From a virus: a stretch of DNA of 64,000 bases. Within the stretch, counting starts at the first letter, position 1. The number at the start of each line of letters is the position of its first letter. The translations under genes and the position numbers were made by a program. Below are positions 1 through 64,000 of this stretch, one piece after another. Where the stretch lies: the IMG/VR virus record IMGVR_UViG_3300047553_000733, positions 1 through 64,000 of that record. The stretch is one strand, 5' to 3'. A model generated the notes under the pieces. The model worked only from the letters and a program-made list of their open reading frames with translations. It was not told where the DNA came from and searched no databases.

Positions 1-41
1 CTAGGGGTTGTGTGGTCTAAAAATCGTGTATAATACAGGAC

Positions 42-419
42 ATGGACAGAACAAAATTGCAACAATTCCTAACCCGACAAACCGACAGGGTTTGGGGTAG
101 GCTTTGCGAAAGTTATCCAAAATTGGTTAGATATAATCCGCCCATTATTAAACTGAATAATCGTTTGTGGCGCACTGCGGGTTATTGCCAACAGGATCAA
201 AATATTGTAGAATTGGGTTATAAATTTTTTATTGCAAACCAAAATTATTATGCTGAAATGATAGATATTATTTTACCGCATGAGATTATTCACCAAGCAG
301 ATTATAATTTATTTGGTGAAAGCGAGAAAAAATGTGGACATGGTAAAAATTGGTGTGCTATAATGGAAACCTACGGATTACCCGCTAACCCTCATCATTC
401 AATGGAGATTTTAAGATGA
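42..419 (+). CDS. SprT-like zinc metallopeptidase-domain protein
   Basis: HEIIH (HExxH) followed by HGKNW, typical of the SprT family; AGGA RBS. Confidence 0.75.
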   Translation: MDRTKLQQFLTRQTDRVWGRLCESYPKLVRYNPPIIKLNNRLWRTAGYCQQDQNIVELGYKFFIANQNYYAEMIDIILPHEIIHQADYNLFGESEKKCGHGKNWCAIMETYGLPANPHHSMEILR

Positions 420-509
420 TTTTAGATATTATTGGTTTTAGCCTTTTGGCTTTTCATTTTTCTAGCCCATTTTGGATTAGCAAATTAATGGATTATATTG
501 GTGATTAAA

Positions 510-725
510 ATGCTTAATATTATAAGTTGGTTTGGTACATTTACCAGTATATTCGGCAGTTTTTTGGTTGCCATGCAATATATTCAAATTGGATATATTG
601 CATTTATATTCGGCTCTGCCAGTTGGTTATATGTTGCATTTAAAACTAATAATCGTTCGCTTTTGGTTTTAAATACTACATTTTTTGTAGCCAATATAAT
701 CGGAATTTATAACGCTTTTAAATAA
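510..725 (+). CDS. small membrane protein
   Basis: Hydrophobic ORF with about 3 TM segments; start placed at ATG 510. Confidence 0.6.
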   Translation: MLNIISWFGTFTSIFGSFLVAMQYIQIGYIAFIFGSASWLYVAFKTNNRSLLVLNTTFFVANIIGIYNAFK

Positions 726-754
726 AAATAACCCTACTGCCGGTAGGGTTATTG

Positions 755-792
755 GCGCCAAAATTATATCATATAATTTTGGCCGGTGTCAA
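755..792 (-). promoter_or_regulatory. leftward sigma70 promoter firing into GCGC and a hairpin
   Basis: TTGACA (787-792)-18 bp-TATAAT (763-768) on minus strand; GCGC at 755-758. Confidence 0.65.
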
Positions 793-836
793 TAGGGACA
801 AACCCTAATGTTGCGAAAACATCAAAAACCCTAGTG

Positions 837-865
837 TTGACAGGGGATTGGGTTTTCCGTATAAT
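837..865 (+). promoter_or_regulatory. consensus sigma70 promoter for A2-like gene 1
   Basis: TTGACA 837-842, 17 bp spacer, TATAAT 860-865. Confidence 0.85.
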
Positions 866-911
866 CTACTCTGTTAATTCGATAAATCCTAACTGTGAAA
901 GGCGATTTAAA

Positions 912-1238
912 ATGACTGCAAAAACTGTAAACTATACTCCCGAGCAAACCCTGCAAATGGTTGCAGATTATCAAGCCGGTGTTTCCGTGGAAACTATTGC
1001 CCAAAGCATGGGCAAAACTGTTCGCTCTGTGGTTGCAAAACTCTCACGCGAAAAAGTATATCAGGCTAAAACCTATGTTTCCAAAACTGGTGAAAAGCCC
1101 GTGAAAAAAGATGTTCACGCGGACGCTATCGGTGCAATTTTGCGATTGCCCGAAAATGATATTGATTCGCTCACCAAGGCGAACAAATCTGCCCTCAAAG
1201 CGATTTTTGACGCTTTGGCAAACTCAAAACCGATTTAA
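912..1238 (+). CDS. T5 A2-like DNA-binding protein (paralogue 1)
   Basis: MTAKTVNYTPEQT...IAQSMGKTVRSVVAKLSREKVYQ...DSLTKANK resembles T5 A2; real start ATG 912. Confidence 0.75.
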   Translation: MTAKTVNYTPEQTLQMVADYQAGVSVETIAQSMGKTVRSVVAKLSREKVYQAKTYVSKTGEKPVKKDVHADAIGAILRLPENDIDSLTKANKSALKAIFDALANSKPI

Positions 1239-1245
1239 TCGGTTT

Positions 1246-1268
1246 AAATCCCCGAAAGGGGATTTTTT
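1246..1268 (+). terminator. intrinsic terminator
   Basis: AATCCCC-GAAA-GGGGATT followed by a T tract. Confidence 0.8.
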
Positions 1269-1277
1269 ATTATCCTG

Positions 1278-1455
1278 AACTGAAGTGAGTGCTCACTTCA
1301 GTTTGCGCCAAAATTATACCATAATTTTGGGGAGCGTGTCAATAGGTGTTTTCCCTGTGTTGCGCTGGCGCAACACTTTTGGTCAATTTTGCGAAGTGAG
1401 CGCTCACTTCGCGCCAGCAACGCAAATGCGAATCATTATCATTTGCATTCGCATT
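1278..1455. repeat. palindrome cluster with Fur-box-like site (injection-stop-like region)
   Basis: GAAGTGAG(T/C)GCTCACTTC palindromes at 1278-1303 and 1391-1412; GTGTTGCGC-TG-GCGCAACAC at 1357-1376; 15/19 Fur consensus match at 1422-1440. Confidence 0.6.
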
Positions 1456-1855
1456 ACGATTTGACCAACCCACCATTTGGGTGCATTAAGCGCGCTGCGC
1501 CAGTGCAAAACCTCAAGTGGAAAAACTTGAAGGTGCCGGCGCGCCCATTATACAGTGGAAAACCTTTACTTGTCAAGTGTATTTTTAGCGGCCGTGCCGA
1601 TAACCAGCAAAAATAGTCACTTGCCGCAAGTGTCAAAACTATTTATAATTTATTTATTAAATCGGAAAGGAATCCAACATGATGCAACTTGAACTTTTTC
1701 CCCTGGAATTGACACAGTGGGAGTTGGAAAAACTTAACCAATGGGTTTATGAAATTTGTTGTGAGTGCTACCTACACGACGAATTTTTTGAAGTTGAACA
1801 GGGTAGCTTTGTTGAAGTATAATATACTCTTAGACACACAGAAAGGAAATAAACT

Positions 1856-2164
1856 ATGACCGCCGAAGTCAACAAGGTTAACTACACACCTGAGCAAACG
1901 CTTGAAGTAGTTAGCAAGTACCAATCGGGTATGCCCGTGGAAATGATTGCTCGCGAAATGGGCAAAACCACTCGCAGTATCGTTGCCAAGCTCTCGCGCG
2001 AGGGCGTTTACCAAGCCAAAACCAAAGCCGCTCAACCTCGTGTTAAGAAGGCAGATCTGGTCGACAAGCTAGCACAAGCTTGCGGTGTCCCGGCTGAACA
2101 GTTTGAGTCGCTTGAAAAAGCTAACTTGGACGTACTGGAAGCACTTGCTACCAAGCTGGCGTAA
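1856..2164 (+). CDS. T5 A2-like DNA-binding protein (paralogue 2)
   Basis: Clear paralogue of 912-1238; own promoter TTGAAC-18-TATAAT at 1794-1823. Confidence 0.75.
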   Translation: MTAEVNKVNYTPEQTLEVVSKYQSGMPVEMIAREMGKTTRSIVAKLSREGVYQAKTKAAQPRVKKADLVDKLAQACGVPAEQFESLEKANLDVLEALATKLA

Positions 2165-2196
2165 GCTAGCGCGGTTTAGGGTCAAAAAATTCTGAC

Positions 2197-2225
2197 TTGA
2201 ATTGAGACCCTAAATCCTATATAAT
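2197..2225 (+). promoter_or_regulatory. sigma70 promoter for ncRNA-1
   Basis: TTGAAT-17-TATAAT; GACCCTAAA motif in the spacer and an inverted copy upstream. Confidence 0.75.
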
Positions 2226-2232
2226 AGATATA

Positions 2233-2409
2233 TCGCAGTCGGGAAAGATAAACAAAATTAACCAGACCCATTACACCGCAAATCAGTCACTGTTAGTCGA
2301 CACACCTGTAATGCTCATGGTCTCTTTAATCCCAGTAGTCTGTTTGTTATAGCCACTACTTCAACCTAATAAAATCTTAGTAGTCCAGTGCTATTAACAA
2401 CGATTGCGA
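2233..2409 (+). ncRNA. candidate structured RNA, about 177 nt (ncRNA-1)
   Basis: Begins at predicted TSS; 5' TCGCAGTCG pairs with 3' CGATTGCGA; internal arms AGACC/CATTACA..TGTAATG/GGTCT and ATAGC/ACTACT..AGTAGT/GCTAT; no ORF. Confidence 0.6.
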
Positions 2410-2419
2410 AATTTTTTAC

Positions 2420-2449
2420 TTGAACTATAAAGCTGTTTTGTTATATAAT
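2420..2449 (+). promoter_or_regulatory. sigma70 promoter for ncRNA-2
   Basis: TTGAAC-18-TATAAT. Confidence 0.75.
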
Positions 2450-2630
2450 ATATTTATAGTTTGATGAAGGGTGTAAGCGGTCACCGAGCAAATCACGGTG
2501 ATACTACTTAATTGTTGGGAAGCTAATCGCCGAGCAACAGCCCGTTACAGTTTATGGGTGTTATGAGCCTGGCGTATTTGTCCAGATAACAACTTGATTG
2601 GTGGCGAAGCCTCTACCACCAGCCCCCTAA

Positions 2631-2732
2631 ACCCTCTGATGAGTGCCCTGCAATGGGCCGAAACTCTAAGCATCGTGTCTAGTTGCTGACAGACTTCAAA
2701 ACTGCCACCTAGATGCACCTTAGGGTCAGGGT
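2631..2732 (+). ncRNA. type I hammerhead ribozyme
   Basis: Stem I ACCCT/AGGGT; CTGATGA core; stem II G(T)GCCC/GGGCC; GAAA; stem III CTCTAAG/CTTAGGG; GUC cleavage triplet at 2725-2727. Confidence 0.85.
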
Positions 2733-3117
2733 ATGAACCCAGCACATTGGCCTGTGGCCGCTGGTAATAGTAATACCCAACCGCTTTAACACGGTCGGCG
2801 GGATACAAGTGGATTGTACTCCGGAGAAAGAACTCCTTAAAATACAGCCATCTTCTAACACAAGAGCCTCGGCAGAGGTAATGCAAGTCTGGAGTCTTGC
2901 TGGCGCTAGGTATGGTGTGAACATACCACAACGACCCTAAACTGCGGAGGGTGCGTATAATATATCCAGTCAGAGACAACTGCACTAAACCGCTAGCAAA
3001 TGCGACAACCTATGTTACCGCACGGATATCGCAAGCACTGGAACTGTAGCGACTGAAACGTGCGCGGCTCGCGAGCCACAAAAACACGCTGTTTAGCTAA
3101 ATCACTGTGACGTGTTC

Positions 3118-3153
3118 AAAAGCCCCTACTACCGGCAGGTAGTAGGGGCTTTT
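3118..3153 (+). terminator. intrinsic terminator (bidirectional shape)
   Basis: AAAAGCCCCTACTACC-GGCA-GGTAGTAGGGGCTTTT. Confidence 0.9.
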
Positions 3154-3267
3154 GTTTTGGTTTTTACAATTTAGGGTCCAAAATTTTAGCGCTGCTGCGC
3201 CAATTATACAGTGCTAAACCTTGTTTGTCAAGTGGATTTTCTTGAAACTGACCCTAAACCGCAAAAA

Positions 3268-3301
3268 ATAAAGCCTACTTAGCAAAACTAAGTAGGCTTT
3301 T
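3268..3301 (-). terminator. intrinsic terminator of the leftward unit
   Basis: AAAGCCTACTTAG-CAAAA-CTAAGTAGGCTTT just after the 3318 stop. Confidence 0.8.
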
Positions 3302-3317
3302 GGCGTTATTGGGTGAG

Positions 3318-3635
3318 TTAAGTGCAATTGCCTTGGTTTAGGGTCAGTTTTCGTTCCAACAAAACCAGCACCCCTTTGTTTACCTTCTCCAAGCTCTCCA
3401 GTTGGTCGCTGGGGACGTCCAGAAGCTCAGCAAGGCGTTCGATATGCTCCGATTTTTTCACTGGCAGCTCACCACGCTTGTTGAGGTACTGTTTTTTCTG
3501 GTACACGCCCAGACTGCTCAGCTTAGCAATTATGCTACGTTCAGGTACTTCCAGCTCAACTGCAAGCTGCGTTACTGGTATACCGCCTTTATAGTCCTTG
3601 ATCAATTTATCTGTTACTTCTTTTGTGTATTTCAT
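3318..3635 (-). CDS. T5 A2-like DNA-binding protein (paralogue 3)
   Basis: MKYTKEVT...LAVELEVPERSIIAKLSSLGVYQKK...LESLEKVNK aligns with the other two paralogues. Confidence 0.7.
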   Translation of the reverse strand: MKYTKEVTDKLIKDYKGGIPVTQLAVELEVPERSIIAKLSSLGVYQKKQYLNKRGELPVKKSEHIERLAELLDVPSDQLESLEKVNKGVLVLLERKLTLNQGNCT

Positions 3636-4411
3636 AGCCATGGCATTGCAAATGTATCTTGTTTAGGTTGTGTTTGTTCAGGTACTGTAAAAATCTCACT
3701 AGTAACTAGTGGTTCGGGCATCAAATCCCAGTTAATGGGATCTAAGATCATGTATTTAGTGCGCTTGCTGGGGTGTGCTATCCAGATTTGAGTAAGCATC
3801 GACTGTGTTAACTTGGGGAGTGTGCCTAGCTTGGTATGCTGAATGCCTGTTAGTGCCCAAGTACTTTCGGCAGGCTTCAATTCACCTGCCTTCTTGCCCG
3901 ATTTATTCATCAAGCCTTCACTTCTGATTGCCAGCAACTCCTCTGACCCTAAATCGCCAACAACTTGCAGTTGCTCCGCACTCAAGTTCACTGCCTCCAA
4001 GAGTTTAGGTTCTAGTAAGTACTCCAAGTGTTTTAGACCCTGCCAGCTCCCATAAGGTACGTCTTTGTAGAGCTTAAACCCCATTAGTATAAGTGGGGTA
4101 AACTGTGCGTACTGGGGGTGTTGTGTTTGGCTGGGCAGTAGTAATGACCTGGTAACCCTGCTGAGCTTCCACAACCCCTGCAGTTTAGGGTCCTGGCCAA
4201 CGTTGTGCTTGAGCGTGGCTAAAATATCCCAACGATCGCCAGAGTCTTTGACCAGCTTCCAGGTGCCAAAGTGTGCAACCAGCTGTGGCAGCAACCATTG
4301 GTGAAGTGGGGCAATATGCTCCTGTTTGATCCATTGCTCCAGCTCTACTTGACTCATGCTATTTATTGTGCTTAGTGGCAGTTCAAATATGTCTTGCTTT
4401 TTTAATATCAT
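3632..4411 (-). CDS. hypothetical protein (about 259 aa), coupled to A2 paralogue 3
   Basis: Long ORF; stop overlaps next start (ATGA); leftward promoter at about 4612-4642. Confidence 0.75.
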   Translation of the reverse strand: MILKKQDIFELPLSTINSMSQVELEQWIKQEHIAPLHQWLLPQLVAHFGTWKLVKDSGDRWDILATLKHNVGQDPKLQGLWKLSRVTRSLLLPSQTQHPQYAQFTPLILMGFKLYKDVPYGSWQGLKHLEYLLEPKLLEAVNLSAEQLQVVGDLGSEELLAIRSEGLMNKSGKKAGELKPAESTWALTGIQHTKLGTLPKLTQSMLTQIWIAHPSKRTKYMILDPINWDLMPEPLVTSEIFTVPEQTQPKQDTFAMPWL

Positions 4412-4457
4412 TTTTAAATTTAGTGGTTTGATTTTAGACGCAATTATCCTACTTATT

Positions 4458-4585
4458 AGTTGCACTTAGCCTTTGGTCTTTGACCCTAAACTTACAAAAA
4501 TTGCTGTAATTAAGGGGCCCTCGTGTATCGTCCCTTATTACTAGCATTTTGTGTTGTTTAGGTCAACAACCACGGCTGTGCAACT
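4458..4585 (-). other. about 128-nt rod-like imperfect hairpin in the 5' leader
   Basis: Nested pairings AGTTGCAC/GTGCAACT, AGCC/GGCT, TTGACC(C)TAAAC/GTTTAGGTCAA, ACAAAA/TTTTGT, TAAGGG/CCCTTA. Confidence 0.65.
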
Positions 4586-4716
4586 TGTATCTGTCTCTGT
4601 AATTTATACAATATTATAGCACACTAGGCAAATACTCTGCAAGCTAATTTTTTATGTGGAGGTTGTTACTGATTTTATTGGTTAGTGGGTACGAAAAAAG
4701 CCGCTTGTGCGGCTTT

Positions 4717-5361
4717 TTAATCCCAGAGTGCCTGGTAGTACTTGCCAAACAGTTTAAATCCTTGTTGCTTTCTGTGTTCCCAGTGGTTGTGAGCCTCACT
4801 ATCATGCTTGATCTGGTAGATTTGCTGGTTTAGCTCTGCTTTAGGGTCAACCTCACTGTGGTCATAGAACTGGTCTTGACTGTCCGCGTTTTGGTGCTGT
4901 TCAAAAGCCCAGATCATTTCGTCGATAACATACTCCCAGCGTTGGTGCCAGAACTCGTCTGTATCCCACTCATTCTCCTTAGGCTTTGCGTGTGTACTCC
5001 ACAGGTGTTGTGGACAGTCAAAGTCGTCTACCTTAGGGCTGCCGTGCTTGGTAGCTTTCAGTTGACGGAGCATTGGCAGGATAATGATGCTCAGGGTATG
5101 ATCCATTGACCAGGTGTCGTACTTGTCAATACGCACATACTCTTGGCGCTTACGCTTCTTATCCAACCAGTTTAGGAACTTGGTAAGCTTGCTATCACTG
5201 CCGTCCTTGTTCTCTGCTAGCCAAGTGCCGAAGTTGTGCACCCAGTCTTTGTGTCTGGGAAAGCCCACTTCGTCCTTGACTTTTGGACTCCAAAAACACA
5301 GTAGTTCAGCAATTTGATAAGGCCCCCACCAAGTTTTGTAGGGTCCAATGATAACTTTCAT
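4717..5361 (-). CDS. phage hypothetical protein
   Basis: 214 aa ORF with DTWSMD and GFKLFGKYYQALWD motifs, in a tight operon. Confidence 0.8.
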   Translation of the reverse strand: MKVIIGPYKTWWGPYQIAELLCFWSPKVKDEVGFPRHKDWVHNFGTWLAENKDGSDSKLTKFLNWLDKKRKRQEYVRIDKYDTWSMDHTLSIIILPMLRQLKATKHGSPKVDDFDCPQHLWSTHAKPKENEWDTDEFWHQRWEYVIDEMIWAFEQHQNADSQDQFYDHSEVDPKAELNQQIYQIKHDSEAHNHWEHRKQQGFKLFGKYYQALWD

Positions 5362-5543
5362 GGTAGTGGTCCTGTTATGGGTTCTTGTTCATCACCTTCT
5401 AGTGGTGGGGGAAATGGCCAAGGTGTTGGTGGATATGGCCAGGTCGCTGGCGGAGTGTGCTCGTCCAGTTCCTTGGCTAGTTGGTTTACCCTGTGAAACC
5501 ATTCTTCAATGGTTTTAATTGGTGTGGAATTCTCTGTCGACAT
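5358..5543 (-). CDS. hypothetical Pro-rich protein
   Basis: Overlapping operon ORF. Confidence 0.55.
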   Translation of the reverse strand: MSTENSTPIKTIEEWFHRVNQLAKELDEHTPPATWPYPPTPWPFPPPLEGDEQEPITGPLP

Positions 5544-5727
5544 AGTATTGAATAAGCTCTCGTTGGATTTGTGTTAGCAGGTCGCCGTAGTCTTGGTCGA
5601 CAACGAATCTGACTGGGCAAGTGCCCCAGGTTCTGGTTTTATTAAACTCTGCAAACCAGCGGCGGTGATCTTCGTTGTGTGGATCAAATACTGCCCAAGG
5701 CCTGCCGTATAGCTGTAGTCTACTCAT
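5515..5727 (-). CDS. hypothetical protein
   Basis: Overlapping operon ORF. Confidence 0.7.
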   Translation of the reverse strand: MSRLQLYGRPWAVFDPHNEDHRRWFAEFNKTRTWGTCPVRFVVDQDYGDLLTQIQRELIQYYVDREFHTN

Positions 5728-5902
5728 CGTTATTATCCTTTAGTGCTTGTTCATATCCTGCTTTAAATGCCTGACGCATCCACCAATCGCGACATTCGTG
5801 CTTTTGCAGATCAGCGTGGTCACGCATCCAGCCGTTGCGGTTGTGATTAGGCTCTGCGTATACTTCGTGGTAAAACCACTCAATAAACTTTTTATCAATC
5901 AT
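5720..5902 (-). CDS. hypothetical protein
   Basis: Start MIDKKF with GAGGT RBS. Confidence 0.6.
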   Translation of the reverse strand: MIDKKFIEWFYHEVYAEPNHNRNGWMRDHADLQKHECRDWWMRQAFKAGYEQALKDNNDE

Positions 5903-6287
5903 GATCACCTCTATGTTCGCTACACAGTGTACGAATCCAGCCGCCACGGGTCTGTGTACCAGGCTTACCACACTGCTCACACAGTTTAGCACTAAAGCCC
6001 TCAGCAAACCAAATCATGTTACGAATATTTTCGTCCCCGCCTTCGCCGTAAAATCTCAGTGTACCAAACTTCTCCTTAACCTGTACCGCAACAAACTGTG
6101 TGGTGCCAGGCTTGGCATTTTTATCTAGGTGCCACTGAATCTCACTGCACAGGTGGTCAATCAAGTCATACCAGCCATCACCACACTCAAAGCCCCAGCA
6201 CATTGCTGTTTTATCTGGGCTGGCATAGCGATTAGCAAAGATTTTAGGATACTTGTTGACAAGCTGTTCGTCTAGTGTTTTATTCAT
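5895..6287 (-). CDS. phage hypothetical protein with C-terminal CxxC
   Basis: GFECGDGW, QVKEKFGTLRFY, CEQCGKPG motifs. Confidence 0.8.
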   Translation of the reverse strand: MNKTLDEQLVNKYPKIFANRYASPDKTAMCWGFECGDGWYDLIDHLCSEIQWHLDKNAKPGTTQFVAVQVKEKFGTLRFYGEGGDENIRNMIWFAEGFSAKLCEQCGKPGTQTRGGWIRTLCSEHRGDHD

Positions 6288-6493
6288 TAATAGGCTCCGG
6301 TGTGGTTATCTAGTGCGCGGTAGAAGTCTTGCTCAAACTGGTCAAACACCTTAAGCTGATCTTGTTCAGTACCATGCTTGCGTGCATTACGCATTGCGTT
6401 TAGGTAGTCCTGCATCAAGTGGTGCAGTTGAGTGGCGTTACTCAGCATACGCACCTCATCCCAGTCTTCACATTGTACAGTAATACTTATCAT
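6287..6493 (-). CDS. hypothetical protein
   Basis: Start MISITV with GGAG RBS. Confidence 0.6.
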   Translation of the reverse strand: MISITVQCEDWDEVRMLSNATQLHHLMQDYLNAMRNARKHGTEQDQLKVFDQFEQDFYRALDNHTGAY

Positions 6494-6494
6494 G

Positions 6495-6707
6495 TTAAAC
6501 TCCAAAATAACGTTGATTGCCGCCCTTGCTGTTAATACCAACAAGGTCTTGGCGATTGAATACTGGAATGTAGTTTGACTTATGCATAGGCACAATGGTA
6601 TGCTTGTGCTCACGAGCTTGCTTGTCGCCACAAGGCAAGCAGGTATGATAACCTAGTTGCCAACGCTGTGGCATAACATCGTCACTACAATGAACACAAT
6701 AAAACAT
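6495..6707 (-). CDS. small zinc-finger protein
   Basis: CVHC...CLPCG; own leftward promoter at about 6737-6765. Confidence 0.7.
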   Translation of the reverse strand: MFYCVHCSDDVMPQRWQLGYHTCLPCGDKQAREHKHTIVPMHKSNYIPVFNRQDLVGINSKGGNQRYFGV

Positions 6708-6766
6708 AGTTAACCCTTTAGTAATTTATAAATAATATTATACACTGTGGCAACTCAAAAGTCAAG

Positions 6767-7129
6767 TCAGCGGTTCTTCATGGCTTTTTGCAGTTGCTCA
6801 ACCAAACCTAAGATTGTTCGCTGATACCAGTTAACTGCTTGCTGTTGACCAGGCAACCAATCAGGACGGAGCGCTAGTGCAAGTTCGTCGTTGTTGGTCA
6901 TAAGAATTGTCTTTAGTGTATCGTCTTCCCAGCGTAGCTTTCTACAGTAGATATCAATTACCTCTGGCATTGCAGGGATTTCCTGATTCATTGCTTCAGC
7001 AATGCTTTTCAGTGTTGGTGCAACTGCAATCCTAATAGTGCCTTGCTTTTCTAGCTGCTCCAACAACCACAGCGGAATATCTAACACAGTGATTGGCTCA
7101 AAATCTTTGGTATATAGTACAACTCTCAT
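6767..7129 (-). CDS. hypothetical protein
   Basis: 120 aa operon ORF. Confidence 0.7.
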   Translation of the reverse strand: MRVVLYTKDFEPITVLDIPLWLLEQLEKQGTIRIAVAPTLKSIAEAMNQEIPAMPEVIDIYCRKLRWEDDTLKTILMTNNDELALALRPDWLPGQQQAVNWYQRTILGLVEQLQKAMKNR

Positions 7130-7443
7130 AGTTTAGACGCCTTAAGTGTCCAGCTGCCATCGCCGTTGTCCAGCCATTCAATAACTGTGCCTTCTTGCCA
7201 GCCTTGGGCTTTTAGGAACTCTTCTGGAAAGGTAATGTGTGGCTCTTCGTCTGTACCCTCAACCTGTAGCACATAGCTATGTTGCATCCGTGCTGCATAG
7301 AACGCAGCCTCCAACCACTTACGCAAATTTGTAAATCTATCTATGCTGTGGTGTATGTCATAGTCGTCATAGCAGCGCTCTGCACGAGTAGCATAGTTTT
7401 CAATCTCGTGAAACCAGGACTCAAAGGTTGGGTAGTTATTCAC
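7126..7443 (-). CDS. hypothetical protein with AbrB/MazE-like C-terminal domain
   Basis: ITFPEEFLKAQGWQEGTVIEW pattern; GTG start overlapping thyX stop. Confidence 0.55.
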   Translation of the reverse strand: MNNYPTFESWFHEIENYATRAERCYDDYDIHHSIDRFTNLRKWLEAAFYAARMQHSYVLQVEGTDEEPHITFPEEFLKAQGWQEGTVIEWLDNGDGSWTLKASKL

Positions 7444-8104
7444 TGGTAAGCTCCTGCATAAGTGGAAAGATTTTGCTGATAATGGTAGCACATTCTTTAG
7501 CTACCAGCTGGTGCTCAAGTTGTGTGCCATTAGCACTACGCAATTCAATAAAGTGTACCCACGATCTCAGTGTACCATTCATGTAGAGTCGCGACTCCAT
7601 AAGACCCTCAGGCAACACGGCTCTGGCCTGTTCCTTAGCAATGCCATTTTTAACGGCCCAGTCATAGGCTTCACCAGCCTCACGAATCACACGTTTTTGG
7701 CGCTCTTGCCAAAATGTTTGTAATTGCAGATTGTCTGTGTGCACACTATTTTGGCGATTCTTTGGGTCTTGCATCCTAGCTTCCCGCAGCACAAAGTTTA
7801 GATCTTGTGTTGGATCAGCATAGCGTTGCGAAAACTCCTGAAAGCTAAAGCTTCGGTGTCGCAAGATTTGGCGTGCAATATCGCGAGTGGTAGTAATCTC
7901 TAAACAAGCACTGACCATCTCCAGCGGAGACCAGTGTTTGTGTTTAACCAAGTACTTGATTAGCTTTTCACTAGTTTCAGTATTTAGTTGGTTGCTGGGA
8001 TTGCTAACACGAGCACAGAAAGCAATTAGGTCTTGTGCGTCCTGCAACCCCTGCTCAATAAATTCAGCACTTGGCTGACTATAGCTAATAAGTTTAACTT
8101 GCAT
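7436..8104 (-). CDS. thyX: flavin-dependent thymidylate synthase
   Basis: HWSPLE and RQILRHRSFSFQEFSQRY (RHRx7S signature). Confidence 0.95.
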   Translation of the reverse strand: MQVKLISYSQPSAEFIEQGLQDAQDLIAFCARVSNPSNQLNTETSEKLIKYLVKHKHWSPLEMVSACLEITTTRDIARQILRHRSFSFQEFSQRYADPTQDLNFVLREARMQDPKNRQNSVHTDNLQLQTFWQERQKRVIREAGEAYDWAVKNGIAKEQARAVLPEGLMESRLYMNGTLRSWVHFIELRSANGTQLEHQLVAKECATIISKIFPLMQELTSE

Positions 8105-8233
8105 GATTAATAAAGTAATAATAAAAATTGATTTTAATTAGGTGCGTGAGCTGTTGTGGATAATGTTCGTGCAAAGATTGCAGGTATTCCTCGCCGTACA
8201 GCTCACGCAGTTTGTTCACAAATTGCTCTTGTG

Positions 8234-8980
8234 TCATACAACAATAGACATAAATGGGTCAAAATGATTGTACTCGTTCGGATAACCCATAGGGTTACAC
8301 ACAAGTCTAGTACTACCAAGTTTATGATTCATTGCGTCATGTGTGTGACCATACATCCACACAGTATTGTCTAGAGTTTCAATCCAGCTGCCAAGATCGT
8401 TGGCAAAATACTTATTTAATGCCTGGCCAGCATACTTGTGGTGAACACACTCCATAGCTGGCAAAAAGTGAGTAACGATTACTTTTTTGTGAGTAGGGTA
8501 CTGTTTATAAACACGCTTGATCCAAGCCTCGTCATTGTAGTACAAAGCTTTGCACATCGCAGGCTTAAACCCTTTAATTACCCTGAAGTCACTAATAGAA
8601 ATCTTGCAGACATCCTCAATATTTGGATTTTCACCAAAATTAGTCCACAGCGTGCCACCAAAGAAAACTACGCCGTCTTTAACCAATTTAGTGCCTGGAC
8701 GCAGTAATGTTACATCCCGATGATGACAAATAATTTCTAGATCTGCCATTACTTCTGTATAATAGTTGCCGTAAAACTCGTGATTGCCAGGCACATACAC
8801 AATCTTCCTGTGACCTGCAAGCAAAAACATATCCAAGACTTTGGCCACATTATTAGCACCCACGGCAATATCTCCGGCCAGCACAGTAACATCTTCGCCA
8901 CTGTGCTTCAGGAATTGCTGGTGTGTAAAAGTATCTGGCCTGAACTCGTGGTGTAGGTCGCTGAGCAGTCTGATTTTCAT
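8234..8980 (-). CDS. calcineurin-like metallophosphoesterase
   Basis: SDLH, AGD, PGNHE, GHTH motifs. Confidence 0.9.
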   Translation of the reverse strand: MKIRLLSDLHHEFRPDTFTHQQFLKHSGEDVTVLAGDIAVGANNVAKVLDMFLLAGHRKIVYVPGNHEFYGNYYTEVMADLEIICHHRDVTLLRPGTKLVKDGVVFFGGTLWTNFGENPNIEDVCKISISDFRVIKGFKPAMCKALYYNDEAWIKRVYKQYPTHKKVIVTHFLPAMECVHHKYAGQALNKYFANDLGSWIETLDNTVWMYGHTHDAMNHKLGSTRLVCNPMGYPNEYNHFDPFMSIVV

Positions 8981-9066
8981 GGATAATCCTAAAAGTTATA
9001 TAATATTATATCAAAAACAAAAAGGGCTAGCAAGTCAAAATTTATGACTGTGCTAGCCCCTGCAGT

Positions 9067-9543
9067 TTAATGGTAGAACACGTGATTGCCGATCACTTTG
9101 TGGTTAATCTTTGTTTGACCATGTTCTATAGTTTTATTGTGAAAGTATGTAAAGTTAAAGTTCTTGATAAATAACTTTCCAGTAAACACACCAAAAGCAA
9201 TCTCTTTGGCTTCTTGCCAAGCCTTTTTGTCTACTATCTTTGTATCCATAGTAGTCCAACTAAACTGTGGTATACCTTTTACTTGTTGATAAACAACATC
9301 GCAAACTGTACTAGGCCACTTAGTTTTATGATTTGCTCGGTTCATTGTTACCTGTGCAACAGCAATTTTTCCTAGTTGTGATTCCCCACGAGCTTCGTGG
9401 TATATATTCTTAGTTAAGCAATAAAGTTCTTTTAAAGTTTCTTGTGAGTATTCTTTTATTGGTTCTGTAGATTTTGCAAAATGTATAGGAAAACTTAATG
9501 CCGTTGCTACTAGTGCTATGCGCAGTGTTAGTAGCACGCTCAT
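9067..9543 (-). CDS. SleB/CwlJ-like cell wall hydrolase (Hydrolase_2)
   Basis: CLTKNIYHEARGES, AVAQVTMNR, QFSW, IGNHVFY; signal-peptide-like N-terminus. Confidence 0.9.
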   Translation of the reverse strand: MSVLLTLRIALVATALSFPIHFAKSTEPIKEYSQETLKELYCLTKNIYHEARGESQLGKIAVAQVTMNRANHKTKWPSTVCDVVYQQVKGIPQFSWTTMDTKIVDKKAWQEAKEIAFGVFTGKLFIKNFNFTYFHNKTIEHGQTKINHKVIGNHVFYH

Positions 9544-9699
9544 TTCTACGCTCCTTAAAACAAAGTTGATAAGTCTCAATTATATAGCACTGGGTAAAAA
9601 ATTTCAAGTCGGAGTTTAACTGGGTCGGCGCCAAACACAAAAAATTGTGGCTTGAAAATTATTTGCCGCGGTGTTATAATAGTTGGACAGGAGCAACAA

Positions 9700-9897
9700 A
9701 TGTCTGAATCTAACGAATACACGCAACAACTGGAAAATTTAATTACCAGGACTTTATTACCAGTATATGAACAGTATTGTAAACAAAATGGACTCAATAT
9801 ATACGAATCTGGAATACCAGTAAACTTGTTATATTCGCTAAAGTTAAGATCTAAACCTGTAGCAGCATTGTTGCGAGAAAAAAATTCGGGGTGTTAA
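9700..9897 (+). CDS. hypothetical protein
   Basis: AGGAG RBS and upstream promoter. Confidence 0.6.
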   Translation: MSESNEYTQQLENLITRTLLPVYEQYCKQNGLNIYESGIPVNLLYSLKLRSKPVAALLREKNSGC

Positions 9898-9902
9898 GCT
9901 TT

Positions 9903-10146
9903 TGACCCTGAACCGCAGTAGTTGCAAGAAACAACTCAAATTGCTTTAAAATTCTGCATCGAAGCCAAGGCCAGCAAGCTGCGGCGGGACAGCTAGAATG
10001 AATGTAGCGTAATTCCCATTGCTGTGGGGTGCTACCGACCCTACCTAAGGGTAGGGTCACTCAAGCTAATCAATAGTGGTTGGCTTGATTGACCCTAAAC
10101 CGCGGTGCCCTATGGGGCCGCACTAGTTTGCCTAAAAGGAAACGCA
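9903..10146 (+). promoter_or_regulatory. structured 5' leader of hsp20 (possible thermometer/ncRNA)
   Basis: Series of hairpins; last (GTTT-GCCT-AAA-AGGA-AAC) covers the RBS; two motif copies. Confidence 0.45.
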
Positions 10147-10560
10147 ATGACAAAATTTGGATTACAAGAGTTAAATCGCAATCTTATTGGATTTGACAGA
10201 CTATTTCAGCAAGCAGAAGCTAAACTACAAAACATTACAAGCTATCCACCACATAACGTGATTAAACTGGACGAGCATGGTGACAAGTATGTTGTAGAAT
10301 TTGCAGTAGCTGGATTTCAAAAACAAGATGTACAACTAGAAGTAGTTGATCAAACACTGGTAGTGCGCGGACAACGCGAACAAGAGTCGTTTGGTACTTA
10401 TGTATATCATGGCTTAGCAAAGCGCAGCTTTGTAAAGCAAATCGCACTTAGTGAATATGTAGAAGTTACTGGTGCAAAACTAGAACACGGTATTCTTGCG
10501 GTTCACCTAGAACGCAAAGTCCCAGAGGCTATGAAGCCCAAACAGATTGAGATTAGTTAA
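10147..10560 (+). CDS. small heat shock protein (Hsp20/IbpA-like)
   Basis: IGFDRLF, YPPHNV, AVAGF, HGLAKRSF, GAKLEHGIL. Confidence 0.95.
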   Translation: MTKFGLQELNRNLIGFDRLFQQAEAKLQNITSYPPHNVIKLDEHGDKYVVEFAVAGFQKQDVQLEVVDQTLVVRGQREQESFGTYVYHGLAKRSFVKQIALSEYVEVTGAKLEHGILAVHLERKVPEAMKPKQIEIS

Positions 10561-10596
10561 CTAACCTTAGGGCGGCTACGACCGCCCTTTTTAATC

Positions 10597-10974
10597 ATGC
10601 CTAAATTAGACGAACAATTAACAGAACAGTTAGAACTTAACATTGTGGTCGGTGAACACCGTCCACAGGGCAGTGCCATGAAATTTGATATGGACAAGCT
10701 GCCGCTGCACTTGCTGAGCACAGAAGCACTTAATCAAACAGCGGCTGTGCTGAAGTTCGGAGCAGACAAGTATGCAGAACACAACTGGCGAAAGGGCTTT
10801 GTTTGGAGCCGTCCCATGAGTGCCGCAATGAGACATATTACAGCATTTAATGCTGGTGAAGATGTCGACCCAGAATCAGGACTGTCACACCTAGCACACG
10901 CTATGTGTTGTATTATGTTCCTGTTAGAATTCCAAAAAACTCACCCTGAGTTAGACGATCGTTATAAGCCGTAA
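10597..10974 (+). CDS. dATP/dGTP diphosphohydrolase-domain protein (DUF5664-like)
   Basis: KFDMDK, VLKFGADKY..HNWRKG, AAMRH, DPESGLSHLAHA. Confidence 0.85.
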   Translation: MPKLDEQLTEQLELNIVVGEHRPQGSAMKFDMDKLPLHLLSTEALNQTAAVLKFGADKYAEHNWRKGFVWSRPMSAAMRHITAFNAGEDVDPESGLSHLAHAMCCIMFLLEFQKTHPELDDRYKP

Positions 10975-11189
10975 TGTACAAACGTTTAGTAAAGCATTTA
11001 GACAGAACTCGTAAATCCCTGTGGGAAGTATGCCGCGAGTTAGGTATAGACTACGACGAAGTAGACATATACACACTAGAAAAACAAATAACGCAGTGCA
11101 CACACTGTGATATCTGGACAAAGCAACCTGTTTTGGATCTAGACGGCAATCCCATTTGCAAAGTATGCTTAGGTATAAGTGGATTATAA
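10974..11189 (+). CDS. small zinc-finger protein
   Basis: CTHC...CKVC. Confidence 0.7.
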   Translation: MYKRLVKHLDRTRKSLWEVCRELGIDYDEVDIYTLEKQITQCTHCDIWTKQPVLDLDGNPICKVCLGISGL

Positions 11190-11190
11190 C

Positions 11191-11619
11191 ATGGCTAAAA
11201 TTACAGATACAATAAACTATACCTGGATGACACAGCCACCCAGACACAGCATACCACAAGAAGGCAACTTTAGACGCTGGCTTTTTGTGGATGAAACTGG
11301 TCGCATAGGCAGTGCCACAGCAGCTACAATGGCTGCTAGTATTGGTATAAATGCTCGTGTTGTTGGCACAGACTTTAATAACTGCCTTCAACCAATTTCA
11401 CCTATACTGATAAACTGGGCAGAAAAAATAATCTTTTTAAATCAAACTAGTTACGATCAAGCTGTTGCGCTACTAAACACATCTACGTATAGTAATGTTT
11501 TAAACACATTACAATCAAAGTCACAAGTATTAAATATTCCCAGCACGTTTGTGTATATGGAATATGGCTTACAAGAAACTATTAAACAGCAGATGCCAGA
11601 CTTAACTGTGATTAATTAA
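11191..11619 (+). CDS. LMW protein-tyrosine-phosphatase-like protein, degenerate active site
   Basis: Paralogue of 11684 but FVDETGRIGS replaces C-x5-R. Confidence 0.7.
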   Translation: MAKITDTINYTWMTQPPRHSIPQEGNFRRWLFVDETGRIGSATAATMAASIGINARVVGTDFNNCLQPISPILINWAEKIIFLNQTSYDQAVALLNTSTYSNVLNTLQSKSQVLNIPSTFVYMEYGLQETIKQQMPDLTVIN

Positions 11620-11683
11620 AAAAATATTGTCTTGAAATGTTGAGTTGATCAGTGTATAATATTATCTTTAGTCGGAGAATGTT

Positions 11684-12115
11684 ATGAACATGGCAACACC
11701 ATTCTTGAAAGGCACAAAAAATGCACAAATATTTAGCACAACAGCACCCTATGATAACTTTTATCAAGGTTTGGATCATCGTTGGCTTTTTGTGTGCAGT
11801 GCTGGCCTCCTGCGAAGCCCAACCGGTGCCAGGGTTGCTACCATAAAAGGTATAAATGCTCGTAGTTGCGGCAGTGCTGTGGGCTGGGCGCTGATTCCTA
11901 TTTCGGCAAACTTGATTAACTGGGCACAAAAGATTATTTTTGTGTGCAGTGATAACTACGACCAAGCACTAGACCTATTCAAAGATGTTGGTGACCTACA
12001 CTATCAGTTAGTGACTAAAAGTGTTGTACTGGACATTCCTGATATGTTTGAGTATATGGAACCACAACTAGTAGAGATATTCAATCAGCAATTGTTCAAT
12101 GCTGGCTCAAACTGA
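11684..12115 (+). CDS. LMW protein-tyrosine-phosphatase-like protein
   Basis: LFVCSAGLLRSPT (C-x5-RS), INWAQKIIFV, LDIPD. Confidence 0.85.
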   Translation: MNMATPFLKGTKNAQIFSTTAPYDNFYQGLDHRWLFVCSAGLLRSPTGARVATIKGINARSCGSAVGWALIPISANLINWAQKIIFVCSDNYDQALDLFKDVGDLHYQLVTKSVVLDIPDMFEYMEPQLVEIFNQQLFNAGSN

Positions 12116-12188
12116 CTGTAGCTCAGAAGGATAGAGCAATAACCTTCTAAGTTATTGGTCGGGGGTTCGAATCCCTCCAGTCAGGCCA
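12112..12188 (+). tRNA. tRNA-Arg(UCU)
   Basis: Cloverleaf, loop CTTCTAA, encoded CCA. Confidence 0.95.
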
Positions 12189-12254
12189 GAAATTATTTTG
12201 TTGATTTACTCATCTTTATATTATATAATATAGTCTGTTCTGTGGAGAAATAAC

Positions 12255-12452
12255 ATGGCTGCTTATACAAAAGAATTTTTAGTTGCTGCTTACATGAGCA
12301 GATTTATCAAGTGTAGTTTGATTACTATTGAACAGCTTGAAAGTCTTGAACTGCAAGCCAACACATTCTATGATAAAGTTGGCCGTGATAAGTTTCGCAC
12401 ATACGCTAGCTTAGATGCCGAAGCTATCAGACTATACAAGGCTGAGCTATGA
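12255..12452 (+). CDS. hypothetical protein
   Basis: GGAG RBS, upstream promoter. Confidence 0.65.
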   Translation: MAAYTKEFLVAAYMSRFIKCSLITIEQLESLELQANTFYDKVGRDKFRTYASLDAEAIRLYKAEL

Positions 12453-12637
12453 TAGTTGAAAGTGTTGGACGCCTGTGGCGTTGGGTAAGAGATAGGCAAG
12501 TTGTAGAAGTACAACGACAAATGCTTGATCCTAAAACTCACAAAACCTGGTACGAATACCATACGCTAATCTATAATGCTCAAGCCAAAGTAGTAGAATC
12601 TGAAGCAGTCGGCACAAAGTTTGATAAAACAGTTTAA
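12449..12637 (+). CDS. hypothetical protein
   Basis: ATGA overlap with previous ORF. Confidence 0.6.
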   Translation: MIVESVGRLWRWVRDRQVVEVQRQMLDPKTHKTWYEYHTLIYNAQAKVVESEAVGTKFDKTV

Positions 12638-12653
12638 ATTAAGTCCCGTCCCA

Positions 12654-12822
12654 CTTGTTGCCACAGTCCCTAGTGGTTAGCAGTGCACCGCGACGCTATA
12701 TGACCGCCTGGCACATATAGGTAAAACATACGAGTGATGGTGGACTGCGTATGCGGATATTTTAGACCTGCGGGCCGTCGCCCAATAGTAGCAAGACAAT
12801 ATAGCACAGTTTAGGGACTGTG
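12654..12822 (+). ncRNA. candidate pseudoknotted structured RNA
   Basis: CTTGTTGC/GTAGCAAG and GCGACG/CGTCGC stems; CACAGTCCCTA can pair with distal TAGGGACTGTG. Confidence 0.5.
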
Positions 12823-12823
12823 C

Positions 12824-12903
12824 CTATATTTTAGCACAGCACTTCACTGATAAGGAAGACTGGTCGGCTGTATTCAACTGGCTAGTGCTGTGCTAAAATA
12901 TAG
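12824..12903 (+). ncRNA. stem-closed small RNA with Ile(GAU) anticodon-like loop
   Basis: Perfect 20-bp inverted repeat enclosing CTTCA-CTGATAA-GGAAG. Confidence 0.55.
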
Positions 12904-12904
12904 T

Positions 12905-12980
12905 GTCCCGTTCATCTAGTGGCCAAGGATAGTGCCCTTTCACGGCATTCACGCGAGTTCGAATCTCGCACGGGACGCCA
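12905..12980 (+). tRNA. tRNA-Glu(UUC)
   Basis: Cloverleaf, loop CTTTCAC, CCA. Confidence 0.95.
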
Positions 12981-12989
12981 CAATTTCAA

Positions 12990-13073
12990 GCCCCGGTGGT
13001 GTAATGGTAGCCACGCTGGTCTTAGAAGCCAGTGCCGAAAGGCGTGCGAGTTCGAGTCTCGCCTGGGGCACCA
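12990..13073 (+). tRNA. tRNA-Leu(UAG)
   Basis: Type II cloverleaf, loop CTTAGAA, CCA. Confidence 0.95.
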
Positions 13074-13248
13074 GTTAATTTTTATGGGTCAATGCAAAAG
13101 ACTTCCACACCCTAACTGCTAAGGGAGAAAATTGCCTTATTACGCTAGCTTGGAATGCTAGGTAGCTTGGTGTAGCGTATAATGCACTTGTAAGGTAGGC
13201 CGCCCACGATTGCCTTTAAAATGACAGCAGTACCCATAAAAATTAACT
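13073..13248 (+). ncRNA. stem-closed structured RNA, about 176 nt
   Basis: Perfect 17-bp terminal inverted repeat, internal helices, potential pseudoknot ACTGCT/AGCAGT. Confidence 0.55.
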
Positions 13249-13274
13249 TGACACACAATACTATTTAGTATATA

Positions 13275-13499
13275 ATGACAGTACAAGAACTAATAAACAA
13301 ACTACAACAATTTGACCCTACCCTGCCCGTCGTGCTTAGTGGCTACGAGGGCGGGGTATACTTGCCTGAGCACGTCAACATTGTGCTTATGGCAGAAAAT
13401 GTCAATGACGCCTGGTATTACGGACCACACGAAATTGTGTGGCCTGATATCAATGAATTCACAGACTACAAAAAATTTCACGGAGTTTATATAAAATGA
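13275..13499 (+). CDS. hypothetical protein
   Basis: MTVQELINKLQQFDP start. Confidence 0.7.
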   Translation: MTVQELINKLQQFDPTLPVVLSGYEGGVYLPEHVNIVLMAENVNDAWYYGPHEIVWPDINEFTDYKKFHGVYIK

Positions 13500-13813
13500 A
13501 TACCTATACCCCAGATCGTTGGGTTGTGTTGCGTATTACTTACGGCAGTGAAACTATTGATAAAGTGCTAGCTGGTTGGTACGGCGGATTCGCTGGTAGC
13601 GATCACTGGAAACTTAACAGTGGTATCCTTCACACCGAGGAGTTTGATAACCGCTTTGAGTTTTACGGCTACAGTGGTAGTGTTTATGTGTGTTATAAAG
13701 CAGCACACGGATTTACTAGCTTAACTCGTAGTATGCTAGCTAGTTGGCAAAACAAAGAAAATATAGATATTAAAATACTAGAAGAAAAATACAATGTTCG
13801 ATCAACAAATTAA
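13496..13813 (+). CDS. phage hypothetical protein
   Basis: YTPDRWVV, WYGGFAGSDHWKLNSGI, GYSGSVYVC. Confidence 0.8.
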   Translation: MNTYTPDRWVVLRITYGSETIDKVLAGWYGGFAGSDHWKLNSGILHTEEFDNRFEFYGYSGSVYVCYKAAHGFTSLTRSMLASWQNKENIDIKILEEKYNVRSTN

Positions 13814-14792
13814 ACGGATCGGCTTTGCGTGTAAAATTCAAAGTGAACACGACAAAGCAGACCCTAAACTGAATACAAAAACAACTACACTAACTTGGTT
13901 AAATAACCAAACACGCGACAAAGCTGTTGAGAAACTGTGGATGGTGATGGAGCACAATGCTCAAGCACTAAAGCAACAACTCAACTGGGTAGGGAAACAG
14001 CCCAAGGGTCAGCGTATGTTTCGACTTAGCAGTGACCTGTGTCCTGCATATACTCACGACGACTGGACATGGTGGTACTTTGAACCAGATGTTCAGCGAT
14101 ACATGGAAAAACACTACGGCGAGATTGGTGAACTCATCCGTACACACGATATCAAGGCCAGCTTTCACCCAGGCCAATTTTGCGTACTAGCATCGGAGCA
14201 TGATGGAATTGTTGATAACAGCGTGGCTGAGTTTGAGTATCATTGCGACCTCATCCGCTACATGGGTTTTGGTAAGTCATTTCAAGACTTTAAGTGCAAT
14301 GTTCACATCGGCGGTAAGCGCGGACCTGACGGAATTAAAGCTGCTCTAAAAAAGCTGAGTCGCGAAGCACGAAACACTATCACCATTGAAAATGCTGAGT
14401 ACACATGGGGTCTTGACGCTAGCCTAGAGCTTGCACAAGACTGTGCACTGGTGCTTGACATACATCACCACTGGATTAATACCGGAGAATATATAAGTGC
14501 AGACAATCCTAAACTTCAACCCATTTGGGATAGCTGGCGCGGAGTTAGGCCTACCATTCACTACTCTGTCAGCCGTGAAGATTGCTTGGTCGACCACGAC
14601 CCAACAACAAAACCCGATCTGGCAGAACTCAAGCGTATGGGCTTTACCAGTGCAAAACTTCGCGCACACAGCGACTACTACTGGAACTCAGAAGTAAATA
14701 AATGGGCCTTGACTTTCTTAGACAAAGCTGATATAATGTGTGAATCAAAACAAAAGAACTTGGCAAGCAGCGAGCTTGCCAAGCTTTTGTAA
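13794..14792 (+). CDS. uvsE: UV damage endonuclease (UvsE/UVDE)
   Basis: RIGFACK, FRLSSD, HPGQF, TIEN, LVLDIHHH, AHSDY, DIMCESKQK. Confidence 0.9.
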   Translation: MFDQQIKRIGFACKIQSEHDKADPKLNTKTTTLTWLNNQTRDKAVEKLWMVMEHNAQALKQQLNWVGKQPKGQRMFRLSSDLCPAYTHDDWTWWYFEPDVQRYMEKHYGEIGELIRTHDIKASFHPGQFCVLASEHDGIVDNSVAEFEYHCDLIRYMGFGKSFQDFKCNVHIGGKRGPDGIKAALKKLSREARNTITIENAEYTWGLDASLELAQDCALVLDIHHHWINTGEYISADNPKLQPIWDSWRGVRPTIHYSVSREDCLVDHDPTTKPDLAELKRMGFTSAKLRAHSDYYWNSEVNKWALTFLDKADIMCESKQKNLASSELAKLL

Positions 14793-14800
14793 TTAAATTT

Positions 14801-14879
14801 CGGGGTGTAGGCTAGCCTGGTTTAAGTCGCTGCGTTTGGGACGCAGAGATCGTGAGTTCGAATCCCACCACCCCGACCA
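14801..14879 (+). tRNA. tRNA-Pro(UGG)
   Basis: Cloverleaf, loop TTTGGGA, CCA. Confidence 0.95.
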
Positions 14880-15060
14880 TTTAGTTTGTGTGTTGCTAGA
14901 ACACCGATTCGGTTCGGGGCTTTGCAATCCTGAGACCACAGACACCTAGGAAGGTTTGTGGGTATGGTTTGACCCTAAGCATAGGCCAGTGTCGCGAACT
15001 GGGTAAACTTAGGGCACTGGCTTAGCGGCTAGGGTAGTAAAGAGCGCACAAACTAAATGG
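14877..15060 (+). ncRNA. stem-closed multibranch RNA between tRNA-Pro and tRNA-Ala
   Basis: CCATTTAGTTTGTG/CACAAACTAAATGG terminal stem; at least 4 internal hairpins. Confidence 0.55.
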
Positions 15061-15130
15061 GGGATTAGTGCTAATGGGAACACGCGTGCTTTGCAAGCAT
15101 GAGTTGGGAGTTCGATCCTCCCATCCTCCA
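15059..15130 (+). tRNA. tRNA-Ala(UGC)
   Basis: Loop TTTGCAA, G3:U70 pair; CCA not encoded exactly. Confidence 0.9.
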
Positions 15131-15147
15131 CCCACTAGGAGCACAAT

Positions 15148-15366
15148 ATGTGGCGTAATTCATTGGGTCAGTATACATTGAATGCTGTATTTGTACCTGC
15201 TTGGTATAATACAAAACGAGAAAAATTTAAACCAATAGAATATAAAAGGATTGATTGTGAAATTACAGAAACCGAAACAACGAAACCCATTTGTGGCACT
15301 GGCCATGAAGCGGAAAGCGGGATCACACCGAAAGACAAACAAACAACTACGCAAGCAACTGAATAA
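15148..15366 (+). CDS. hypothetical protein
   Basis: AGGAG RBS. Confidence 0.45.
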   Translation: MWRNSLGQYTLNAVFVPAWYNTKREKFKPIEYKRIDCEITETETTKPICGTGHEAESGITPKDKQTTTQATE

Positions 15367-15412
15367 GCTTACACAGGAGTCTTCTATAAGTGTATAATGT
15401 ACATTTATAGAA

Positions 15413-15513
15413 GGCCCCGTAGCTTAATTGGTTAAAGAACCGAGCTTATACCTCGGCATAGCGCTGTCTAGATAAGGCAGAGTGTGGGGGTTCGAGTCCC
15501 TCCGGGGCTACCA
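15413..15513 (+). tRNA. atypical tRNA with UAU anticodon (Ile) and 29-nt variable arm
   Basis: Acceptor GGCCCCG/CGGGGCT, CCGAG-CTTATAC-CTCGG, T arm GGGGG-TTCGAGT-CCCTC, ACCA end. Confidence 0.8.
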
Positions 15514-15518
15514 TAATA

Positions 15519-15610
15519 GGAAGTGTGGCCGAGTGGCCGAAGGCAGCGGCTTGCTAAGCCGTCAGTCGCAGAAATGCGGCTCGTGGGTTCGAATCCCACC
15601 GCTTCCACCA
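15519..15610 (+). tRNA. tRNA-Ser(GCU)
   Basis: Type II cloverleaf, loop TTGCTAA, CCA. Confidence 0.95.
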
Positions 15611-15626
15611 ATAACAAGGATTGAGT

Positions 15627-15938
15627 ATGAATACTTATGTACAAACAATCGAGCGGTATAGTGAAATGCTGCGTCGAATTGAAGAAAAGGCTGCTAGTGT
15701 AAAACGGGGTGATAGCGTTAGCTGGAATAGCAGCGGTGGTACAGCTCGTGGCAAGGTTACCAAAGTAATCACTAATGGTGAAGAACAGGTACCTGGCAGT
15801 AGTTTTAAGATTACTGGCACACCAGACGATCCAGGTGCACTTATCAGAGTATACCAAAAAGACGGTGATGGCTACAAGCCAACCGATACTATTGTAGGAC
15901 ATAAAGTTAAAACACTAACCAAAATTGAAGCACTATAA
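15627..15938 (+). CDS. DUF2945-like (Tudor/SH3-like) protein
   Basis: KRGDSVSWNSSGGTARGKV...GTPDDPGALI...VGHK. Confidence 0.7.
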   Translation: MNTYVQTIERYSEMLRRIEEKAASVKRGDSVSWNSSGGTARGKVTKVITNGEEQVPGSSFKITGTPDDPGALIRVYQKDGDGYKPTDTIVGHKVKTLTKIEAL

Positions 15939-16055
15939 TGCCTTGCAAGAAACCAATGATGTAATCCCCGATTATCTAACGCTCTACGGGGGCAGTACCG
16001 GAAAGTTAAACTGCTAAAATAAACTTTCCACAACACACAACACATAGGAAATATT

Positions 16056-16310
16056 ATGTTCGGACCACATTTTTTTATTGATACCTTTCAAACTTCAAAA
16101 AAGGTAATCACAGACGCAGTTTTCAAAGATGCTACTTTGAACAAGGCTGCTCATAACTACATTGACGCGCAAACATCTTTTGCCAAGATGATGGCTACCA
16201 ATGCTATTGATCTTGCTAAATATTCTGTAGATTCAGTATCTAAGGTACTATTTCCGCAGACGGAGCAAGCTTCACGAGCTCCATACAAAATAGAAAAAGA
16301 AGCCAACTAA
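16056..16310 (+). CDS. hypothetical protein (phasin-like helical)
   Basis: FIDTFQTSKK...YIDAQTSFAK; family call tentative. Confidence 0.6.
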   Translation: MFGPHFFIDTFQTSKKVITDAVFKDATLNKAAHNYIDAQTSFAKMMATNAIDLAKYSVDSVSKVLFPQTEQASRAPYKIEKEAN

Positions 16311-16334
16311 TACACACAACACATAGGAAATATT

Positions 16335-16562
16335 ATGACACCTTTTGAAATTCGTGCCCAAATGCTTGAAATGGCACAAGACTACCTACAGAAACAGTTT
16401 GAACTCAACAGTGAGTTTGCTAAGCGTACATTTGACGAACTAGTCAAAAGTGGCGAAAAAGTACAAAGCGACTACAATCAATATATGCCAAAAATGTATG
16501 GCTTTGATGAAGTTGTTAGTAAGGCAAAGGAACTATATGGTTTTGTTAAAGATGTTAAGTGA
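16335..16562 (+). CDS. phage hypothetical protein
   Basis: MTPFEIRAQMLEMA...KAKELYGFV. Confidence 0.75.
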   Translation: MTPFEIRAQMLEMAQDYLQKQFELNSEFAKRTFDELVKSGEKVQSDYNQYMPKMYGFDEVVSKAKELYGFVKDVK

Positions 16563-16706
16563 ACTATGGCTTAACTTACAAAGCATGTTAAAACCTTACT
16601 CTCTAGAAGATTTTATCAATGATTATAAGCCGCGAGACCATGCTGACCTAGAGCGTGCAGAACGCCTGTGGCAACAGCATAAAGAACAAGGTTTTTGGCA
16701 TTAAAT

Positions 16707-16785
16707 AGCAGAGTAGGGGAGTCTAGCCGTCCCCGCCAGTCTCATAAGCTGGAGATCACAGGTGCGAATCCTGTCTCTGCAACCA
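16707..16785 (+). tRNA. tRNA-Met(CAU), initiator-like
   Basis: Loop CTCATAA, 1:72 mismatch, CCA. Confidence 0.85.
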
Positions 16786-16789
16786 ATTG

Positions 16790-16900
16790 CAGGCTTGTAA
16801 CCATTGTTGTGTAAAGACAACATCCTGCGTCCGCTGAAGCGAAAACAAGATGGGCTGCTCTCACGGGGTCGATTAGTACCTGACATAAAAAACTATACCA
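16790..16900 (+). ncRNA. candidate ncRNA with preQ1-I-like pseudoknot
   Basis: CATC..CGC-TGAA-GCG..GATG hairpin, then GTCGA-TTAGTAC-CTGAC-ATAAAAAACTA. Confidence 0.4.
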
Positions 16901-16952
16901 CTACCCGGGACCGTAGTCAGTCGGTCAGAGCGAGAGAGTGTGGGCTCTAAGC

Positions 16953-16998
16953 TAATGCTTAGATTTAGTAGTCTAGTGGCTATTAAATCTAAGCATTA
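16953..16998. repeat. 19-bp inverted repeat hairpin
   Basis: TAATGCTTAGATTTAGTAG...CTATTAAATCTAAGCATTA. Confidence 0.7.
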
Positions 16999-17024
16999 TT
17001 ATTATTTGCAACAAAGGAATAAAC

Positions 17025-17246
17025 ATGAGTGATGGCGGTAAGGGCAGTAAGCCCAGACCTTTTAGTGTAAGTCAACAGGAGTGGTCAACTCGCTGGGATG
17101 CTATATTTGGCAGGGATGTACCAAATGATTTTCAAGACATACTTTCAACTGAAGACTGTATGCTTGAAGCGTTTAAAGAGCGTGAAGAACGAGAGTCACG
17201 AAATAACGAAGAAACGCAACAAGCACACGAACAGGCTAAAAATTAG
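17025..17246 (+). CDS. phage hypothetical protein
   Basis: MSDGGKGSKPRPFSV...WDAIFG; AAGGA RBS. Confidence 0.75.
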   Translation: MSDGGKGSKPRPFSVSQQEWSTRWDAIFGRDVPNDFQDILSTEDCMLEAFKEREERESRNNEETQQAHEQAKN

Positions 17247-17937
17247 TCTACTAGCCACCTTAATGGCATTTATGCCTAGCAGCTTTGCCGATAATCATAG
17301 TATTAAGGCTAAAAGCTGGTTAGTAACTGATAGTACGGGTAGTGTACAAACTGGCAGTAACTACGAAGAACAGCGCAGTATTGCTAGCATAACTAAACTG
17401 ATGACAGTTATGGCAGTGCTAGATCATGGGCAAAACTTAGCTGAAAAGCTGGGCAAGTATACCCGTGAGCAACTAATAAAACTTAGTTTAATTAAGTCAG
17501 ATAATTGGGCTACAGATGTGCTGTGTAACAGCATGCCTGGTGGCCGTAGTGCTTGTGTAAAGTACATGAATGAAAAAGCTGGTAAACTTGGTATGCAGAA
17601 TACAAAGTTTATAGAGCCTACGGGCTTAAGCCCAATGAATATTAGTACAGCAACCGACTTAATTAAACTAGTAAAAGAAGCTAGTCACTACCCACAAATT
17701 GTGGAGGCTAGTGGTACAGCAAAGTATCCTCTAGTAGAAAATAAAAAGACTACAACTGTATATAACACAAATAAGTTAGTTGGCAGTGGCCGTGAGCTAC
17801 TAGTTAGTAAAACTGGTACTACAAACGCTGCTGGACAGTGTGTAGTGATGATGGATGCTGATGGCAGAGTATATATTCTATTAGGTATGCAGCCTGGTAG
17901 AAGATTATTAGAATCAAAAGAAATAGTTACAATGTAG
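17098..17937 (+). CDS. D-Ala-D-Ala carboxypeptidase/endopeptidase (peptidase S11, PBP7-like); start uncertain
   Basis: SITK (SxxK), SDN (SxN), KTG motifs. Confidence 0.9.
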   Translation: MLYLAGMYQMIFKTYFQLKTVCLKRLKSVKNESHEITKKRNKHTNRLKISLLATLMAFMPSSFADNHSIKAKSWLVTDSTGSVQTGSNYEEQRSIASITKLMTVMAVLDHGQNLAEKLGKYTREQLIKLSLIKSDNWATDVLCNSMPGGRSACVKYMNEKAGKLGMQNTKFIEPTGLSPMNISTATDLIKLVKEASHYPQIVEASGTAKYPLVENKKTTTVYNTNKLVGSGRELLVSKTGTTNAAGQCVVMMDADGRVYILLGMQPGRRLLESKEIVTM

Positions 17938-17938
17938 T

Positions 17939-18012
17939 GTCTCGCTAGTGTAATGGCAGCATACCAGTCTCCAAAACTGTTGGTCGGGGTTCGAGTCCCT
18001 GGCGGGATGCCA
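17939..18012 (+). tRNA. tRNA-Trp(CCA)
   Basis: Loop CTCCAAA, CCA end. Confidence 0.9.
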
Positions 18013-18077
18013 AAATTTTAATTTGAATTATTTCCTTAACAGTGCTACAATATATTTTTAATCAGAGGAAATACTAC

Positions 18078-18293
18078 ATGAATCTATTAGCACAAGTTTC
18101 TAGTCCTATGTTTTTACTGCCTGCGTATGGTCGCAGCTATAAAACTAAACAAGAAGCATTGAGTGCATGGAATAGCGGCAAGGATTTTCAAATCTATAGA
18201 GGCCCATACTGTAGTAAACGCGATATTGATCAGCTACATGATTTGGCTGATAGAGTATATATTCAGTATGATAACGGAATAGTAGAAGTATAG
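18078..18293 (+). CDS. hypothetical protein
   Basis: PAYGRSYKT..WNSGKDF; GAGG RBS. Confidence 0.65.
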   Translation: MNLLAQVSSPMFLLPAYGRSYKTKQEALSAWNSGKDFQIYRGPYCSKRDIDQLHDLADRVYIQYDNGIVEV

Positions 18294-18385
18294 GGTGTGT
18301 TGATGCTATGGTGTGTGCATCCCAAGACTGTAAATCTTGTCCCGCTGGGTAAACACTGTTGGTTCGACTCCAACCACACCCACCA
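18293..18385 (+). tRNA. tRNA-Tyr(GUA)
   Basis: CAAGA-CTGTAAA-TCTTG, variable arm, CCA. Confidence 0.9.
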
Positions 18386-18389
18386 ATAC

Positions 18390-18472
18390 GCCCCTGTGGT
18401 GGAATGGTAGACACAGGAGACTTAAAATCTCCCGCTTTTGGCGTGCCAGTTCGACTCTGGCCAGGGGTACCA
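18390..18472 (+). tRNA. tRNA-Leu(UAA)
   Basis: Loop CTTAAAA, CCA. Confidence 0.95.
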
Positions 18473-18474
18473 CT

Positions 18475-18657
18475 ATGAAACAAACTATGAATGAAATTTT
18501 ACTAGCATTACTAGGCTCACAAGAATTAGTAGAGCGCTGGTGGGCTACACCAAATAAAGCATTTGATGGTGAAATACCAGATGATTTGCTACATACACCT
18601 CGTAAAATTGAGGTGTATAAATATATAATGGCTCAAGTAAGTGGTCATTACAGTTAA
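18475..18657 (+). CDS. hypothetical protein (MbcA/Xre antitoxin C-terminal-like)
   Basis: LLGSQELVERWWATPNKAFDGEIPDDL. Confidence 0.5.
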   Translation: MKQTMNEILLALLGSQELVERWWATPNKAFDGEIPDDLLHTPRKIEVYKYIMAQVSGHYS

Positions 18658-18659
18658 TA

Positions 18660-18734
18660 GACTCTGAAGTGTTCATGGACGCACGTATGCCTGTCACGCA
18701 TAAAGAAGGGGATCGTTACCCCTCAGGGTCGCCA
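18660..18734 (+). tRNA. tRNA-Asp(GUC)
   Basis: Loop CTGTCAC, atypical T loop ATCGTTA, CCA. Confidence 0.9.
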
Positions 18735-18798
18735 TACTAAAGCATATTAGTAGTTATAAACTATAGCCTGCACTAGCGGGGCTATAGTTTATAGTTAT

Positions 18799-18873
18799 TC
18801 CACTGTAGCTCAGAGGTAGAGCAGTTGACTGTTAATCAATTGGTCGTTGGTTCGATCCCAGCCAGTGGAGCCA
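18799..18873 (+). tRNA. tRNA-Asn(GUU)
   Basis: Loop CTGTTAA, CCA. Confidence 0.95.
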
Positions 18874-19020
18874 TTTGGGAGTATTTATGTTAGTATATCA
18901 TGGCCGCAGTAGGGAAATGTGCGAGTGGGTTATTGCCCAGTATGAGCACTGCCCACTAAGCAAAAATAATTTGACTACACAGCTGTGGATACAAGCCTGT
19001 AAAGATTTTCTACAATCACT

Positions 19021-19096
19021 TGGGGATTCGCCAAGCAGGTAAGGCATCGGATTTTGATTCCGACATTCGGTGGTTCGAGTCCATCATCCCCAGCCA
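19021..19096 (+). tRNA. tRNA-Gln(UUG)
   Basis: Loop TTTTGAT, CCA. Confidence 0.95.
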
Positions 19097-19103
19097 AAAC
19101 ATC

Positions 19104-19574
19104 ATGAAAAAATTTAATATTGAACAAGTTCGCGAATTTATATATAATCAATCTTTAGAAACCAAAGTTTATCTTGGCGCAGACAGTGAGCGCGTAAATG
19201 TTGGTGGCAAGTGGTGTGTAGACTATACCATGGCTGTAGTAGTGCATATAGACGGACGACACGGCTGTAAGGTGTTTGGTTATGTAGAGCGCGAACCGGA
19301 CTGGGATCAAAAAAAGAATAAGCCTGCTCTTAGACTAATGAACGAAGTCTACAAAGTAGCACATCTATTCAGCGAATTGAGTGAGGTATTACAAGACAGA
19401 CACGTTGAAGTACATCTAGACTTAAATCCGCAAGAACACTTTGCCAGTAGCCAGGTTGTACAGCAAGCAGTAGGATACATTCGCGGAGTGTGCAATATTG
19501 ATCCACAAGTAAAGCCACAAGCATTTGCAGCAACTTACGCAGCCGATAGACTTAAATTTGTATTGAGTAACTAA
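19104..19574 (+). CDS. RNase H-like YkuK-family protein
   Basis: VYLGADSE, RLMNEV, EVHLDLN, KPQAFAATYAAD. Confidence 0.8.
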   Translation: MKKFNIEQVREFIYNQSLETKVYLGADSERVNVGGKWCVDYTMAVVVHIDGRHGCKVFGYVEREPDWDQKKNKPALRLMNEVYKVAHLFSELSEVLQDRHVEVHLDLNPQEHFASSQVVQQAVGYIRGVCNIDPQVKPQAFAATYAADRLKFVLSN

Positions 19575-19575
19575 A

Positions 19576-19794
19576 ATGACACTATTTAAACAAAAAGACC
19601 GCTTTGACTTGGAACAAGAGATTATGGAGTGCTGGAATGTAACCAAAGACATTCAGAACTTCTATTATGCTCAAGAAAACCTGGACGAAGATCAGCGTGC
19701 AAACTATATTCTTGGACTAGAGCAGATTTATGAAGTAAAGTTTGAAAAGCTGTGGGCTACTTTTGAACAGTGCATTCGTAATAAACAAATCTAA
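19576..19794 (+). CDS. phage hypothetical protein
   Basis: DRFDLEQEIMECW...KFEKLWATFE. Confidence 0.75.
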   Translation: MTLFKQKDRFDLEQEIMECWNVTKDIQNFYYAQENLDEDQRANYILGLEQIYEVKFEKLWATFEQCIRNKQI

Positions 19795-19870
19795 CTTGGT
19801 GTGACCCGAACGGCTAGGGAGCGGATTGCAAATCCGTTATATGCAGGTTCGAATCCTGTCACCAAGTCCA
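19795..19870 (+). tRNA. tRNA-Cys(GCA)
   Basis: Loop TTGCAAA, U73, CCA. Confidence 0.95.
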
Positions 19871-19871
19871 T

Positions 19872-19946
19872 GCCGGTTTAGCTCAGTGGTAGAGCAACCG
19901 CCTTGTAAGCGGTAGGTCGTCAGTTCGATCCCGACATCCGGCACCA
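19872..19946 (+). tRNA. tRNA-Thr(UGU)
   Basis: Loop CTTGTAA, CCA. Confidence 0.95.
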
Positions 19947-20056
19947 TAACAAAACACACTACTTGCCACTTAATCAATATATGCGGAGCTGTTCCGGACT
20001 GTAGCCTTCCGCGGGTAACTGGGAGCACCCAGCATAGGTAGTGTGTTTTGTTATGG
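19944..20056 (+). ncRNA. stem-closed small RNA between tRNA-Thr and tRNA-Ser
   Basis: Perfect 19-bp terminal inverted repeat; internal GCGGA/TCCGC and CTGGG/CCCAG hairpins. Confidence 0.55.
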
Positions 20057-20143
20057 AGGGTTAACTAGGCTGGGCCTGGCACTGTTTTGAACACAGATGG
20101 ACTTGGAAACAGGTTGGAGTTCGATTCTACCATCCCTCCTCCA
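20055..20143 (+). tRNA. atypical tRNA-Ser(UGA)
   Basis: Loop TTTGAAC, variable arm, 6-bp D stem, bulged T stem, CCA. Confidence 0.75.
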
Positions 20144-20396
20144 TTAAAAAGGTTTTTATGTTAATAAATATTCTACTAATAATTCTTGCAGTATTTTGTG
20201 TAAGTTATTGGGCGTACTATGTAGCCGTGTATGATTGGGATAATTTTGAACAAGATCAGCAACGAGCAAAAGAAGACTTTTTTTAATGGAGCGCAAATGC
20301 AGTATATAATGATGTTTCCTCCAAAGCAGTTTATACATTGGTATATTGATGAGCATGGCTTTTTAGATTTAGAATTAATTGATTTATCAGATTAAC

Positions 20397-20473
20397 GCGT
20401 GCGTCGTATAGCCTGGTTATTATCGCTGGTTGCCAACCAGTGGACAGGGGTTCGAATCCCCTCGCCCGCACCA
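20397..20473 (+). tRNA. tRNA-Gly(GCC)
   Basis: Loop TTGCCAA, CCA. Confidence 0.9.
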
Positions 20474-20474
20474 A

Positions 20475-20548
20475 GCGTGGTTAGTTTAATGGCAAAACGG
20501 TAGGCTTCCAACCTTCAGTCAAGAGTTCGATTCTCTTACCCCGCACCA
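20475..20548 (+). tRNA. tRNA-Gly(UCC)
   Basis: Loop CTTCCAA, CCA. Confidence 0.9.
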
Positions 20549-20567
20549 CACAACACAAAGGAAAACA

Positions 20568-21020
20568 ATGTTGAGTAATACACTTAAAAACTTGGAGAGT
20601 GCGCTCGCTGGCGAGAGCATGGCTCACATCAAGTACCGATACTTTGCAAAGATTGCTCGTGAATCAGGCTACGACGATATTGCCGATCACTTTGAGCATA
20701 CAGCAAATCAGGAAATTAAACACGCCTGGGGCCATCTAGAACTACTAGTAGGCTACCCCAGTGTGCGGGAATGTTTGGAACTAGCAATCAAGGGCGAGAC
20801 TTATGAGTATACAGAAATGTATCCAAAGTTTCAAGAAGAAGCTGAACTAGAAGGTGATGAAAATGCCTTGCTAGAAGCCAGATTGCAAGCTAAAGAATCT
20901 AAGGAGCACGCAGAAGCGTTTCAAGAACTACTATATAAAGCTGAAGCACGATTTGCTGCACTGGCTAAAGTAGAGGAACGGCATGCAAATGCTTACAAGA
21001 AAAAGCTGGAGGCACTATGA
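20568..21020 (+). CDS. rubrerythrin (ferritin-like diiron protein)
   Basis: NLESALAGESMA, ExxH motifs, GETYEYTEMYP. Confidence 0.9.
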   Translation: MLSNTLKNLESALAGESMAHIKYRYFAKIARESGYDDIADHFEHTANQEIKHAWGHLELLVGYPSVRECLELAIKGETYEYTEMYPKFQEEAELEGDENALLEARLQAKESKEHAEAFQELLYKAEARFAALAKVEERHANAYKKKLEAL

Positions 21021-21163
21021 GTAACTGCGAATATGTATGCATAGTGTGTGGTCATATACATGACGAAGAAGTCGAAGGTCAATGGGATACCTTACCTGAT
21101 GACTTTGAGTGCCCAGAGTGTGGAGTAGGCAAAGAAGATTACGAAGTGTATAGCTTTGATTAA
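21017..21163 (+). CDS. rubredoxin (below ORF-track cutoff)
   Basis: Translated by hand: YVCIVCGHIHDE...LPDDFECPECGVGKEDY. Confidence 0.9.
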   Translation: MSNCEYVCIVCGHIHDEEVEGQWDTLPDDFECPECGVGKEDYEVYSFD

Positions 21164-21164
21164 T

Positions 21165-21239
21165 GCCTGATTAACTCAGCGGTAGAGTGCCTCCTTTACA
21201 CGGAGTAGGTCGGCGGTTCGATCCCGTCATCAGGTACCA
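21165..21239 (+). tRNA. tRNA-Val(UAC)
   Basis: Loop TTTACAC, CCA. Confidence 0.95.
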
Positions 21240-21305
21240 AATTATTAACTTGATTTATATCCCCAAACTTAGTATAATATATACTGGTTTGGGGATTTTT
21301 TATTT

Positions 21306-21445
21306 ATGCAAACACCTTGTATTAAAATATGTAAACTAAATCCCTACACACAAGCGTGTATAGCCTGTAAGCGGACTATAGAAGAAATACAGCGCTGGGC
21401 ATACATGACCCCTGCAGAACGTGAAAAAATAATGAAACAATTACT

Positions 21446-21455
<10 letters not shown>
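21306..21455 (+). CDS. DUF1289-like small Cys protein
   Basis: MQTPCIKICKL...CIACKRTIEEIQRW. Confidence 0.75.
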
Positions 21456-21523
<68 letters not shown>

Positions 21524-21533
21524 AGGACACAAA

Positions 21534-21863
21534 ATGGAAAATTCAGAAATTAAAAAAGAACTAGATGAAACTGCTAGAGAGTTTGATAAGTATGTTCAGG
21601 CCTTGGAACAAGAACAAGAAACTTACTGGAATAGTCTAACCGAAGACCAGAGACTAATGGCTTTTTGTTCTGTAGTACGACGTATTTACAAAGGCGAAGT
21701 AGAAGAGCGTGGCACTTATCGCTATGTTCTGTATGATGTTTTTGATTTTGGTCCACAAAGCTACATGCTTGCACAACTAGCAGGTTACTTGACTATACAC
21801 AACTTAATCTTTGAAGGACTAGATGCCGAGGAGAAGGTAATCACTAGTGGAGAACAGACTTAG
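21534..21863 (+). CDS. hypothetical protein
   Basis: GTYRYVLYDVFDFG..GYLTIHN. Confidence 0.7.
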   Translation: MENSEIKKELDETAREFDKYVQALEQEQETYWNSLTEDQRLMAFCSVVRRIYKGEVEERGTYRYVLYDVFDFGPQSYMLAQLAGYLTIHNLIFEGLDAEEKVITSGEQT

Positions 21864-21953
21864 TAAGTGATTTTTTGTTGCAAAATTATTTTGTTGACAA
21901 GTTGTGATTAATTTAGTATAATATTAGATTCTTAACCACGTAAAGGATATATA

Positions 21954-22313
21954 ATGAAGATTTATTTTGGCAAAGCCGACCCTCATGATGTGAGTATGTT
22001 TGGTGATGATGGTATGTTTACCATTGAGCGCAATGGAGAAACTCACTGGTTTTATCAAGGCGTAGAACATGGCACTAATCCAGGAGGCCTAGATGAAGTA
22101 CGGATTTTTGATGGTTGTAATCGTAGTATTCCAATCAGCATTGATCAAATTCCAGAACTTGTAGAAGCTCTCAATTACTGCTATAACAATCATACTAGCG
22201 TTACTCATGGTCAAGCTTTGGTAGATCGCATTGAAAGTGATGAAGAAGCTTTTGTAGAGTCCGAAGACGGCTATATTTTGGTTAATGATAGTGATTACTC
22301 AGACGAGGAATAA
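21954..22313 (+). CDS. hypothetical protein
   Basis: Strong upstream promoter and AAGGA RBS. Confidence 0.75.
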   Translation: MKIYFGKADPHDVSMFGDDGMFTIERNGETHWFYQGVEHGTNPGGLDEVRIFDGCNRSIPISIDQIPELVEALNYCYNNHTSVTHGQALVDRIESDEEAFVESEDGYILVNDSDYSDEE

Positions 22314-22705
22314 TGTCAAAAAGCGCAAGTAAATCTAAACAGGGCTATTATAGCAATTACAAGGCTAATAGTCGTTGGAAAACTAATCGTGAGCGTAAAC
22401 TTAAAAAGTTAATGCGTGAACAGCCAAACAACCTACAACTTGGAGAAGCGCTAAAGAATATTACTTATAGACGCAGAACTCCAGGTACTACTGGTCAGTG
22501 GTCTAAAACCAATATTCAAACTGCAAAAATGTTTAAGTTCTTTACAGGCATGGCAAGCCATGACTTATTTAGTAGCAATGATAAAATTCGTGCTGCTGCA
22601 CTACATTTACGCGGTAATAGGCAGAATCCCAAGATCGAAGGCCGTGTTAGCTTTACACTAGGAGCACGTGCTCACGATAAACTTGGTAATCTTGTATGGG
22701 GTTGA
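22313..22705 (+). CDS. basic hypothetical protein
   Basis: Operon ORF. Confidence 0.7.
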   Translation: MSKSASKSKQGYYSNYKANSRWKTNRERKLKKLMREQPNNLQLGEALKNITYRRRTPGTTGQWSKTNIQTAKMFKFFTGMASHDLFSSNDKIRAAALHLRGNRQNPKIEGRVSFTLGARAHDKLGNLVWG

Positions 22706-22956
22706 TTGAATTATATATTTTATTTGCACTAACTACAAGTCTTACGTGTTGCATTCTATTCTTTTGGCCATTAGTCAGTGAGGCAAGAGAAGCGGGTATT
22801 GACAATGAGTTTACTCAATATCCAGTAATGAGTGCACTAATCTTTATAGTAATTAGCTGTATTATGGCCCCATTTTTAATACTTCCTATTTTGTTCGAGT
22901 CAAAAGCAGAACAGTTTAGGCGTGGTCTGCACAGTAACATATTTGACAAACAATAA
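22696..22956 (+). CDS. membrane protein
   Basis: Two hydrophobic segments. Confidence 0.7.
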   Translation: MGLIELYILFALTTSLTCCILFFWPLVSEAREAGIDNEFTQYPVMSALIFIVISCIMAPFLILPILFESKAEQFRRGLHSNIFDKQ

Positions 22957-22967
22957 AAATTTTACAG

Positions 22968-22996
22968 TTGACCCTAAGCCGTCAAACTTGTATAAT
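22968..22996 (+). promoter_or_regulatory. sigma70 promoter overlapping TGACCCTAAG motif
   Basis: TTGACC-17-TATAAT. Confidence 0.7.
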
Positions 22997-23027
22997 AATA
23001 TATTGACAACTCAAGGAAACCACACAC

Positions 23028-23300
23028 ATGAAACTAATCGAATTTACTTACACAAAAACCGATGGCTCGCAAAGTTCCAGAGCAGTAATTGAGCTTCAGC
23101 AACCCTGTAAGTTTGTTGAAGGTATTGATGTTACTCAGATGCCTGAGCAAGAATTTGCACAGTTCTGTCTTGAGTTCGGTCAACTCAAACAACAACAACA
23201 CGAGCAAACTATGGCTGTTTTGAATAAGTTTGACTTGAATCATAACTATCGTCGGTTCATCCCTGAGCAAATGCAGGCAGTAACCGCCGATTATGTCTAA
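23028..23300 (+). CDS. hypothetical protein
   Basis: FTYTKTDGSQSSR; RBS and promoter. Confidence 0.75.
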   Translation: MKLIEFTYTKTDGSQSSRAVIELQQPCKFVEGIDVTQMPEQEFAQFCLEFGQLKQQQHEQTMAVLNKFDLNHNYRRFIPEQMQAVTADYV

Positions 23301-23547
23301 ACAACGATTTAGAACATGGGATAGTGCGGCACTGGCAGAAGCCGCTAAATTAGGCTTACAGCTAAGTAAAAAAATAGAAGAAATTTCTATTGACAACGGC
23401 ATCTCGCCATCAGAACTGCCAGACAGTTTAATGCCAACTGATAAGTTATACTTACTAGCAATGGCTTATAATGCTGCATACGAAAAACTAATAGAATATG
23501 ACTTGGTAAAGTCAGGCAATATCAAACAAACTAAAAACACTCATTAA
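23293..23547 (+). CDS. hypothetical protein
   Basis: Operon ORF. Confidence 0.7.
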   Translation: MSKQRFRTWDSAALAEAAKLGLQLSKKIEEISIDNGISPSELPDSLMPTDKLYLLAMAYNAAYEKLIEYDLVKSGNIKQTKNTH

Positions 23548-23555
23548 GGAAACAA

Positions 23556-23930
23556 ATGGCTACAACTACACAGTGGACTGACGAACTCAAGGCTAAGGTT
23601 ATTGAGATGTATGAGGGTGCAGGCCCTACACCCGAGTCCAGTACTGAAATCATCAAAGACATTGCTGAAGAAATCGAAATGTCACCCAATGGCGTACGCA
23701 TGGTGCTTGTGCAAGCTGGCGTATATGTCAAGAAAGACCCCGGTGCTAGTTCCGGTGGCACTAAGACCAAGACCCCTAGTGGCGAAGGCAGCAAGCGTGT
23801 TAGCAAAGAGTCTAGCATCGCAGAACTACGTGCGGCTATTGAAGCCAAGGGCGCACCTATTGATGAAGATATTCTAAGCAAACTTACTGGCAAAGCTGCC
23901 GTATACCTGCTTAGCGTTATCAAGGCTTAA
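23556..23930 (+). CDS. D3: T5 D3-like protein
   Basis: TQWTDEL, SPNGVRM..AGVYVKK, KLTGKAA match T5 D3. Confidence 0.9.
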   Translation: MATTTQWTDELKAKVIEMYEGAGPTPESSTEIIKDIAEEIEMSPNGVRMVLVQAGVYVKKDPGASSGGTKTKTPSGEGSKRVSKESSIAELRAAIEAKGAPIDEDILSKLTGKAAVYLLSVIKA

Positions 23931-23963
23931 TTATAGGCGGCCCAGTGCCGCCTATTCTTTTTT

Positions 23964-24158
23964 ATGGACAACATTATGGATCAAGACATTGTAGACAGAC
24001 TACGCATTCGTGCTAGTATACGGCGACAAATTCCTGGTCGCAAAAGTGTCCAGGAAAACAAGCCAGATAGAATTGCAGACTTGTTAGACGAGGCTGCCCA
24101 AGAAATAATGGACTTGCGAAATCTTGTGCAACAGATGATGGGAGATGACAATGGCTAA
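23964..24158 (+). CDS. hypothetical protein
   Basis: RLRIRASIRRQI..PDRIADLLDEAA. Confidence 0.7.
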   Translation: MDNIMDQDIVDRLRIRASIRRQIPGRKSVQENKPDRIADLLDEAAQEIMDLRNLVQQMMGDDNG

Positions 24159-24774
24159 ACGAAAACGCAGCGAACTAGAAGAAGAATTGATGACAGATGC
24201 AAATATTGCACGAGTTATCCGTCTACTAGAACCTGTGGAAGAAGGTGCAAAACCTATTACAAAAAAAGATGCTTGTCAAATTCTGGGTATGAGTTATAAT
24301 ACTACTCGTCTTGGAACTATTATTCAACAGTACAAAGATAAGCAAGCACGCGATAAAAAGTTTCGCGCTGAAAAACGCGGCAAGCCGCTTACCAACGACG
24401 AGCTAACTTATATTATCAGTGAGTATCTAGCTGGCGAACCTATTGATGGTATTAGCAAAAGCATTTATCGTAGTCCAGGATTTGTAAAACAAGTTTTGGA
24501 AGACTACAGTGTACCAATTCGTGTACCTGGTCACAGCTACTTTAGTCCGCAACTAATTCCTGAAGGTGCAGTGCGTGACCGATTTAAAGTTGGAGAGGTA
24601 GTGTACAGTGCTAGATATGACACACTAGCCAAGATTACTAGCGAGAAACAAGACCCTAAACATGGGTGGATTTATTCAATGTGGCTTCGTGGTAACTGGC
24701 AACAAAACGCATACCAGCCAGCGTATGAATTGGCCAGTCTAGAGCACTTGCGTGCAGTAGGGGTAACAATATGA
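24151..24774 (+). CDS. D2: T5 D2-like DNA-binding protein
   Basis: TKKDACQILG, KRG, YRS..VKQVLE, YELASLEHL match T5 D2. Confidence 0.85.
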   Translation: MAKRKRSELEEELMTDANIARVIRLLEPVEEGAKPITKKDACQILGMSYNTTRLGTIIQQYKDKQARDKKFRAEKRGKPLTNDELTYIISEYLAGEPIDGISKSIYRSPGFVKQVLEDYSVPIRVPGHSYFSPQLIPEGAVRDRFKVGEVVYSARYDTLAKITSEKQDPKHGWIYSMWLRGNWQQNAYQPAYELASLEHLRAVGVTI

Positions 24775-25052
24775 GCGAAGGTACACTACATTACGAAAAA
24801 ATGATTTACCACAATGAGGATAAGTATTATCAGCTTATGCTTACTGTGTCGGAATTTCGCGACAAGCACTATATCAACATACGTAAATACTTTCAAAGTT
24901 ATGAAGGCGATTTCGTTCCTAGTAAAGAAGGTGTCAGTATGGAAGCAAGCCTAGACAACATCTATGCGCTGCTGGACGGATTATTTGATATAGTTAGCAA
25001 AGGCGAGGCCGAAGAAATCATTGGTCGCTATGCTGAAAAAATTCACAGTTGA
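24771..25052 (+). CDS. PC4/p15-like ssDNA-binding protein
   Basis: LTVSEFRDKHYINIRKY..PSKEGVS; T5 synteny. Confidence 0.8.
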   Translation: MSEGTLHYEKMIYHNEDKYYQLMLTVSEFRDKHYINIRKYFQSYEGDFVPSKEGVSMEASLDNIYALLDGLFDIVSKGEAEEIIGRYAEKIHS

Positions 25053-25084
25053 TTTCAGTAACTTAAACCTGTATAATATATACT

Positions 25085-26038
25085 ATGACTGAACTAGAAC
25101 AATTCTTGAATAAAGCGGCCCGAGCATACTATGCAGGCCAACCAATCATCACTGACGATCAGTTTGATCGTCTTGCCGATAGCTGTGGCTACTCGGCTGT
25201 TGGCGCACGCAGTACTGGCCCAACCGAGCGTCACCTATACCAAATGTATTCACTTCAAAAGTATTATGAAGATGAAGGCAAGCGTCCGCTTGAAGGTATT
25301 CAAGACTTGTGCATGACTGCCAAACTAGACGGCGCAGCCGTTAGTTTACTGTATGTAGATGGCGTTCTAGTGCGAGCACTTACTCGTGGTGATGGAGTAG
25401 AGGGTCAGATTATCACAGACAAGATTCTGGCACATAAAGGTTTAGTGCCTAATAATATCAACTTGCCAGGAGTGTATCAGATTACTGGTGAGATTGTAGC
25501 ACCTAAGCATATTGAAAATGCCCGCAACTATGCGGCAGGCTCACTAAACCTTAAAGATGTAGAAGAGTTCAAAACTCGTGCACTTAGCTTCTTTGCCTAT
25601 GGCGTTCAGCCTAGCCTAGAACTAAAGTACGATGACGACTTACTGTGTCTACAACGGCGCGGATTTGGAACAATTAACGAACCCGAGCTAGACAAAATTT
25701 ACCCTTGCGATGGTATTGTGTTCCGTGTAAACTGTAACAAAACCTTTGTAGAAATGGGGTATACGGCAAAGCATCCGCGCGGTGCATATGCCAAAAAAGA
25801 ACGCGCAGAGCACGTAGAGACTAAACTCATCGGTGTAGAGTGGCAAGTTGGCAAGTCGGGTAAGGTTACCCCTGTTGCTATTCTAGAGCCTATCATGATC
25901 GGCGATGCCTTAGTATCACGAGCAACTCTCAACAATCCTGGATTTATTGAGAGCCTGGGCTTGCAGATCGGAGATACAGTAGCTGTTATTCGTAGCGGTG
26001 AAATTATCCCTTGTATCCTGCACAAAGTTGACGCGTAA
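25085..26038 (+). CDS. ligA: NAD-dependent DNA ligase, subunit A (adenylation/OB)
   Basis: KLDG, TRGDG, NARN, DGIV, RATLNN, SGEIIP. Confidence 0.95.
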   Translation: MTELEQFLNKAARAYYAGQPIITDDQFDRLADSCGYSAVGARSTGPTERHLYQMYSLQKYYEDEGKRPLEGIQDLCMTAKLDGAAVSLLYVDGVLVRALTRGDGVEGQIITDKILAHKGLVPNNINLPGVYQITGEIVAPKHIENARNYAAGSLNLKDVEEFKTRALSFFAYGVQPSLELKYDDDLLCLQRRGFGTINEPELDKIYPCDGIVFRVNCNKTFVEMGYTAKHPRGAYAKKERAEHVETKLIGVEWQVGKSGKVTPVAILEPIMIGDALVSRATLNNPGFIESLGLQIGDTVAVIRSGEIIPCILHKVDA

Positions 26039-26127
26039 ATTTTATTTTGCTAATGGGCAAACAAAATTTTAACTTGTCAACGAGCAGTTAATGCTGTATA
26101 ATTATATCTTAAATTGATAAAGCAACT

Positions 26128-26889
26128 ATGAGAATCACAATACCAACTGAATGTCCTTGCTGTAGTTACAAATTAGAACTGGTCAATGATCAGCTCTACT
26201 GTCGCAACACAGCCTGCGGTGCTCAGCTTAGTAAAAAAGTCGAGCACTTCTGCAAGACTCTTGGCATTAAGGGTATGGGTTCTCGCACAATTGAAAAACT
26301 CGGCTTAGCAGATATTACAGAGCTGTATTATCTCGAACCCGAAGAAGTTACCAGTCAGCTTAGTAGTGAGAAAGTGGCCACAAAGCTACTCGAAGAAATT
26401 GATAAGAGTCGCAGTGCTGATCTAGCCACTGTACTCAGTTCATTTTCAATACCACTGGTAGGTCAAACTGCAAGCAAGAAATTGTGTGAAGTAGTAGCAT
26501 CTGTAGACGAGATCAGTTTCGAGACTTGCAAGCAGGCCGGGTTGGGCGACAAAGTTACAGAAAACTTGCTCACCTGGCTAGAGACTGATTTCCAAGAGAT
26601 GAGAGAGTTCTTGCCTTTCTCGTTTCGTAGTGAAAGAGTTAGTGGTGTAAACAGCAATGCAAAAACTGTTTGTATCACTGGCAAATTAAATTCTTATAAA
26701 ACTAAAACCGAAGCACACAAAGCATTGGAGTCTGCAGGATTCAAACCTGTAGAGTCTGTAACAAAAACAACAGACTATTTAGTAGACGAAGAAGATAAAG
26801 GTAGCGCAAAACGCAAAAAAGCCGAGTCTCTCGGTATTACAATAATCACAAACTTAAATACTTTCTTGAAAGAAATTAGAAATGACTGA
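26128..26889 (+). CDS. ligB: NAD-dependent DNA ligase, subunit B (Zn finger, HhH, BRCT)
   Basis: CPCC..C..C, HhH repeats, CITG..SVTKTTDYLV BRCT; T5 split ligase. Confidence 0.9.
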   Translation: MRITIPTECPCCSYKLELVNDQLYCRNTACGAQLSKKVEHFCKTLGIKGMGSRTIEKLGLADITELYYLEPEEVTSQLSSEKVATKLLEEIDKSRSADLATVLSSFSIPLVGQTASKKLCEVVASVDEISFETCKQAGLGDKVTENLLTWLETDFQEMREFLPFSFRSERVSGVNSNAKTVCITGKLNSYKTKTEAHKALESAGFKPVESVTKTTDYLVDEEDKGSAKRKKAESLGITIITNLNTFLKEIRND

Positions 26890-27634
26890 AAAAGCTAAAA
26901 AGTGGTCCGATTCCGCTGTTAACACATTGATGGGCGTTATTGGTAGTCAGCGTCCAGTAAGCGCTGAAACCGTAGAACGTGCTGCACAAGCACTTGGCGC
27001 AGACTTTACTGCCCGTAGCGTTGCTAGCAAGTTGCGTCAACTCGAAGTTGAAGTAACTAGCATGGCTAAAGAAAAGACAAGCGCATTCACCGAAGATGAA
27101 GGTGCTAGCCTTGCTGAGTTCGTTATCAGCAACAACGGCAATCTCACATATAAGCAGATTGCTGAACAGTTTGCTGGTGGTAAGTTTACTGCCAAGCAAA
27201 TCCAAGGTAAATTGCTTGCCCTTGAACTGACTGGTAGCGTTAAGCCTGCCGAAAAGGTTGAAGTTGCTCGTACTTATACCGATGCAGAAGAAAGCAAGTT
27301 CGTACAGATGGCTGAAGCCGGTAGCTTTATCGAAGATATTGCTAGCGCACTTAACAAGACTGTTGCCAGTGTTCGCGGTAAGGCATTGAGCCTAACTCGT
27401 AAGGGTCAAATCGCTAAGATTCCAGCACAGCGCGTTAGCCATGCTAAGGAACAAGTTGACCCCGTTACTGCTCTAGGCGATCGTATTCACGGCATGACCG
27501 TGGCTGAAATTGCCAAGGCTGTTGACAAGACTGAGCGTGGTCTTCGCACTCTGCTAACTCGTCGTGGCATCAAGGTTGCCGATTACGACGGAGCTGCTAA
27601 GAAGGCTAAGGCAGAAGCAAAAGCTGCTGCCTAA
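26882..27634 (+). CDS. D5: T5 D5-like DNA-binding protein
   Basis: TARSVASKLR, QIQGKLLALE, DYDGAAKKAK match T5 D5. Confidence 0.95.
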   Translation: MTEKAKKWSDSAVNTLMGVIGSQRPVSAETVERAAQALGADFTARSVASKLRQLEVEVTSMAKEKTSAFTEDEGASLAEFVISNNGNLTYKQIAEQFAGGKFTAKQIQGKLLALELTGSVKPAEKVEVARTYTDAEESKFVQMAEAGSFIEDIASALNKTVASVRGKALSLTRKGQIAKIPAQRVSHAKEQVDPVTALGDRIHGMTVAEIAKAVDKTERGLRTLLTRRGIKVADYDGAAKKAKAEAKAAA

Positions 27635-27710
27635 TCTAGCAGGTATTATACCTATAGGTCGGGAGTTGGTTAAACGGCTCCCGACCTTTTTTCTTTTGCG
27701 GAGTCGAAGT

Positions 27711-28010
27711 ATGAAAGTCACTATTACATACCACGACAACGAATCTTTTACCGTGGAGGAAGTTGTCAAACAAGCTGTTCACAATTATGGTAAAGCTGTT
27801 AGCGTAGATATTATGCCCGAGTCAATGATGGCATATGATCACATCTACTTTGGTCTACAGCAACTTATTACCCACGAACAACTTAGCATACTTTTTGAGC
27901 AAGGCGGTACATATCAACAAGATATTAAAAAGCTCAGAGAACAGATACTGTACAAAGTTACTGAAATTATAGACCAAGTTATTATTGACAATGAATCGAA
28001 AGTAGGGTAA
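27711..28010 (+). CDS. hypothetical protein
   Basis: Start MKVTIT with GGAG RBS. Confidence 0.7.
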   Translation: MKVTITYHDNESFTVEEVVKQAVHNYGKAVSVDIMPESMMAYDHIYFGLQQLITHEQLSILFEQGGTYQQDIKKLREQILYKVTEIIDQVIIDNESKVG

Positions 28011-28012
28011 TC

Positions 28013-29401
28013 TTGGATACTTCAGCAGTAGTCTTAAATAAATTATTAACAGAGCGAAATCTAGAAATCTGGGCAAAGCTCAAGTTAGTATTCTTAGACG
28101 CTGCGTACTCTTCCCTTTATGGTGCCATTAACAAGTATTATGAAAAATACAATGGTATCCCATCGTTTGACGATCTAGAACTAACCTTAAGGGAGGGTCC
28201 GGCGTCAAAAACGTTAGCAACCCTTAAGTTGACCGAGGTTCCTGATGTTTCAGCAGAAGTCGCATTAGACGCACTAATAGATCAATATACACAAAACGAA
28301 ACAGTAAAATTACTAGATAAATTTGTAGATAAATTACCGCTTTACGATACAAACGAAATAAAAGATAGTTTAGCAAATATTGCGCTAACTATTGAAGAAA
28401 AGACACACACCAGTGAAAAAGTTTTCACTATGGCCGATTTAATGATGTTTCAACATCCCGACGATCTGGAGAAAGAGCGTGTTTATTTGGGTCTTAATAA
28501 TACTTTTGACGCTGTGCTGGGTGGCGTGGCTAGGCAAGAGCTCGTACTCATTGGGGGTCGGCGAGGATCTGGCAAATCTATTACTAGTAGCAATATTTTT
28601 GTTAATCAATATGAGTCTGGTAATAGCAGTATTTACTTTAGTATTGAGATGACTGCGATAGAAGTCATGCATCGCAACTTATCTATATTAGCTAATGTAA
28701 ACTTACAAAATTTAAAACAAAATAAACTAACAGATGACGAAATACTAAAAGTAGTTAGGGCTAGAGCAGGAATGTTTGATGCTTCTGATGAAACTGTGCA
28801 TAACTTTTTAAGACACAGAGACCGATACAGGTTCGAGGAAGAGTTAGTACGAAATCACACATTAAAAGTAGATAATCAAATGATTATTGTAGACGATCGC
28901 GATCTTACCCTAAGCAGTATCGACTTGCACATTGGCAAAGCCAAGGCAAAGTTTGGTGATAAGTTAAAGGTAGTAGTGGTTGACTACATTAATCAAATTG
29001 TACTAGAAGGACAGGATCAATATGATTGGAAACCACAGATTGAAGTGTCCAAAAAGCTTAAGAACCTCGCACGCAAATACGAAGTGGTTATGGTTTCACC
29101 GTATCAAATTGATGCAACAGGTGAAGCCCGATTTGCGAAGGGTATTCTTGATGCGGCCGATATTGCTCTTACAATGGAAGCCCATGACAAAGAAACAAAT
29201 GCTGTTAGCTTTGAGACCACAAAAATTCGTGGAGGAAAAGAAATGGCTTTTACATGCCCTATCGACTGGGATACCCTACGGATTAGCCCGCAATCCGTGG
29301 ACAGACCCCAGGCTAAAGAACCAATTAAAAAGACTGGTAAAAAGAAAGAACAACCGGATTTAAAGCAAGACGATAGCAACGCAGACATACCGTGGAATTA
29401 A
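28013..29401 (+). CDS. replicative DnaB-like helicase (T5 D6-like)
   Basis: GGRRGSGKS Walker A, FSIEM, VVVDY, ARFAKGILDAAD. Confidence 0.9.
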   Translation: MDTSAVVLNKLLTERNLEIWAKLKLVFLDAAYSSLYGAINKYYEKYNGIPSFDDLELTLREGPASKTLATLKLTEVPDVSAEVALDALIDQYTQNETVKLLDKFVDKLPLYDTNEIKDSLANIALTIEEKTHTSEKVFTMADLMMFQHPDDLEKERVYLGLNNTFDAVLGGVARQELVLIGGRRGSGKSITSSNIFVNQYESGNSSIYFSIEMTAIEVMHRNLSILANVNLQNLKQNKLTDDEILKVVRARAGMFDASDETVHNFLRHRDRYRFEEELVRNHTLKVDNQMIIVDDRDLTLSSIDLHIGKAKAKFGDKLKVVVVDYINQIVLEGQDQYDWKPQIEVSKKLKNLARKYEVVMVSPYQIDATGEARFAKGILDAADIALTMEAHDKETNAVSFETTKIRGGKEMAFTCPIDWDTLRISPQSVDRPQAKEPIKKTGKKKEQPDLKQDDSNADIPWN

Positions 29402-29402
29402 A

Positions 29403-30257
29403 ATGAGTGATCCAGTTTTAGACATATTAAAAAAGAATGGCCTGGCACCTGCGGTGTCGGGCCGTGACTATTTAATTAAGTGTCTAAATCCTGAGCATGA
29501 CGACAGCAATCCTAGTTTTAGAATTGATCGTGTATCAGGAGTTGCACACTGCTTTAGTTGTGGGTTTAAAACCAATATATTTAAATTTTTTGGTGTATTT
29601 ACCAATCCTGTGCCAATTAGAATTGCTGCGCTAAAAGAAAAACTAGCGGAGTTAAAGACTAGCGGTACTGGACTAGACTTGCCTAGTGGTCATACACCCT
29701 ACACCAAACAGTTTCGTGGCATCAGTCCACAAACATTACGTCATTTTGGTGCATTTTATACAACGCAAGTTGAAAAACTACAAGATCGTATAGTTTTTCC
29801 TATTAAAGATATTACTGGAAAAATTGCAGTATTTGTTGCTCGTCATACTATGAGTAATGGTAACCCCAGATATGTAAACTATCCTAGTGGAGTTAGAATA
29901 CCTGTATTTCCAAGTTACTTGCCGAGTGGATATAAGTCTATGGTTCTAGTAGAAGGCATATTTGATATGCTAAACTTGTACGACAATGGACTAGAGAATG
30001 TAGTTGCAGTATTTGGCACAAATACCTTACAGAATGAAACTAAAGCTAAGTTATTGCCTTTTAAAGCTCAGGGCATAACTCATATATACTTACTATTTGA
30101 TGGTGACGAAGCTGGTCGTAAAGCATCACAGCAAGTAAAACCGCTGATAGAACAAGAAGGCTTTATAGTAGAAGTTATTAACCTACCTGATGGTACAGAC
30201 CCAGGTGAATTAGATAAAGAAGATATACGCAGCATTGCTGAGTATATTGATAAATAG
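29403..30257 (+). CDS. DNA primase
   Basis: CLNPEHDD..CFSCG zinc finger, LVEGIFD, FDGDEAG TOPRIM. Confidence 0.95.
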   Translation: MSDPVLDILKKNGLAPAVSGRDYLIKCLNPEHDDSNPSFRIDRVSGVAHCFSCGFKTNIFKFFGVFTNPVPIRIAALKEKLAELKTSGTGLDLPSGHTPYTKQFRGISPQTLRHFGAFYTTQVEKLQDRIVFPIKDITGKIAVFVARHTMSNGNPRYVNYPSGVRIPVFPSYLPSGYKSMVLVEGIFDMLNLYDNGLENVVAVFGTNTLQNETKAKLLPFKAQGITHIYLLFDGDEAGRKASQQVKPLIEQEGFIVEVINLPDGTDPGELDKEDIRSIAEYIDK

Positions 30258-30313
30258 TCTTGAATATTTAGCCAAGATACGCTATAATAAAGTATCACAA
30301 AGGAACTAAACAC

Positions 30314-32593
30314 ATGAAAATCGCAGTAATTGACAAAGCACCAAATCGCACTAGGTATAGTGATTACTTTCAGTTCGAGTATGATCACTACCACATGAGT
30401 AGTAAGCCTATCACTAAACTACTCAAAAAAGATGTAGATTTAGAGGTAGACCTAGAGCCATACAACTATGTTATCTTGGTCGGTGCAGAAGCAGCCAAAG
30501 AATACGCTAAAATTACCTCAGTAACAAACTATGCTGGACAACTAGTAAATGATAAATTTATTCCTATCAGTAACCCTGCTATGTTGGCTTTTAAGCCGGA
30601 GGGCAAGCCTGACTTCCAGCGAGCAGTTGATAAAATCCACAAGTATATTGAGGGGGTTTTGCGACCAACTGCTGATGGAGACTATAAAGGGATTAGTGAC
30701 ACAGCAGAGGCAGCAGCTTTCTTGCAAGAAGTCATTGACAATGCACAAGGCTATGTAGCACTAGATACAGAAACAACAGCACTATATCCTCGTGATGGAT
30801 ATGTTCTCGGACTGTCCATTAGTTATAAAACTAAGCATGGACGATATATTCTTACTGACTGTTTAGATGAAGAATGTATGGCTTTGCTGGAGCGAATTGT
30901 TGCCGACTTTAGCATAGTATTTCACAACATGAAGTTTGACTATAAAATGATTAAGTATCATTTAGGTTTAGACTTCAATCGTGATAAAGTACATGACACT
31001 ATGGTCATGCACTACGTGCTTGATGAAGCAGATACACACGGACTAAAACAGCTGGCGCTGAAGTATACCGACTATGGTGACTACGACAGTGAACTTGACG
31101 ATTTTAAGAAAGAATACTGTGCTAAAAATGGTATTCTACAGGATGACTTTACTTATGACCTTATTCCGTTCGATGTTATTAGCCGTTACGCTGCAATTGA
31201 CACAGCCGTTACATACGATCTTTTCCAGAAATTCTGGCCTATCGTACAGAAAAACGATAAACTGCTCCATGTATACAAGCAGATTCTAATTCCAGGTACA
31301 TTATTCCTAATGGATATGGAAGAAGTTGGCATCCCCATTAGTCGTGAGCGAATGGAAGCAGCTAATCTATACTTGGATGAAGAAGTACAGAAAGCAAAAG
31401 AGGCCATCTATGCCTTTGAAGAAGTTAAGCGGTTTGAGCAAGACACTGGTAAGATTTTTAATCCTAATAGTGTTATGCAGCTGCGTGTCGTCTTGTTCGA
31501 TTATCTTGGTTTGGAACCTACTGGAAAAAAGACAGCAACAGGAGCAATCTCAACCGACGCAGAAGTCCTTGAGCAGTTGAGTGAGTTGCACCCACTTCCA
31601 GCAGCAATTTTGAAAGTGAGACAGCTTGGCAAGATTCAGAATACCTACATTCAAAAAATTCTACCAGAGCTTGATAGAGATAATAGAATTCGTACCAATT
31701 TTAATCTTACTTTTACCACTAGCGGTCGTCTCAGTAGTTCTGGTAAGTTTAACGCTCAGCAAATTCCTCGTGACGACCCTATTATCAAAGGTTGTATTCA
31801 GGCTCCGGCGGGCTATAAAATCGTATCGCAGGACTTGACGACAGCAGAAATGTACTATGCTGCTGTGCTGAGCGGTGACAAAAATCTGCAGAAAGTATTC
31901 TCTAGTGGCGGTGACTTTCACAGTACAATTGCAAAAATGGTTTTCAATTTACCTGGCGAAGTTGAGGACGTAAAGAAACAGTATGGTGCTATGCGTCAAA
32001 GCGCAAAAGCTATTAGCTTTGGTATTCTATATGGTAGTGGCGCTAATAAAGTCTCACAAACTGTTACCAAGGCCACTGGTGAAGAGTATCCAGTAGAACA
32101 GGCCCGTGACGATATTAAGCAATACTTCAGCAGATTTAGCAAACTAAAGCAGTGGTTAGATACTAGAAAAACATTTATTGAACAAAATGGTTACACATAC
32201 TCATTCTTTGGCAGAAAACGCAGACTACCTAATGTATTTAGCTCAGATAAAGGTATTGCGGCTCACGAAGTGCGCAGCGGAATCAATGCCGAAGTTCAAT
32301 CACTCGCAAGTGATGTTAACTTACTTGGAGCTATGCGAACAGCGAATGAGATTAAGGCGCGTGGACTAGATGCTAGTATTTTTATGCTAGTACACGACTC
32401 CATTGTTGCTTTAGTACGCGAAGATCAAGTTGGAGACTACTGTGAGATCCTAAAGCGTAATACTCAACACGATTGGGGCTGCTCTATTCCAGACTCTCCT
32501 ATCGGAGTAGACCAAGATATAGGAGATGATTACAGTTTTGGAAAATTCATCGAGACCTATGCTATTACAGGAAATAAGCTTTCCCGTATTTAG
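30314..32593 (+). CDS. pol: family A DNA polymerase with 3'-5' exonuclease
   Basis: DTETT, HNMKFD, SGRLSS, RQSAKAISFGILYG, VHDS. Confidence 0.95.
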   Translation: MKIAVIDKAPNRTRYSDYFQFEYDHYHMSSKPITKLLKKDVDLEVDLEPYNYVILVGAEAAKEYAKITSVTNYAGQLVNDKFIPISNPAMLAFKPEGKPDFQRAVDKIHKYIEGVLRPTADGDYKGISDTAEAAAFLQEVIDNAQGYVALDTETTALYPRDGYVLGLSISYKTKHGRYILTDCLDEECMALLERIVADFSIVFHNMKFDYKMIKYHLGLDFNRDKVHDTMVMHYVLDEADTHGLKQLALKYTDYGDYDSELDDFKKEYCAKNGILQDDFTYDLIPFDVISRYAAIDTAVTYDLFQKFWPIVQKNDKLLHVYKQILIPGTLFLMDMEEVGIPISRERMEAANLYLDEEVQKAKEAIYAFEEVKRFEQDTGKIFNPNSVMQLRVVLFDYLGLEPTGKKTATGAISTDAEVLEQLSELHPLPAAILKVRQLGKIQNTYIQKILPELDRDNRIRTNFNLTFTTSGRLSSSGKFNAQQIPRDDPIIKGCIQAPAGYKIVSQDLTTAEMYYAAVLSGDKNLQKVFSSGGDFHSTIAKMVFNLPGEVEDVKKQYGAMRQSAKAISFGILYGSGANKVSQTVTKATGEEYPVEQARDDIKQYFSRFSKLKQWLDTRKTFIEQNGYTYSFFGRKRRLPNVFSSDKGIAAHEVRSGINAEVQSLASDVNLLGAMRTANEIKARGLDASIFMLVHDSIVALVREDQVGDYCEILKRNTQHDWGCSIPDSPIGVDQDIGDDYSFGKFIETYAITGNKLSRI

Positions 32594-33089
32594 ACTAGGT
32601 GAAAAAAGACCGACTATAGATGCTGGAGTAACTTTCTTTATGGCCGAATATAGTGATAAAGATAGTGCAAAATACTCCAGTAACTATAGAATAGTTGATG
32701 ATAAAAATATAGATAAGCCAACCCTAGGGCTGCGAAGATTGATGCTAGCACAAAAAGTTTCGTTATTTCCTATCGGTTCGGCTATTTATTTTTTAGCAGA
32801 CTTAATAAAATTAGCAAAAAGTACAACCTGGTTTGTGGACAACACCGGTCAGGTTTTTCAACATAAAAAATCCACACGCGCCAAGCTGACAACAAAGAAG
32901 ATAAAACAAGTTTTACCTGCAAGTACCTTAGGGTGTGTAATAGAAGTTGATGGTCTGTCTCAGAGATTCAAGTCTATGCAGCCACCTCAAGCATATCAAA
33001 AATATGCCGGACTATTAGAAATATCTGGTGGTCACATATTATATGGATTCTATGAGACGCAGATAAAAGACACTTGGAGACTAGTATAA
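32559..33089 (+). CDS. T5-like hypothetical protein
   Basis: Between pol and D10 as in T5; FPVFRL. Confidence 0.7.
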   Translation: MLLQEISFPVFRLGEKRPTIDAGVTFFMAEYSDKDSAKYSSNYRIVDDKNIDKPTLGLRRLMLAQKVSLFPIGSAIYFLADLIKLAKSTTWFVDNTGQVFQHKKSTRAKLTTKKIKQVLPASTLGCVIEVDGLSQRFKSMQPPQAYQKYAGLLEISGGHILYGFYETQIKDTWRLV

Positions 33090-34384
33090 TGCCTAAAGCA
33101 ATAATATCTAATAGAATATATATGGATGATCCGGGCAGAGATCATACAAAACACATAATCAAAACTCTTACATACAAGATTCATAAGGATACTGGTAGTA
33201 AAAAGTTTGTGAGTGTGGAAACAATTAGAAATTATAAATCGCTTGTAAATGGTATCATAACAGTACCACAGGGCAGACTAGATTTAATACCGAAAGAATA
33301 TGAAGTTGTAGATAAAAGGGTACTTCATCCAGTACCTTTTCCAAATCCAAAATTCGAACTAAGAGAAGATCAAGAGATAATATACAATCAAATTACCGAT
33401 ACTTGTTTTATTAATGCTCTAGTAGGTTGGGGTAAGACTTTTACCGCCCTACACGCTGCTAGAAAGCTAGGGCAAAAAACTCTTGTAATTACCCACACAA
33501 CCGCTCTGCGAGATCAGTGGATAGAAGAAGTAGAAACACTTTTTGGTATCTCTCCAGGAGTGATAGGTAGTGGAAAGTTCGATATTGAAGATCATGCTAT
33601 AGTAGTGGGTAATATACAAACCATAGTTAAAAATCTTGACAGTTTGTGCAAAGAATTTGGAACACTAATATTGGACGAAGCACATCACTGTCCAGCTACC
33701 ACTTTTGCAGGTACTGTAGACGCATTTCATGCTAGATACAGAATAGCCCTTAGCGGCACAATGACTCGTAAAGATGGCAAGCACATACTGTTTCAAGATT
33801 ACTTTGGTCACACTGTATACAAGCCCCCACAGGCAAATACAATAAATCCTACGGTACACATAGTCAAAAGTGGGCTTACATTAAAGCCTGGCGCAACTTG
33901 GGTTGAGAAAATTAATGATTTAACCCAAAATGACAATTATAGAAAGTTTATTGCTGGTTTGGCTAATATGCATATTAGTTCAGGCCATAGTGTTCTCATT
34001 GTAGCAGATAGAGTAGAGTTTTTAGAAAAGGTAAAAGAATATGTTGGAGAAACGTGTTTGTTGGTTACTGGCGAAACGGACTTTGAAGCAAGACAACGAG
34101 CCAAAGAACAAATACTTAACAAACAAAAAATGTGTATTGCTGGTTCCCGCCAAATATTTGCAGAAGGAATCTCAATAAATATTTTAAGTTGTGTTATATT
34201 AGCTGTACCTATGAGTAATGATAGTTTACTAGAACAGATTGTAGGCAGAATAATGCGTCCACATGAGGGTAAAATAGATCCTATAGTTGTTGACATACAG
34301 TTTGCTGGCTGGGCAGATAAAAAGCAGAATACTGACAGGCTAGGTCTTTACCTACGCAAAGGCTGGGAAGTTGTAACGGTTTAA
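33089..34384 (+). CDS. D10: SF2 helicase (T5 D10-like)
   Basis: GWGKT, DEAHH, LSGT, QIVGRIMR. Confidence 0.95.
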   Translation: MPKAIISNRIYMDDPGRDHTKHIIKTLTYKIHKDTGSKKFVSVETIRNYKSLVNGIITVPQGRLDLIPKEYEVVDKRVLHPVPFPNPKFELREDQEIIYNQITDTCFINALVGWGKTFTALHAARKLGQKTLVITHTTALRDQWIEEVETLFGISPGVIGSGKFDIEDHAIVVGNIQTIVKNLDSLCKEFGTLILDEAHHCPATTFAGTVDAFHARYRIALSGTMTRKDGKHILFQDYFGHTVYKPPQANTINPTVHIVKSGLTLKPGATWVEKINDLTQNDNYRKFIAGLANMHISSGHSVLIVADRVEFLEKVKEYVGETCLLVTGETDFEARQRAKEQILNKQKMCIAGSRQIFAEGISINILSCVILAVPMSNDSLLEQIVGRIMRPHEGKIDPIVVDIQFAGWADKKQNTDRLGLYLRKGWEVVTV

Positions 34385-34442
34385 AAAATTCAACTTGTAA
34401 CTACATAGCCAGTGTGCTATAATATAACATAAGTTCTAGATT

Positions 34443-34841
34443 ATGGCACTTTTCTTTGACTTACAAACTCTTGAGACTAAAACACGGAGTGATTCTGTAA
34501 AATTAGTCGAAGTTTTGCGATTGCATTATTTAGGTAAAACAGCACCAAAAAACGCTAGAGATTTAGTGAAACCACTTAATAAACTTGTTGGAACTAGTTT
34601 CTTACTTAATGCAAAAGCACTTTTCGAAGATAAAACTACTGATATAGCTTATAAAGCCCAATACATCAAACTAGCTGGGCGAAGAGACTATTTACTTTAT
34701 AAACTATATGGTTATAAACATTTAGATTTATCTTATTTTTTGGATATAAATGTTAAAATAATACAACATAAACCGCTACTAACGATAACCGAAAACAAAA
34801 TTTATTTTAAATACGAGGAAATAATTAAAAATGGCACTTAG
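34443..34841 (+). CDS. T5-like hypothetical protein
   Basis: Between D10 and D11. Confidence 0.7.
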   Translation: MALFFDLQTLETKTRSDSVKLVEVLRLHYLGKTAPKNARDLVKPLNKLVGTSFLLNAKALFEDKTTDIAYKAQYIKLAGRRDYLLYKLYGYKHLDLSYFLDINVKIIQHKPLLTITENKIYFKYEEIIKNGT

Positions 34842-35472
34842 TTTTAAACAAACCAAAGGCAAAGCAATCAAAAATACAGTTGAAGCATACGAATACAAAG
34901 ACGGTGAAAACACAGTTCGTTTGATTGGCGGAGTCCTACCACGATACATCTATTGGCTGAAGGGTACTAATAACAAGGATATTCCTGTTGAGTGCCTGGC
35001 TTTTAGTCGTGAAAAAGAAAAGTTTGATAATTTAGAAAAAGATCACGTCCAGGAATTCTTTCCAGATGCAAAATGCAGCTGGAGCTATAGCGTCAATTGT
35101 ATTGACCCTAAGGACGGTAAAGTTAAGGCACTAAATCTTAAGAAGAAACTGTTTGAGCAAATTCTAACAGCCGCTGAAGATTTGGGCGATCCTACGGATT
35201 ACGATACAGGCTGGGACGTAGTATTTAAGCGTACTAAGACAGGCCCATTAGCTTTCAATGTAGAATATACATTGCAAGTTTTACGTTGTAAAACACGTTC
35301 ATTAACTCCTGAAGAAAGGGAATTGGCAGATAAAGCTCAACCTATTGATGAGAAATTTGTACGTCCAACACCAGAGGAGGTTTTAGCGCTTTTAACTAAG
35401 ATTACTACTAATACAGAAGAAAGCGATGCTGCTGATACTTCAGAGCAAGAAGCTGTAAAAGAATTAGGCTAA
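34831..35472 (+). CDS. D11: T5 D11-like ssDNA-binding protein
   Basis: VLPRYIYW, LKKKLFEQI, KTGPLAFNVEY, acidic tail. Confidence 0.9.
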   Translation: MALSFKQTKGKAIKNTVEAYEYKDGENTVRLIGGVLPRYIYWLKGTNNKDIPVECLAFSREKEKFDNLEKDHVQEFFPDAKCSWSYSVNCIDPKDGKVKALNLKKKLFEQILTAAEDLGDPTDYDTGWDVVFKRTKTGPLAFNVEYTLQVLRCKTRSLTPEERELADKAQPIDEKFVRPTPEEVLALLTKITTNTEESDAADTSEQEAVKELG

Positions 35473-35479
35473 AATTATA

Positions 35480-35515
35480 AAAGCCCGCTAAGTCTAAACA
35501 TTAGCGGGCTTTTTT
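35480..35515 (+). terminator. intrinsic terminator
   Basis: AAGCCCGCTAA...TTAGCGGGCTT followed by a T tract. Confidence 0.8.
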
Positions 35516-35533
35516 GTCTCGTAAAAGGAAAGC

Positions 35534-36493
35534 ATGAAAATTTTATTTACAGCAGATATACACATAAAACTGGGGCAGAAGAATGTTCCAGTGGAGTGGG
35601 CAAAAAATCGCTATGACTTATTGTGGAAAGAGTTTGAGCGTTGCCAAGAACAGGCAGATGTGTTTATTATAGGTGGTGATGTTTTTGACAAACTACCTAA
35701 TATGGAGGAATTAGAAGTATATTTTGATTTAATTAATCATTGTACTATTCCTACTATAATTTATAGTGGCAATCATGAAGCTATCAAGAAAAATACGACT
35801 TTCATGTCTAATCTTGCAAAAGCCACTAACAAAATGAATAAAAACGTAATAGTTATTGATGACTATTATAGCGACTACGGCATAGAGTTTGTTCCTTACA
35901 ACAAACTAAAAGACTTTGAGCAAGGTAACTATCCGTGGCCAGAGGGCGGCCAAATACTGTGTACTCATGTTCGTGGCGAGATCCCGCCACACGTTCAAGC
36001 AGAAGTAGATTTGAATATTTTTAAAGACTGGGACGTAGTTCTAGCAGGTGATCTTCACAGTTATGAAAACTCGCAACTTAATATTCTGTATCCAGGCAGT
36101 CCTGTTACCACTAGCTTTCATAGGCATCCCGTGGACACTGGAGTTATCTTGTTTGATAACGATACTATGGATCATACTTGGATCAAACTCAAAGTACCAC
36201 AACTTATCAGAAAAACAGTAGGTGTAAGTGACCCTAAACCGCCAACTGACTACGATCACACAATCTATCAGGTTGAAGGTGATATGCAAGAATTGGGTGG
36301 ATTAGAGGATAGCGAATTAATTGATCGCAAAGTATTAAAGCGAGAAACAGATACTGCGCTATTACTAGACAAAGATATGAGTCTAAATGAAGAAGTAAGC
36401 GAATATTTACGATACATACTTCAATTACCAGACGGCACTATTGAACAAGCATTACAGGAATTACAGAATTATGCAGATAAAATCGAACAGTGA
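35534..36493 (+). CDS. D12: SbcD/Mre11-like nuclease (T5 D12)
   Basis: ADIHIKLGQ, GGDVFD, GNHE, GDLH, YPGSP. Confidence 0.95.
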   Translation: MKILFTADIHIKLGQKNVPVEWAKNRYDLLWKEFERCQEQADVFIIGGDVFDKLPNMEELEVYFDLINHCTIPTIIYSGNHEAIKKNTTFMSNLAKATNKMNKNVIVIDDYYSDYGIEFVPYNKLKDFEQGNYPWPEGGQILCTHVRGEIPPHVQAEVDLNIFKDWDVVLAGDLHSYENSQLNILYPGSPVTTSFHRHPVDTGVILFDNDTMDHTWIKLKVPQLIRKTVGVSDPKPPTDYDHTIYQVEGDMQELGGLEDSELIDRKVLKRETDTALLLDKDMSLNEEVSEYLRYILQLPDGTIEQALQELQNYADKIEQ

Positions 36494-36719
36494 TACTCTT
36501 ATAGAGATATGGTCTCAACCTGACTGTGCTGGTTGTTTAAGTGCAAAAAGAATGCTACACTCTAAGAATATTCCTTATACTGAAAGAATGTTAGGAGTTG
36601 ATGCTACACTAGAAGATTTAATTATAAAGCTACCTGGTGCTAGAAGTGTTCCTCAAATATTTATAGATGGCCGACATTTAGGCGGTCTACCTGAACTAGC
36701 AAACTACCTAAACAAATGA
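36471..36719 (+). CDS. glutaredoxin
   Basis: CAGC, RSVPQIFIDG..GG. Confidence 0.85.
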   Translation: MQIKSNSDTLIEIWSQPDCAGCLSAKRMLHSKNIPYTERMLGVDATLEDLIIKLPGARSVPQIFIDGRHLGGLPELANYLNK

Positions 36720-38512
36720 TAACTATTAAAGAATTACGTTGGAGTAATGCCTTTAGTTATGGTCAAAATAATCGTGTAAACTTTATTACAGCACCGCTAA
36801 CACAGTTAGTTGGTAAAAATGGTCATGGCAAAAGCAGTATAGCCCTAATCCTAGAAGAAGTGCTATTTAACAAAAATAGCAAGGGCATTAAAAAAGCGGA
36901 TATTCTTAATCGCTATATAAAAGATAAGACATACACTATTGAGCTTGACTTAGAAAAAGACGGCATACAGTATACAATTAAGAGCAGTCGTGGCACACAA
37001 CAAACAGTTAAGCTGCTAAAAGATGGTCAAGATATTAGTGGTCATACGGCCACCACAACCTATAAAATGATAGAAGATATTATAGGTATTGATCACAAGG
37101 GATTCTCACAAATTGTATATCAAAGCAATGCCAGTAGTCTAGAATTTTTAACAGCTGCAGACACTGCCCGTAAAAAGTTCTTAATTGAAATATTAAATTT
37201 AACTAAGTATACACGTGCAGCTGAAGTTTTTAAGGAAGTTGCTGGAGATTTAAGCAAAGATATAAGCTCAGTACAAGGTCAAGTTAACACTGTAAAAGCC
37301 TGGTTAGATAAGTACGAAAAGATAGACTTAACCCCAAAGCCACTAATAGAAGTACCAGTTCTAGAAGAAGAATTGGTACAGCGCGCAGCGGAACTAGAGT
37401 CTAGTCTTAAAAGTATTGATAGTACAAACAAAAAGATTGGACAAAATAATACTTATAAAAAGCTACAGGGCGATATACAATTAGTGCCAATTCCTGAAAT
37501 GCCAACTGAATCTATTGAGCCAGTACAGGCAGAAAAAGTAAGACTAGACAAAACAATTCAGGATGCAAATACTTTTGTTAAAAAGATGCAAGTATTGAAT
37601 GGTACTTGTCCAACTTGTTTATCACAGATTGATGAGTCTAAAGTAGCTGATATGATTAGCGAAAAGACTACAGAAATTGATACTGCAAAAGCTAGAGTAA
37701 GCGAACTATCTGCAGTAATAAAAGACTTGCAACAAGCGCAAAAAGATTGGGAAAATGCTCAGAAATCACAAGATTCTTGGGAAAAATACCATCAGTTAAT
37801 AGATTTGACACTGCCAGATGAATTGTTGAATAAAGACGAACTACAGCAGCAGTTAACTGGTCTACAGAGTAGTATTCAACAGACTAAGCAACGAATCAAA
37901 GATGCAGAGGCTCATAACAATAGTGCTAACACGCATAATGCAAAAGTAGATACTATTGGCAAGCAGTTAGTAGAAATGACTGAAGAGCTAGAAACCTATA
38001 GTGAATCACTACATAAACTTAGTGAAAGAATGTCTATAGTAAATATTCTTACTAAAACTTTTAGTACTACAGGTCTGGTTGCTTATAAAATAGAGTGTTT
38101 AGTAAAAGACTTAGAAGCAATTACTAATCATTATCTTGTTGATCTAAGTGATGGCAGGTTTCAGATAAGTTTCAAGGTTAATAGCAGTGATAAACTAAAT
38201 GTAGTTATTACTGATAATGGCAAAGACATTGAAATGGCCGCACTAAGCGGTGGCGAAAAAGCACGTGTTAATGTCGCCACACTACTAGCAATACGTAAAT
38301 TAATGCAAACACTTAGCAGTAGTAGAATTAATTTGCTTATTTTAGATGAAACAGTTGAAGCGCTTGATGTAGATGGCAAAGAAAAACTAGTAGAAGTTTT
38401 GCTAAAAGAAGAACATCTTAACACATTTTTAGTATCACATGGATTTACACATCCATTGCTAGAAAAAGTAAATGTTGTAAAGCGTGGAAATATCTCTAGT
38501 ATAGAGGCATAA
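36716..38512 (+). CDS. D13: SbcC/Rad50-like ATPase (T5 D13)
   Basis: GKNGHGKS, CPTC hook, LSGGE, ILDE. Confidence 0.95.
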   Translation: MITIKELRWSNAFSYGQNNRVNFITAPLTQLVGKNGHGKSSIALILEEVLFNKNSKGIKKADILNRYIKDKTYTIELDLEKDGIQYTIKSSRGTQQTVKLLKDGQDISGHTATTTYKMIEDIIGIDHKGFSQIVYQSNASSLEFLTAADTARKKFLIEILNLTKYTRAAEVFKEVAGDLSKDISSVQGQVNTVKAWLDKYEKIDLTPKPLIEVPVLEEELVQRAAELESSLKSIDSTNKKIGQNNTYKKLQGDIQLVPIPEMPTESIEPVQAEKVRLDKTIQDANTFVKKMQVLNGTCPTCLSQIDESKVADMISEKTTEIDTAKARVSELSAVIKDLQQAQKDWENAQKSQDSWEKYHQLIDLTLPDELLNKDELQQQLTGLQSSIQQTKQRIKDAEAHNNSANTHNAKVDTIGKQLVEMTEELETYSESLHKLSERMSIVNILTKTFSTTGLVAYKIECLVKDLEAITNHYLVDLSDGRFQISFKVNSSDKLNVVITDNGKDIEMAALSGGEKARVNVATLLAIRKLMQTLSSSRINLLILDETVEALDVDGKEKLVEVLLKEEHLNTFLVSHGFTHPLLEKVNVVKRGNISSIEA

Positions 38513-38513
38513 T

Positions 38514-38867
38514 ATGATTAAAATAGAACAATTAAAAGATGGTGCTAAAGCCACTTACATTCGTGACGGTAAGCGCAGAGAAGTATACTTACATCACCTA
38601 ATTACACATGACGAACTGGCAACTCTCGAAGTTACAGCAGGTACAGTTGTGTACAGTGTAGACGAAATGGAAATCTGTGAACGGAGTGCACTTAGGCACA
38701 GTAATAACGAAACCAAGATTACCGAAGCCACAGCAACCACTGAACCCACATATGGCGAATCGGTGGCCCCTACCGCACCGCCTGAGCGAAAGCTAACAGC
38801 TAAAGAAAAAGCAAAAGCTTTAAAACTAGCCGCTGAGCAGGCCCAAAACTCAGAACAAGCCGATTAA
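38514..38867 (+). CDS. hypothetical protein
   Basis: Operon ORF. Confidence 0.65.
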   Translation: MIKIEQLKDGAKATYIRDGKRREVYLHHLITHDELATLEVTAGTVVYSVDEMEICERSALRHSNNETKITEATATTEPTYGESVAPTAPPERKLTAKEKAKALKLAAEQAQNSEQAD

Positions 38868-39319
38868 TGGTAGATAGCAGAGCAAAAGGTGCTCGCACAG
38901 AAACAGTTGCTAGAGATATGTTGCGTAAACATACCAAGCTAAGTTGGGAAAGAGTGCCAGGAAGTGGTGCTCTTGACCCTAAACATCAGCTAAAGGGCGA
39001 CTTGTACGTGCCTGGCATGACAAACTTATTTGCTGTAGAAGTAAAGGGTTATGCCGAGGATCACCTAACATCCCAAGTATTAACAGCAAAAAACCCACAA
39101 CTTATTGAGTTTTGGAAACAGACATATAGACAAGCCTGTCAAGTAAATAAACATCCACTGCTAATCTTTAAATTTGACAGATCTAAGTTATTTGTTGCGT
39201 TTGAAGATTTACCTACTAGTAATTATAGATTTTTGTGTGTAAGTTGTGATGGGCATGAATTTTTTGTGGCGCTACTCGAAGATTGGCTTGAACACGAGAA
39301 AACACAATTTGTGTCTTGA
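38867..39319 (+). CDS. D14: Holliday-junction resolvase-like nuclease (T5 D14)
   Basis: DSRAKGAR, RVPGSGA, KGD, EVK. Confidence 0.9.
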   Translation: MVDSRAKGARTETVARDMLRKHTKLSWERVPGSGALDPKHQLKGDLYVPGMTNLFAVEVKGYAEDHLTSQVLTAKNPQLIEFWKQTYRQACQVNKHPLLIFKFDRSKLFVAFEDLPTSNYRFLCVSCDGHEFFVALLEDWLEHEKTQFVS

Positions 39320-39357
39320 TTTTCTTAACTACTTGTAGTATAATAAAAGATTAAACA

Positions 39358-40206
39358 ATGTCAAAAACTTTTCAAACAATGCAACAAACAGAAAATACAC
39401 TACTAGTGGTTGATGCTTTAAACTTGGCTTTCCGATACAAACACAGCGGAGCAACTGACTTTGCAGAGGACTACCTGCGTACTGTGCAAAGTCTTAAAAA
39501 ATCATATAAAGCTAGTAAGGTTATAATTGCCTGCGATCAAGGCAGTAGTCAGTATCGCAAAGAAATATATCCTGAATACAAACAAAATCGTAAAGATAAA
39601 TTTGCTGAACAAACTGAGGCCGAAAAAGCACAGTTTGAAATTTTCTTTGAAGATTTTACAAAAACGCTAGAACATATTGAACAAAATACCGATTATCCTG
39701 TTATAAAGTTTCAAGGCGTAGAGGCTGACGATATTGCTGCGTATATTGTAAACAATAAACAAAACTTGCAAGTAGATAATATTTGGCTAATTAGTAGTGA
39801 CAAGGATTGGGATTTATTAATTCAACCAAATGTCAGTAGATTTAGCTATGTTACACGCAAAGAAACTACAGTAGATAATTGGAGCACACACTATGACTTT
39901 AGTCCTGAGGACTACATTAGTATTAAGTGTCTTACAGGCGATTCTGGTGACAATGTCATTGGTGTGCCTGGTATTGGGCCTAAACGTGCTCAGCAGTTGG
40001 TTGCTGAGTATGGTAGTACTTACGACATTATTGCTAGCATTCCTATTGCTAGTCGATACAAATATGTTCAAGCACTCAATGAATCAAAAGAGCAACTCTT
40101 GCTCAACTATAAATTAATGGATTTAGTTACCTATGCACATGAAGCACTGGGTAGCGATAATTGTAAACAAATAGACGAAATATTGGAAATTTATGTCAAC
40201 GATTGA
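39358..40206 (+). CDS. D15: flap endonuclease / 5'-3' exonuclease (T5 D15)
   Basis: VDALNLAFR, YKQNR, EADD, SSDKD, GDSGDNVIGVPGIG. Confidence 0.95.
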   Translation: MSKTFQTMQQTENTLLVVDALNLAFRYKHSGATDFAEDYLRTVQSLKKSYKASKVIIACDQGSSQYRKEIYPEYKQNRKDKFAEQTEAEKAQFEIFFEDFTKTLEHIEQNTDYPVIKFQGVEADDIAAYIVNNKQNLQVDNIWLISSDKDWDLLIQPNVSRFSYVTRKETTVDNWSTHYDFSPEDYISIKCLTGDSGDNVIGVPGIGPKRAQQLVAEYGSTYDIIASIPIASRYKYVQALNESKEQLLLNYKLMDLVTYAHEALGSDNCKQIDEILEIYVND

Positions 40207-40690
40207 TACTGGTACTTATACTATTGCTACCTCAAATCTTAATAATTTTACATTTGGCCCATGTATTAGCTGCTTGGTTAGCCCAGGTGCTAAACTGCCA
40301 CAACGAGCACACAGCACTGACGCAGGTGCAGACTTATTTGCTTGGTTTGAAGGCAACACACAGGAATATGAAATTTTTCCTGGTGAACAAAAAATGATTG
40401 ATACTGGTATAGCAGTAAAAATTCCTAGAGGCTATGCTGGATTTGTATATAATAGATCGAGTCAAGGTAAAAAGGGAATTCAAATCCCTCACAGTGTAGG
40501 CATTATTGATAGTGACTATCGTGGAACTATTAAGGTAATTTTGAAAAATTTGGGTGAAGACCCTTACAAAATTACACTAGGCGATAGAATTGCACAACTG
40601 GTAATCCAAAAAGTAGAACTAGTAACATTTACTGATATTTGGAATGACACACAACGAGGTACTGGCGGTTTCGGCAGTACAGGAACTTAA
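40193..40690 (+). CDS. dut: dUTPase
   Basis: DAGADL, RSS, GIIDSDYRG, RIAQL, RGTGGFGSTG. Confidence 0.95.
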   Translation: MSTIDTGTYTIATSNLNNFTFGPCISCLVSPGAKLPQRAHSTDAGADLFAWFEGNTQEYEIFPGEQKMIDTGIAVKIPRGYAGFVYNRSSQGKKGIQIPHSVGIIDSDYRGTIKVILKNLGEDPYKITLGDRIAQLVIQKVELVTFTDIWNDTQRGTGGFGSTGT

Positions 40691-40702
40691 TTAAAGGATA
40701 AT

Positions 40703-42667
40703 ATGGCAGTTTCTACAAGAGCACAAGTCATCACACGTCGAACATATAACAGACCAGTTTCAGACGACGGTAAACAATTTGAAACCTGGCAAGAAACTGT
40801 TGCCCGAGTTATTGATCATCAGCAGTGGTTGTGGGAACGAGCAGTAGGCCGTGACCTAAATGACAGCGAATATGGCGAACTGTACGATCTAGAGCAGCTC
40901 ATGCTAGACAGAAAAGTTAGCATGAGTGGCAGAACACTGTGGCTGGGCGGTACAGATGTAGCTAAGCATCGTGAAGCTAGCCAATTTAATTGTAGCTTTA
41001 CTGAAGTCGAAACAGTATATGATGTTGTCGACGTGTTATGGCTATTGCTGCAAGGTTGCGGAGTAGGATTTAAGCCAGTAGTTGGTACATTAAATGGCTT
41101 TTCAAAACCAATCAAAAATATAAAAGTAGTTCGTAGTACACGAACTGCAAAGGGCGGCAATGAAGAAAATGTGGAATATTGGGAGCCTGATACCAAGATT
41201 TGGACAATCCAGGTCGGAGATAGTGCAGAGGCTTGGGCAAAGTCTGTGGGCAAGTTGCTTGCGGGTAAGTATCCTGCTGATACTCTGGTACTTGATTTTT
41301 CACAGCTTAGACCTGCTGGGGAAAGGTTAAAGGGCTATGGATGGATTAGTAGCGGCGATGAGGCGATTAGTGTGGCTTATACTGCTATTGCCACCATTCT
41401 TAATGGCAGGGCTGATAGTCTCCTCACACGGATGGACATTCTGGATATTGTTAATCATCTTGGGACAATTCTTAGCAGCCGCAGAAGTGCTGAAATAGCA
41501 CTTTTTGATTACGGGCAACCAGAGTGGGAAGAGTTTGCAGTAGCTAAAAAAGACTGGTGGTTATATAATAATAGTCATCGTCAACAAAGTAATAATAGTC
41601 TAGTTTTCCAAGAAAAACCTACTAAGGGCGACTTAGAAAAGATTTTTAACTTGATGTTAGAGGCGGGCGGTAGTGAGCCGGGCTTTATCAATGCAGTAGA
41701 AGCCCGTCGTCGTGCACCTTGGTATAAAGGCGCTAATCCTTGTGTAGAAATTCTACTCGGAAATAAATCGTTCTGCAATCTTACCGAAACTGATATTGCT
41801 AAGTTTAGGGGCGATACAGCTGGATTACATGAGGCAATCAGACTTGCAGCTCGTGCTAACTATCGTCAAACTTGTGTTAACCTAAAGGATGGTATTCTAC
41901 AAGAAGCGTGGCACTTAAACAACTACTTTTTGCGTTTGTGCGGAGTGGGGTTGACGGGTATTGCTAAGCGTCCTGATATGACTGGATATGATTACGAATA
42001 TCTTAAGCGTACAGCTACCGCAGCGGCAGTTGGTATGGCACAAGAACTTGGGCTACCAAGTCCCAAGAATATTACTTGTGTAAAACCTAGCGGCACATTG
42101 AGTAAAATCATGGATACAACTGAAGGCGTGCACAAGCCGCTTGGCAAGTATATATTCAACAACGTACAATTTAGCAGATTTGACCCAATCGTAGAAGTTG
42201 TTCGTGAAGCAGGTTATAAAGTTATTAATCATCCAACAGACCCTAGTGGCGTATTGATTACTTTTCCAGTTGAGTGGGCAGATGTACCATTCCATAAGGT
42301 TGCTGGTAAAGAAGTTAACTTAGACAGTGCAATCGAACAGCTAGAGAAGTACAAACTTATTCAAACCAGTTGGACTCAGCAAAATACTAGCGTAACTATT
42401 AGTTATGATCCTAGCGAAGTGCCACAAATTATTGACTGGCTATTAGACAACTGGGATTGTTATGTCGGCGTTAGTTTTATTTACAGAACTGATCCTACTA
42501 AAACAGCCAAAGACTTAGGGTATCTATATCTGCCACAAGAAGTTGTTGATGAGCAAACATATAGAGAGTATGTACAAAACTTACGCCCAGTAGATCTTGA
42601 AATGGCAAATAGCTTTGACGAGATTATGGGTGAAGACTGTGCAACAGGAGCTTGTCCAATAAAATGA
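40703..42667 (+). CDS. nrdJ: class II (adenosylcobalamin) ribonucleotide reductase
   Basis: RRTYNRP, GRTLW, FNC, RRSAEI, NPCVEI, TCVKPSGT, C-terminal CATGACP; no R2 gene nearby. Confidence 0.9.
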   Translation: MAVSTRAQVITRRTYNRPVSDDGKQFETWQETVARVIDHQQWLWERAVGRDLNDSEYGELYDLEQLMLDRKVSMSGRTLWLGGTDVAKHREASQFNCSFTEVETVYDVVDVLWLLLQGCGVGFKPVVGTLNGFSKPIKNIKVVRSTRTAKGGNEENVEYWEPDTKIWTIQVGDSAEAWAKSVGKLLAGKYPADTLVLDFSQLRPAGERLKGYGWISSGDEAISVAYTAIATILNGRADSLLTRMDILDIVNHLGTILSSRRSAEIALFDYGQPEWEEFAVAKKDWWLYNNSHRQQSNNSLVFQEKPTKGDLEKIFNLMLEAGGSEPGFINAVEARRRAPWYKGANPCVEILLGNKSFCNLTETDIAKFRGDTAGLHEAIRLAARANYRQTCVNLKDGILQEAWHLNNYFLRLCGVGLTGIAKRPDMTGYDYEYLKRTATAAAVGMAQELGLPSPKNITCVKPSGTLSKIMDTTEGVHKPLGKYIFNNVQFSRFDPIVEVVREAGYKVINHPTDPSGVLITFPVEWADVPFHKVAGKEVNLDSAIEQLEKYKLIQTSWTQQNTSVTISYDPSEVPQIIDWLLDNWDCYVGVSFIYRTDPTKTAKDLGYLYLPQEVVDEQTYREYVQNLRPVDLEMANSFDEIMGEDCATGACPIK

Positions 42668-42837
42668 CACAAGAAGATCCAAAACAGAAAGTACTTAAAC
42701 TTGAGTTAAATGTTGAGGAAATTAATACTGTACTAAGTGGGCTACAAGAATTACCTGCAAAAGTATGTAATCCATTAACTAACAAAATAGTTAAACAAGC
42801 ACAACAACAGCTTCCACAAGAAGAAGTAGACAAATAA
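42664..42837 (+). CDS. hypothetical protein
   Basis: Last ORF of the early operon. Confidence 0.6.
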   Translation: MTQEDPKQKVLKLELNVEEINTVLSGLQELPAKVCNPLTNKIVKQAQQQLPQEEVDK

Positions 42838-42872
42838 AAAAGCCCCGATAACGCAAGTTATCGGGGCTTTTT
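42836..42872. terminator. bidirectional terminator between early and late units
   Basis: AAAAAAGCCCCGATAAC-GCAA-GTTATCGGGGCTTTTTT. Confidence 0.9.
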
Positions 42873-43511
42873 TCATACTGGTGTATCTAAATTACTATCT
42901 TCTTCATCCACAGTATCGCTACTGCCTTCTTCACTAATGTCTAGTTCGCTGAACACAGTAATTAATATATCTCTATACTCGGGATCTACCATATGTAGAT
43001 CTAGTAAATATACATCTAAGTGACCATTTCGTAGCAGCTGTGCATGGTACATAAACTGTCCAAATGCATCGTCTGACTCTGGAATACTTTGATTGGCATA
43101 GTCTTCTAGCATTTGAGCAGCAGCTTGTAGTAACATATCTGGTACAATACTTTTAGTAATTTGTACTAGTTTTAAGGCCTTACCTTCACGCTCACGCATA
43201 ATTTGATTACGTTTTGCACTGCTCCAACTATAACCACCATCTCCGCCCCATAAGTCCCAGGCTACACGACCTTTACTTGGAAAACCCTCTTCTCCACTGT
43301 TAAAGCCAGTTGCACGCTTATCTACTTCATGGCGACTGAAAAAACTATACATTCTGAGTACAGTTGATACCGTTAGTGGATCACGATCTTTTAGCTGATT
43401 TGCTCTGGCTAAGCCAACAAGTGTGCCGCCAGGTTTGCCTTCGTCTTTCCATTTTAGTGCTCGTTTAGCAGCACTGGCCATGCCACTTGTTGGTTTATAT
43501 GTCTTAGCCAT
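42873..43511 (-). CDS. phage hypothetical protein
   Basis: ARANQL, RMYSFFSRHEVDK, GRVAWDLWGGD. Confidence 0.75.
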   Translation of the reverse strand: MAKTYKPTSGMASAAKRALKWKDEGKPGGTLVGLARANQLKDRDPLTVSTVLRMYSFFSRHEVDKRATGFNSGEEGFPSKGRVAWDLWGGDGGYSWSSAKRNQIMREREGKALKLVQITKSIVPDMLLQAAAQMLEDYANQSIPESDDAFGQFMYHAQLLRNGHLDVYLLDLHMVDPEYRDILITVFSELDISEEGSSDTVDEEDSNLDTPV

Positions 43512-43519
43512 TTTATCTC

Positions 43520-44200
43520 CTAATTTCTATATGCTAAAATAATTTCTTTGCATAGCTTGCTGCGAACAATATCTTCGTCAACAAATCTAACAATATCTAC
43601 CCCTTGTATAGACCCTAATCTATTAACGGCATCTGTTAAACCGCTGTTGGGTATATCACACTGATCTGTATCACCACTGATAATCATTTTGCAATTTTTG
43701 CCAATGCGTGATAAAATCATTTTCATCTCTTCTCGTGTAGCATTTTGTGCTTCGTCTAGCAAAACTACGCAATTATCAAAAGTAGTGCCGCGCATAAACC
43801 CTAGTGGTTTAGGCTCTATGTTTTTGTTTTTAAGTGCATACTCGTAAAAACCTTTGCCAAGACTTTTCGTAAAAATATTGTCAAAAGGTTCTAAATACGG
43901 AGCATACTTTTCCTCAAGTGTACCAGGTAAAAATCCTAAACCACGACCTGTTTCTATATTTGGCCTAGTTAGTATAATCTTCTGTATGCGTCTGTGAAAT
44001 AATTCACTTGCTGCATAAAGTGCTGCTATATATGTTTTACCGGTACCTGCACTACCTACACCAAATATTATTTGATTTTCATGTATTGCACGTAAATATT
44101 CGTGCTGAATATAGTTTAAAGGCTTTACTTCTTGAAATCCATATTCAACTGGATTATCTGGTGTATTATTTACTCGTCTTGCTTTTTTACCACTAGCCAT
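43520..44200 (-). CDS. phoH: PhoH-family ATPase
   Basis: GSAGTGKT, GFLPG, MRGTTF, DEAQN, DIVRS. Confidence 0.95.
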   Translation of the reverse strand: MASGKKARRVNNTPDNPVEYGFQEVKPLNYIQHEYLRAIHENQIIFGVGSAGTGKTYIAALYAASELFHRRIQKIILTRPNIETGRGLGFLPGTLEEKYAPYLEPFDNIFTKSLGKGFYEYALKNKNIEPKPLGFMRGTTFDNCVVLLDEAQNATREEMKMILSRIGKNCKMIISGDTDQCDIPNSGLTDAVNRLGSIQGVDIVRFVDEDIVRSKLCKEIILAYRN

Positions 44201-44279
44201 AGAGTTCCTCAAAGGATTAATGAAAAGTGGTCTGCTAAGCTATATTATAGCAGACCACCCAGCGTGTGTCAACTATAAA

Positions 44280-44522
44280 TTATTTTTTGGCTGGTTCTTT
44301 TTTAGCATCTTCTACTTTAGTACCTTCAAGCTTTTTATGTTGCTTGACTTCTTTGCAGTCTTGTTGAGGCTTACCGTCTTTACCTAACACTGGCTTACCG
44401 TCCTTGATTTTATCAATGCAGACTTTTTTAGTTTCTGGTGCACTTGCAGGTTTTGCAGGTTCTGCCGCTGTTGCTGCTGTTACCATACCAAAACACAATA
44501 AAATTGTGGTTAATAGTTTCAT
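44280..44522 (-). CDS. small secreted protein
   Basis: Signal peptide, one Cys pair. Confidence 0.7.
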   Translation of the reverse strand: MKLLTTILLCFGMVTAATAAEPAKPASAPETKKVCIDKIKDGKPVLGKDGKPQQDCKEVKQHKKLEGTKVEDAKKEPAKK

Positions 44523-44531
44523 AAGTATCCT

Positions 44532-44987
44532 TTAAATTTCAGGAAAATATTGTTGTGGAGCCGGTTTTCCACCAAAACCTGTAGAAACCTGTGGTTGCAT
44601 GCTTCTAGGTTCTTGATAAGCCATCGGCTGAGGCTGTTGATATTGTACTTGTTGAGTTGTAGTTGTAATTGTAGCTGGTTGTGGAGTATTGGCTACACCA
44701 GCCATTTTTTCTTGTCCACGGCTCCAAGCAGTAATACCTAATACTGCACCCATTGCCATATGGAATAATCCACCACCTTGCAGTGTTAATGGTGCCCATT
44801 GACGAAATGCATCATTTTGTACTGCTGTTTCCCAAAATTGTACGATGGTAAACATTATAGGAAAAAGAATAAAATCACTGGCACATACGCACATGTACAT
44901 AACTGCCATCATTGGACGCCACTTCTTCTGAATCCAACTTTCTTCTTCTTTGGTTGGTTTATTATCGTCTTTTGTTTCTTCTGCCAT
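44532..44987 (-). CDS. putative holin (GTA/3TM-holin-like)
   Basis: WIQKKWRPMM, TM segments, GAVLGITAWSRGQEK. Confidence 0.7.
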   Translation of the reverse strand: MAEETKDDNKPTKEEESWIQKKWRPMMAVMYMCVCASDFILFPIMFTIVQFWETAVQNDAFRQWAPLTLQGGGLFHMAMGAVLGITAWSRGQEKMAGVANTPQPATITTTTQQVQYQQPQPMAYQEPRSMQPQVSTGFGGKPAPQQYFPEI

Positions 44988-45109
44988 TAGACATCCTTTT
45001 TACTAAATAGTCCTAGTGCTTTAGCTTTTATATTCTTTGCCCACTGTGGTTCTGGGAAGTGCCAACCAATAAGTGCACCTACTGCTAACCAAAAAATTGC
45101 TTCAATCAT
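44987..45109 (-). CDS. small single-TM protein
   Basis: MIEAIFWLAVGALIGWHFPEPQWAK translated by hand. Confidence 0.6.
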   Translation of the reverse strand: MIEAIFWLAVGALIGWHFPEPQWAKNIKAKALGLFSKKDV

Positions 45110-45119
45110 TTTAATTTCC

Positions 45120-45668
45120 TTATAATAATAGTGGAAGCCAAAGCCATACACCCTGACTCATTAACAATGCAGCCAATCCTCCTACCACTATACTAGCCCA
45201 GTAAAGAGGCATACTAACTGCAAGAATACTGGCACTCAGTAGTACAATACTAATTTGAAAAGCACTACCTGCAAAAGTTAACCACGGATTCTTTTTACGA
45301 ATTTCATCGCGCTCTGCTTCTAGGGCTCTAGCCTTAATCATTAATTCCTTTTTGCCCTCGCCAGTTTGTGGGTCGCTCTCATATCTATCAATTTTGGCTT
45401 GTAGTTTAGCTACTTTTTGAGGTTCTTTGCGAAATTCAGCATCTTCTTTTGCCATCTCTGCTAGTGTTTGCTTAATACTTTTTGCTTGATAAAAGGCCCA
45501 AGTATCGTTTGCTTTTATTGTATTGTTGAGCACCTTACTACTATTGCCACTACTAATATAAGTATTAATGGCCAGCAGAGCAGCAAGCACAGTGATAACC
45601 CATCCGGCTTTATCTTTGATTTTTGCTTCTCGTTCACTTCTACTAAGAGGTTTCTTTTCTTCTATCAT
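45120..45668 (-). CDS. DUF4337-like membrane protein
   Basis: ANDTWAFYQAKSIKQ, FQISIVL; 3 TM segments. Confidence 0.75.
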   Translation of the reverse strand: MIEEKKPLSRSEREAKIKDKAGWVITVLAALLAINTYISSGNSSKVLNNTIKANDTWAFYQAKSIKQTLAEMAKEDAEFRKEPQKVAKLQAKIDRYESDPQTGEGKKELMIKARALEAERDEIRKKNPWLTFAGSAFQISIVLLSASILAVSMPLYWASIVVGGLAALLMSQGVWLWLPLLL

Positions 45669-45678
45669 CTAGTACTCC

Positions 45679-46173
45679 TTAACGACTGCAACCAACTTGG
45701 GAGCAATATTTAATTAATTCAACTGTGCCCCAAACCGCACCACTAGCCATAACTATAGTAAGAACAAAAATAAGTGCATATTCAAAATATTCTTGCATTT
45801 GCTGTTTTCGCTTTTTGGCTAACAATTGCTGCTTTTTAGCTTCTCTTGCAGCTTCAAGTTCCATTTGTTGAGCACGCAACTTAATCTTATTCCAAACATC
45901 TACCTTACCAGCTTGCATAAAAAGTAGCTGTAGTTGTTTTTCAAACTGTTGTGCTTGGTCCAGTGCCATTTCTATTTGTATGGCTGCACCCATTGCACTT
46001 TTATTACCGCTGTTTTTAGCTTCTACTACGGCTTTTGTTGCTACACTTTTAGCGTCAAAGTATTTACCAAGTGCAGGACCTAAGGAGGCTACATCATCTA
46101 CTGTGTGCTGTACCTTCTTTATAAAACTAACTGCTGCTTGTATACCTGCCAACGCTGTTATTGGATCTATCAT
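45679..46173 (-). CDS. hypothetical membrane-anchored protein
   Basis: MIDPITALA start, C-terminal TM. Confidence 0.75.
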   Translation of the reverse strand: MIDPITALAGIQAAVSFIKKVQHTVDDVASLGPALGKYFDAKSVATKAVVEAKNSGNKSAMGAAIQIEMALDQAQQFEKQLQLLFMQAGKVDVWNKIKLRAQQMELEAAREAKKQQLLAKKRKQQMQEYFEYALIFVLTIVMASGAVWGTVELIKYCSQVGCSR

Positions 46174-46358
46174 TATACCCCCAATCTACAAATACTTTTA
46201 TATAATCTGTTTGAACAGTTTTTCTCACGTCGCTCTAAACAAATTACTTTTCTATTAAATACATCACCCGTCCAAGCCCACTTAATACACTCGTATATAG
46301 GTGGTTCTGGTAGTTTTGGAGGTTTTGTTAAGGCTATAAGTAATATAACTTCATACAT
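46173..46358 (-). CDS. small hypothetical protein
   Basis: YECIKWAWTGDVFNRKVICL. Confidence 0.6.
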   Translation of the reverse strand: MYEVILLIALTKPPKLPEPPIYECIKWAWTGDVFNRKVICLERREKNCSNRLYKSICRLGV

Positions 46359-46936
46359 TACTTACCTGCCAGCGGATTGTCTATAGCTTTTTGTATTTTA
46401 CTATCAACTTCTTTTTTAAGCTGGTCCACTTCTTTGCTGATTTCTTTACGAGCATCTGCCATTTCTTTTCTTATGGACACTACCTCCGCTCTAGCTTTAT
46501 CCAAATCTTCACGAATATCTTTTCGCGCTTGTCGCATCTCTTGTTCAGTTTCACGTTGCGCTAATTTAACACTACGCTCAACTTGTTCTGTTACTGATTC
46601 ATTTCTGCGAATATCATTTTTTAAATCAGTTTTAATATCGCGAGTATAATCTGCCGCCTTAGAACTATTTTGCTCAATAACTGCTAGTCGTTTATCAAAC
46701 TCGCTGAGATCAGGTGCTTCATAACTAGCAATTTTCTTTTTCATTCCCACATAGTCTTTGTAGATTTCAAAAGTTCCGTACAACCCACCAAGGGCACTGC
46801 TAACTATTGTAAATGCAACCATTAATTTAGCTGGTGTAAACTCGTATCCACCTATGCTAATAACAGTATCTTTACTAGCATACTGTTTGGCAGCTGCCTC
46901 TAGTTTATCTACCTGCTTATTTAGATCTTCTGCCAT
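46358..46936 (-). CDS. TM-anchored coiled-coil protein
   Basis: One TM, then heptad repeats, ends DNPL. Confidence 0.75.
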   Translation of the reverse strand: MAEDLNKQVDKLEAAAKQYASKDTVISIGGYEFTPAKLMVAFTIVSSALGGLYGTFEIYKDYVGMKKKIASYEAPDLSEFDKRLAVIEQNSSKAADYTRDIKTDLKNDIRRNESVTEQVERSVKLAQRETEQEMRQARKDIREDLDKARAEVVSIRKEMADARKEISKEVDQLKKEVDSKIQKAIDNPLAGK

Positions 46937-46937
46937 A

Positions 46938-48722
46938 CTATCTCCTATATTGACTATCTACAAGTTCTTTGTGCCTAGCATCACTGGCACCGCTAAGCCC
47001 TCGCATAGCTCGTTGATTGTCTACAGTAGTTTGACCACGATAAATTTCTGTAGACTTATAAAAGGGCACGTCTTGTAAAATTGCCATATAGGTTTCAAAA
47101 CCTTGCGGCTGTCTAGCAATACTTGCTATACTAACTCCGCCAGCTAATTCGCTATCCTGTGCCTTTTGATTAATTGGTTTCGGTGGTGATTGATTACTAA
47201 CATTATCTAAGTTAGGTATTGTGCCCAGAAATTTTTCTAGCGGATTGGTCGGCCCTATTACTTGTTTTTGCTCAGTGTTTATTTCAGGCAATAGGTCTAT
47301 TTTTTGCTGCAGCGGTGTTGCAGCATATGTAGATTGAACAACAATACTTGATTGCTGTAATTGTTGTGGCGGGGGTACTAAAGAATAAATACTGCTAGTT
47401 TGCTGCTGCTGTGATTGATCTACTAAAACAGGTAGTATAACTGTACTAACTACCTGTTGAGGTTCTACACTTTTTATCGTCACAGGTTGTGGTAAATTCT
47501 GAGAAAAACTTTCCACATTACTGCCGCCCGTACTTGCTAAACTAGTATTATTTCGCTGATTTTGATTGCTGGGCTGCAAGGAAAAATCTTGACGAATTGT
47601 ATTTACAAAAGTTTGTTGTACACTAGTACTTTGCGAATTTTGTTGAATTTGCTGTTGTTCTTGTTGTTGCTGATTTTGTTTACTACTAAAAGATTCTGCA
47701 TCTTGTGTTGCTTTTTCAGCTTGTTTTGTAGCTTCTTGTATAGCTTGTTGAACTACTGAACGCTCTGTTCTACTAACCTGGGACTGTACGCCAGTAATAA
47801 TACTTAACAATGTACCAATGCTTGGTTGAGAGCTTTGTTTTTGAGTAACTTGTGGTGTAACTACAGCCATTACTGGAGTAGTAGTAGCTGTAACTGTAGC
47901 TGTGGCAGTAGTAGCCGTAGTTGTAGTTACTGGTTGTTGACCTACTGCACTAGTAACCACAGGTTCTGCAACTACTGTAGATTGTTGCGGGGTCGGGTCC
48001 GCTATTGCAATAGTTTTTGGTATTAATTTATTAAAAGCATCTAAATAACCGGGACAAGTTGGGGAGTACAGTGAGTTACTTACACATGGATCAACACTGT
48101 ACTTTAAGCTAAAGTTAATATTGTTTATTTCAGGACCATATGGGCCTGCCCAACCATTACTGTCACGACCAACAAAACCATAAGTTACATTTTTTAAGTC
48201 GTTGGCTATGAAAGGTGTTGTAAAAGTTTCACTAAAATTAAAAGTTGTCCAATTAAACTTATTAGTTAAATTGTAAGTATTATAGCTAACTACTTGATTA
48301 TTTTGATTAGTAAAGTGAGTATAAGCATACAAGTAGTCAGTTTGTCCATTATCCCAGCCGTTACCATTTTTAGCAGTAAAACTAAAATTATAACCATTTA
48401 CTCTTAAACCTGTGGCTGAAGGCAGGACACTAGCTACAGCTTGACTTTGGTATAGGTCCGTTTGGCCAAAAGAGAAATTTATATTATTACCTGGTCGCAC
48501 AATTGCATTTGGTCCGCAATATCCAGGATCACCCCACGTCCAGCATGTTAGACTGTTCTGATAAACGCCATTTGTCCAAGTACTTGGTCCACCTTGTTGC
48601 GTTTGTTGAACTATATTACCAGTAGTGTACTGTTGTCCAGGTACTAATTCTTGTGAATTAGAATAGCTTGAAGGCAACCATGCCAAGCAGAGCACCAAGA
48701 CCCATTTTCTTATAAGTGTCAT
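46938..48722 (-). CDS. secreted protein with beta-rich N-terminal domain and Q/T-rich linker
   Basis: Signal peptide; GWAGPYGP, DPC..P.CPGY; low-complexity middle. Confidence 0.75.
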   Translation of the reverse strand: MTLIRKWVLVLCLAWLPSSYSNSQELVPGQQYTTGNIVQQTQQGGPSTWTNGVYQNSLTCWTWGDPGYCGPNAIVRPGNNINFSFGQTDLYQSQAVASVLPSATGLRVNGYNFSFTAKNGNGWDNGQTDYLYAYTHFTNQNNQVVSYNTYNLTNKFNWTTFNFSETFTTPFIANDLKNVTYGFVGRDSNGWAGPYGPEINNINFSLKYSVDPCVSNSLYSPTCPGYLDAFNKLIPKTIAIADPTPQQSTVVAEPVVTSAVGQQPVTTTTATTATATVTATTTPVMAVVTPQVTQKQSSQPSIGTLLSIITGVQSQVSRTERSVVQQAIQEATKQAEKATQDAESFSSKQNQQQQEQQQIQQNSQSTSVQQTFVNTIRQDFSLQPSNQNQRNNTSLASTGGSNVESFSQNLPQPVTIKSVEPQQVVSTVILPVLVDQSQQQQTSSIYSLVPPPQQLQQSSIVVQSTYAATPLQQKIDLLPEINTEQKQVIGPTNPLEKFLGTIPNLDNVSNQSPPKPINQKAQDSELAGGVSIASIARQPQGFETYMAILQDVPFYKSTEIYRGQTTVDNQRAMRGLSGASDARHKELVDSQYRR

Positions 48723-49911
48723 CTAACTTCTCCTTTACTGGGCTAGGAATTTTCTCTGGATTCTGTTCCCATGCTAGCTTAGCTTGTTCACCGATTTTAC
48801 CTTCATAAGGACAAGGAGTACCTGCTGCCATCATTGCATCCCAAACACGACGATCTTGACACATAGTAGCAACTGCTGCTACTTTCATACCCATATCAAA
48901 TAGGGTTTTACTCAACTTTAGTCGCTCGCAGTTTAAATCACGAACTGTTCCACCACTGCTAACACCAAATATTTGTGTTTGTACACTGCCACTAGTACCT
49001 GTACTACATAGATCTTGATTACCACCACTTAACATACTTGGTGCAATTGCTGTTGCTGGTGGTTGTATTACTCGCTGCGTAACCTCACTAGTATTTTGAT
49101 TTACATTGGTAACTGTGCCACTGTTAATATTTTGATTAACATTGGTATTTTGGTTTACATTATTATTAGTACTAGTGCTTGTATTAATATTACGATTAGT
49201 CATATCACCAGTATTAATATTTGTATTAGTATTCTGATTAGTATTAGTACTTGTTGCCGTACTAGTATTAATATTGCGATTAGTCATATCGCCAGTATTA
49301 ATATTATTGTTTGTACTAGTAGAATTACTGGTATTAATATTTCTGTATGTCATATCACCAGTATTAATATTGTTGTTTGTGTTTGTACTTGTACTTACAT
49401 TATTGTTATTATAAGTCATTGTACCACTATTAACATTATAGTTAGTATTTGTACTAGTACTGGTGCTAGTATTAATATTGCGATTAGTCATATCGCCAGT
49501 ATTAACATTGTTGTTTTGATTAACATTGGTACTTGTACTAGTATTAACATTATTGTTATTGTTGGTCATTGTGCCAGTATTAACATTGTTGTTATTATAA
49601 GTCATTGTACCACTATTAACATTGTTGTTGTTAATAGTTTGTGTACCACTATTAATATTATTGTTTGTATTAACATTAGTACTTGTACTTGTACTCGTGT
49701 TATTATTATTGTTTGTGTTTGTACTATTAACAGTACTAGTACTTGTGTTAGTACTAGTACTAGTACTTGTGTTATTACTATTAACAGTACTTGTACTAGT
49801 GCTAGTACTGTTAGTATCTACCAGTGTTTTGTTATCATAGGTAGTTGTAGTTTGCGCTAAGGCAGAACCTACAGCAAAGGTTAATAATATTACCAAATTC
49901 TTTACTTGCAT
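48658..49911 (-). CDS. secreted Asn/Thr-repeat protein with Cys-containing C-terminal domain
   Basis: Signal peptide; repeats N(I/V)N(T/S)G(D/T)MT(N/Y)(R/N)N; DLC..NCERLK..MCQD..GTPCP. Confidence 0.8.
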   Translation of the reverse strand: MQVKNLVILLTFAVGSALAQTTTTYDNKTLVDTNSTSTSTSTVNSNNTSTSTSTNTSTSTVNSTNTNNNNNTSTSTSTNVNTNNNINSGTQTINNNNVNSGTMTYNNNNVNTGTMTNNNNNVNTSTSTNVNQNNNVNTGDMTNRNINTSTSTSTNTNYNVNSGTMTYNNNNVSTSTNTNNNINTGDMTYRNINTSNSTSTNNNINTGDMTNRNINTSTATSTNTNQNTNTNINTGDMTNRNINTSTSTNNNVNQNTNVNQNINSGTVTNVNQNTSEVTQRVIQPPATAIAPSMLSGGNQDLCSTGTSGSVQTQIFGVSSGGTVRDLNCERLKLSKTLFDMGMKVAAVATMCQDRRVWDAMMAAGTPCPYEGKIGEQAKLAWEQNPEKIPSPVKEKLDDTYKKMGLGALLGMVAFKLF

Positions 49912-49926
49912 TTCTGCCCCCTTTAT

Positions 49927-50541
49927 TTAAGCACCAAATACGTGTAGCGCGTGCTCGTAGTGTTTTTGTCTATCTTCTAATCCGATAGTACCGCCGTTAA
50001 TTCGTTTTGTTAATGTTACGATGTCACCACGATCTGCCCACTGATTTAGGTTATTTGTTTCCCAGAACCAGCATGCACTCTGTGCTGCACCCTCAAAAGT
50101 TTCCATATACTCACTAGCTTCTTCAGGGCTAATGCCTAAACTGGCTGCAAACCAGCTGTAATTGTCACGACCAGTTACCTGTATTAATCCGCGACCACAA
50201 AACCTCCAACCATCTCCGCTGGCCTCATCACCATTGCCCATGCGATTAGCATATACTCTGTTAGCAATCCTTTGTGGCTGCTTTTCGTATTGCTGCGCCA
50301 ATGCGTCCGTTTGAAAATACTTGGGAAAAGTTTTTCGTAGGGACTGCCACTTATAGTTTAGATTCTCTTTGATAAAAACAAAATTACCCGACTCATGAGC
50401 ACACTGTGCTAAAAAAGCTGCTAATCGTTGCGGAGTGTCAATTTGGTACTGCGGCAGCAATTGTTCCAGTGCATTGAACCAATATTGTGTATACTGATTT
50501 TTAGGTATAATTTGTTGTAAGTGTTGTAATTCTAATTCCAC
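49927..50541 (-). CDS. endolysin, glycoside hydrolase family 19
   Basis: FLAQCAHES, ENLNY, IANRVY, GRGLIQVTGRDNY, RINGG. Confidence 0.95.
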   Translation of the reverse strand: MELELQHLQQIIPKNQYTQYWFNALEQLLPQYQIDTPQRLAAFLAQCAHESGNFVFIKENLNYKWQSLRKTFPKYFQTDALAQQYEKQPQRIANRVYANRMGNGDEASGDGWRFCGRGLIQVTGRDNYSWFAASLGISPEEASEYMETFEGAAQSACWFWETNNLNQWADRGDIVTLTKRINGGTIGLEDRQKHYEHALHVFGA

Positions 50542-50801
50542 TACTTTAACTCCTTGTAAATATTTTGTTGTGTTTTGTACCACTCTTGCCAGCCATGTAC
50601 TAACACACTACACTGATAGTGTTTTGTATAATTTTCTACAACTACTTTTGTTAAGTCTACTAAGCTGGCCTCTTTAGCTACTTCTTTAAGCTGCTCGCAT
50701 TGTTGCATTAACACATCAGGTGCTTGCGGAAATTTTTGAGTAACTGGCACAGTAGTACTGCAACCAGTTAGTAGTAATAAAATAAGGACAATATACTTCA
50801 T
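50541..50801 (-). CDS. o-spanin (Rz1-like lipoprotein)
   Basis: LLTGC lipobox; adjacent to endolysin. Confidence 0.8.
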   Translation of the reverse strand: MKYIVLILLLLTGCSTTVPVTQKFPQAPDVLMQQCEQLKEVAKEASLVDLTKVVVENYTKHYQCSVLVHGWQEWYKTQQNIYKELK

Positions 50802-51229
50802 GGTTTTGCTGCCTTATTTATTGTGGTAACTACCTCATCAGGTAATTTAGGACATTGTTCAATATACTTGACTACTTCTTGATTTTTTACAACTTCACGG
50901 TCTATATACTTTATAATGTCTTCACCACGCTCTTTTACGATTTGTTTTTTAGTGATTACTTTTTCAACTATTTTAACATTTTCCTCAGCGCTTTTAGCTT
51001 CTAAAGTTTTTACTTGTAGTTCTAAGGCGTGTGTACGCTTACGCCATGCATCATCATTGGCCTGCATTCCTAGCATGTACACACTTAAAAATACTATGGC
51101 TATAGACGCCCACTTAAAAGTGCTACTATATGGTAAAACCTTTAGTGTACTGGACACTAGATATAGTACAATGCCTAAAAAGAAAGTTAATTGAAATATC
51201 CACGAAGGTAAAAAATTAAATATCCACAC
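50798..51229 (-). CDS. i-spanin (Rz-like)
   Basis: TM segments plus coiled coil; precedes the lipoprotein. Confidence 0.7.
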   Translation of the reverse strand: MWIFNFLPSWIFQLTFFLGIVLYLVSSTLKVLPYSSTFKWASIAIVFLSVYMLGMQANDDAWRKRTHALELQVKTLEAKSAEENVKIVEKVITKKQIVKERGEDIIKYIDREVVKNQEVVKYIEQCPKLPDEVVTTINKAAKP

Positions 51230-51268
51230 TAAAATGCCTCCGGTAGTACTGAAAGTATTTCTTCCACG

Positions 51269-51958
51269 TCACTCCACCAATTCTGGAAATAAGTCTTTAT
51301 GTATAAAATCATGTACCATTTCCTCTGTAAATCCTAAAGCCTGCAACACTTTAGGTGTGTGCGGGTTTTGTTTTTGTTGCTGACAGTAAAAATTTTGGTG
51401 CTTGGTGTAGTTATACTCACGCACTAAGTCATCATAACTTTTAGGTGGTCTGCTATACATTATATTATCCAAGTAGTACACCAACAACTCTTTACTTAAG
51501 TCTAATATTTCTACTAACTCAAACTCAGTATTAATGTTACCAGCTGCAACCATCTTATCACTAAATATCTTTTTAGCCCAGTCTGGCAGTACTCTAGGTT
51601 TTGACCACTCATAGCGGCTAACTTTATCACTAAAGTACTGATTAAACTTGTGCTCGGGATCAACAGGGCTAAAGTCTAAGAAAGCTCCTGTAACTTTATT
51701 TGGGCCAGCAACAAGGTCAAAACCAAATATTGGTGCACCGTCAAAAATATGCGGAAATACACATAGGTGCATCATCCACAGTTTCTTTGTTTCTGTAGCG
51801 TCTATTATGTCTAAGTGCATGCGTCTTGCAAGTGCACTACTATAAACTTGGTTAGTCCAGTTATAGGTGTTTGTTTCAGGCAGTAAAAAGGCCCGTGAGC
51901 TTAAAACTTTTTCAAGTTCTAGCGCATGGGCCTTTAACCTATTAAAGATTATACTCAT
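51269..51958 (-). CDS. ferredoxin-dependent bilin reductase (PcyA/PcyX-like)
   Basis: RRMHLD, MMHLCVFP, PIFGFDLVAG..GAFLDFSP, LPDWAKKIFS, YCQQQKQNPHT. Confidence 0.85.
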   Translation of the reverse strand: MSIIFNRLKAHALELEKVLSSRAFLLPETNTYNWTNQVYSSALARRMHLDIIDATETKKLWMMHLCVFPHIFDGAPIFGFDLVAGPNKVTGAFLDFSPVDPEHKFNQYFSDKVSRYEWSKPRVLPDWAKKIFSDKMVAAGNINTEFELVEILDLSKELLVYYLDNIMYSRPPKSYDDLVREYNYTKHQNFYCQQQKQNPHTPKVLQALGFTEEMVHDFIHKDLFPELVE

Positions 51959-52463
51959 CTGCAATCCTGCTAAACAGGTGCAAGGTTAACTCAAAGCATT
52001 TATTTGCTTCACTAGCCATGCTAACATCCAATTTAGTCCTTAATAGTTGTATTAATTCTTGACGATTTTGAAACTGGTACATTGCTCCGCTACCAGGTAC
52101 TTTGCTTTTTATTATCTGACCACCGTATAAATCACCCATATGTTTGGTATATATGTGTGCCCATAAACCGTGATCAGTTAAACACTTTACGTGTCTGCAG
52201 TATTCTGCGGTACTGTCAAATATAATTACTGGCTCGTCTAATTCCAGTAAGTCTTGCAGTATGTACTCACTGCGTTGTATGCCTGGCAAATCTTGTAACA
52301 AATGGTCTGCACAGTGCTCTAGTACTTGATATTGTAGCAACTGATTTGCTAAGTAAGTGGCGTATATGCCGCTAGTAATTTTTCCACCAAGTAGTAGTTG
52401 TGTAAACTTGTGATTTTCTGCAATTTCGTGGTTGTGATGTGTTAATTCTTTTAATGTTGACAT
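51942..52463 (-). CDS. heme oxygenase
   Basis: LKELT..H..AE, AHIYTKHMGDLYGGQII, EANKCF. Confidence 0.9.
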   Translation of the reverse strand: MSTLKELTHHNHEIAENHKFTQLLLGGKITSGIYATYLANQLLQYQVLEHCADHLLQDLPGIQRSEYILQDLLELDEPVIIFDSTAEYCRHVKCLTDHGLWAHIYTKHMGDLYGGQIIKSKVPGSGAMYQFQNRQELIQLLRTKLDVSMASEANKCFELTLHLFSRIADEYNL

Positions 52464-53311
52464 ACATACTCATGTGGTTGTATAAATTTATAGTCGCCTA
52501 TAAGATTTGTTCGCAGCTTTGTTAAATCTGCTTTGCTATAGTATTGATACTTTCCGCGCAACTCGTTGGGCATATCAATCCTGTGCGAGTTATCTGTGTA
52601 CAGTCTAGCAATTTCTAAAAAGCTTGTAGCTACACCAGACCCTAAATTGTAGATGCCTGGGTGTTTGTTGGTATAATTAACCATGACGTTTACTACATCG
52701 TCAACGCACACAAAGTCTCGTAGTATTTTTTCACTGCCATGAAACAGTGTAACTATACCTTCCTGCTCAACCTGTTCTTTAAACTTGCTGATTGGGCTTT
52801 GCTGTGCACCTTTGTGCTGTTCGCCACTGCCGTAGACATTGAATGGTCTGAATACCCAGGTATTTGGCATGCTGGCAACCACCTCACTCAACTGTTTGGA
52901 CACTGCATACGGATTGAGTGGATCTAGCTTGTCAGTTTCACAGAATGTTTCGCTATTGCCATATACACTAGCGCTGCTTGTGTATACCAGAGGTATTTGC
53001 TTCAGCTGACAAAATTCTGACCAGCTAAGGGTATGGGTATAGTTATAGTTAAGCAGTCGTTTGCCATCCGTTTCTGTGGTGCTGGAAATCCCGCCACAGT
53101 GAAATACCTTGCATATGTCCAGCTTTAGCAACTCAGTCCAGTTTATATTGTCTAAATCACGGTAGGCCAAAAACTTTAGTGTTTTTAGGGTCATCAACTT
53201 GCTGGCATCACTACAATCATCAACAATTAATATATTTTCTATGCCTTGCTTATTAAGCAACTTGACCAAGTTACTACCAATAAAACCAGCACCGCCTGTT
53301 ACGACATACAT
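52451..53311 (-). CDS. hldD: ADP-L-glycero-D-manno-heptose-6-epimerase-like
   Basis: VTGGAGFIGSNLV, SSTTE, SSASVYG, YAVSK, YQYYSKADLTKLR. Confidence 0.85.
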   Translation of the reverse strand: MYVVTGGAGFIGSNLVKLLNKQGIENILIVDDCSDASKLMTLKTLKFLAYRDLDNINWTELLKLDICKVFHCGGISSTTETDGKRLLNYNYTHTLSWSEFCQLKQIPLVYTSSASVYGNSETFCETDKLDPLNPYAVSKQLSEVVASMPNTWVFRPFNVYGSGEQHKGAQQSPISKFKEQVEQEGIVTLFHGSEKILRDFVCVDDVVNVMVNYTNKHPGIYNLGSGVATSFLEIARLYTDNSHRIDMPNELRGKYQYYSKADLTKLRTNLIGDYKFIQPHEYVCQH

Positions 53312-53601
53312 TGAAAATATTCCTTGTCACTGAGCGCTTTATCGTCTATGAATACATCATAGCTAGGCTTTTTCATATGTAATTTGGTGTATTTGCAACC
53401 CCACGCCTCAAGCTGCTGTTGTGTAAGTTTGGTATAGTCTTTGCCACTGTGACCGCCACGCGCAGTCCAGTAGTGAATCTCATGCCCACTATCAAACAAC
53501 TGATTTATGTGCTCAATACGATTTGTGTAAGGTCTGGCCAACTTATAGTTGCCGTTTGTGTTTGTGCAAATAGTGCCGTCAATATCAATATAGTAAATCA
53601 T
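53299..53601 (-). CDS. small HAD-family phosphatase
   Basis: DIDGT, TARG, KP, FIDDK. Confidence 0.8.
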   Translation of the reverse strand: MIYYIDIDGTICTNTNGNYKLARPYTNRIEHINQLFDSGHEIHYWTARGGHSGKDYTKLTQQQLEAWGCKYTKLHMKKPSYDVFIDDKALSDKEYFQCMS

Positions 53602-53954
53602 CGCTGACTGTCGCCGGGTTGAACTCTGTAATTATCCTCTACGCTGTCTGGAGTGCTCACCTCTAATACAGTGCCTGCCTCCAAACAAATAATTCTGTGT
53701 GGTACTAGCTTGGCGTTGTGGTGTACCCCGCCTTCGCCAATGATCTTCTTATGCACTTCTGCTGTGTTGGTGTCAATAGTTTCAATTTCGAACCTACCAC
53801 TTAACACATACCAAGTTTCCACTTTTTTACTATGAAAGTGCATTGAAAACTTAGCACCTTGATTAAAGTTTAAAAACTTACTGCAGTAGTGATCGTTTGT
53901 AGCCCATATCAATTCACTGCCCCAGCCCTTTTTAACTAATCCCTCTAATCTCAT
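53598..53954 (-). CDS. cupin, sugar isomerase-like
   Basis: KGWGSE, SMHFH..ETW, H, EVST..DNYR. Confidence 0.8.
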   Translation of the reverse strand: MRLEGLVKKGWGSELIWATNDHYCSKFLNFNQGAKFSMHFHSKKVETWYVLSGRFEIETIDTNTAEVHKKIIGEGGVHHNAKLVPHRIICLEAGTVLEVSTPDSVEDNYRVQPGDSQR

Positions 53955-54735
53955 CTATTTCTTTCAGTTTAGGCGCGTATACGCCAACATGTTTTACTGT
54001 TATGCCTGCTGCTAAGTTAGCAAACTTAATTGCCTGTTGCATACTGTTTGTATTCAAATACTCAAACACTAGTGCGGATAAAAATGTATCGCCTGCTCCG
54101 CATACGTCGGCTACTTGCACTGGATCACTGGAAAAGTACTCACCCAGATATGTAGTACCGCGGCCGCCCAGTGTAACAATAATATTATTGCCTACAGTGT
54201 GTGCTTGATTGCGTTCGTGCTCATTAATTTTAATAAACACATTTGGCTTATCAAACTGTTGCAAGTCTGTTTTCTTGGTATCTATGAATACTGGACAAGT
54301 GGCTTGATCTATAATTTCGTGTAGTAACTCATAGCTTACACAGCCCTTGTTGTAATCACTAACCACAATTGCGTTATATATGGGAGGTATTTTAGTTTCC
54401 AGCTCCAGCGGCTTGCTGTATGCGTCTTGATCTAGGCGCATTATGTGCTGACCACTTTTACTGTCAATAAATCTAGTTTTAACACTGCCTGGCAGTGTAA
54501 GCAGCTCAACTGTGCAATCAAGTGCCTGCAAGTTCTCGCGAACATTGGCAGCCATGCCCGGCTTTTCCAGCTCTGTTTGTGGTACAAATACTGGCACAGG
54601 TGCTTCAGGGCTCAGCCTGTTAATACTTCCAAAAACATACTTATCAACGCAAACGTCGCCGATTAATAAAATGTTCCAAGATTTGCGTTGTTGAGTCAGT
54701 AGTTGTTCTGCTATAAAATTCAAGTCGTTTTGCAT
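53932..54735 (-). CDS. heptose-7-phosphate kinase (HldE/RfaE domain I, PfkB family)
   Basis: RLSPEAPVPV, GMAANV, SDYNKG, DVCGAGDTF. Confidence 0.9.
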   Translation of the reverse strand: MQNDLNFIAEQLLTQQRKSWNILLIGDVCVDKYVFGSINRLSPEAPVPVFVPQTELEKPGMAANVRENLQALDCTVELLTLPGSVKTRFIDSKSGQHIMRLDQDAYSKPLELETKIPPIYNAIVVSDYNKGCVSYELLHEIIDQATCPVFIDTKKTDLQQFDKPNVFIKINEHERNQAHTVGNNIIVTLGGRGTTYLGEYFSSDPVQVADVCGAGDTFLSALVFEYLNTNSMQQAIKFANLAAGITVKHVGVYAPKLKEIDEIRGIS

Positions 54736-55051
54736 ATTCTGAACCGATTACAGGCTTGTTGCGATAGTCACTGCCTACAATCATTATGTCTGGTCTATAT
54801 TGTTTTACTAGTTGTGTTAGTTCTACATCACTGTCGAACACAACCACTTCATCAACCCAGCGTAAACTTTCTAATAGTTTTTTTCTGTTTTGTTGTGGAT
54901 TTAGTGGTCTGTCCGCACCTTTTAACTTTGCAACCCTGTCATCAGAGTCGATACCTACAAGCAAAAAAGTACCTAAACTTGCCGCGTGCTGCAACAAGTT
55001 CAGGTGACTTGGATGTAAAACGTCAAAAGTGCCGTTTACAAATATTTTCAT
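54644..55051 (-). CDS. heptose-1-phosphate nucleotidyltransferase (HldE/RfaE domain II)
   Basis: NGTFDVLHPSH, KGADRP, VDEVVVF, GSDY, STTQI. Confidence 0.9.
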   Translation of the reverse strand: MKIFVNGTFDVLHPSHLNLLQHAASLGTFLLVGIDSDDRVAKLKGADRPLNPQQNRKKLLESLRWVDEVVVFDSDVELTQLVKQYRPDIMIVGSDYRNKPVIGSEYAKRLEFYSRTTTDSTTQILEHFINRRRLR

Positions 55052-56829
55052 TGGTTTGCTATTGTTACCAGTTTACCATACTCTGGTAGATAAAGATATT
55101 CAATTTCGCTTTGTTGCAGTGTCCACAGTGCGTCTTCCAATGTTTCTACCAGCGGCTCTCCACCAAGGTTAAAGCTAGTATTGAATATAATTGGTATTCC
55201 AGTTTGCTTTTTGAACTCACTAATTAGTGCGTAATAATGAGGATTCTCATTAGTGTTAACTGTCTGAATACGACAAGTTCCATCTACATGTATAATGCTA
55301 GGAATCTTATCCTCAACTCCAGGTTGGCAGTTAACCGCATACATCATATGCGGGCTTGAGTTCATGCCGCGTAAATCAAACCACTGGTGCACATCTTCTT
55401 CTAAAATGCTACCTGCAAAAGGTCTAAAATATTCACGGTGCTTGATGCGGTTTACGTAATCTTTTCCGTCCACAAAAGTAGGGTCAAACATTAGTGAGCG
55501 GTTGCCCAGTGCTCTGGGGCCGTTTTCACTGCGACCTTGAAACATTGCAACAATATTCTTTTTACGCATTAGTTCTACAACTTTTGCATTATCGCAAGTT
55601 TCTACGGTACCACCATACTGCTCAGCAATAGCCTCTATTTGATCAGTATAATCATACTTTGGACCTAAGTAGATTTCTCGTGGATGTGTTTCTGTGGCCT
55701 GTGTAAGTTGATGATAACCCCACAGTGCAACACCAATTGCTGTGCCGCCATCATTGCTAACTGGCTCAACATACAGCTCAACGCCTTCATCACGCAGTGT
55801 TTTTAAGTAGTAGTAGTTTGCAACACAGTTTAGGGCATATCCGCCACTAAGTACTACTTGTTTTTTACCTGTTAATTCTACTGCACTCTTAATTAGCTGT
55901 AGTACCTGTGCTTGAGTTTGTGTTTGACAAGTATATGCTAAATCTCGCCTATTTTGACACTTGGTAACATCCTGATCTGTAATAGTTTGTAGTTCGGAGT
56001 ACATTGATGCATTAACTATTGCACCGTTAGGATATCTAGGTATAATAACATTTCTGTCACTGATTGGGGCTACTTGTGAATCTATAAATAGCTTGGGTAT
56101 TTGTTCGTTTGATTTGCCATATGGAAATAATCCCATAGTTTTTCCAGCTTCAATAGAACTAAACCCACAATATTCTGTTACTGCTTCATATACTTTAGTA
56201 ATACCAGCATTTCCACTTATAAACTCTATATGTGTGCCTTGCTCACCAAATTTTTCACTATTTTCGCTGTGGTTGTAGTGACCAACAATTGGCTCTTTGC
56301 AACCCAAGTGTTTGTAAATAGTTTTAAAGTTTGCTGGATAGCTACAATCAAATACTGTTTCTGTTTCCCACAATATAACCTGTTGATTATCAAACATAGC
56401 TGGATACATCGTACCAGCTCCGTCAACAATAACTGCTACAGCATCGTTAAATCCACTGCGATAAAATGCAATTGCTGCATGAATTTTATGGTGTGAATGG
56501 CTAAGATCAATTACTTGTGGATGATTTCGTAAGTCTGCTTTACGATCTATAAATCCCATTTTTCTGGCTAAACCAGTATAAACGTCGTCGCCAGTATAGT
56601 CTACTTTGCCTGCGGTATCATGCAGTGATTGTGTGTGCGATACAAATATAAAATCAAGCTTATCAGTATACTCTTTTACCTTCATCATGGTGGCATAGGG
56701 ACCACCATCATATTTTTGACGACTTAATCGTTCTTCTTCTAAGCTAAAAACAATTTTTCCGTCTTTTAATAGACAGGCACCAGCATTGTGCCCTCTAGCA
56801 ATTCCTAAAATATATCCTGTTTTATTCAT
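55048..56829 (-). CDS. carbamoyltransferase (NodU/CmcH family)
   Basis: EEERLSRQK, HHKIHA, GKTMGL, GGYALNCVAN, GPRALGNRS, RPFA, NTSFN. Confidence 0.95.
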   Translation of the reverse strand: MNKTGYILGIARGHNAGACLLKDGKIVFSLEEERLSRQKYDGGPYATMMKVKEYTDKLDFIFVSHTQSLHDTAGKVDYTGDDVYTGLARKMGFIDRKADLRNHPQVIDLSHSHHKIHAAIAFYRSGFNDAVAVIVDGAGTMYPAMFDNQQVILWETETVFDCSYPANFKTIYKHLGCKEPIVGHYNHSENSEKFGEQGTHIEFISGNAGITKVYEAVTEYCGFSSIEAGKTMGLFPYGKSNEQIPKLFIDSQVAPISDRNVIIPRYPNGAIVNASMYSELQTITDQDVTKCQNRRDLAYTCQTQTQAQVLQLIKSAVELTGKKQVVLSGGYALNCVANYYYLKTLRDEGVELYVEPVSNDGGTAIGVALWGYHQLTQATETHPREIYLGPKYDYTDQIEAIAEQYGGTVETCDNAKVVELMRKKNIVAMFQGRSENGPRALGNRSLMFDPTFVDGKDYVNRIKHREYFRPFAGSILEEDVHQWFDLRGMNSSPHMMYAVNCQPGVEDKIPSIIHVDGTCRIQTVNTNENPHYYALISEFKKQTGIPIIFNTSFNLGGEPLVETLEDALWTLQQSEIEYLYLPEYGKLVTIANQ

Positions 56830-56835
56830 AAATAA

Positions 56836-57864
56836 TTATACTAAACTTGTTTTCTTTGCAAATGGTGGTATGGAGGCGTTGTGCTGGCAGCTATCAGTAT
56901 GTACATGATTAGTTGCAACTAGCTCAGGTTTAGAATCTTTTTGTTTAGATTTACCTAGTTTATCAGTAACGCTCTTAATCATTTTATCAAAAGTTTTATC
57001 TTCCAAAACCATTAAGTACTCATTAGTTCTATCACTAACAAAATCCATAGTAATTCGTATTGGACTATAGATGCGCTTGTCTTTACCATTATCTATAATA
57101 GTAAAATCCTTATTATCTGGATAACTAATGTTTTCAGGATAAGTGGCACCTATAACAACAGTTGCTGGTTTACTTAAGGCATGAGCATAGTGCTGTCCAA
57201 CACTATCACAACCTAAAAAATAATCTGCTGCATTAATTATACCCATCCACTGCAGTAAATTCGCATTTGGTATTGCTGCAGCCATTTGCTTATCTGTTGG
57301 TATTTCTACATTGGACATCATAATTACAGCATAATGTTTTCCGAGCTCTTCTACTGTTCTGTATACATCTCGTAACTCAAAACTACGACCACTGGAATCA
57401 ATTATAAAATTACCGTCTTTTTGTACACCGCTACCAAAAGGTTGAAATACTACAGCTTTTTGTTTACCTAACTGTGACTTTACTTGTGATACTAGTGTGT
57501 GCCCATACGCTTGGTCAACTTTATTTATCTGTAGATTAAATGGTTTGGTTGCTGGAATATCTTTTAAATCATTTATCAATATATCAAATGCTTGGATTAA
57601 GTTGCACTTTTGATTAAAATATGCATTTAATCTATAAGGTTCAGGACTAATTATTTCTTTATCTTTTAATTTTTCTTCAAAAAGACTTTTATGACCCATT
57701 GGCCATACATTATTACGCAATACAGGACTAGCTAAAAATATTTCGTTCCAGGCCTCTGCAACAATAACAACGTCTTGATCTATGTTTTGCTTATACCACT
57801 CTAATGCTGGAATAGCACAGAGTACTCTGCCTATTCCACCATTAATAAAAAATGCTTTTTTCAT
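56836..57864 (-). CDS. GT9 (heptosyltransferase-like) glycosyltransferase
   Basis: GGIGRVLC and ADYFLGCDSVGQHYAHALSKP. Confidence 0.75.
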   Translation of the reverse strand: MKKAFFINGGIGRVLCAIPALEWYKQNIDQDVVIVAEAWNEIFLASPVLRNNVWPMGHKSLFEEKLKDKEIISPEPYRLNAYFNQKCNLIQAFDILINDLKDIPATKPFNLQINKVDQAYGHTLVSQVKSQLGKQKAVVFQPFGSGVQKDGNFIIDSSGRSFELRDVYRTVEELGKHYAVIMMSNVEIPTDKQMAAAIPNANLLQWMGIINAADYFLGCDSVGQHYAHALSKPATVVIGATYPENISYPDNKDFTIIDNGKDKRIYSPIRITMDFVSDRTNEYLMVLEDKTFDKMIKSVTDKLGKSKQKDSKPELVATNHVHTDSCQHNASIPPFAKKTSLV

Positions 57865-57965
57865 ATAGTTTCTGATGGTTTATTTTGGTAGTTAAAGATA
57901 AAATTATACCACAAGTTACTAAAAAAGTAAAATGTATTTTTAACTACGCTTAACCATATAATACC

Positions 57966-58406
57966 TTATTCTGCTGGTACTTCCGCTGGTGGCGGTGGCG
58001 TTGGTTCAGGCTCTGGAGGTATATTTGGTGGTACATAGTCTGGTGCAACTACTTTTGGTGGTTGAACTATATACTCTGTGTCAAATACAAACTTTGCCTG
58101 CTCCTCGCTGTACTCTGAAGTTAGGTCGTTATAAGTTATAACTTCGTCAAATATTGCATCCATAGTGTCCGTAATAGGCAATAAATCTTGTTGATAGAGT
58201 GCAATAAAAGCAAATAGTGGACTATCAGCAACTGTTAGCTCCTGATAGTAGTACATATTTTTAGGATCATTAACAAAATCTTCTGCATCAATTGCAATTT
58301 GATCAAACTTATTATCCAGGTTCATTCTGCAATAAAGCGTATCTGGTAAGTCTATATCAAAAGTTTTTGTTTGCTTGTCTGCAATTAAATAAGTAATTGT
58401 TGTCAT
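57966..58406 (-). CDS. hypothetical protein (tail-fibre-associated)
   Basis: Acidic, Pro-rich end; follows fibre-like genes. Confidence 0.6.
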   Translation of the reverse strand: MTTITYLIADKQTKTFDIDLPDTLYCRMNLDNKFDQIAIDAEDFVNDPKNMYYYQELTVADSPLFAFIALYQQDLLPITDTMDAIFDEVITYNDLTSEYSEEQAKFVFDTEYIVQPPKVVAPDYVPPNIPPEPEPTPPPPAEVPAE

Positions 58407-58415
58407 TATATTTCC

Positions 58416-59465
58416 TTATTTAAATGTTACTATTACTAGTCCAGCGCTACCACAAGCGCCATAGTTAGGGCCTTCATAACAACTAGACACATTACCTGGG
58501 CCGCCCAGTCCTGGTTTGCGGAATACATTATAGGCATTAGCACAGCATCCGCTATATTCATATCCACTAAATCCGCAACTGATTGCGCAAACTGTATGAT
58601 TTGGCATTACAGTATAGTTCCACTGACACATATAACAAATGCTATTACCACACTGCGCTACTGCCCATACCAACGAAGGAATTTTTGCTTCTACAGCTAT
58701 AGCATTACCGGAAGTAACTCCACCCACACATAAGCCATCATATCTGTATGTAGGCTTACTAAAGTAATTACTACACTGAAAATAACCAGTACACGCCATT
58801 AAATTAGATTGACTAGTTGCGTAGTGATGGCCGTTGCTTGGGTAGTAGCATCTTGCACCAACACCACATAAATTACCATATCCAGTTAAACCACCACAGC
58901 TTAGTATACAAGTATCGTTACTGCCACACACAAAGCTATTACAACCATCATAGGCACAATAACTATAACAATTGTTTTGTGTGGTGGCTATACCGCCACC
59001 AGCACATAGCGTATACTGCTGGCCAGCCTGTACATTCATTAATACATAAGTATACTCGCCATTTCCACCACTTTGTGCAAAAGAGCAACAAGCGCCCCAG
59101 CTACACGCACTACCATTGCCGCCAGCACCCCAAATTTGAAACTGTGCCTGTGTAACGCCAGCTGGCACTGTCCATAAACAGCAGCAACCACCAGCGGTAC
59201 TGTAATTCGTAGTTTCTCCAACAGTTATAACTCCAGCGGCACCAGTCATCAACTGATTTGGGCTAGGCAGATTGTACCCACCATAAAAAGTAGTCCAGTT
59301 ACGACGCACACCATTAGCAGCAGACAATGCTGCTGCTGCGTTGGTAGTTGCACTGTCTACTTGAGTTTTTAGCGTATTTAGGTCAGCATCTCCAAAGTCA
59401 TTAGAATTATTAATTCTAATATTTTTCTTTACGGCCAACTCTAAAATATCATTAATTTTTGACAT
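58416..59465 (-). CDS. Cys/Gly-rich tail-fibre-associated protein
   Basis: WTVPAGVT..FQIWGAGG Gly-rich domain, many Cys. Confidence 0.7.
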   Translation of the reverse strand: MSKINDILELAVKKNIRINNSNDFGDADLNTLKTQVDSATTNAAAALSAANGVRRNWTTFYGGYNLPSPNQLMTGAAGVITVGETTNYSTAGGCCCLWTVPAGVTQAQFQIWGAGGNGSACSWGACCSFAQSGGNGEYTYVLMNVQAGQQYTLCAGGGIATTQNNCYSYCAYDGCNSFVCGSNDTCILSCGGLTGYGNLCGVGARCYYPSNGHHYATSQSNLMACTGYFQCSNYFSKPTYRYDGLCVGGVTSGNAIAVEAKIPSLVWAVAQCGNSICYMCQWNYTVMPNHTVCAISCGFSGYEYSGCCANAYNVFRKPGLGGPGNVSSCYEGPNYGACGSAGLVIVTFK

Positions 59466-59497
59466 TTTGTCTCCAAATTATATATTTATATCTTAGA

Positions 59498-60538
59498 TTA
59501 GCACCAGCTAACCTTAACCATGCCCATACGGCCCCAATCACCACATAGTGAAGTACAGCCGCCAAATGCTACACTAGCCGTGCCACCCATACCAGGGAAT
59601 GTCCAAATTGGCGTACCATTTTGTGAATTTGTAGCTCCACAGCAAGCAGCTTGATAAAACGGGTTACAAGTTTGGCCATTATTAAACACAAGACAGCAGC
59701 AAGCTACTTGCGACTTACCGTCCACAGGACTTACTAGTGGAGGGTGAATATGGAACCCATAGATATTGGTATCCATGCAGGTTGCTCCATGTATACTATT
59801 ATGACCAAAAGGTGTACCATAAAAAGTTACTTCTGTATCATTAAATACTGGAATACAGCCACAAGTTGCGCAACTATTATCATTACAATAATAACTAGTA
59901 CCACAAATACATCCACCACTGCTAGTGCAAGTAGGATTTTGCCAGCGGCAGCACATACTAGTACCGCAAAGCTGTGTTCTTTGTTGACACATTCTGCGAA
60001 TAAGATTGTGACAACCACCATTTGCACAGAAATTGGTTAGCCCATATCCTGTTACTGATGATGGGCTACCTTGATATGTAGCATTTAGTGTGCAGCACAG
60101 TCTGTTTGCATCTGCACAACCGGCTGTTAATACATACTGACAGCCAGGGGTTACGGGAATTATTGTGGTAGCATATGCGCCTGTTGCACCAAATGGTGCA
60201 CCGCCACAACACATACCAGCACCACCTTGTGCCCCTGGGCCCCAGATTTCAAACTTTGCAAAGCTAACTCCGCTTGGAACAGTCCAAGTGCAGCTAGCTC
60301 CACATCGCTTAAAACTACTAGTATCACATACTTGCAGTGTACCAGTACACTGTGTTAAGTGCGGAAAAATACATTTCCAACACTCTGGATTACAGGCATG
60401 ACAAGCCAGCACGTTTTTAATTGAAGTAAAAGTACCAGCTGCTGTAAAAGTAGCCTCGGCCATTGCACTAGTTGCAACGGCCTTGGCTTTTGTTCCGACA
60501 GCTAACAAACTGCCATTTAAATCTACTATATTAAACAT
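59498..60538 (-). CDS. Cys/Gly-rich tail-fibre-associated protein (paralogue)
   Basis: WTVPSGVS..FEIWGPG, G..GMVKVSW. Confidence 0.7.
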   Translation of the reverse strand: MFNIVDLNGSLLAVGTKAKAVATSAMAEATFTAAGTFTSIKNVLACHACNPECWKCIFPHLTQCTGTLQVCDTSSFKRCGASCTWTVPSGVSFAKFEIWGPGAQGGAGMCCGGAPFGATGAYATTIIPVTPGCQYVLTAGCADANRLCCTLNATYQGSPSSVTGYGLTNFCANGGCHNLIRRMCQQRTQLCGTSMCCRWQNPTCTSSGGCICGTSYYCNDNSCATCGCIPVFNDTEVTFYGTPFGHNSIHGATCMDTNIYGFHIHPPLVSPVDGKSQVACCCLVFNNGQTCNPFYQAACCGATNSQNGTPIWTFPGMGGTASVAFGGCTSLCGDWGRMGMVKVSWC

Positions 60539-60552
60539 TTATTGCAGCCTCC

Positions 60553-63500
60553 TTAAGATAGTACTACTGAAGTAATCTGTAAATTATTATTGTAATTTAC
60601 AGTATATGTGCCATTTTTGTATCCTTGCGCATGAGTTTCAGTAATCTTATCTATTACCTTTATCGGTGCACTTACATATGTTGCAATTTGGCCTGAGGTT
60701 AGTGTTGGTGAAGTAGTAGGTATTGTTATACTGTTACTTGTTAACCAAGCACTAAATCCTGGTATAAACTGACTGTACGGTATTCCGTCAGCATTTGCTG
60801 GTAGTGTTACATTTTTATATGTAACTGCGTAAGTATAAGCATCCCATGTTGCGGCAGTTAAATAACCATTTGCATCATAAGTTGTACTTGCTCCACTTAT
60901 GCCATTAGTATTAGTTAGTGTATTAACATAAGTTCTTACAGCATACTCAGTAGGTACAGCAGTATTACTGTTACCACTCATACTTGCATCACTACTAAAT
61001 TCGTTAATAGTTTCACCAAGTTGAGCACCAATACTACCAAGTTTCAAGCTAGTCAAACCAGCCAAGTCGAAAGCGTTAGCGTTCAGTGTAGCACGTCCAG
61101 TTGCCTGGTCAATACGGAAATATTCACCTACACGGAAGTTACCGTCTTGGTCAGTACTTACATAGAATACGCGACCTGGGTATGCTTCGTCTGTTTCATT
61201 GCCCTGCGCAGCTGCTTGTGTTGGAGTACCTGGATAGTTAGTAGTACTAATACCACCTGTACCAATACTCAAGAAGTCATGACCAGTTAAACGAATCTGT
61301 GAATACTTACTGCGTAGCGTAACTGCTGTGCCACTTGCACTGCCAGTTGGTTTTTCTTGTGCTAGCACAACTACCAATTGACTTGTAGCATCTACATAGG
61401 TACCGGTTACACTTTGTACCACATAAGCAACTGCATCGCCAGCTAGTTGAATACTTTGACCAGGTTTCGGTGCCGCTGTTAGATTGTTTAATACAAGTAC
61501 AAAACCTTTTTGGCCTTCCAATGCACCCGCACTTACAGTACCTGTTCCACCACTAGTAAATGTCAGCGTATTACCAAGTGCAAAAGTACCAGTTGTAGCT
61601 TTCAAGTACACCTTATTGGCACTGTACTGTACATTAGTAACTATACCAGTAGCACCACTGCTGCTTGTACAAGTATCACCAACGTTAATAGTACCGCCCT
61701 GATAAACAAAGTTTAGTTGCTGACCAATTAGCGCACCTGTTACTGCTGTTTCGTTAACATCGAATCCTCTACTTACAGCACCCCAAGTACCATAACTATT
61801 GTTACCATTTAGTGCACGAATATGTCCACCACCAGTACTTGCGTATCCAAAGTAACAGTAGTAGGTAAAGCAACTTACAATCTCAGCCTTGCCACCATCC
61901 TTCATCCAGTAACCAATACCATTATCACTGATAACAGTAAAGCCGTGGAAGATCATGGTTTTTGCACCGGTTGCGTGTACAGTACCGTCAACTAGCGCAC
62001 CAATTAATCCACTACCAATTGCACTGCACTCCAGTACATAAGGAGATTTTGTAGTAATTGGGCTTGCAGGATTCAATCTTGCTACAACACCACGAATAGT
62101 ACTAGTTGTAATATCGCCAGGTGTTGCACCAGGAACCCAGCCAGTCATGCCAACAAACGTCATTTTATTAAGAATGCTGCCATTGCTCAATAACCACATT
62201 GTTGATTGATTGTTTGGCGTTACGCCATCGTCACTGTTACCGCTTGCAGGCTGTACAATTGTAGTACGCTGATTGTCGCCAACAATGGCTACATTGGCTG
62301 GTACCGTTATTGGTAGTTGCTCACTGTATGTACCAGTTTTTACAAAAATTGTACTACCTGGTTCAGCTTGTTGGCAAGCATACTTGATACTTGCAAATGG
62401 TGTAGCTAAGTTGCTACCATTAACTGCTGTGTCCACACCGTGTGGGGCAACATAGTAAACTTTACTAGACTCTGTAGCACCAAGCCACAGTGCTGCTGTA
62501 CCTGCCGAAGATATAGTAGGGGATCTACCAACCTTTGTGCCACCAGCATTTAGTGGTGCAGCATTTACCTGATTAGCTAGTAGGTCATAATAAAGGATAT
62601 TATTACCCTGATTTGTACTTGGTACTGCTACAACTTCACCAGTGTTATTTAGCACCGAGAAGCCTACAAATTCATAGCTGTTATATGGTAGTCCGTAATC
62701 TTTTAGTTCTTTTATTTCCTGTGTAGCATACTGGAAAGCTTCGCGTATACTGTTGAATACGTAGCTGCTAGGTATTTTAATAACACGATCTGTGCTATTT
62801 GTTGCCACAAAATAAGTATTTGTAAACTTATTAGCAGGAATATTGTTTAAGTCAAATCCAGTTCCGGCGTTAACATAGTTATTATATTGTGGAACTGGTG
62901 TTAGTGTTGTTGTAGCCGCAAAGCCAGTTGCACCGCCAGTATCTGTTGCAATAATATTTGCATAGCTGTAATGCTTGCCAGGGTCAACAATTGTAACGCC
63001 TAAAATACCGCTTGGTGTAGCTTGTATAGTAAATTGGGCTCCAGTACCTGGGGTACTGCTGTTAATTGTGGCTGTTGCGTATGTGTAGTTTGTACCAGGA
63101 TTAGTAATTGACACGCTGCCAATACTATTACCCTCAGCAAGTGTAAGTGCAATTGCACCGTTTTGTGCATATTGATTAGCAGTTAGCTGAACAGTTGGTG
63201 TACTTGTGTAGTTTTTACCTGGATTGGTAACTGTTACACTGCCAATTGGGTAACCACTCAGTATAGGGTTAACTGTTGCTCCAGTACCACCACCACCACT
63301 AAATGTCATGGTTGCGTATGTGTAGCCATGTCCACCATTGGTGATTACCACATCAGTAACACCACCAGCAGTTACTTGCGCAGTTGCAGTAGCACCATGT
63401 CCGTCACCAGTAATGGTAACTGTTGGTGCACTGGTATAGCCACTACCCACATTGGTGATCTCATAGCCCTGAATAAAACTCTTTAGAGTATACGCAGTTG

Positions 63501-64000
63501 CTGTAGCACCAGTACCGTTACCAGTAATTGTTACGTTTGCGTAAGTATAGCCGCTACCGCCATTAGTAATGTCAATGTCAGTAACTGCTCCGGCAACTAT
63601 GGTTACTGTTGCTGTTGCACCAGTACCGTCACCAGTAATTGTTGCAGTTGCATTTGTATAGCCGCTGCCCAATGTATCCATGTGCACGTGTGCAACCGGT
63701 GTACCTGTGTTTAGCGTAATTGCAACTGTGGCACCTGTGCCACCTCCACCTACCACTGTACCAGTTACACTAGTATAACGGCTACCTGCATTAGTAATTG
63801 CTGCGCTTGCAACGTTTTTACCTGGTGCTACTACTAGTGCCGCTGTTGCTCCAGTACCGTCACCACTTAGGGTAATGGTAGAGTCATTGGCATAGTTATA
63901 ACCAGCATTAGTTAGTGTAATGCTTTGTAGTGGTGCACCTGCTAGTACAGGTGTAACTACTGCTCCAGTACCATCACCCTGCACGCTTAATGTGGTAGAT
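60553..64000 (-). CDS. large tail fibre/structural protein, 5' end beyond the window
   Basis: Tandem ITNxGxGYTxAxxTIxGDGTGATA repeats, then YYVAPHG..PFASIKYA..GTYSE beta-helix-like domain. Confidence 0.8.
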   Translation of the reverse strand, partial: STTLSVQGDGTGAVVTPVLAGAPLQSITLTNAGYNYANDSTITLSGDGTGATAALVVAPGKNVASAAITNAGSRYTSVTGTVVGGGGTGATVAITLNTGTPVAHVHMDTLGSGYTNATATITGDGTGATATVTIVAGAVTDIDITNGGSGYTYANVTITGNGTGATATAYTLKSFIQGYEITNVGSGYTSAPTVTITGDGHGATATAQVTAGGVTDVVITNGGHGYTYATMTFSGGGGTGATVNPILSGYPIGSVTVTNPGKNYTSTPTVQLTANQYAQNGAIALTLAEGNSIGSVSITNPGTNYTYATATINSSTPGTGAQFTIQATPSGILGVTIVDPGKHYSYANIIATDTGGATGFAATTTLTPVPQYNNYVNAGTGFDLNNIPANKFTNTYFVATNSTDRVIKIPSSYVFNSIREAFQYATQEIKELKDYGLPYNSYEFVGFSVLNNTGEVVAVPSTNQGNNILYYDLLANQVNAAPLNAGGTKVGRSPTISSAGTAALWLGATESSKVYYVAPHGVDTAVNGSNLATPFASIKYACQQAEPGSTIFVKTGTYSEQLPITVPANVAIVGDNQRTTIVQPASGNSDDGVTPNNQSTMWLLSNGSILNKMTFVGMTGWVPGATPGDITTSTIRGVVARLNPASPITTKSPYVLECSAIGSGLIGALVDGTVHATGAKTMIFHGFTVISDNGIGYWMKDGGKAEIVSCFTYYCYFGYASTGGGHIRALNGNNSYGTWGAVSRGFDVNETAVTGALIGQQLNFVYQGGTINVGDTCTSSSGATGIVTNVQYSANKVYLKATTGTFALGNTLTFTSGGTGTVSAGALEGQKGFVLVLNNLTAAPKPGQSIQLAGDAVAYVVQSVTGTYVDATSQLVVVLAQEKPTGSASGTAVTLRSKYSQIRLTGHDFLSIGTGGISTTNYPGTPTQAAAQGNETDEAYPGRVFYVSTDQDGNFRVGEYFRIDQATGRATLNANAFDLAGLTSLKLGSIGAQLGETINEFSSDASMSGNSNTAVPTEYAVRTYVNTLTNTNGISGASTTYDANGYLTAATWDAYTYAVTYKNVTLPANADGIPYSQFIPGFSAWLTSNSITIPTTSPTLTSGQIATYVSAPIKVIDKITETHAQGYKNGTYTVNYNNNLQITSVVLS

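Follow-up and report, generated by a model that had tools for sequence, protein, structure and literature searches.

The window analysed here, a 64-kb stretch of DNA, is the start of the 102-kb genome of an uncultured T5-like phage, whose DNA polymerase is 49% identical to that of Demerecviridae. Small genes for helix-turn-helix (HTH) proteins and a gene for a 259-aa protein, orf259, lie on either side of a gene-free kilobase that encodes a structured RNA, and copies of a short motif recur throughout. The features are listed by position in the window and by strand.

912-1238, plus strand: A2-like-1, a bipartite HTH protein of 108 aa (phrog_1725, E 1.8e-5)
1856-2164, plus strand: A2-like-2, a bipartite HTH protein of 102 aa (phrog_1725, E 8.9e-9)
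2171-2225, plus strand: promoter P1, a promoter-like site at 2197-2225 with its -35 box at 2197 and its -10 box ending at 2225
2232-2415, plus strand: ncRNA-1 or a leader, with a closing helix CAGTCG/CGAYTG and then a U run
2420-2449, plus strand: promoter P2 of the large RNA (10/12), with TTTACTTGA...TATAAT invariant in relatives
2469-2625, plus strand: closed, multi-helix 5' domain of the large RNA (ncRNA-2), in which GGGU at 2469-2472 pairs with GCCC at 2622-2625
2631-2732, plus strand: hammerhead ribozyme with an open stem I and a predicted cut between C2727 and A2728
2728-3116, plus strand: 3' domain of ncRNA-2, with conserved blocks and hairpins, including a reverse-motif hairpin at 2933-2953
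3117-3154, plus strand: intrinsic terminator of ncRNA-2, a two-way 17-bp stem conserved in relatives
3231-3203, minus strand: leftward promoter of perfect consensus between the terminators, part of a unit at 3170-3262
3270-3300, minus strand: terminator of the leftward operon, enclosed by a 16-bp perfect inverted repeat of the motif (3245-3260 / 3335-3350)
3318-3641, minus strand: A2-like-3, an HTH protein of 107 aa (phrog_1725, E 6e-4)
3632-4411, minus strand: orf259, 259 aa from an ATG at 4411, overlapping the start of A2-like-3 by 10 nt
4412-4642, minus strand: promoter and rod-hairpin leader of orf259, with an extended -10 box TGTGCTATAAT around 4612-4622
4840-4848, plus strand: outermost copy of the motif in the cluster, within the phrog_11543 gene

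The original prediction had described two convergent units that contain A2 paralogues, two non-coding RNAs and orf259. A2-like-2, A2-like-3 and orf259 lie at the positions that it claimed, and the units do meet at facing terminators, at 3117-3154 on the plus strand and 3300-3270 on the minus strand. The promoter at 3231-3203 was absent from that description; it is flanked by motif copies upstream (3249-3262) and downstream (3170-3178), and the unit of motif and promoter recurs two to three times in relatives without the hammerhead.

Related loci were retrieved in two ways, 32 via protein and 38 via a pattern search for the hammerhead, and all 38 independent pattern matches fall within the synteny block from SprT to orf259. 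A lack of linkage in relatives had been set beforehand as the result that would speak against an integrated system; what was found is that orf259, A2-like-3, the hammerhead RNA, A2-like-2 and the motif cluster occur together in about 45 IMG/VR contigs in a constant order (SprT, A2-like-1, A2-like-2, the non-coding RNA, then A2-like-3 and orf259). All the parts exist where they were first placed, and they are inherited together. A2-like-1, whose orthologues are 75-89% identical, and A2-like-3 are present in every relative, and the orthologues of A2-like-3 (57-83% identical) adjoin orf259 in 32 of 32 loci. The hammerhead is present in 24 of 24 loci with A2-like-2, counting L114, in which A2-like-2 lies beyond the contig end, and is missing from 7 of 7 loci without A2-like-2. 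Neither DNA searches for near and distant matches nor tblastn of orf259 and A2-like-2 found near relatives among GenBank phages, and the module is best read as part of a conserved early region in a clade of uncultured T5-like phages.

The hammerhead is housed in a non-coding RNA of about 700 nt. No conserved ORF was found in the gene-free kilobase among 22 relatives, and a 146-aa minus-strand ORF across the ribozyme (2545-2985) was rejected as a gene on the ground that it is unconserved. The 5' domain of the RNA is supported by 31 pairs, which are 96.5% paired across the alignment with 17 compensatory, a result matched by none of 500 shuffles; in the 3' domain, 12 of 23 pairs are compensatory. 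The sequence of ncRNA-1 is conserved, but its structure is weakly supported, with only 3 of 16 pairs compensatory, and the copy in the window has no GGGC...GCCC arm. A tRNA-Glu is nested inside the large RNA in L098 and L102.

The ribozyme and its cleavage site at 2719-2729 stand as first claimed and are supported by covariation. The core reads ACCCU-CUGAUGA-stem II-GAAAC-stem III...CUUAGGGUC^AGGGU, and the three-way junction was found unaided by RNAalifold. Across 38 distinct sequences, the helices are 85.7% paired and 12 of 19 pairs are compensatory, which is matched by 0 of 500 shuffles; when the pairing partners are slid, only 18-42% are paired. Stem I is short, at 3-5 bp, and is 74% paired. 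The catalytic core (CUGAnGA / GAAA / GUC) is nearly invariant in relatives. In the 38 aligned hammerheads, the defining nucleotides C3 U4 G5 A6 N7 G8 A9, G12 A13 A14 and the A15.1-U16.1 pair are invariant, with N7 being U or C and H17 being C rather than G; in L109, a relative outside the 38, N7 is A (CUGAAGA). The Rfam hammerhead models have no match in positions 1200-4800 of the window at E up to 10, or in 7 relatives at E up to 1, and Rfam searches return tRNAs only. The Rfam miss reflects the coverage of the models, not the defining chemistry. Loop II (UGMAAKU) and an ACGAAA 3' of stem I are conserved, but a mutual-information scan gave no covarying pair between them, and no tertiary contact between stem I and stem II, either loop-loop or pseudoknot, was recognised. 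The fold and its covariation predict cleavage after C2727. A link to RNA end healing via a weak PNK-like PHROG match, at 100380-100853 of the genome contig (G000), was rejected given that it has no Pfam support; no RtcB or RNA ligase was found in the genome.

The ribozyme resembles the type I hammerheads of bacteria and phages (RF00163 clan; Perreault et al. 2011, PMC3088659) in its CUGAnGA ... GAAA core, A15.1-U16.1 pair and GUC triplet, in the three helices that meet at the core, with stems II and III capped and stem I open, and in its place in an intergenic phage transcript. It differs from them in that it has no Rfam score, its stem I is of only 3-5 bp, and it makes no recognisable loop-loop or pseudoknot contact. 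Also, its stem III forms a conserved hairpin capped by about 48 nt, its substrate strand is frozen as the repeated DNA word of the module, and it is embedded mid-way in a large structured RNA instead of lying between genes. As an RNA of several hundred nucleotides with multiple domains and covariation, the transcript is like GOLLD and ROOL, a likeness of kind and not of homology. GOLLD and ROOL are phage-borne and linked to tRNAs. Their Rfam covariance models have no match here, and the present RNA is set apart by its predicted self-cleaving ribozyme and by its T5-like phage host.

The motif TTAGGGTC, which has the 16-bp duplex form GCGGTTTAGGGTCAGT, occurs 22 times in the window where 1.3 copies are expected, a count reached in none of 100 shuffles. 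Of the 22, 11 lie within 2176-4848, on strictly alternating strands and at the places that had been listed; they include copies upstream of P1 (2171-2184) and inverted in its spacer (2206-2214), in orf259 (3945-3953 and 4184-4192), in its leader (4482-4490) and in the last codons of A2-like-3 (3335-3350). The cleavage site had been described as a near copy of the motif, and the substrate strand of the ribozyme is indeed the same word, with stem III formed by the motif and its near-complement. The modules of nearly all relatives carry 6-12 copies, whereas 0-1 are found at each of about 75 loci from other phages with the neighbouring gene phrog_11543. The copy within phrog_11543 itself is not at the same codon in homologues.

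Could the motif be just a word common to the genomes of the clade, such as a site for nicking, packaging or a host factor, that is dense here by chance, with the RNA, the HTH genes and orf259 being mere neighbours? Copies do occur genome-wide with a strand bias (10 of the 11 beyond the cluster are on one strand), strand-specific nicks exist in T5-like phages, and close relatives can inherit synteny without functional coupling. This explanation is nevertheless very unlikely, given that more than half of all copies are packed into 2.7 kb of a 102-kb genome, that their positions are kept copy by copy in relatives with 40-58% protein identity, that presence or absence of A2-like-2 tracks that of the hammerhead RNA, and that the T5 nick word (GCGC) is unrelated to the motif.

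The conservation is letter for letter. In 21 of 21 orthologues of orf259, Leu-Gly-Ser is always coded TTA GGG TCN, such that the motif is kept at synonymous positions. The leader of orf259 folds, as predicted, into a rod hairpin (-57.3 kcal/mol, z -5.8) that is kept in relatives; within it, the strand with the motif is invariant and the pairing partner is variable. This comparison of leaders used single-sequence folds, as the leaders have diverged too far for MAFFT/RNAalifold to yield a consensus. The synonymous freezing and the invariant strand count for a motif that may be read as sequence. Upstream of -35 boxes, and in the same orientation only, the motif lies at two sharply defined distances from the box, 12-13 nt in 19 cases and 17-21 nt in 33; about five-sixths of the copies have no promoter at fixed spacing. 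Units of motif and promoter are retained in relatives without the RNA. The two spacing classes make it plausible, at the level of sequence, that the motif is tied to transcription control.

The motif may instead act in RNA, where UUUAGGGUC and its complement would form short duplexes in the transcripts of the module, to be read by orf259, an HTH paralogue or an RNase, and mRNA fate would in this way be coupled to the ncRNA. Both forms of the word are present in the ncRNA, for which base pairing in trans with the mRNAs is also conceivable. The motif in RNA is nearly always duplexed, and therefore an RNA-level role has to be weighed: the strict alternation of strands in the cluster would suit it, as would a 9-bp hairpin at 2175-2214 formed by the P1 motif pair, the 16-bp perfect repeat around the leftward terminator, hammerhead stem III, and the leader rod, in which the motif is base-paired in nearly all relatives. 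The orf259 mRNA also contains a 21-nt near copy (I1) of the reverse-motif hairpin of ncRNA-2, and GACCCUAAA lies within an enlarged stem II in L109 and L120. The P1 motif pair, however, shows no compensatory change in L097 and L119, and in the leader the motif is invariant but the strand that it pairs with is degenerate. The copy at 3249-3262 is upstream of a promoter, at a fixed distance from its -35 box and in the gap between the terminators, and is therefore probably not in an abundant RNA. Cleavage of other motif copies in trans by the ribozyme was rejected, as the AGG required for stem I pairing is missing from those copies and trans-cleavage is therefore unlikely. On balance, a role for the motif in RNA rather than DNA is judged unlikely.

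If the motif is a DNA site, the neighbouring HTH proteins are candidates to bind it. They had been called A2 paralogues, and the family matches bear this out: three are listed above, and a fourth paralogue matches phrog_1725 at E 2.2e-5. The name is loose in that these matches span only positions 38-125 of the profile, for which T5 A2 itself scores 4e-52, and that BLASTP against T5 A2 gives no alignment or E 0.066. The best phrog_1725 member in the genome is a full-length D3 orthologue (23556-23930), syntenic with T5 D3 in the replication block. The AF2 model of A2-like-2 consists of two three-helix units (pLDDT 82); the protein has a weak match to the GcrA DNA-binding domain, and the weak fold matches of the model are all to DNA-binding HTH domains (IstA, Pax, Tc3), all with E above 0.1. 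By sequence and model, the proteins are probably small, bipartite HTH proteins remotely like GcrA, A2 and D3. They share with T5 A2 and D3 and with GcrA a small size, a helical make-up and an N-terminal HTH, as reflected in the phrog_1725 matches and in weak Pfam and PDB matches to the N-terminal domain of GcrA, and, as a further likeness, the A2-like genes are in a presumed first-expressed block. Unlike T5 A2, they are of about 100 aa rather than 135 aa and number four paralogues. They also have no A1 partner: in agreement with the original prediction, no A1-like gene was found in the genome at E up to 10, and the T5 control was positive.

Structure prediction and a Foldseek search had been proposed for orf259, and give a confident model (AF2 pLDDT 89, from an alignment of 25 sequences) with no known fold. 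The protein has no Pfam, PHROG, PDB or fold match, with nothing above Z 3.5 in VIA-align and nothing in the PDB by Foldseek. Searches of BFVD return only uncharacterised phage proteins, and those of the ESM Atlas only uninformative fungal clusters. A diverged A1 was considered and rejected (hhalign probability 0.1%).

The preferred explanation, to which we give about an even chance, is an early regulatory module that joins a self-cleaving RNA to an HTH-operator regulon. Host sigma-70 RNA polymerase would start at P1 and P2 and transcribe the gene-free kilobase in the rightward direction. The RNA of about 700 nt would fold during synthesis, and the built-in hammerhead would cut it after C2727. 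The 5' product, of about 270 nt, would comprise the closed multi-helix domain and the ribozyme and carry a 2',3'-cyclic phosphate end, and the 3' product, of about 430 nt, would begin with a 5'-OH and end at the terminator; these two RNAs would be the functional products. A word of 14-16 bp, (T)GC(G/A)GTTTAGGGTCA(G), would serve as the operator for at least one of the neighbouring bipartite HTH proteins, at about -50 to -65 of the module promoters and at conserved places inside the module genes. Through this operator, the RNA genes and protein genes would be regulated together as one unit, presumably early in infection. The one-strand bias of the copies outside the cluster is not explained by a plain operator.

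Another possibility is that the gene-free kilobase and motif cluster correspond to the injection stop signal (iss) of T5, or mark the inner boundary of the DNA that is injected first; in phages without A1, A2-like proteins bound to the repeated word would then halt DNA entry and later let it resume. By analogy, the map positions appear alike: after the terminase there is a rightward block of small genes (from 98.6 kb of G000 to the contig end, joining the contig start), followed by 1.15 kb of untranslated DNA between convergent units and then by leftward early genes and a tRNA array. The T5 iss, 1.0-1.2 kb at 9140-10149, likewise lies between convergent units; it is a stretch of about 1.2 kb, untranslated, at the inner edge of a small-gene block and rich in repeats and inverted repeats (Davison 2020, bioRxiv 10.1101/866236). 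T5 A2 binds DNA and is required for the second transfer step, and the absence of A1 would fit as well. Yet there is no sequence similarity to T5, the repeat word is another one, and the small proteins are remote from A2. DnaA boxes are lacking, with no TTWTNCACA in positions 1-8100 and 6 in the whole window versus 11.8 expected. The region encodes covarying RNA structures, which are not known for the T5 iss, and no hammerhead was found in the T5 pre-early region. No terminal repeat is visible in the contig. The ribozyme lies at both contig ends of one relative, which was considered as evidence of a terminal repeat and set aside, as an overlap of only about 1 kb is uninformative on a T5-type repeat. 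A counterpart of the iss is rated distinctly unlikely. A broader proposal, that in T5-like phages without A1 the hammerhead-processed RNA, orf259 and A2-like proteins on the repeated word control staged DNA entry or early host take-over, doing the job of T5 A1/A2 and the iss, is highly improbable.

Hammerheads are common in phages, and to our knowledge a job is known for almost none of them. Here, one lies mid-way in a large, strongly covarying RNA that is listed in no database, where the genes presumed to be expressed first border on the early genes, in a widespread environmental clade of T5-like phages. The substrate strand of this ribozyme is a conserved DNA motif that marks the promoters of the module and is frozen in its protein genes, and the module could tie a natural ribozyme to a regulatory circuit. 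It also bears on whether the T5 A2/D3 family consists of regulators that act close to promoters and recognise specific sequences. Should the module prove to have a part in staged DNA entry, it would speak to a question that T5 biology has faced for sixty years.

The module of small helix-turn-helix (HTH) genes, orf259, structured RNA and clustered motif was found with all the elements that the original prediction had named, each in its predicted place. The promoter-like and terminator features come from consensus scans.

1856-2164, plus strand: A2-like-2, a small HTH protein
2197-2225, rightward: promoter-like element P1
2420-2449, rightward: promoter-like element P2
3117-3154, plus strand: terminator facing the leftward one
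3300-3270, minus strand: terminator facing the rightward one
3318-3641, minus strand: A2-like-3, a small HTH protein
3632-4411, minus strand: orf259, a 259-aa protein, overlapping the start of A2-like-3 by 10 nt

The proposed linkage of these parts is borne out when related loci are retrieved either through a protein or through the ribozyme. A profile search of IMG/VR with orf259 gave 32 loci, all with A2-like-3 directly downstream and nearly all with A2-like-1 and SprT past a gene-free stretch. A DNA pattern for the ribozyme, a retrieval route independent of any protein, gave 38 stretches, and wherever the flanks are readable the order is identical. All 24 loci that have A2-like-2 carry the ribozyme RNA; the seven without A2-like-2 all lack it and carry in its place a different small ORF and repeated motif-plus-promoter units.

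The hammerhead is real, as judged by its conserved core and covariation in relatives. In the window it reads ACCCU-CUGAUGA-G(U)GCCC-UGCAAU-GGGCC-GAAAC-UCUAAG, followed by a capped extension of ~48 nt and then CUUAGGGUC^AGGGU, with cleavage predicted from the sequence between C2727 and A2728. The topology is type I: stems II and III have caps, and stem I, which is short (3-5 pairs), is open. An Rfam search of the window and seven relatives returned no hammerhead match. The pattern is kept in five syntenic relatives with differing helix sequences, RNAalifold recovered the three-way junction without guidance, and a covariance model built from five sequences located the element in every related locus having A2-like-2. 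In an alignment of 38 distinct sequences, 85.7% of cells are paired, a share that drops to 18-42% on sliding the 3' partners; compensatory changes mark 12 of 19 pairs, a covariation reached by none of 500 shuffles, and neither the catalytic nucleotides nor the GUC triplet varies. The same alignment yielded no covarying candidate for a tertiary contact. The core of one related locus, L109, is CUGAAGA, and in L109 and another, L120, stem II is enlarged by 40-90 nt, with an insert bearing a copy of the reverse motif, GACCCTAAA.

The ribozyme belongs to a known class; the large RNA family around it is undescribed. In 22 relatives no reading frame is conserved across the 1.1-1.6 kb separating A2-like-2 from A2-like-3, so a 146-aa minus-strand frame in the window is regarded as spurious. 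Of the two non-coding RNAs originally proposed, ncRNA-2 stands, with a covarying 5' domain. This closed multi-helix domain (2469-2625) fills the stretch from P2 to the ribozyme; its 31 pairs are 96.5% paired, 17 with compensatory changes, a support matched by 0 of 500 shuffles. The RNA 3' of the cut site has conserved blocks, several covarying hairpins and a conserved terminator at its end. For ncRNA-1 (P1 to P2), sequence and a closing helix are conserved; support for a structure is weak, one arm is missing from the window copy, and this stretch may be no separate RNA but a leader. In two relatives the large RNA has genuine tRNA genes nested within it, at differing positions, either immediately 5' of the ribozyme or within the 5' domain, and the non-coding region of L109 holds a small ORF and an insert resembling a tRNA.

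L098:1562-1634, minus strand: tRNA-Glu(UUC)
L102:2747-2818, minus strand: tRNA-Glu(UUC)

Sequence conservation shows that selection acts on the repeated motif as a word. The window has 22 copies of TTAGGGTC versus 1.3 expected, and the 11 copies within 2176-4848 alternate in strand with no exception; the complete word is ~14-16 bp, (T)GC(G/A)GTTTAGGGTCA(G). Nearly every relative's module has 6-12 copies at corresponding places, and ~75 loci of other phages that share the neighbour gene phrog_11543 have 0-1. In orf259, whose orthologues are just 40-58% identical, a conserved Leu-Gly-Ser is written TTA GGG TCN in 21 of 21 orthologues, almost always after a T-ending codon. In relatives the orf259 leader folds as a rod hairpin; its motif strand never varies, and the partner strand is degenerate and variable between phages, indicating that the word is kept by a sequence-specific reader and not for base pairing. 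Beyond the cluster (10091-53192), 10 of 11 TTAGGGTC copies are on the minus strand, whatever the gene orientation.

The main rival explanation is that the word acts at the RNA level, given that the motif, once transcribed, almost always falls within a duplex: hammerhead stem III, the rod of the orf259 leader, a 9-bp hairpin (2175-2214) and a 16-bp perfect inverted repeat around the leftward terminator. A 21-nt stretch of the orf259 mRNA also nearly repeats the reverse-motif hairpin in the ncRNA-2 3' domain (2933-2953 / 4172-4192, an 86% inverted repeat). However, pairing in the P1 hairpin lacks compensatory upkeep in two relatives. Trans-cleavage of the other motif copies by the ribozyme is unlikely, since those copies lack the AGG required for stem I.

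A role as DNA operator is favoured, because of a fixed spacing to the -35 element and a copy in the gap between the terminators. Distances to strong sigma-70-type -35 elements of the same strand form two sharp groups, 12-13 nt (19 cases) and 17-21 nt (33 cases), with no such peak for copies in the opposite orientation. This spacing places the motif at about -50 to -65, as holds for P1 and for a perfect-consensus leftward promoter:

3231-3203, minus strand: promoter with its motif copy in the inter-terminator gap

Situated there, that copy is probably outside any abundant transcript. Four perfect (12/12) sigma-70 promoters, all on the minus strand within a rightward gene block (763-792, 1313-1342, 1547-1576 and 3203-3231), each lie within a conserved repeat that contains GCGCC (families D1, D3 and D4) and face a two-way terminator 40-80 nt off; as read from this layout, they could be a source of tiny antisense RNAs or polymerase sinks.

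The three small HTH proteins and a fourth (98646-99014 of the whole record, G000) form a single family of ~100 residues. Their description as A2 paralogues holds at the profile level, with matches to phrog_1725 at E 9e-9 to 6e-4, a family whose strongest member is T5 A2; it does not extend to direct similarity, as BLASTP against T5 A2 gave nothing useful. The second T5 member is D3, and the genome's best member is a full-length D3 orthologue (E 7e-27), syntenic with the D2 helicase, split NAD ligase, D5 and D6:

23556-23930, plus strand: T5 D3 orthologue

The paralogues also give weak but recurrent matches to the GcrA DNA-binding domain. An AlphaFold model shows two three-helix units and a linker; its fold matches, though weak, are without exception to HTH domains that bind DNA, and several of these domains are bipartite. 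Such a modelled fold would suit an asymmetric site of 14-16 bp. In the preferred reading, the module would combine a self-cleaving early RNA with a regulon that A2/D3/GcrA-like HTH proteins control through the operator, a mechanism whose chances, taken whole, are about even. The orf259 model is confident (pLDDT 89), and structure prediction with fold searching, like searches of Pfam, PHROG and PDB sequences, gave no match; nor is orf259 similar to A1. The reported lack of a recognisable A1, the T5 partner of A2, extends to the whole genome at E up to 10, in a search that recovers both T5 A1 copies.

The record is 102,184 bp long (completeness estimate 96%), with the window as its first 64 kb. 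Its DNA polymerase shares 49% identity with T5-like phage polymerases, and the D3 orthologue and the genes syntenic with it form a T5-type replication block. After the terminase and portal genes come small rightward genes, a block cut off by the contig end. The spacing from the fourth A2-like gene through SprT to A2-like-1 is identical in relatives, and thus the contig end joins its start.

12112-21520, plus strand: array of 18 tRNA genes, as in T5-like phages
94-98 kb, minus strand: terminase and portal genes
G000:C1:98646-101820 (= L130:4647-7821): end block continuing into the contig start, with the fourth A2-like paralogue and a second SprT-like gene

The end block also gives a weak polynucleotide-kinase-like PHROG match, without Pfam support; neither RtcB nor an RNA ligase was found in the genome.

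The injection stop signal of T5 is an untranslated 1.0-1.2 kb that separates convergent units where the pre-early block has its inner edge, and the module lies at the equivalent map place. The two have no sequence in common; the T5 signal is marked by DnaA boxes, whereas the module has none and encodes a structured RNA, and no hammerhead of its type was found in T5. By this analogy, offered as a lead only, the module could be the counterpart of the T5 injection stop signal and may have a role in DNA entry.

What the first reader, a model, noticed from the sequence alone, without database searches (positions are those of the whole stretch)
2171..53193. Dispersed motif TGACCCTAAACCGC, concentrated around the ncRNA/A2 locus
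Seen: exact 14-mers at 2171-2184 (minus), 3249-3262, 10090-10103 and 36229-36242, and one-mismatch copies at 3944 and 9903. The core GACCCTAAA occurs at least 17 times by eye (plus: 2206, 2933, 3250, 3945, 4482, 10091, 13860, 24652, 36230, 38975, 52638; minus: 2175, 3170, 3337, 4184, 4840, 53184). A rough hand estimate at about 40% GC expects fewer than one. Ten of the 17 lie in 2.1-4.9 kb. Copies sit in promoter spacers (2206; GACCCTAAG at 22970), leaders and several coding frames (DPK, TL, LGS), so codon usage does not explain it. Inference: binding site of a phage protein, or a nicking/entry/packaging signal analogous to T5's programmed nicks; occurrence on both strands favours a binding site.
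Basis: partly seen in the sequence, partly recalled or inferred. Interest (0 to 1): 0.78.

Follow-up and report, generated by a model that had tools for sequence, protein, structure and literature searches.

The report
Conserved DNA box array, T5-like phage
A 22-base DNA word with core GACCCTAAA is by far the most over-represented word of this uncultured freshwater T5-like phage and of about 60 relatives; it is packed in alternating orientation around strong host-type promoters at the end of the early gene block, so it is most likely the docking site of a still unidentified DNA-binding regulator.

Summary
GACCCTAAA occurs 17 times in the window, against 0.36 expected. GACCCTAA occurs 23 times in the 102-kb genome and is its most over-represented word. 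Eleven copies lie at 2.17-4.85 kb on strictly alternating strands. The word is the core of an asymmetric 22-nt box, tCTGACCCTAAAC(C/T)GcAgcAA.y. The box is kept in about 58 of 62 related IMG/VR phages, always between the third and fourth small A2/D5-family HTH genes and around a conserved 259-aa protein of unknown fold. Many copies sit in fixed registers to sigma-70-type promoters. A synonymous-codon shuffle still leaves a 3-4-fold coding excess. However, the dispersed coding copies are not conserved at orthologous codons, and their sense-strand polarity is what codon constraints predict. I read it as the binding box of a sequence-specific protein that controls early promoters (confidence 0.5). 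The binder is not identified: box-poor relatives keep all six A2/D5-family proteins with unchanged recognition helices. Inversion, mobile cassettes, Chi-like polarity and T5-type single-strand nick sites are not supported. Injection-stop, packaging and origin roles remain open. The scan found this motif before in related genomes (e1-3298891 and others). I found nothing on it in the papers I could search.

The parts
2175..2183 (-). Box copy 1 of the cluster (exact 14-mer 2171-2184). It lies 7 nt after the stop of the A2_3 gene, just upstream of the -35 of promoter P1, and points away from it.
2206..2214 (+). Box copy 2, inside the 17-nt spacer of promoter P1 (-35 TTGAAT 2197-2202, -10 TATAAT 2220-2225).
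2719..2727 (-). Box copy 3 (GACCCTAAG variant), inside the abundant ncRNA. On the + strand it reads CUUAGGGUC, the proposed hammerhead cut site noted by another first-reader entry.
2933..2941 (+). Box copy 4, in the -35 position of a TATAAT at 2956-2961. It is the start of a 60-nt block (2930-2990) conserved in relatives.
3170..3178 (-). Box copy 5. It lies just after the bidirectional terminator 3117-3154 and about 25 nt downstream of the -10 of the minus-strand promoter.
3203..3231 (-). Perfect consensus sigma-70 promoter (TTGACA-17-TATAAT) bracketed by box copies 5 and 6. It is the most conserved non-coding patch of the cluster (39 HSPs among 62 relatives).
3250..3258 (+). Box copy 6 (exact 14-mer 3249-3262), 18 nt upstream of the -35 of the minus-strand promoter and pointing away from it. 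The same arrangement occurs in L150, L177 and L190 and is missing in box-poor L203.
3337..3345 (-). Box copy 7, in the last codons of the A2_4 gene. It is conserved in relatives but read as DPK in some and TLN in others.
3945..3953 (+). Box copy 8, antisense inside the 259-aa gene (LGS). It is kept in G003 and G009.
4184..4192 (-). Box copy 9, sense inside the 259-aa gene (DPK).
4482..4490 (+). Box copy 10, about 70 nt upstream of the start of the 259-aa gene, in its leader. The position is conserved in relatives (about -85 to -66 from the start).
4840..4848 (-). Box copy 11, sense (DPK) near the 3' end of gene 4717-5361 (phrog_11543).
9904..9912 (+). Near copy (GACCCTGAA; 14-mer with one mismatch at 9903-9916) in the divergent region between the minus block and the long plus block.
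10091..10099 (+). Dispersed copy (exact 14-mer) about 60 nt before the likely start of the Hsp20 gene, at the head of the long plus-strand block.
13860..13868 (+). Dispersed coding copy (DPK) in the UvdE-like endonuclease gene. It is not conserved in orthologues.
14971..14979 (+). Dispersed copy (GACCCTAAG) between tRNA-Pro and tRNA-Ala. It is the 5' arm of a hairpin closed by CTTAGGGC; similar sites occur in G001, G002 and G006.
22970..22978 (+). Dispersed copy (GACCCTAAG) forming the -35 (TTGACC) of a promoter with TATAAT at 22991-22996. The promoter stands ahead of the operon that holds the full-length A2 orthologue.
24652..24660 (+). Dispersed coding copy (DPK) in a helicase-family gene. 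It is not conserved in orthologues.
35104..35112 (+). Dispersed coding copy (GACCCTAAG, DPK) in the SSB gene. The peptide is conserved but the synonymous sites vary among relatives.
36230..36238 (+). Dispersed coding copy (exact 14-mer, DPKP) in the SbcD-like gene. It is kept in G009 and differs by one synonymous change in G002.
38975..38983 (+). Dispersed coding copy (DPK) in the RusA-like gene. The peptide is kept in G002 and G006, but with other codons.
43611..43618 (+). Dispersed 8-mer copy (GACCCTAAT), antisense in the PhoH-like gene.
52638..52646 (+). Dispersed copy, antisense (LGS) in gene 52451-53311.
53184..53192 (-). Dispersed copy, sense (TLK frame) in gene 52451-53311.
786..1238 (+). 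A2_2, a small A2/D5-family HTH paralogue.
1856..2164 (+). A2_3, a small A2/D5-family HTH paralogue and the last gene of the early block. The cluster starts 7 nt after its stop.
3318..3641 (-). A2_4, the best conserved small HTH paralogue (46-81% identity across the loci, most at 61-78%). It always follows the 259-aa gene and lies inside the box cluster.
3632..4411 (-). Conserved 259-aa protein of unknown family. It is all-alpha (model pLDDT 80), has no match among solved structures and has no homologue in cultured phages.
23556..23930 (+). Full-length orthologue of T5 A2 (phrog_1725, E 9e-26), a candidate binder.
26882..27634 (+). Orthologue of T5 D5 (phrog_323, E 5e-38), a candidate binder.

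Best explanation
The word is the invariant core of a 22-nt, asymmetric, double-stranded DNA box, tCTGACCCTAAAC(C/T)GcAgcAA.y. A sequence-specific DNA-binding protein recognises it, most likely a conserved phage-encoded regulator made early in infection. The dense array lies in the convergent, largely non-coding zone where the early block (four small A2-family genes, SprT-like genes, a kinase-like gene) meets the leftward block. There the boxes bracket or overlap strong host-type (sigma-70) promoters in a few fixed registers. One register is just upstream of the -35, pointing away; the others are over the -35 or in the spacer, pointing downstream. Inverted pairs therefore clamp the promoter core. 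Occupancy would switch these promoters and their abundant non-coding RNAs off, or insulate them, when the programme moves on. Single boxes at the heads of other transcription units would tie those units into the same switch. Shown: the box, its conservation, its placement and its registers. Inferred: that a protein binds it, that the protein is phage-encoded, and the direction of regulation.
For: (1) Enrichment: 17 copies vs 0.36 expected in the window, and the top word of the genome. (2) Information extends over 22 nt, with CTG at -2..0 and C(T/C)G at +9..+11, one helical turn apart. This is based on 361 non-redundant contexts and looks like a protein footprint rather than a coding or compositional effect. 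(3) DNA-level conservation: the box occurs 5-12 times per 12-kb locus in about 58 of 62 relatives, while the neighbouring 259-aa protein falls to 32-35% identity. The copy at the 3' end of A2_4 is kept but read in two different frames. (4) Positions relative to the 259-aa gene are conserved (about -85, +213, +453, +1085, +1140, +1255, +1440, +1640, +1920). (5) Promoter registers in 360 contexts: -10 hexamers start at +13 (17 vs 2.2 background) and at +21..+23 (19 vs 6.7). Divergent -35 hexamers lie at -26/-24/-18/-17 (48 vs about 8.5). In the window, P1 and the consensus minus-strand promoter 3231-3203 are each bracketed by an inverted pair. (6) The box-poor relative L203 keeps the same promoter without the flanking box, so the box is an accessory element and not part of the promoter. 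(7) Variant arms of inverted pairs do not covary in general (4 with the same variant vs 48 without). This argues for independent recognition of each box rather than base-pairing. (8) Coding copies exceed a synonymous-shuffle null in box-rich genomes (G000 13 vs 2.9, G006 13 vs 3.0) but hardly in box-poor ones (G009 4 vs 2.2, G005 5 vs 2.4). Coding copies also carry the flanking box positions.
Against: No binder is identified. G005 (6 copies in 104 kb), L191 and L203 have lost nearly all boxes. They keep the 259-aa protein, all four small paralogues, full-length A2 and D5, with the same putative recognition helices. So there is no protein-motif covariation. Dispersed coding copies turn over quickly and are not held at synonymous sites, which is odd for site-specific operators. 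Spacing between the two boxes that bracket a promoter varies (13, 18 or 21 nt to the -35), so no rigid geometry is evident. At promoter P1 the two arms do change together in some lineages (L194 TGAGGGTCA/TGACCCTCA; G009 group GGGGAGAAGAA/TTCTTCTCCCC), which would fit a hairpin at that one place. About half of the intergenic copies are in no recognisable promoter register.
Confidence: 0.5

Rival explanations
1. The box is the site of a conserved host DNA-binding protein that the phage exploits on its first-expressed DNA. One example would be a winged-helix response regulator binding two direct half-sites one helical turn apart.
For: The core is invariant across a phage clade whose own proteins have diverged to about a third identity. 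The box-poor genome G005 keeps every candidate phage binder but lacks recognisable homologues of the large tail proteins shared by the box-rich genomes, so it may infect another host. The CTG-N8-C(T/C)G layout with an A-rich linker resembles direct-repeat boxes such as the Pho box (own knowledge, a lead only). The cluster lies in the region transcribed by unmodified host polymerase (consensus promoters).
Against: The host is unknown, and no host genome could be scanned. The two half-sites are very unequal. No known bacterial box of this sequence turned up in a full-text search. Loss in a few lineages is explained equally well by loss of an unidentified phage gene.
Confidence: 0.18
2. The array is a DNA-transaction signal at the inner edge of the first-entering or terminally repeated DNA. 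It would be the counterpart of the T5 injection-stop region, or a terminase or replication-origin recognition array.
For: The phage has a T5-type gene set (split NAD ligase, DnaB-type helicase, PolA, D5, A2, SbcCD, flap-type exonuclease, 20 tRNAs). The cluster is a 1.15-kb gene-poor zone at the end of the early block that begins next to terS/terL. In T5 the 1.2-kb untranslated Repeat Region 3, the iss candidate, ends the left terminal repeat (10.1101/866236; annotation). One or two boxes lie 100-150 nt upstream of terS in several relatives.
Against: The physical ends are unknown. The complete relatives assemble as circles with 123-127-nt overlaps, and contig break points are scattered. The T5 terminal repeat holds no copy of the word, and the cluster here has no DnaA-box array. 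The box upstream of terS sits in an optional insertion that is absent in G000, L009, L049 and L097. Box-poor relatives with the same genome plan exist.
Confidence: 0.17
3. The copies act at the RNA level. Inverted neighbours would form stems in the abundant non-coding RNAs and in 3' ends, one copy would supply a ribozyme cut site, and sense copies in mRNAs would pair with antisense copies in the ncRNA.
For: Strands alternate perfectly over 11 copies, and 253 of 339 neighbouring pairs in 46 loci are opposite. RNA contigs from three metatranscriptomes of two studies cover 2659-3104 at 165-4100x against 2-10x for the flanks. Copies 2719 and 2933 lie in that RNA and are complementary over 8 nt. 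At P1 both arms change together in L194 and in the G009 group.
Against: In general, variant arms do not covary (4 vs 48). The same 22-nt asymmetric flank is kept on every copy, which pairing does not require. Several partners are separated by terminators (3117-3154, 3270-3300), so they would not be in one transcript. Rfam found no hammerhead or other family here at E up to 1.
Confidence: 0.08
4. The dispersed copies are a polar, strand-reading signal, such as Chi-like protection from the host exonuclease, a translocase guide, or T5-type nick sites. On this reading the cluster would mark where the polarity flips.
For: In nine genomes nearly all dispersed copies (about 108 of 112) read away from the cluster on both sides, and the strand switches roughly opposite to it. 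Positions are not conserved but numbers are, as for Chi.
Against: The synonymous-shuffle null already predicts about 95% sense-strand copies (2.8 vs 0.13), because the antisense reading needs rare codons or a stop. Antisense copies outside the cluster are, if anything, more enriched than sense copies (about 5 vs 0.4 in three genomes). Gene direction and position cannot be separated. T5/BF23 nicks are confined to one strand (PMC10644984), unlike these copies.
Confidence: 0.05

Closest known systems
Untranslated Repeat Region 3 / injection stop signal (iss) of phage T5 and its relatives (Davison, bioRxiv 10.1101/866236; NC_005859 misc_feature 9140-10149)
   Same: Both are gene-poor zones of about 1.2 kb, full of short repeats in both orientations. 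Both lie at the far end of the first-expressed gene block of a T5-type genome that encodes A2-family DNA-binding proteins. Both are highly conserved within their clade while neighbouring ORFs drift, and neither has a known function.
   Different: No sequence is shared: the T5 terminal repeat has 0 copies of the word. The T5 region is built from several long repeat families and eight paired DnaA boxes. Here a single 22-nt box is reused, no DnaA-box array is present, and the box also occurs throughout the genome. Whether this cluster lies at a terminal-repeat boundary is unknown.
Multi-operator arrays of phage regulators that bracket promoters (own knowledge: lambda CI/Cro at OL/OR; dispersed protein boxes in N15 and P1-type phages)
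   Same: Both have repeated copies of one short box concentrated in a regulatory zone. The boxes overlap the -35 or the spacer, or flank the core promoter, and are conserved across relatives.
   Different: The box here is asymmetric and directional rather than a palindrome, and the spacing to the promoters is variable. Extra copies are scattered in coding DNA, and the binder is unknown.
Activator boxes that replace or abut the -35 element (own knowledge: MotA box of T4 middle promoters; Pho box)
   Same: Both are asymmetric boxes co-oriented with transcription. A subset of copies here sits exactly where a -35 hexamer should be (22970, 2933), and the layout is a direct repeat with 11-nt periodicity.
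   Different: Only about 5% of copies are in that register and most are not. The promoters concerned have good -35 and -10 elements of their own, and no MotA/AsiA-like genes were seen.
Nick-associated words of T5-like and other phages with localised single-strand interruptions
   Same: Both are short words dispersed through a T5-type genome, inside genes and between them.
   Different: T5/BF23 nicks are in one strand only (PMC10644984). Here the copies lie on both strands, alternate within the cluster and concentrate at promoters.

Membership tests
T5-type injection stop signal / Repeat Region 3 | Lies at the inner end of the long left terminal repeat (the first-step-transfer DNA) | not testable with these tools
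   The physical ends are unknown. G000 is 'linear' with its break inside the early block. The complete relatives close as circles with 123-127-nt overlaps.
T5-type injection stop signal / Repeat Region 3 | Gene-free, repeat-dense stretch of about 1.2 kb following the pre-early genes | tested here: met
   2165-3317 holds no credible ORF and six box copies. It follows the early block in at least 14 relatives.
T5-type injection stop signal / Repeat Region 3 | Paired DnaA boxes in the conserved IRD'-spacer-IRC' arrangement | tested here: not met
   No TT(A/T)TNCACA match lies between 1 and 8154 in G000.
T5-type injection stop signal / Repeat Region 3 | Sequence similarity to the T5 repeat families | tested here: not met
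   There are 0 copies of GACCCTAA, ACCCTAA or CCCTAAA in T5 1-11500, and no megablast or blastn match to cultured phages in this region.
Operator / protein-binding box array | Sequence-specific conservation beyond what coding or composition gives | tested here: met
Operator / protein-binding box array | Fixed registers relative to promoters | tested here: met
   Peaks at +13, +21..+23 and -26..-17 in 360 non-redundant contexts. This covers only about a quarter of all copies.
Operator / protein-binding box array | A cognate binding protein that covaries with, or is lost together with, the box | tested here: not met
   Box-poor G005, L191 and L203 keep all A2/D5-family members and the 259-aa protein, with unchanged helices. 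No neighbouring gene tracks box presence.
Operator / protein-binding box array | Physical binding | not testable with these tools
   Needs EMSA, footprinting or DAP-seq.
T5-type nick sites | Confined to one DNA strand | tested here: not met
   There are 11 copies on the plus and 7 on the minus strand in G000, and they alternate in the cluster. The one-strand rule is taken from PMC10644984.
Chi / KOPS-like polar word | Strand bias beyond what gene orientation and codon constraints give | tested here: not met
   The null gives about 95% sense copies and about 96% are observed. Antisense copies are more enriched than sense copies.
Multiple-inversion system (shufflon-like) or mobile cassettes bounded by inverted repeats | Segments between inverted copies found inverted or transposed among relatives | tested here: not met
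   Every blastn HSP of the G000 cluster listed for the 62 related loci is collinear and in the same orientation.

The most novel reading that the evidence does not exclude
The box array is the functional counterpart of the unexplained T5 injection-stop / hand-over region in a large uncultured freshwater clade. One reusable 22-nt box would be bound by the expanded A2 family (four small paralogues plus A2 and D5). It would hold or mark the boundary of the first-entering DNA and silence its promoters and ncRNAs. If so, this clade would offer a much simpler system than T5 (one box, one protein family) for working out how two-step DNA transfer is controlled.
Probability: 0.13. Interest if true: 0.75.

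Novelty: new variant of a known kind. Interest (0 to 1): 0.5.

Why it matters
T5-type phages take over the cell with a first-entering gene block whose boundary region is conserved, repeat-rich and still unexplained after 40 years. This freshwater and estuarine clade of about 60 IMG/VR records has a comparably placed zone built from a single, sharply defined 22-nt box. The box also marks other promoters. That gives a simple handle (one oligonucleotide) for pulling out the regulator and mapping the early-to-middle switch. It also allows a test of whether A2-family proteins are sequence-specific. The negative results matter too. They show that sense-strand polarity of a dispersed word can be a pure by-product of coding constraints. 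They also show that gene adjacency is not evidence for who binds.

Tried and rejected
Each item below is a reading or search that led nowhere.

1. Inversion or shufflon, and mobile cassettes. The cluster is collinear in all relatives.

2. General hairpin model. Variant arms do not covary.

3. Chi/KOPS-like polarity. It is explained by the codon-aware null.

4. A fixed promoter element. There is no single distance to the -10, and the same promoter works without the box in L203.

5. DnaA-box or T5 repeat homology. None was found.

6. Rfam. There is no family in 2100-4750 at E up to 1, and in particular no hammerhead hit. A simple descriptor scan of five genomes found no hammerhead either and also missed the proposed one at 2631-2732, so it tests nothing. 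I did not pursue the ribozyme further.

7. The 259-aa protein. The model is confident (pLDDT 80), but Foldseek found nothing at E <= 0.001 and VIA-align gave a best Z of 4.4. tblastn of cultured phages found nothing for it or for A2_4.

8. T5 A2 against the small paralogues by BLASTP. There is no alignment. The link rests only on phrog_1725 and phrog_323 profiles.

9. Phylogenetic profiling against the one complete box-poor genome. It gave many absent genes (UvdE-like endonuclease, PhoH-like protein, small ORFs, tail genes) and no clear candidate.

10. Terminal branch length of A2_3. It tends to rise as box number falls across seven genomes, though not strictly. G005 keeps a box pair at P1 despite having the most diverged A2_3, so I do not rely on this.

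11. Host scan. It is not possible for a virus record.

12. Full-text search for the word. It returned only unrelated primers and telomere papers.

13. Laid runs were contigs only, so neither molecule ends nor nicks nor a terminal-repeat coverage step could be read.

Full report
OBSERVATION

Dinucleotide-preserving shuffles give 0.36 copies. The 14-mer TGACCCTAAACCGC is exact at four places and has one mismatch at two, as stated.

The window is the first 64 kb of a 102,184-bp IMG/VR virus record, with no close relative among cultured phages. In the whole record the 8-mer GACCCTAA occurs 23 times. Extensions of this word head the lists of over-represented 8-, 9- and 10-mers.

Eleven of the 23 copies lie between 2175 and 4848. 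Their strands alternate without exception: -,+,-,+,-,+,-,+,-,+,-. Ten of the 23 copies fall in the roughly 15% of the genome that my crude gene map leaves non-coding.

CODON-AWARE NULL AND THE DISPERSED COPIES

I permuted synonymous codons within each gene. This keeps every protein sequence and each gene's codon usage.

- G000 then expects 2.8 sense and 0.13 antisense copies of GACCCTAA in coding DNA; 10 and 3 are observed.
- Four related genomes give the same picture. Summed over G000-G004, 46 copies are observed against about 12 expected.
- The complete relative G006 has 13 against 3.0.
- Two relatives that have few copies overall show little or no excess: G009 4 vs 2.2, and G005 5 vs 2.4.

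So codon usage does not explain the word, but the coding excess is only 3-4-fold.

The same null explains a pattern that at first looked striking. In nine genomes almost all dispersed copies read away from the cluster on both sides. The null already predicts about 95% sense-strand copies, because the antisense reading needs rare codons or hits a stop. Genes are arranged in long co-oriented blocks. Antisense copies are, if anything, the more enriched class. I therefore see no evidence for a strand-reading signal.

Orthologue comparisons show that the dispersed coding copies of G000 are mostly lineage-specific. Where the DPK peptide is conserved (SSB, SbcD, RusA), the synonymous positions vary among relatives.

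THE BOX

From 361 non-redundant contexts taken from 62 related loci, the information extends from -3 to +19 around the core: tCTGACCCTAAAC(C/T)GcAgcAA.y. The box is asymmetric. CTG at -2..0 and C(T/C)G at +9..+11 lie one helical turn apart. That would suit two DNA-reading heads placed in tandem. Coding copies carry weaker versions of the same flanks.

WHAT THE GENOME IS, AND WHERE THE CLUSTER SITS

The phage has a T5-type gene set:

- split NAD-dependent ligase
- DnaB-type helicase and primase
- family-A polymerase
- D10-type helicase
- SbcCD
- a 5'-3' exonuclease
- 20 tRNAs
- a D5 orthologue (26882-27634)
- a full-length A2 orthologue (23556-23930, phrog_1725 E 9e-26)

T5 A2 itself is the archetype of phrog_1725.

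Four further small proteins share the same HTH-like segment (RS[IV][IV]AKLS..GVY). They hit the A2 and D5 profiles only weakly and have no BLASTP similarity to T5 A2.

tblastn against relatives shows a fixed order in at least 14 of them:

- terL and terS on one strand
- then, diverging from them, the early block: A2_1, SprT-like, kinase-like, a 232-aa protein, SprT-like, a 75-aa protein, A2_2, A2_3
- then the box cluster
- then, converging on it, A2_4 and a 259-aa protein

The G000 contig is broken inside the early block, so its ends are not informative.

The cluster therefore occupies the convergent junction between the early block and the next block. It includes 1.15 kb without a credible ORF (2165-3317). 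Metatranscriptome contigs from two studies cover 2659-3104 at 165-4100x, against 2-10x for the flanks. This zone therefore makes a very abundant non-coding RNA.

CONSERVATION

A profile of the 259-aa protein (A1) retrieved 66 IMG/VR loci. The pair of the 259-aa gene followed by A2_4 is present in all but a few of the most distant. GACCCTAA occurs 5-12 times per 12-kb locus in about 58 of 62, including loci where the 259-aa protein is only 32-35% identical.

Positions relative to that gene recur. In 46 loci, neighbouring copies are on opposite strands in 253 of 339 cases. These loci are related, so that count is not a probability.

The copy at the 3' end of A2_4 is kept throughout but is read as DPK in some phages and as TLN in others. 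This is direct evidence that the DNA word, not a peptide, is conserved.

The non-coding zone is collinear among relatives, with conserved patches and no inverted or transposed segment. That removes shufflon-like inversion and cassette mobility.

RELATION TO PROMOTERS

In the window:

- Copy 2206 lies in the spacer of P1 (TTGAAT-17-TATAAT, 2197-2225).
- Copy 2175 lies 13 nt upstream of its -35, pointing away.
- The perfect consensus promoter on the minus strand (3231-3203) has copy 3250 lying 18 nt upstream of its -35, pointing away, and copy 3170 about 25 nt downstream of its -10.
- The same upstream box is present at this promoter in L150, L177 and L190. It is absent in the box-poor L203, which keeps the promoter.
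- Copies 2933 and 22970 occupy the -35 position of a TATAAT.

Over 360 non-redundant contexts:

- -10-like hexamers peak at +13 (17 against a background of 2.2) and at +21 to +23 (19 against 6.7).
- Divergent -35-like hexamers peak at -26, -24, -18 and -17 (48 against about 8.5).

About a quarter of all copies, and a larger share of the intergenic ones, therefore sit in one of three registers. Inverted pairs that bracket a promoter core account for much of the strand alternation.

Upstream of terS, the box lies in an optional insertion between a conserved leader element and the promoter. G000 itself and several relatives lack this insertion.

WHO BINDS?

Adjacency points to the A2 family and the 259-aa protein, but the tests I could run do not confirm any of them.

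- Three lineages have lost nearly all boxes. These are G005/L183 (6 copies in 104 kb), L191 and L203. L185 has three copies of a variant, TGACCCTAC.
- All of them keep the 259-aa protein and A2_4, with an identical helix region.
- The complete G005 keeps all four small paralogues, full-length A2 and D5, with unchanged helices.
- No neighbouring gene tracks box presence.
- The 259-aa protein folds confidently into an all-alpha model with no informative structural neighbour.
- G005 also lacks recognisable homologues of the large tail proteins shared by the box-rich genomes. This is compatible with a different host, and hence with a host-encoded binder.

RNA-LEVEL READINGS

Inverted neighbours could pair, and one copy (2719) coincides with the cut site of a hammerhead proposed in another first-reader note. 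Rfam gave no hit, and I did not settle the ribozyme.

In general, variant arms of inverted pairs do not change together (4 cases with the same variant against 48 without). Every copy also keeps the same asymmetric flank. Both facts argue for recognition of each box rather than pairing.

P1 is an exception. In L194 and in the G009 group both arms changed together. A hairpin may matter at that one place.

COMPARISON WITH T5

T5 has a 1.2-kb untranslated, repeat-dense region at the inner end of its left terminal repeat. It is the candidate injection stop signal and is conserved in 25 relatives. It contains eight paired DnaA boxes, and its mode of action is unknown (10.1101/866236; annotation).

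The zone studied here resembles it in position relative to the early genes, in size and in being repeat-dense. It shares no sequence with it, has no DnaA-box array and reuses a single box. Whether it lies at a terminal-repeat boundary cannot be told, because the complete relatives assemble as circles.

T5 and BF23 nicks lie in one strand (PMC10644984). These copies do not.

EARLIER NOTES OF THIS SCAN

The same word was noted in several related genomes. One follow-up (e1-3298891) concluded that it is the core of a 22-bp box kept at fixed places and probably bound by A2-type proteins.

My independent analysis agrees on the box, its length, its fixed places and its alternation. It adds:

- the codon-aware null
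- the turnover of the dispersed copies
- the promoter registers
- the absence of protein-box covariation, which weakens the assignment to A2-type proteins

VERDICT

The feature is real, strongly non-random and clade-wide. It is most likely a protein-binding box array that controls early promoters at the end of the early block (confidence 0.5). Open alternatives are a host-factor site (0.18) and a DNA-entry, packaging or origin signal (0.17). As far as I could search, it is unpublished. I rate it as a new variant of a known kind of element.

Noticed in passing
window 2659-3104: RNA contigs from three metatranscriptomes of two studies cover this stretch at 165-4100x, against 2-10x for the flanks. 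It is therefore a very abundant non-coding RNA that ends at the terminator 3117-3154. A 60-nt block (2930-2990) recurs in RNA contigs of related phages with different flanks.
   Followed up: partly
window 2626-2732: The proposed hammerhead (another first-reader note) has its GUC cut site inside box copy 2719, and its 5' arm reads CCCUAAACCC. Its core region 2626-2670 is 82-84% identical in distant relatives. Rfam gives no hit at E up to 1.
   Followed up: partly
window 23556-23930: This is the real full-length orthologue of T5 A2 (phrog_1725 E 9e-26). It lies in the early replication block and not in the first-expressed block. The four small 'A2-like' genes are much more distant members of the family.
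   Followed up: partly
window 3632-4411: A 259-aa protein is conserved in 66 IMG/VR loci, always followed by A2_4. It has invariant W39, Q43, Y120, H213, R217, D224 and WD228-229 and a C-terminal PW. The model is a confident all-alpha fold with no match among solved structures, no Pfam or PHROG family and no homologue in cultured phages.
   Followed up: yes
window 763-865, 1313-1342, 1547-1576, 3203-3231; G000 98146-102184: The early block carries many perfect TTGACA-17/18-TATAAT promoters, several facing backwards. They share an extended -10 context, TATAATTTTGGCGC (5-9 copies), which is the second most repeated word of the region.
   Followed up: partly
L212 3147-3650 (G000 98146-98645) and relatives: A conserved leader lies upstream of terS: GGGGCGGTTAnTAGAC, a GC hairpin, GGATTTTT, AAGGTGCCAAATC, then the promoter ACTTGCC-17-TATAAT. 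Some relatives insert a box plus a CA-rich low-complexity tract there. G000 and L009 instead have an extra small Cys-rich ORF before terS.
   Followed up: partly
window 14971-15025; G001 5738; G002 3297; G006 100968: In the tRNA cluster the box-like GACCCTAAG is the 5' arm of a hairpin closed by CTTAGGGC 30-40 nt downstream. This is conserved in four genomes. It may be a tRNA-processing or tRNA-like element.
   Followed up: no
window 13794-14792: A UvdE-family (PF03851) endonuclease is 68-71% identical in the five box-carrying relatives compared (four box-rich ones and box-poor G009) and absent from the box-poor G005. This is a single contrast and so only a lead.
   Followed up: partly
L183 6722-6790: The box-poor relative carries four tandem 17-nt repeats (GCGCAAGTACAGCGTTA) just after its 259-aa gene. 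It also has palindromes built on TTGCGCCAA where other relatives have boxes.
   Followed up: no
window 1 / G000 102184: The contig ends fall between two genes that are adjacent in all relatives (the 232-aa gene and the SprT-like gene). The record is therefore a circularly closed or permuted assembly opened inside the early block, and its ends are not physical ends.
   Followed up: yes

Follow-up and report, generated by a model that had tools for sequence, protein, structure and literature searches.

Theta (HDV-like) ribozymes adjoin phage tRNAs and cut at their own 5' edge, making the tRNA 3' end, and RiboJ, a synthetic insulator derived from a plant satellite RNA, is placed before mRNAs. Hammerheads are known from phage intergenic regions, for example in PaP3 and Bcep176 (Perreault et al. 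2011, PMC3088659), and ROOL and GOLLD are large ornate RNAs associated with phages (Weinberg et al. 2017, PMC5737381; cryo-EM preprint 10.1101/2024.12.08.627333). In the left terminal repeat of T5, untranslated repeat regions have been described as DNA elements with DnaA boxes (bioRxiv 10.1101/866236).

The locus described here shares features with each of these systems. With the type I hammerheads of bacteria and phages (RF00163 and its clan) it has in common the core, the three-stem junction, the open stem I and the GUC triplet. It differs from them in the 48-nt, two-helix, co-varying insert with a conserved loop on stem III, in a stem I of 3-6 bp, in obtaining no score from an Rfam hammerhead model even at E values up to 10, and in being integral to a structured RNA of 0.7-1.3 kb, whereas the known elements lie between protein genes. 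Like ROOL and GOLLD, this RNA is several hundred nucleotides long, highly structured, phage-borne and often beside tRNA genes; unlike them, it matches the Rfam models in neither sequence nor structure, and neither of the two has been described with an embedded hammerhead. As with the theta ribozymes, a ribozyme of a self-cleaving type directly follows a phage tRNA in four relatives, but it belongs to another ribozyme class and its predicted cut lies ~95 nt downstream of the tRNA. The likeness to RiboJ and other engineered insulators is one of working only and implies no family membership: a hammerhead at the 5' end would, by predicted cleavage, strip the leader given by the promoter and leave a fixed 5'-OH, while the present element, unlike RiboJ, is natural and precedes a non-coding RNA. 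Like the T5 untranslated repeat regions, finally, the locus is a kilobase of conserved, non-coding sequence rich in inverted repeats, which adjoins A2-type genes and lies between convergent early units; unlike them, it has covariation at the RNA level, a ribozyme, a promoter and a terminator. Judged from sequence comparison, the ribozyme is a real, conserved hammerhead of a new structural variant that heads an uncatalogued structured phage RNA.

The window, the whole stretch of 64,000 nucleotides that was analyzed, spans positions 1 to 64,000 of a linear IMG/VR virus record of 102 kb with an estimated completeness of 96%. The phage had been regarded as T5-like in the first-pass annotation, and this affiliation holds: its DNA polymerase shares 49% identity with the polymerases of Demerecviridae, and the genes flanking the non-coding RNA (ncRNA) match phrog_1725, a family that covers the annotated A2 protein, adjoining A1 and dmp, of the T5-like Vibrio phage VPT02. 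The source phage is best placed as an uncultured, distant T5-like phage from a lake, and the family to which it belongs is one of T5-like phages of lakes, rivers and estuaries. Rfam recognizes eighteen tRNA genes between 12112 and 21520, a cluster typical of T5-like phages. No end repeats were found in the linear record, in which the ncRNA locus is single copy; in related contigs the locus lies at varying positions.

Three HTH paralogues near the ncRNA match phrog_1725 (E values of 9e-9, 6e-5 and 6e-4), and a fourth conserved gene follows them:

786-1238, + strand: A2-like HTH paralogue (phrog_1725)
1856-2164, + strand: A2-like small HTH DNA-binding protein (phrog_1725), directly upstream of the ncRNA
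3318-3641, - strand: A2-like HTH paralogue (phrog_1725), convergent with the ncRNA
3632-4465, - strand: 277-aa protein beside the ncRNA, conserved in 16 loci

The A2-like family is present in 25 of the 28 homologous loci. A tblastn search with one of the paralogues gave no match in cultured phages, indicating that the relation to A2 is remote. The conserved gene order runs from a 232-aa unknown protein through a PQ-loop protein, an SprT-like protease, small proteins and two A2-like genes to the non-coding region, which is followed by a convergent A2-like gene and then by an unknown protein of 265-277 aa. In the window, this 277-aa protein has no Pfam or PHROG family, no useful lead from the protein atlas and no tblastn match in cultured phages, and its all-helical model (pLDDT 73) has no fold match in the PDB. 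No RNA-related protein (ligase, nuclease or reverse transcriptase) was found as a conserved neighbor of the homologous loci. Given the setting among A2-like genes, early expression in infection is plausible. Within the coding region of the 277-aa gene (4185-4240, - strand), a hairpin GACCC...GGGGUU with UCAGCAG after it is similar to the ncRNA's pseudoknot units.

The non-coding unit had been described as bracketed by a promoter and a terminator, both of which are recovered by a sequence scan. Together with the domains between them, and leaving the ribozyme to a separate list, they are placed as follows:

2420-2449, + strand: sigma-70-type promoter (TTGAAC, 18 nt, TATAAT, with an upstream T run), from the scan and conserved in homologues
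2456-2630, + strand: 5' domain of the ncRNA, from nhmmer alignments
2728-3160, + strand: predicted 3' product, a conserved structured RNA, from homologue alignments and an MFE z-score of -3.6
2823-2914, + strand: three-hairpin block, from RNAalifold on 10 homologues
2932-2992, + strand: GACCC hairpin unit (ACCCU 2934-2938 with AGGGU 2948-2952), A/U-rich linker and CAGU...ACUG hairpin
3020-3063, + strand: conserved CACGGAUAUC, a variable co-varying hairpin, then GACUGAAACGUGC, from nhmmer alignments; the source of an independent search pattern
3117-3154, running on to 3160, + strand: intrinsic terminator (17-bp stem, loop of 4, T run), from the scan

The promoter block in the homologues reads TTTTTTACTTGA, then 17-18 nt, then TATAAT, and we infer a transcript start near 2456. 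The terminator is bidirectional in form and is kept in relatives as GUUCAAAAGCCCC...GGGGCUUUUGUUUUG. In agreement with the earlier claim that the unit is non-coding, its longest sense ORF has 43 aa, no ORF is shared by the relatives, and tblastx similarity among them is equal in all six frames. Two other candidates were rejected: a 146-aa antisense ORF (2545-2985), which is not conserved and recurs only as short fragments in changing frames, and a tRNA-like origin of the RNA, no tRNA or tmRNA being found in 2100-3400. A search of the window and nine homologous loci for ROOL, GOLLD and the other large RNAs catalogued in Rfam returned only tRNAs and terminator-hairpin noise, blastn of the ncRNA against cultured phages found no similar DNA, and searches of the literature yielded no description of this RNA or of a hammerhead beside a phage tRNA-Glu. 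We take 2456 to ~3160 as a single non-coding transcript with a strong promoter and its own terminator, uncatalogued and structured.

Two further promoters lie close by. A second small non-coding unit is located upstream (2197-2410), with its own promoter (2197-2225) and a transcript start near CAGUCGGGAAAG; this promoter, 360-410 nt before the hammerhead, and its start are conserved in many relatives. On the - strand, a perfect consensus promoter (TTGACA, 17 nt, TATAAT; 3203-3231) fires toward the terminator at 3117-3154, with no ORF between them.

The 5' domain contains the conserved blocks GGGUG.AAGCGG, CUUAAUUGU.GGGAA, CCGAGC.ACAGCCC, UGGGUGUUAUGAG and GAUAACAACUUGAU, plus a hairpin; the fold z-score of the 5' product, 0.1, is uninformative. 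The downstream RNA has a conserved start, AGGACGAAA.CCC, and its length of ~430 nt in the window is the shortest observed, compared with 450-800 nt in relatives; the whole structured RNA spans 0.7-1.3 kb across the family. The block at 2823-2914, which includes a hairpin at 2883-2900, has the invariant single strands AAAUACAGCYAUCUUCUAAC and GUAAUG, and with its closing helix it comprises 16 pairs, eight of which show compensatory changes (RNAalifold, 10 homologues). The most conserved stretch of the RNA is 2932-2992. In relatives, the GACCC/GGGUC units form H-type pseudoknots, in which the loop pairs with sequence past an A-rich linker, and the pseudoknot pairings are kept by clear compensatory changes: CUGCACA/UGUGCAG, CUGCUGA/UCAGCAG, AACUGU/ACAGUU and AAUCGU/ACGAUU.

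Within this unit, the first-pass annotation had reported a hammerhead core at 2631-2732, and direct reading of the sequence confirms that every element is in register:

2631-2732, + strand: type I hammerhead ribozyme, from core, stems, covariation and descriptor match
2631-2635 (ACCCU) with 2728-2732 (AGGGU), + strand: stem I
2636-2642, + strand: core CUGAUGA
2643-2659, + strand: stem II, with closing pair G2643-C2659, U2644 bulged, and GCCC 2645-2648 paired with GGGC 2655-2658
between the strands of stem II, + strand: loop II, UGCAAU, capping stem II
2660-2663, + strand: GAAA, with A2663 as position 15.1
2664-2670 (CUCUAAG) with 2719-2725 (CUUAGGG), + strand: stem III, with one U-G pair
2671-2718, + strand: 48-nt structured insert on stem III, two co-varying helices in relatives
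2726 and 2727, + strand: U2726 as position 16.1 and C2727 as position 17, by hammerhead numbering
2727/2728, + strand: predicted self-cleavage site between C2727 and A2728, by hammerhead numbering

With A15.1-U16.1 counted, stem III has 8 bp (2663-2670/2719-2726). The topology is type I, with stem I open and stems II and III capped, and the core residues of the hammerhead are all in place (C3 U4 G5 A6 N7 G8 A9, G12 A13 A14, A15.1-U16.1, H17). A descriptor was built that asks for CUGANGA, GAAA, H17, a stem II made of its closing pair and four more pairs, at least 6 bp in stem III along with A15.1-U16.1, and no fewer than 4 bp in stem I; it matches the window once (2636-2727), as against no match in 500 dinucleotide shuffles, both strands being searched. 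The Rfam search that had been proposed as a check did not detect this core with the catalogued models: the hammerhead families (RF00163 and its clan) gave no match at gathering score in the window, none on 2350-3250 at E values up to 10, where only noise on the terminator hairpin appeared, and none on nine homologous loci at E values up to 0.5, where only tRNAs were reported. The models miss the element probably because of the 48-nt structured insert in stem III. Their failure bears on the catalogued families and not on the hammerhead class, to which we assign the element by core, fold and topology, with self-cleavage predicted.

Relatives of the unit were gathered along three routes. A search with a neighboring 214-aa protein led to 80 viral contigs, in three of which nhmmer finds the whole non-coding unit, and a pattern based on the ribozyme gave 28 stretches. 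To avoid circularity, the third route used a pattern from the 3' domain without contact with the ribozyme; it is loose, with at least 116 matches, mostly random, among which nhmmer identified 12 loci as true relatives, yielding six further distinct homologues. In total, 28 distinct homologous sequences are found in related phage contigs. The hammerhead is present in every homologue whose sequence extends to its position, including all six reached through the 3'-domain pattern; in some homologues from this route, stem III is of a form that the first ribozyme pattern excluded, for example with C-G in place of U-A.

The homologue alignment also shows the covariation that the first-pass annotation had named as a check. 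Run without guidance on the plain MAFFT alignment (A1), RNAalifold finds all three stems; in this alignment 80.6% of the cells pair, and for 22 of 31 pairs both sides have changed. An alignment made with a covariance model (model R1; alignment A3) has 87% of cells paired and double changes in 24 of 31 pairs, figures that are given alongside those from MAFFT because A3 is fitted to the model. The covariation score of A3 is 0.53 versus 0.175 when shuffled, and slid registers reach at most 40% paired. By helix, double changes occur in four of five pairs of stem I, four of five of stem II and four of eight of stem III (A3), and in the helices of the stem III insert (4 and 5) they affect 7/8 and 5/5 pairs, respectively. 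In relatives this insert folds into two helices, of 8 bp and 5 bp, topped by a conserved apical loop (UUCCCA or CUUCAA type). The phage's own genome contains a single match to model R1 (87 bits), and two cultured Demerecviridae genomes give noise only (11-13 bits).

Stem I is 3-6 bp long in the family, most relatives having just 3 bp. A tertiary contact between stem I and loop II is usual in fast natural hammerheads; none was established among the homologues, in which loop II (UGCAAGU type) and a 3' extension of stem I (ACGAAA) are conserved. Two other candidate contacts, between loop II and an upstream ACUUG block and between the stem III apical loop UUCCCA and UGGGAA of the 5' domain, were set aside as pairings without covariation.

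The letters of the catalytic core are constant in all 28 sequences, with only the free position N7 varying (U/C), and the GUC triplet is likewise invariant (28/28). Much of the core was fixed by the collecting patterns; the three relatives found by nhmmer and the 3'-domain set also carry it. Could the fold be conserved but catalytically idle, as a structural three-way junction or a relic? The short stem I, the candidate tertiary contacts without covariation and the RNA contigs that bridge the cleavage site would all fit such an element. Against this, an invariant core in 28 diverged sequences, free only at N7, is expected for catalysis and unneeded for a junction, and we consider an idle fold very improbable.

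What is constant across the family is the ribozyme, the start and body of the downstream RNA, and the terminator. The upstream part differs among relatives. The window and six other loci (L083, L095, L109, L110, L126, L145) have a 5' domain of ~180 nt upstream of the ribozyme, with a promoter-to-ribozyme distance of about 186-199 nt. Two loci (L093, L189) have a promoter that ends about 92-105 nt before CUGA, and in two more (L090, L129) it ends ~30 nt before CUGA, leaving a leader of ~25 nt and a transcript from which the 5' domain is absent. Nine homologues have the 5' domain plus a tRNA-Glu(UUC), the sole tRNA inside homologous transcripts just before the hammerhead, and in the first four listed here stem I lies 0-3 nt past the CCA of the tRNA:

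L084, 663-738: tRNA-Glu(UUC) before the hammerhead
L092, 1239-1314: tRNA-Glu(UUC) before the hammerhead
L166, 10812-10886: tRNA-Glu(UUC) before the hammerhead
L195, 7280-7354: tRNA-Glu(UUC) before the hammerhead
five more loci: tRNA-Glu(UUC) before the hammerhead

The tRNA-Glu gene of the window is instead found within the tRNA cluster (12905-12977).

Because the upstream part is variable while the ribozyme and the downstream RNA are constant, we read the hammerhead as a device for 5'-end maturation and insulation of the downstream structured RNA, a reading that presumes cleavage in vivo and to which we give a probability of roughly 0.6. The hammerhead at 2631-2732 would fold as soon as it is transcribed and cut after C2727. 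Hammerhead cleavage leaves a 2',3'-cyclic phosphate on one product and a 5'-OH on the other. The two predicted RNAs, of ~270 nt and ~430 nt, agree with the pair of about 270 nt and 400 nt proposed in the first-pass annotation: a 5' product of ~272 nt would carry the 5' domain and the ribozyme body and end in the cyclic phosphate, and a 3' product of ~430 nt would start with a 5'-OH at A2728. With a type I cut, the upstream product would retain the ribozyme, the downstream RNA would keep no more than 3-6 nt of stem I, and since stem I has only 3-6 bp, the downstream RNA would drop off after the cut. The pseudoknot-rich 3' RNA would in this way obtain a defined 5'-OH end regardless of whether the 5' domain, tRNA-Glu or a bare promoter lies upstream. 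Such an end is expected to slow 5'-end-dependent decay, so that the 3' RNA would be the stable species.

The ribozyme might conversely serve the upstream RNA, releasing the 5' domain or the tRNA-Glu with a 2',3'-cyclic phosphate as its cap; the downstream RNA would then be secondary. The tRNA-Glu(UUC) between 5' domain and hammerhead in nine homologues, the close approach of stem I to its CCA in L084, L092, L166 and L195, and the strong conservation of the 5' domain blocks would fit such a role. However, cleavage by a type I hammerhead falls on the 3' side of the ribozyme, which would give the upstream RNA a ribozyme tail of ~95 nt and the tRNA no mature end. Furthermore, the hammerhead is kept where only a promoter and ~25 nt precede it (L090, L129), and also in the absence of a tRNA, for example in the window. 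We therefore regard service to the upstream RNA as unlikely and retain maturation of the downstream RNA as the preferred reading.

Two further arrangements of these elements occur among relatives. On IMGVR_UViG_3300043436_004120 (100 kb), the set of tRNA-Glu, hammerhead and 3' RNA is found twice in diverged form, ~0.5 kb from either end (L106, 1-1557; L097, 85419-100412); the two copies may represent true paralogues, terminal repeats that are imperfect, or strains mixed at a circular junction. In L090 (3948-8028), the hammerhead RNA heads a tRNA island ending in a phage-borne tmRNA (tag ANDEVFALAA).

The stretch is present in 20 public runs of nine studies (freshwater, estuary and river), seven of the 20 being RNA libraries. 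Contigs from four metatranscriptome runs of three studies lie on 2383-3104; for the predicted 3' product, the coverage by RNA-library contigs is 2657-3104. Contigs of relatives' RNA have only 2927/2933-2989/2992 in common with the window. Contig depth, which is one figure per contig, rises toward the 3' part, and the flanks are thinly covered. In three runs, RNA-library contigs bridge 2727/2728, so uncut RNA or DNA carry-over exists; contigs show neither ends nor levels. Loose contig ends at 2593 and 3075 are adapter-like.

The 8-mer GACCCTAA, of which the cleavage-site strand is the reverse complement in 19 of the 28 homologues, recurs throughout the window, with 22 copies (e.g. at 10091, 13860, 22970, 35104 and 52638) versus 1.3 expected and an extended consensus tGACCCTAAAc. 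Between 2176 and 4841 there are 11 copies, each opposite in orientation to the one before, and promoters are enclosed by the inverted pairs 2176/2206 and 3171/3250. Of the 11 copies past 10 kb, 10 lie on the + strand, irrespective of which way the genes run. Relatives' loci are enriched for the motif about 25-fold. It may serve the A2-like proteins as an operator or be some other strand-specific signal in the DNA.

The first-pass annotation had proposed that cleavage is switchable, the cleaved strand UUAGGGUC (2720-2727) pairing alternatively with GACCCUAA (2933-2940) and thereby blocking the hammerhead fold. The downstream 8-mer is indeed present and has perfect 8-nt complementarity with UUAGGGUC in the window, and both 8-mers occur in 19 of the 28 homologues. 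In the other nine, however, the site differs (UGAGGGUC, UUGGGGUC, CUAGGGUC or ACGAGUC), and none of them has a matching complement downstream; seven of the nine keep GACCCUAA unchanged. In addition, GACCCUAA has a local partner, GGGUC, in a hairpin or pseudoknot unit, and in most relatives a further copy of UUAGGGUC lies 170-310 nt downstream of it, inside the 3' RNA (the further copy of the window is at 3171-3178, just beyond the terminator). The 8-mer is, moreover, a genome-wide motif conserved for other reasons, and the hammerhead is transcribed ~200 nt ahead of the competitor strand. A switch of this kind is highly improbable, and of the original reading we keep the conserved hammerhead in a non-coding unit of a T5-like phage and treat the pairing switch as unsupported.

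The same motif raises the question of whether the region is mainly a cis-acting DNA element, an operator or repeat cluster of GACCCTAA between convergent early units, with the RNA as a by-product. The 11 alternating copies with inverted pairs around promoters, the enrichment in relatives' loci and the A2-like DNA-binding paralogues on both flanks would suit such an element, and T5-like phages have conserved untranslated repeat regions beside A2 (bioRxiv 10.1101/866236). These T5 regions occupy the same relative place, so a role of the motif cluster at the level of DNA deserves serious consideration beside the RNA reading, yet it leaves the RNA covariation unexplained: compensatory changes in the helices of the hammerhead and the 3' domain show selection on RNA structure, the unit has a strong promoter and terminator, and RNA-library contigs lie on it. 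As the main role of the region we judge a DNA element improbable. The DNA-element and RNA readings are nonetheless compatible with each other.

For the mature 3' RNA released under the preferred 5'-end maturation reading, our guess, held with low confidence, is that its repeated GACCC hairpins and pseudoknots bind protein, the RNA serving in trans as a scaffold or decoy. A more specific and rather doubtful extension is that the 5'-OH RNA released by the hammerhead represents a new class of large pseudoknot-rich phage RNA, on a par with ROOL and GOLLD, whose repeated GACCC units would imitate the genome-wide GACCCTAAA sites or compete with them, titrate the reader of that motif, perhaps the flanking A2-like proteins, and so time the early program of T5-like phages in lakes.

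The locus adds to the phage repertoire an uncatalogued family of structured RNAs of 0.7-1.3 kb, present in RNA libraries and set among A2-like early genes and a dense 8-mer motif. Since curated hammerhead models miss variants with a long insert in stem III, surveys would undercount them. For the role of hammerheads in phages, the architecture of this family offers an answer that can be tested: one and the same structured RNA invariably follows the ribozyme while the sequence upstream changes, which points to maturation of the 5' end.
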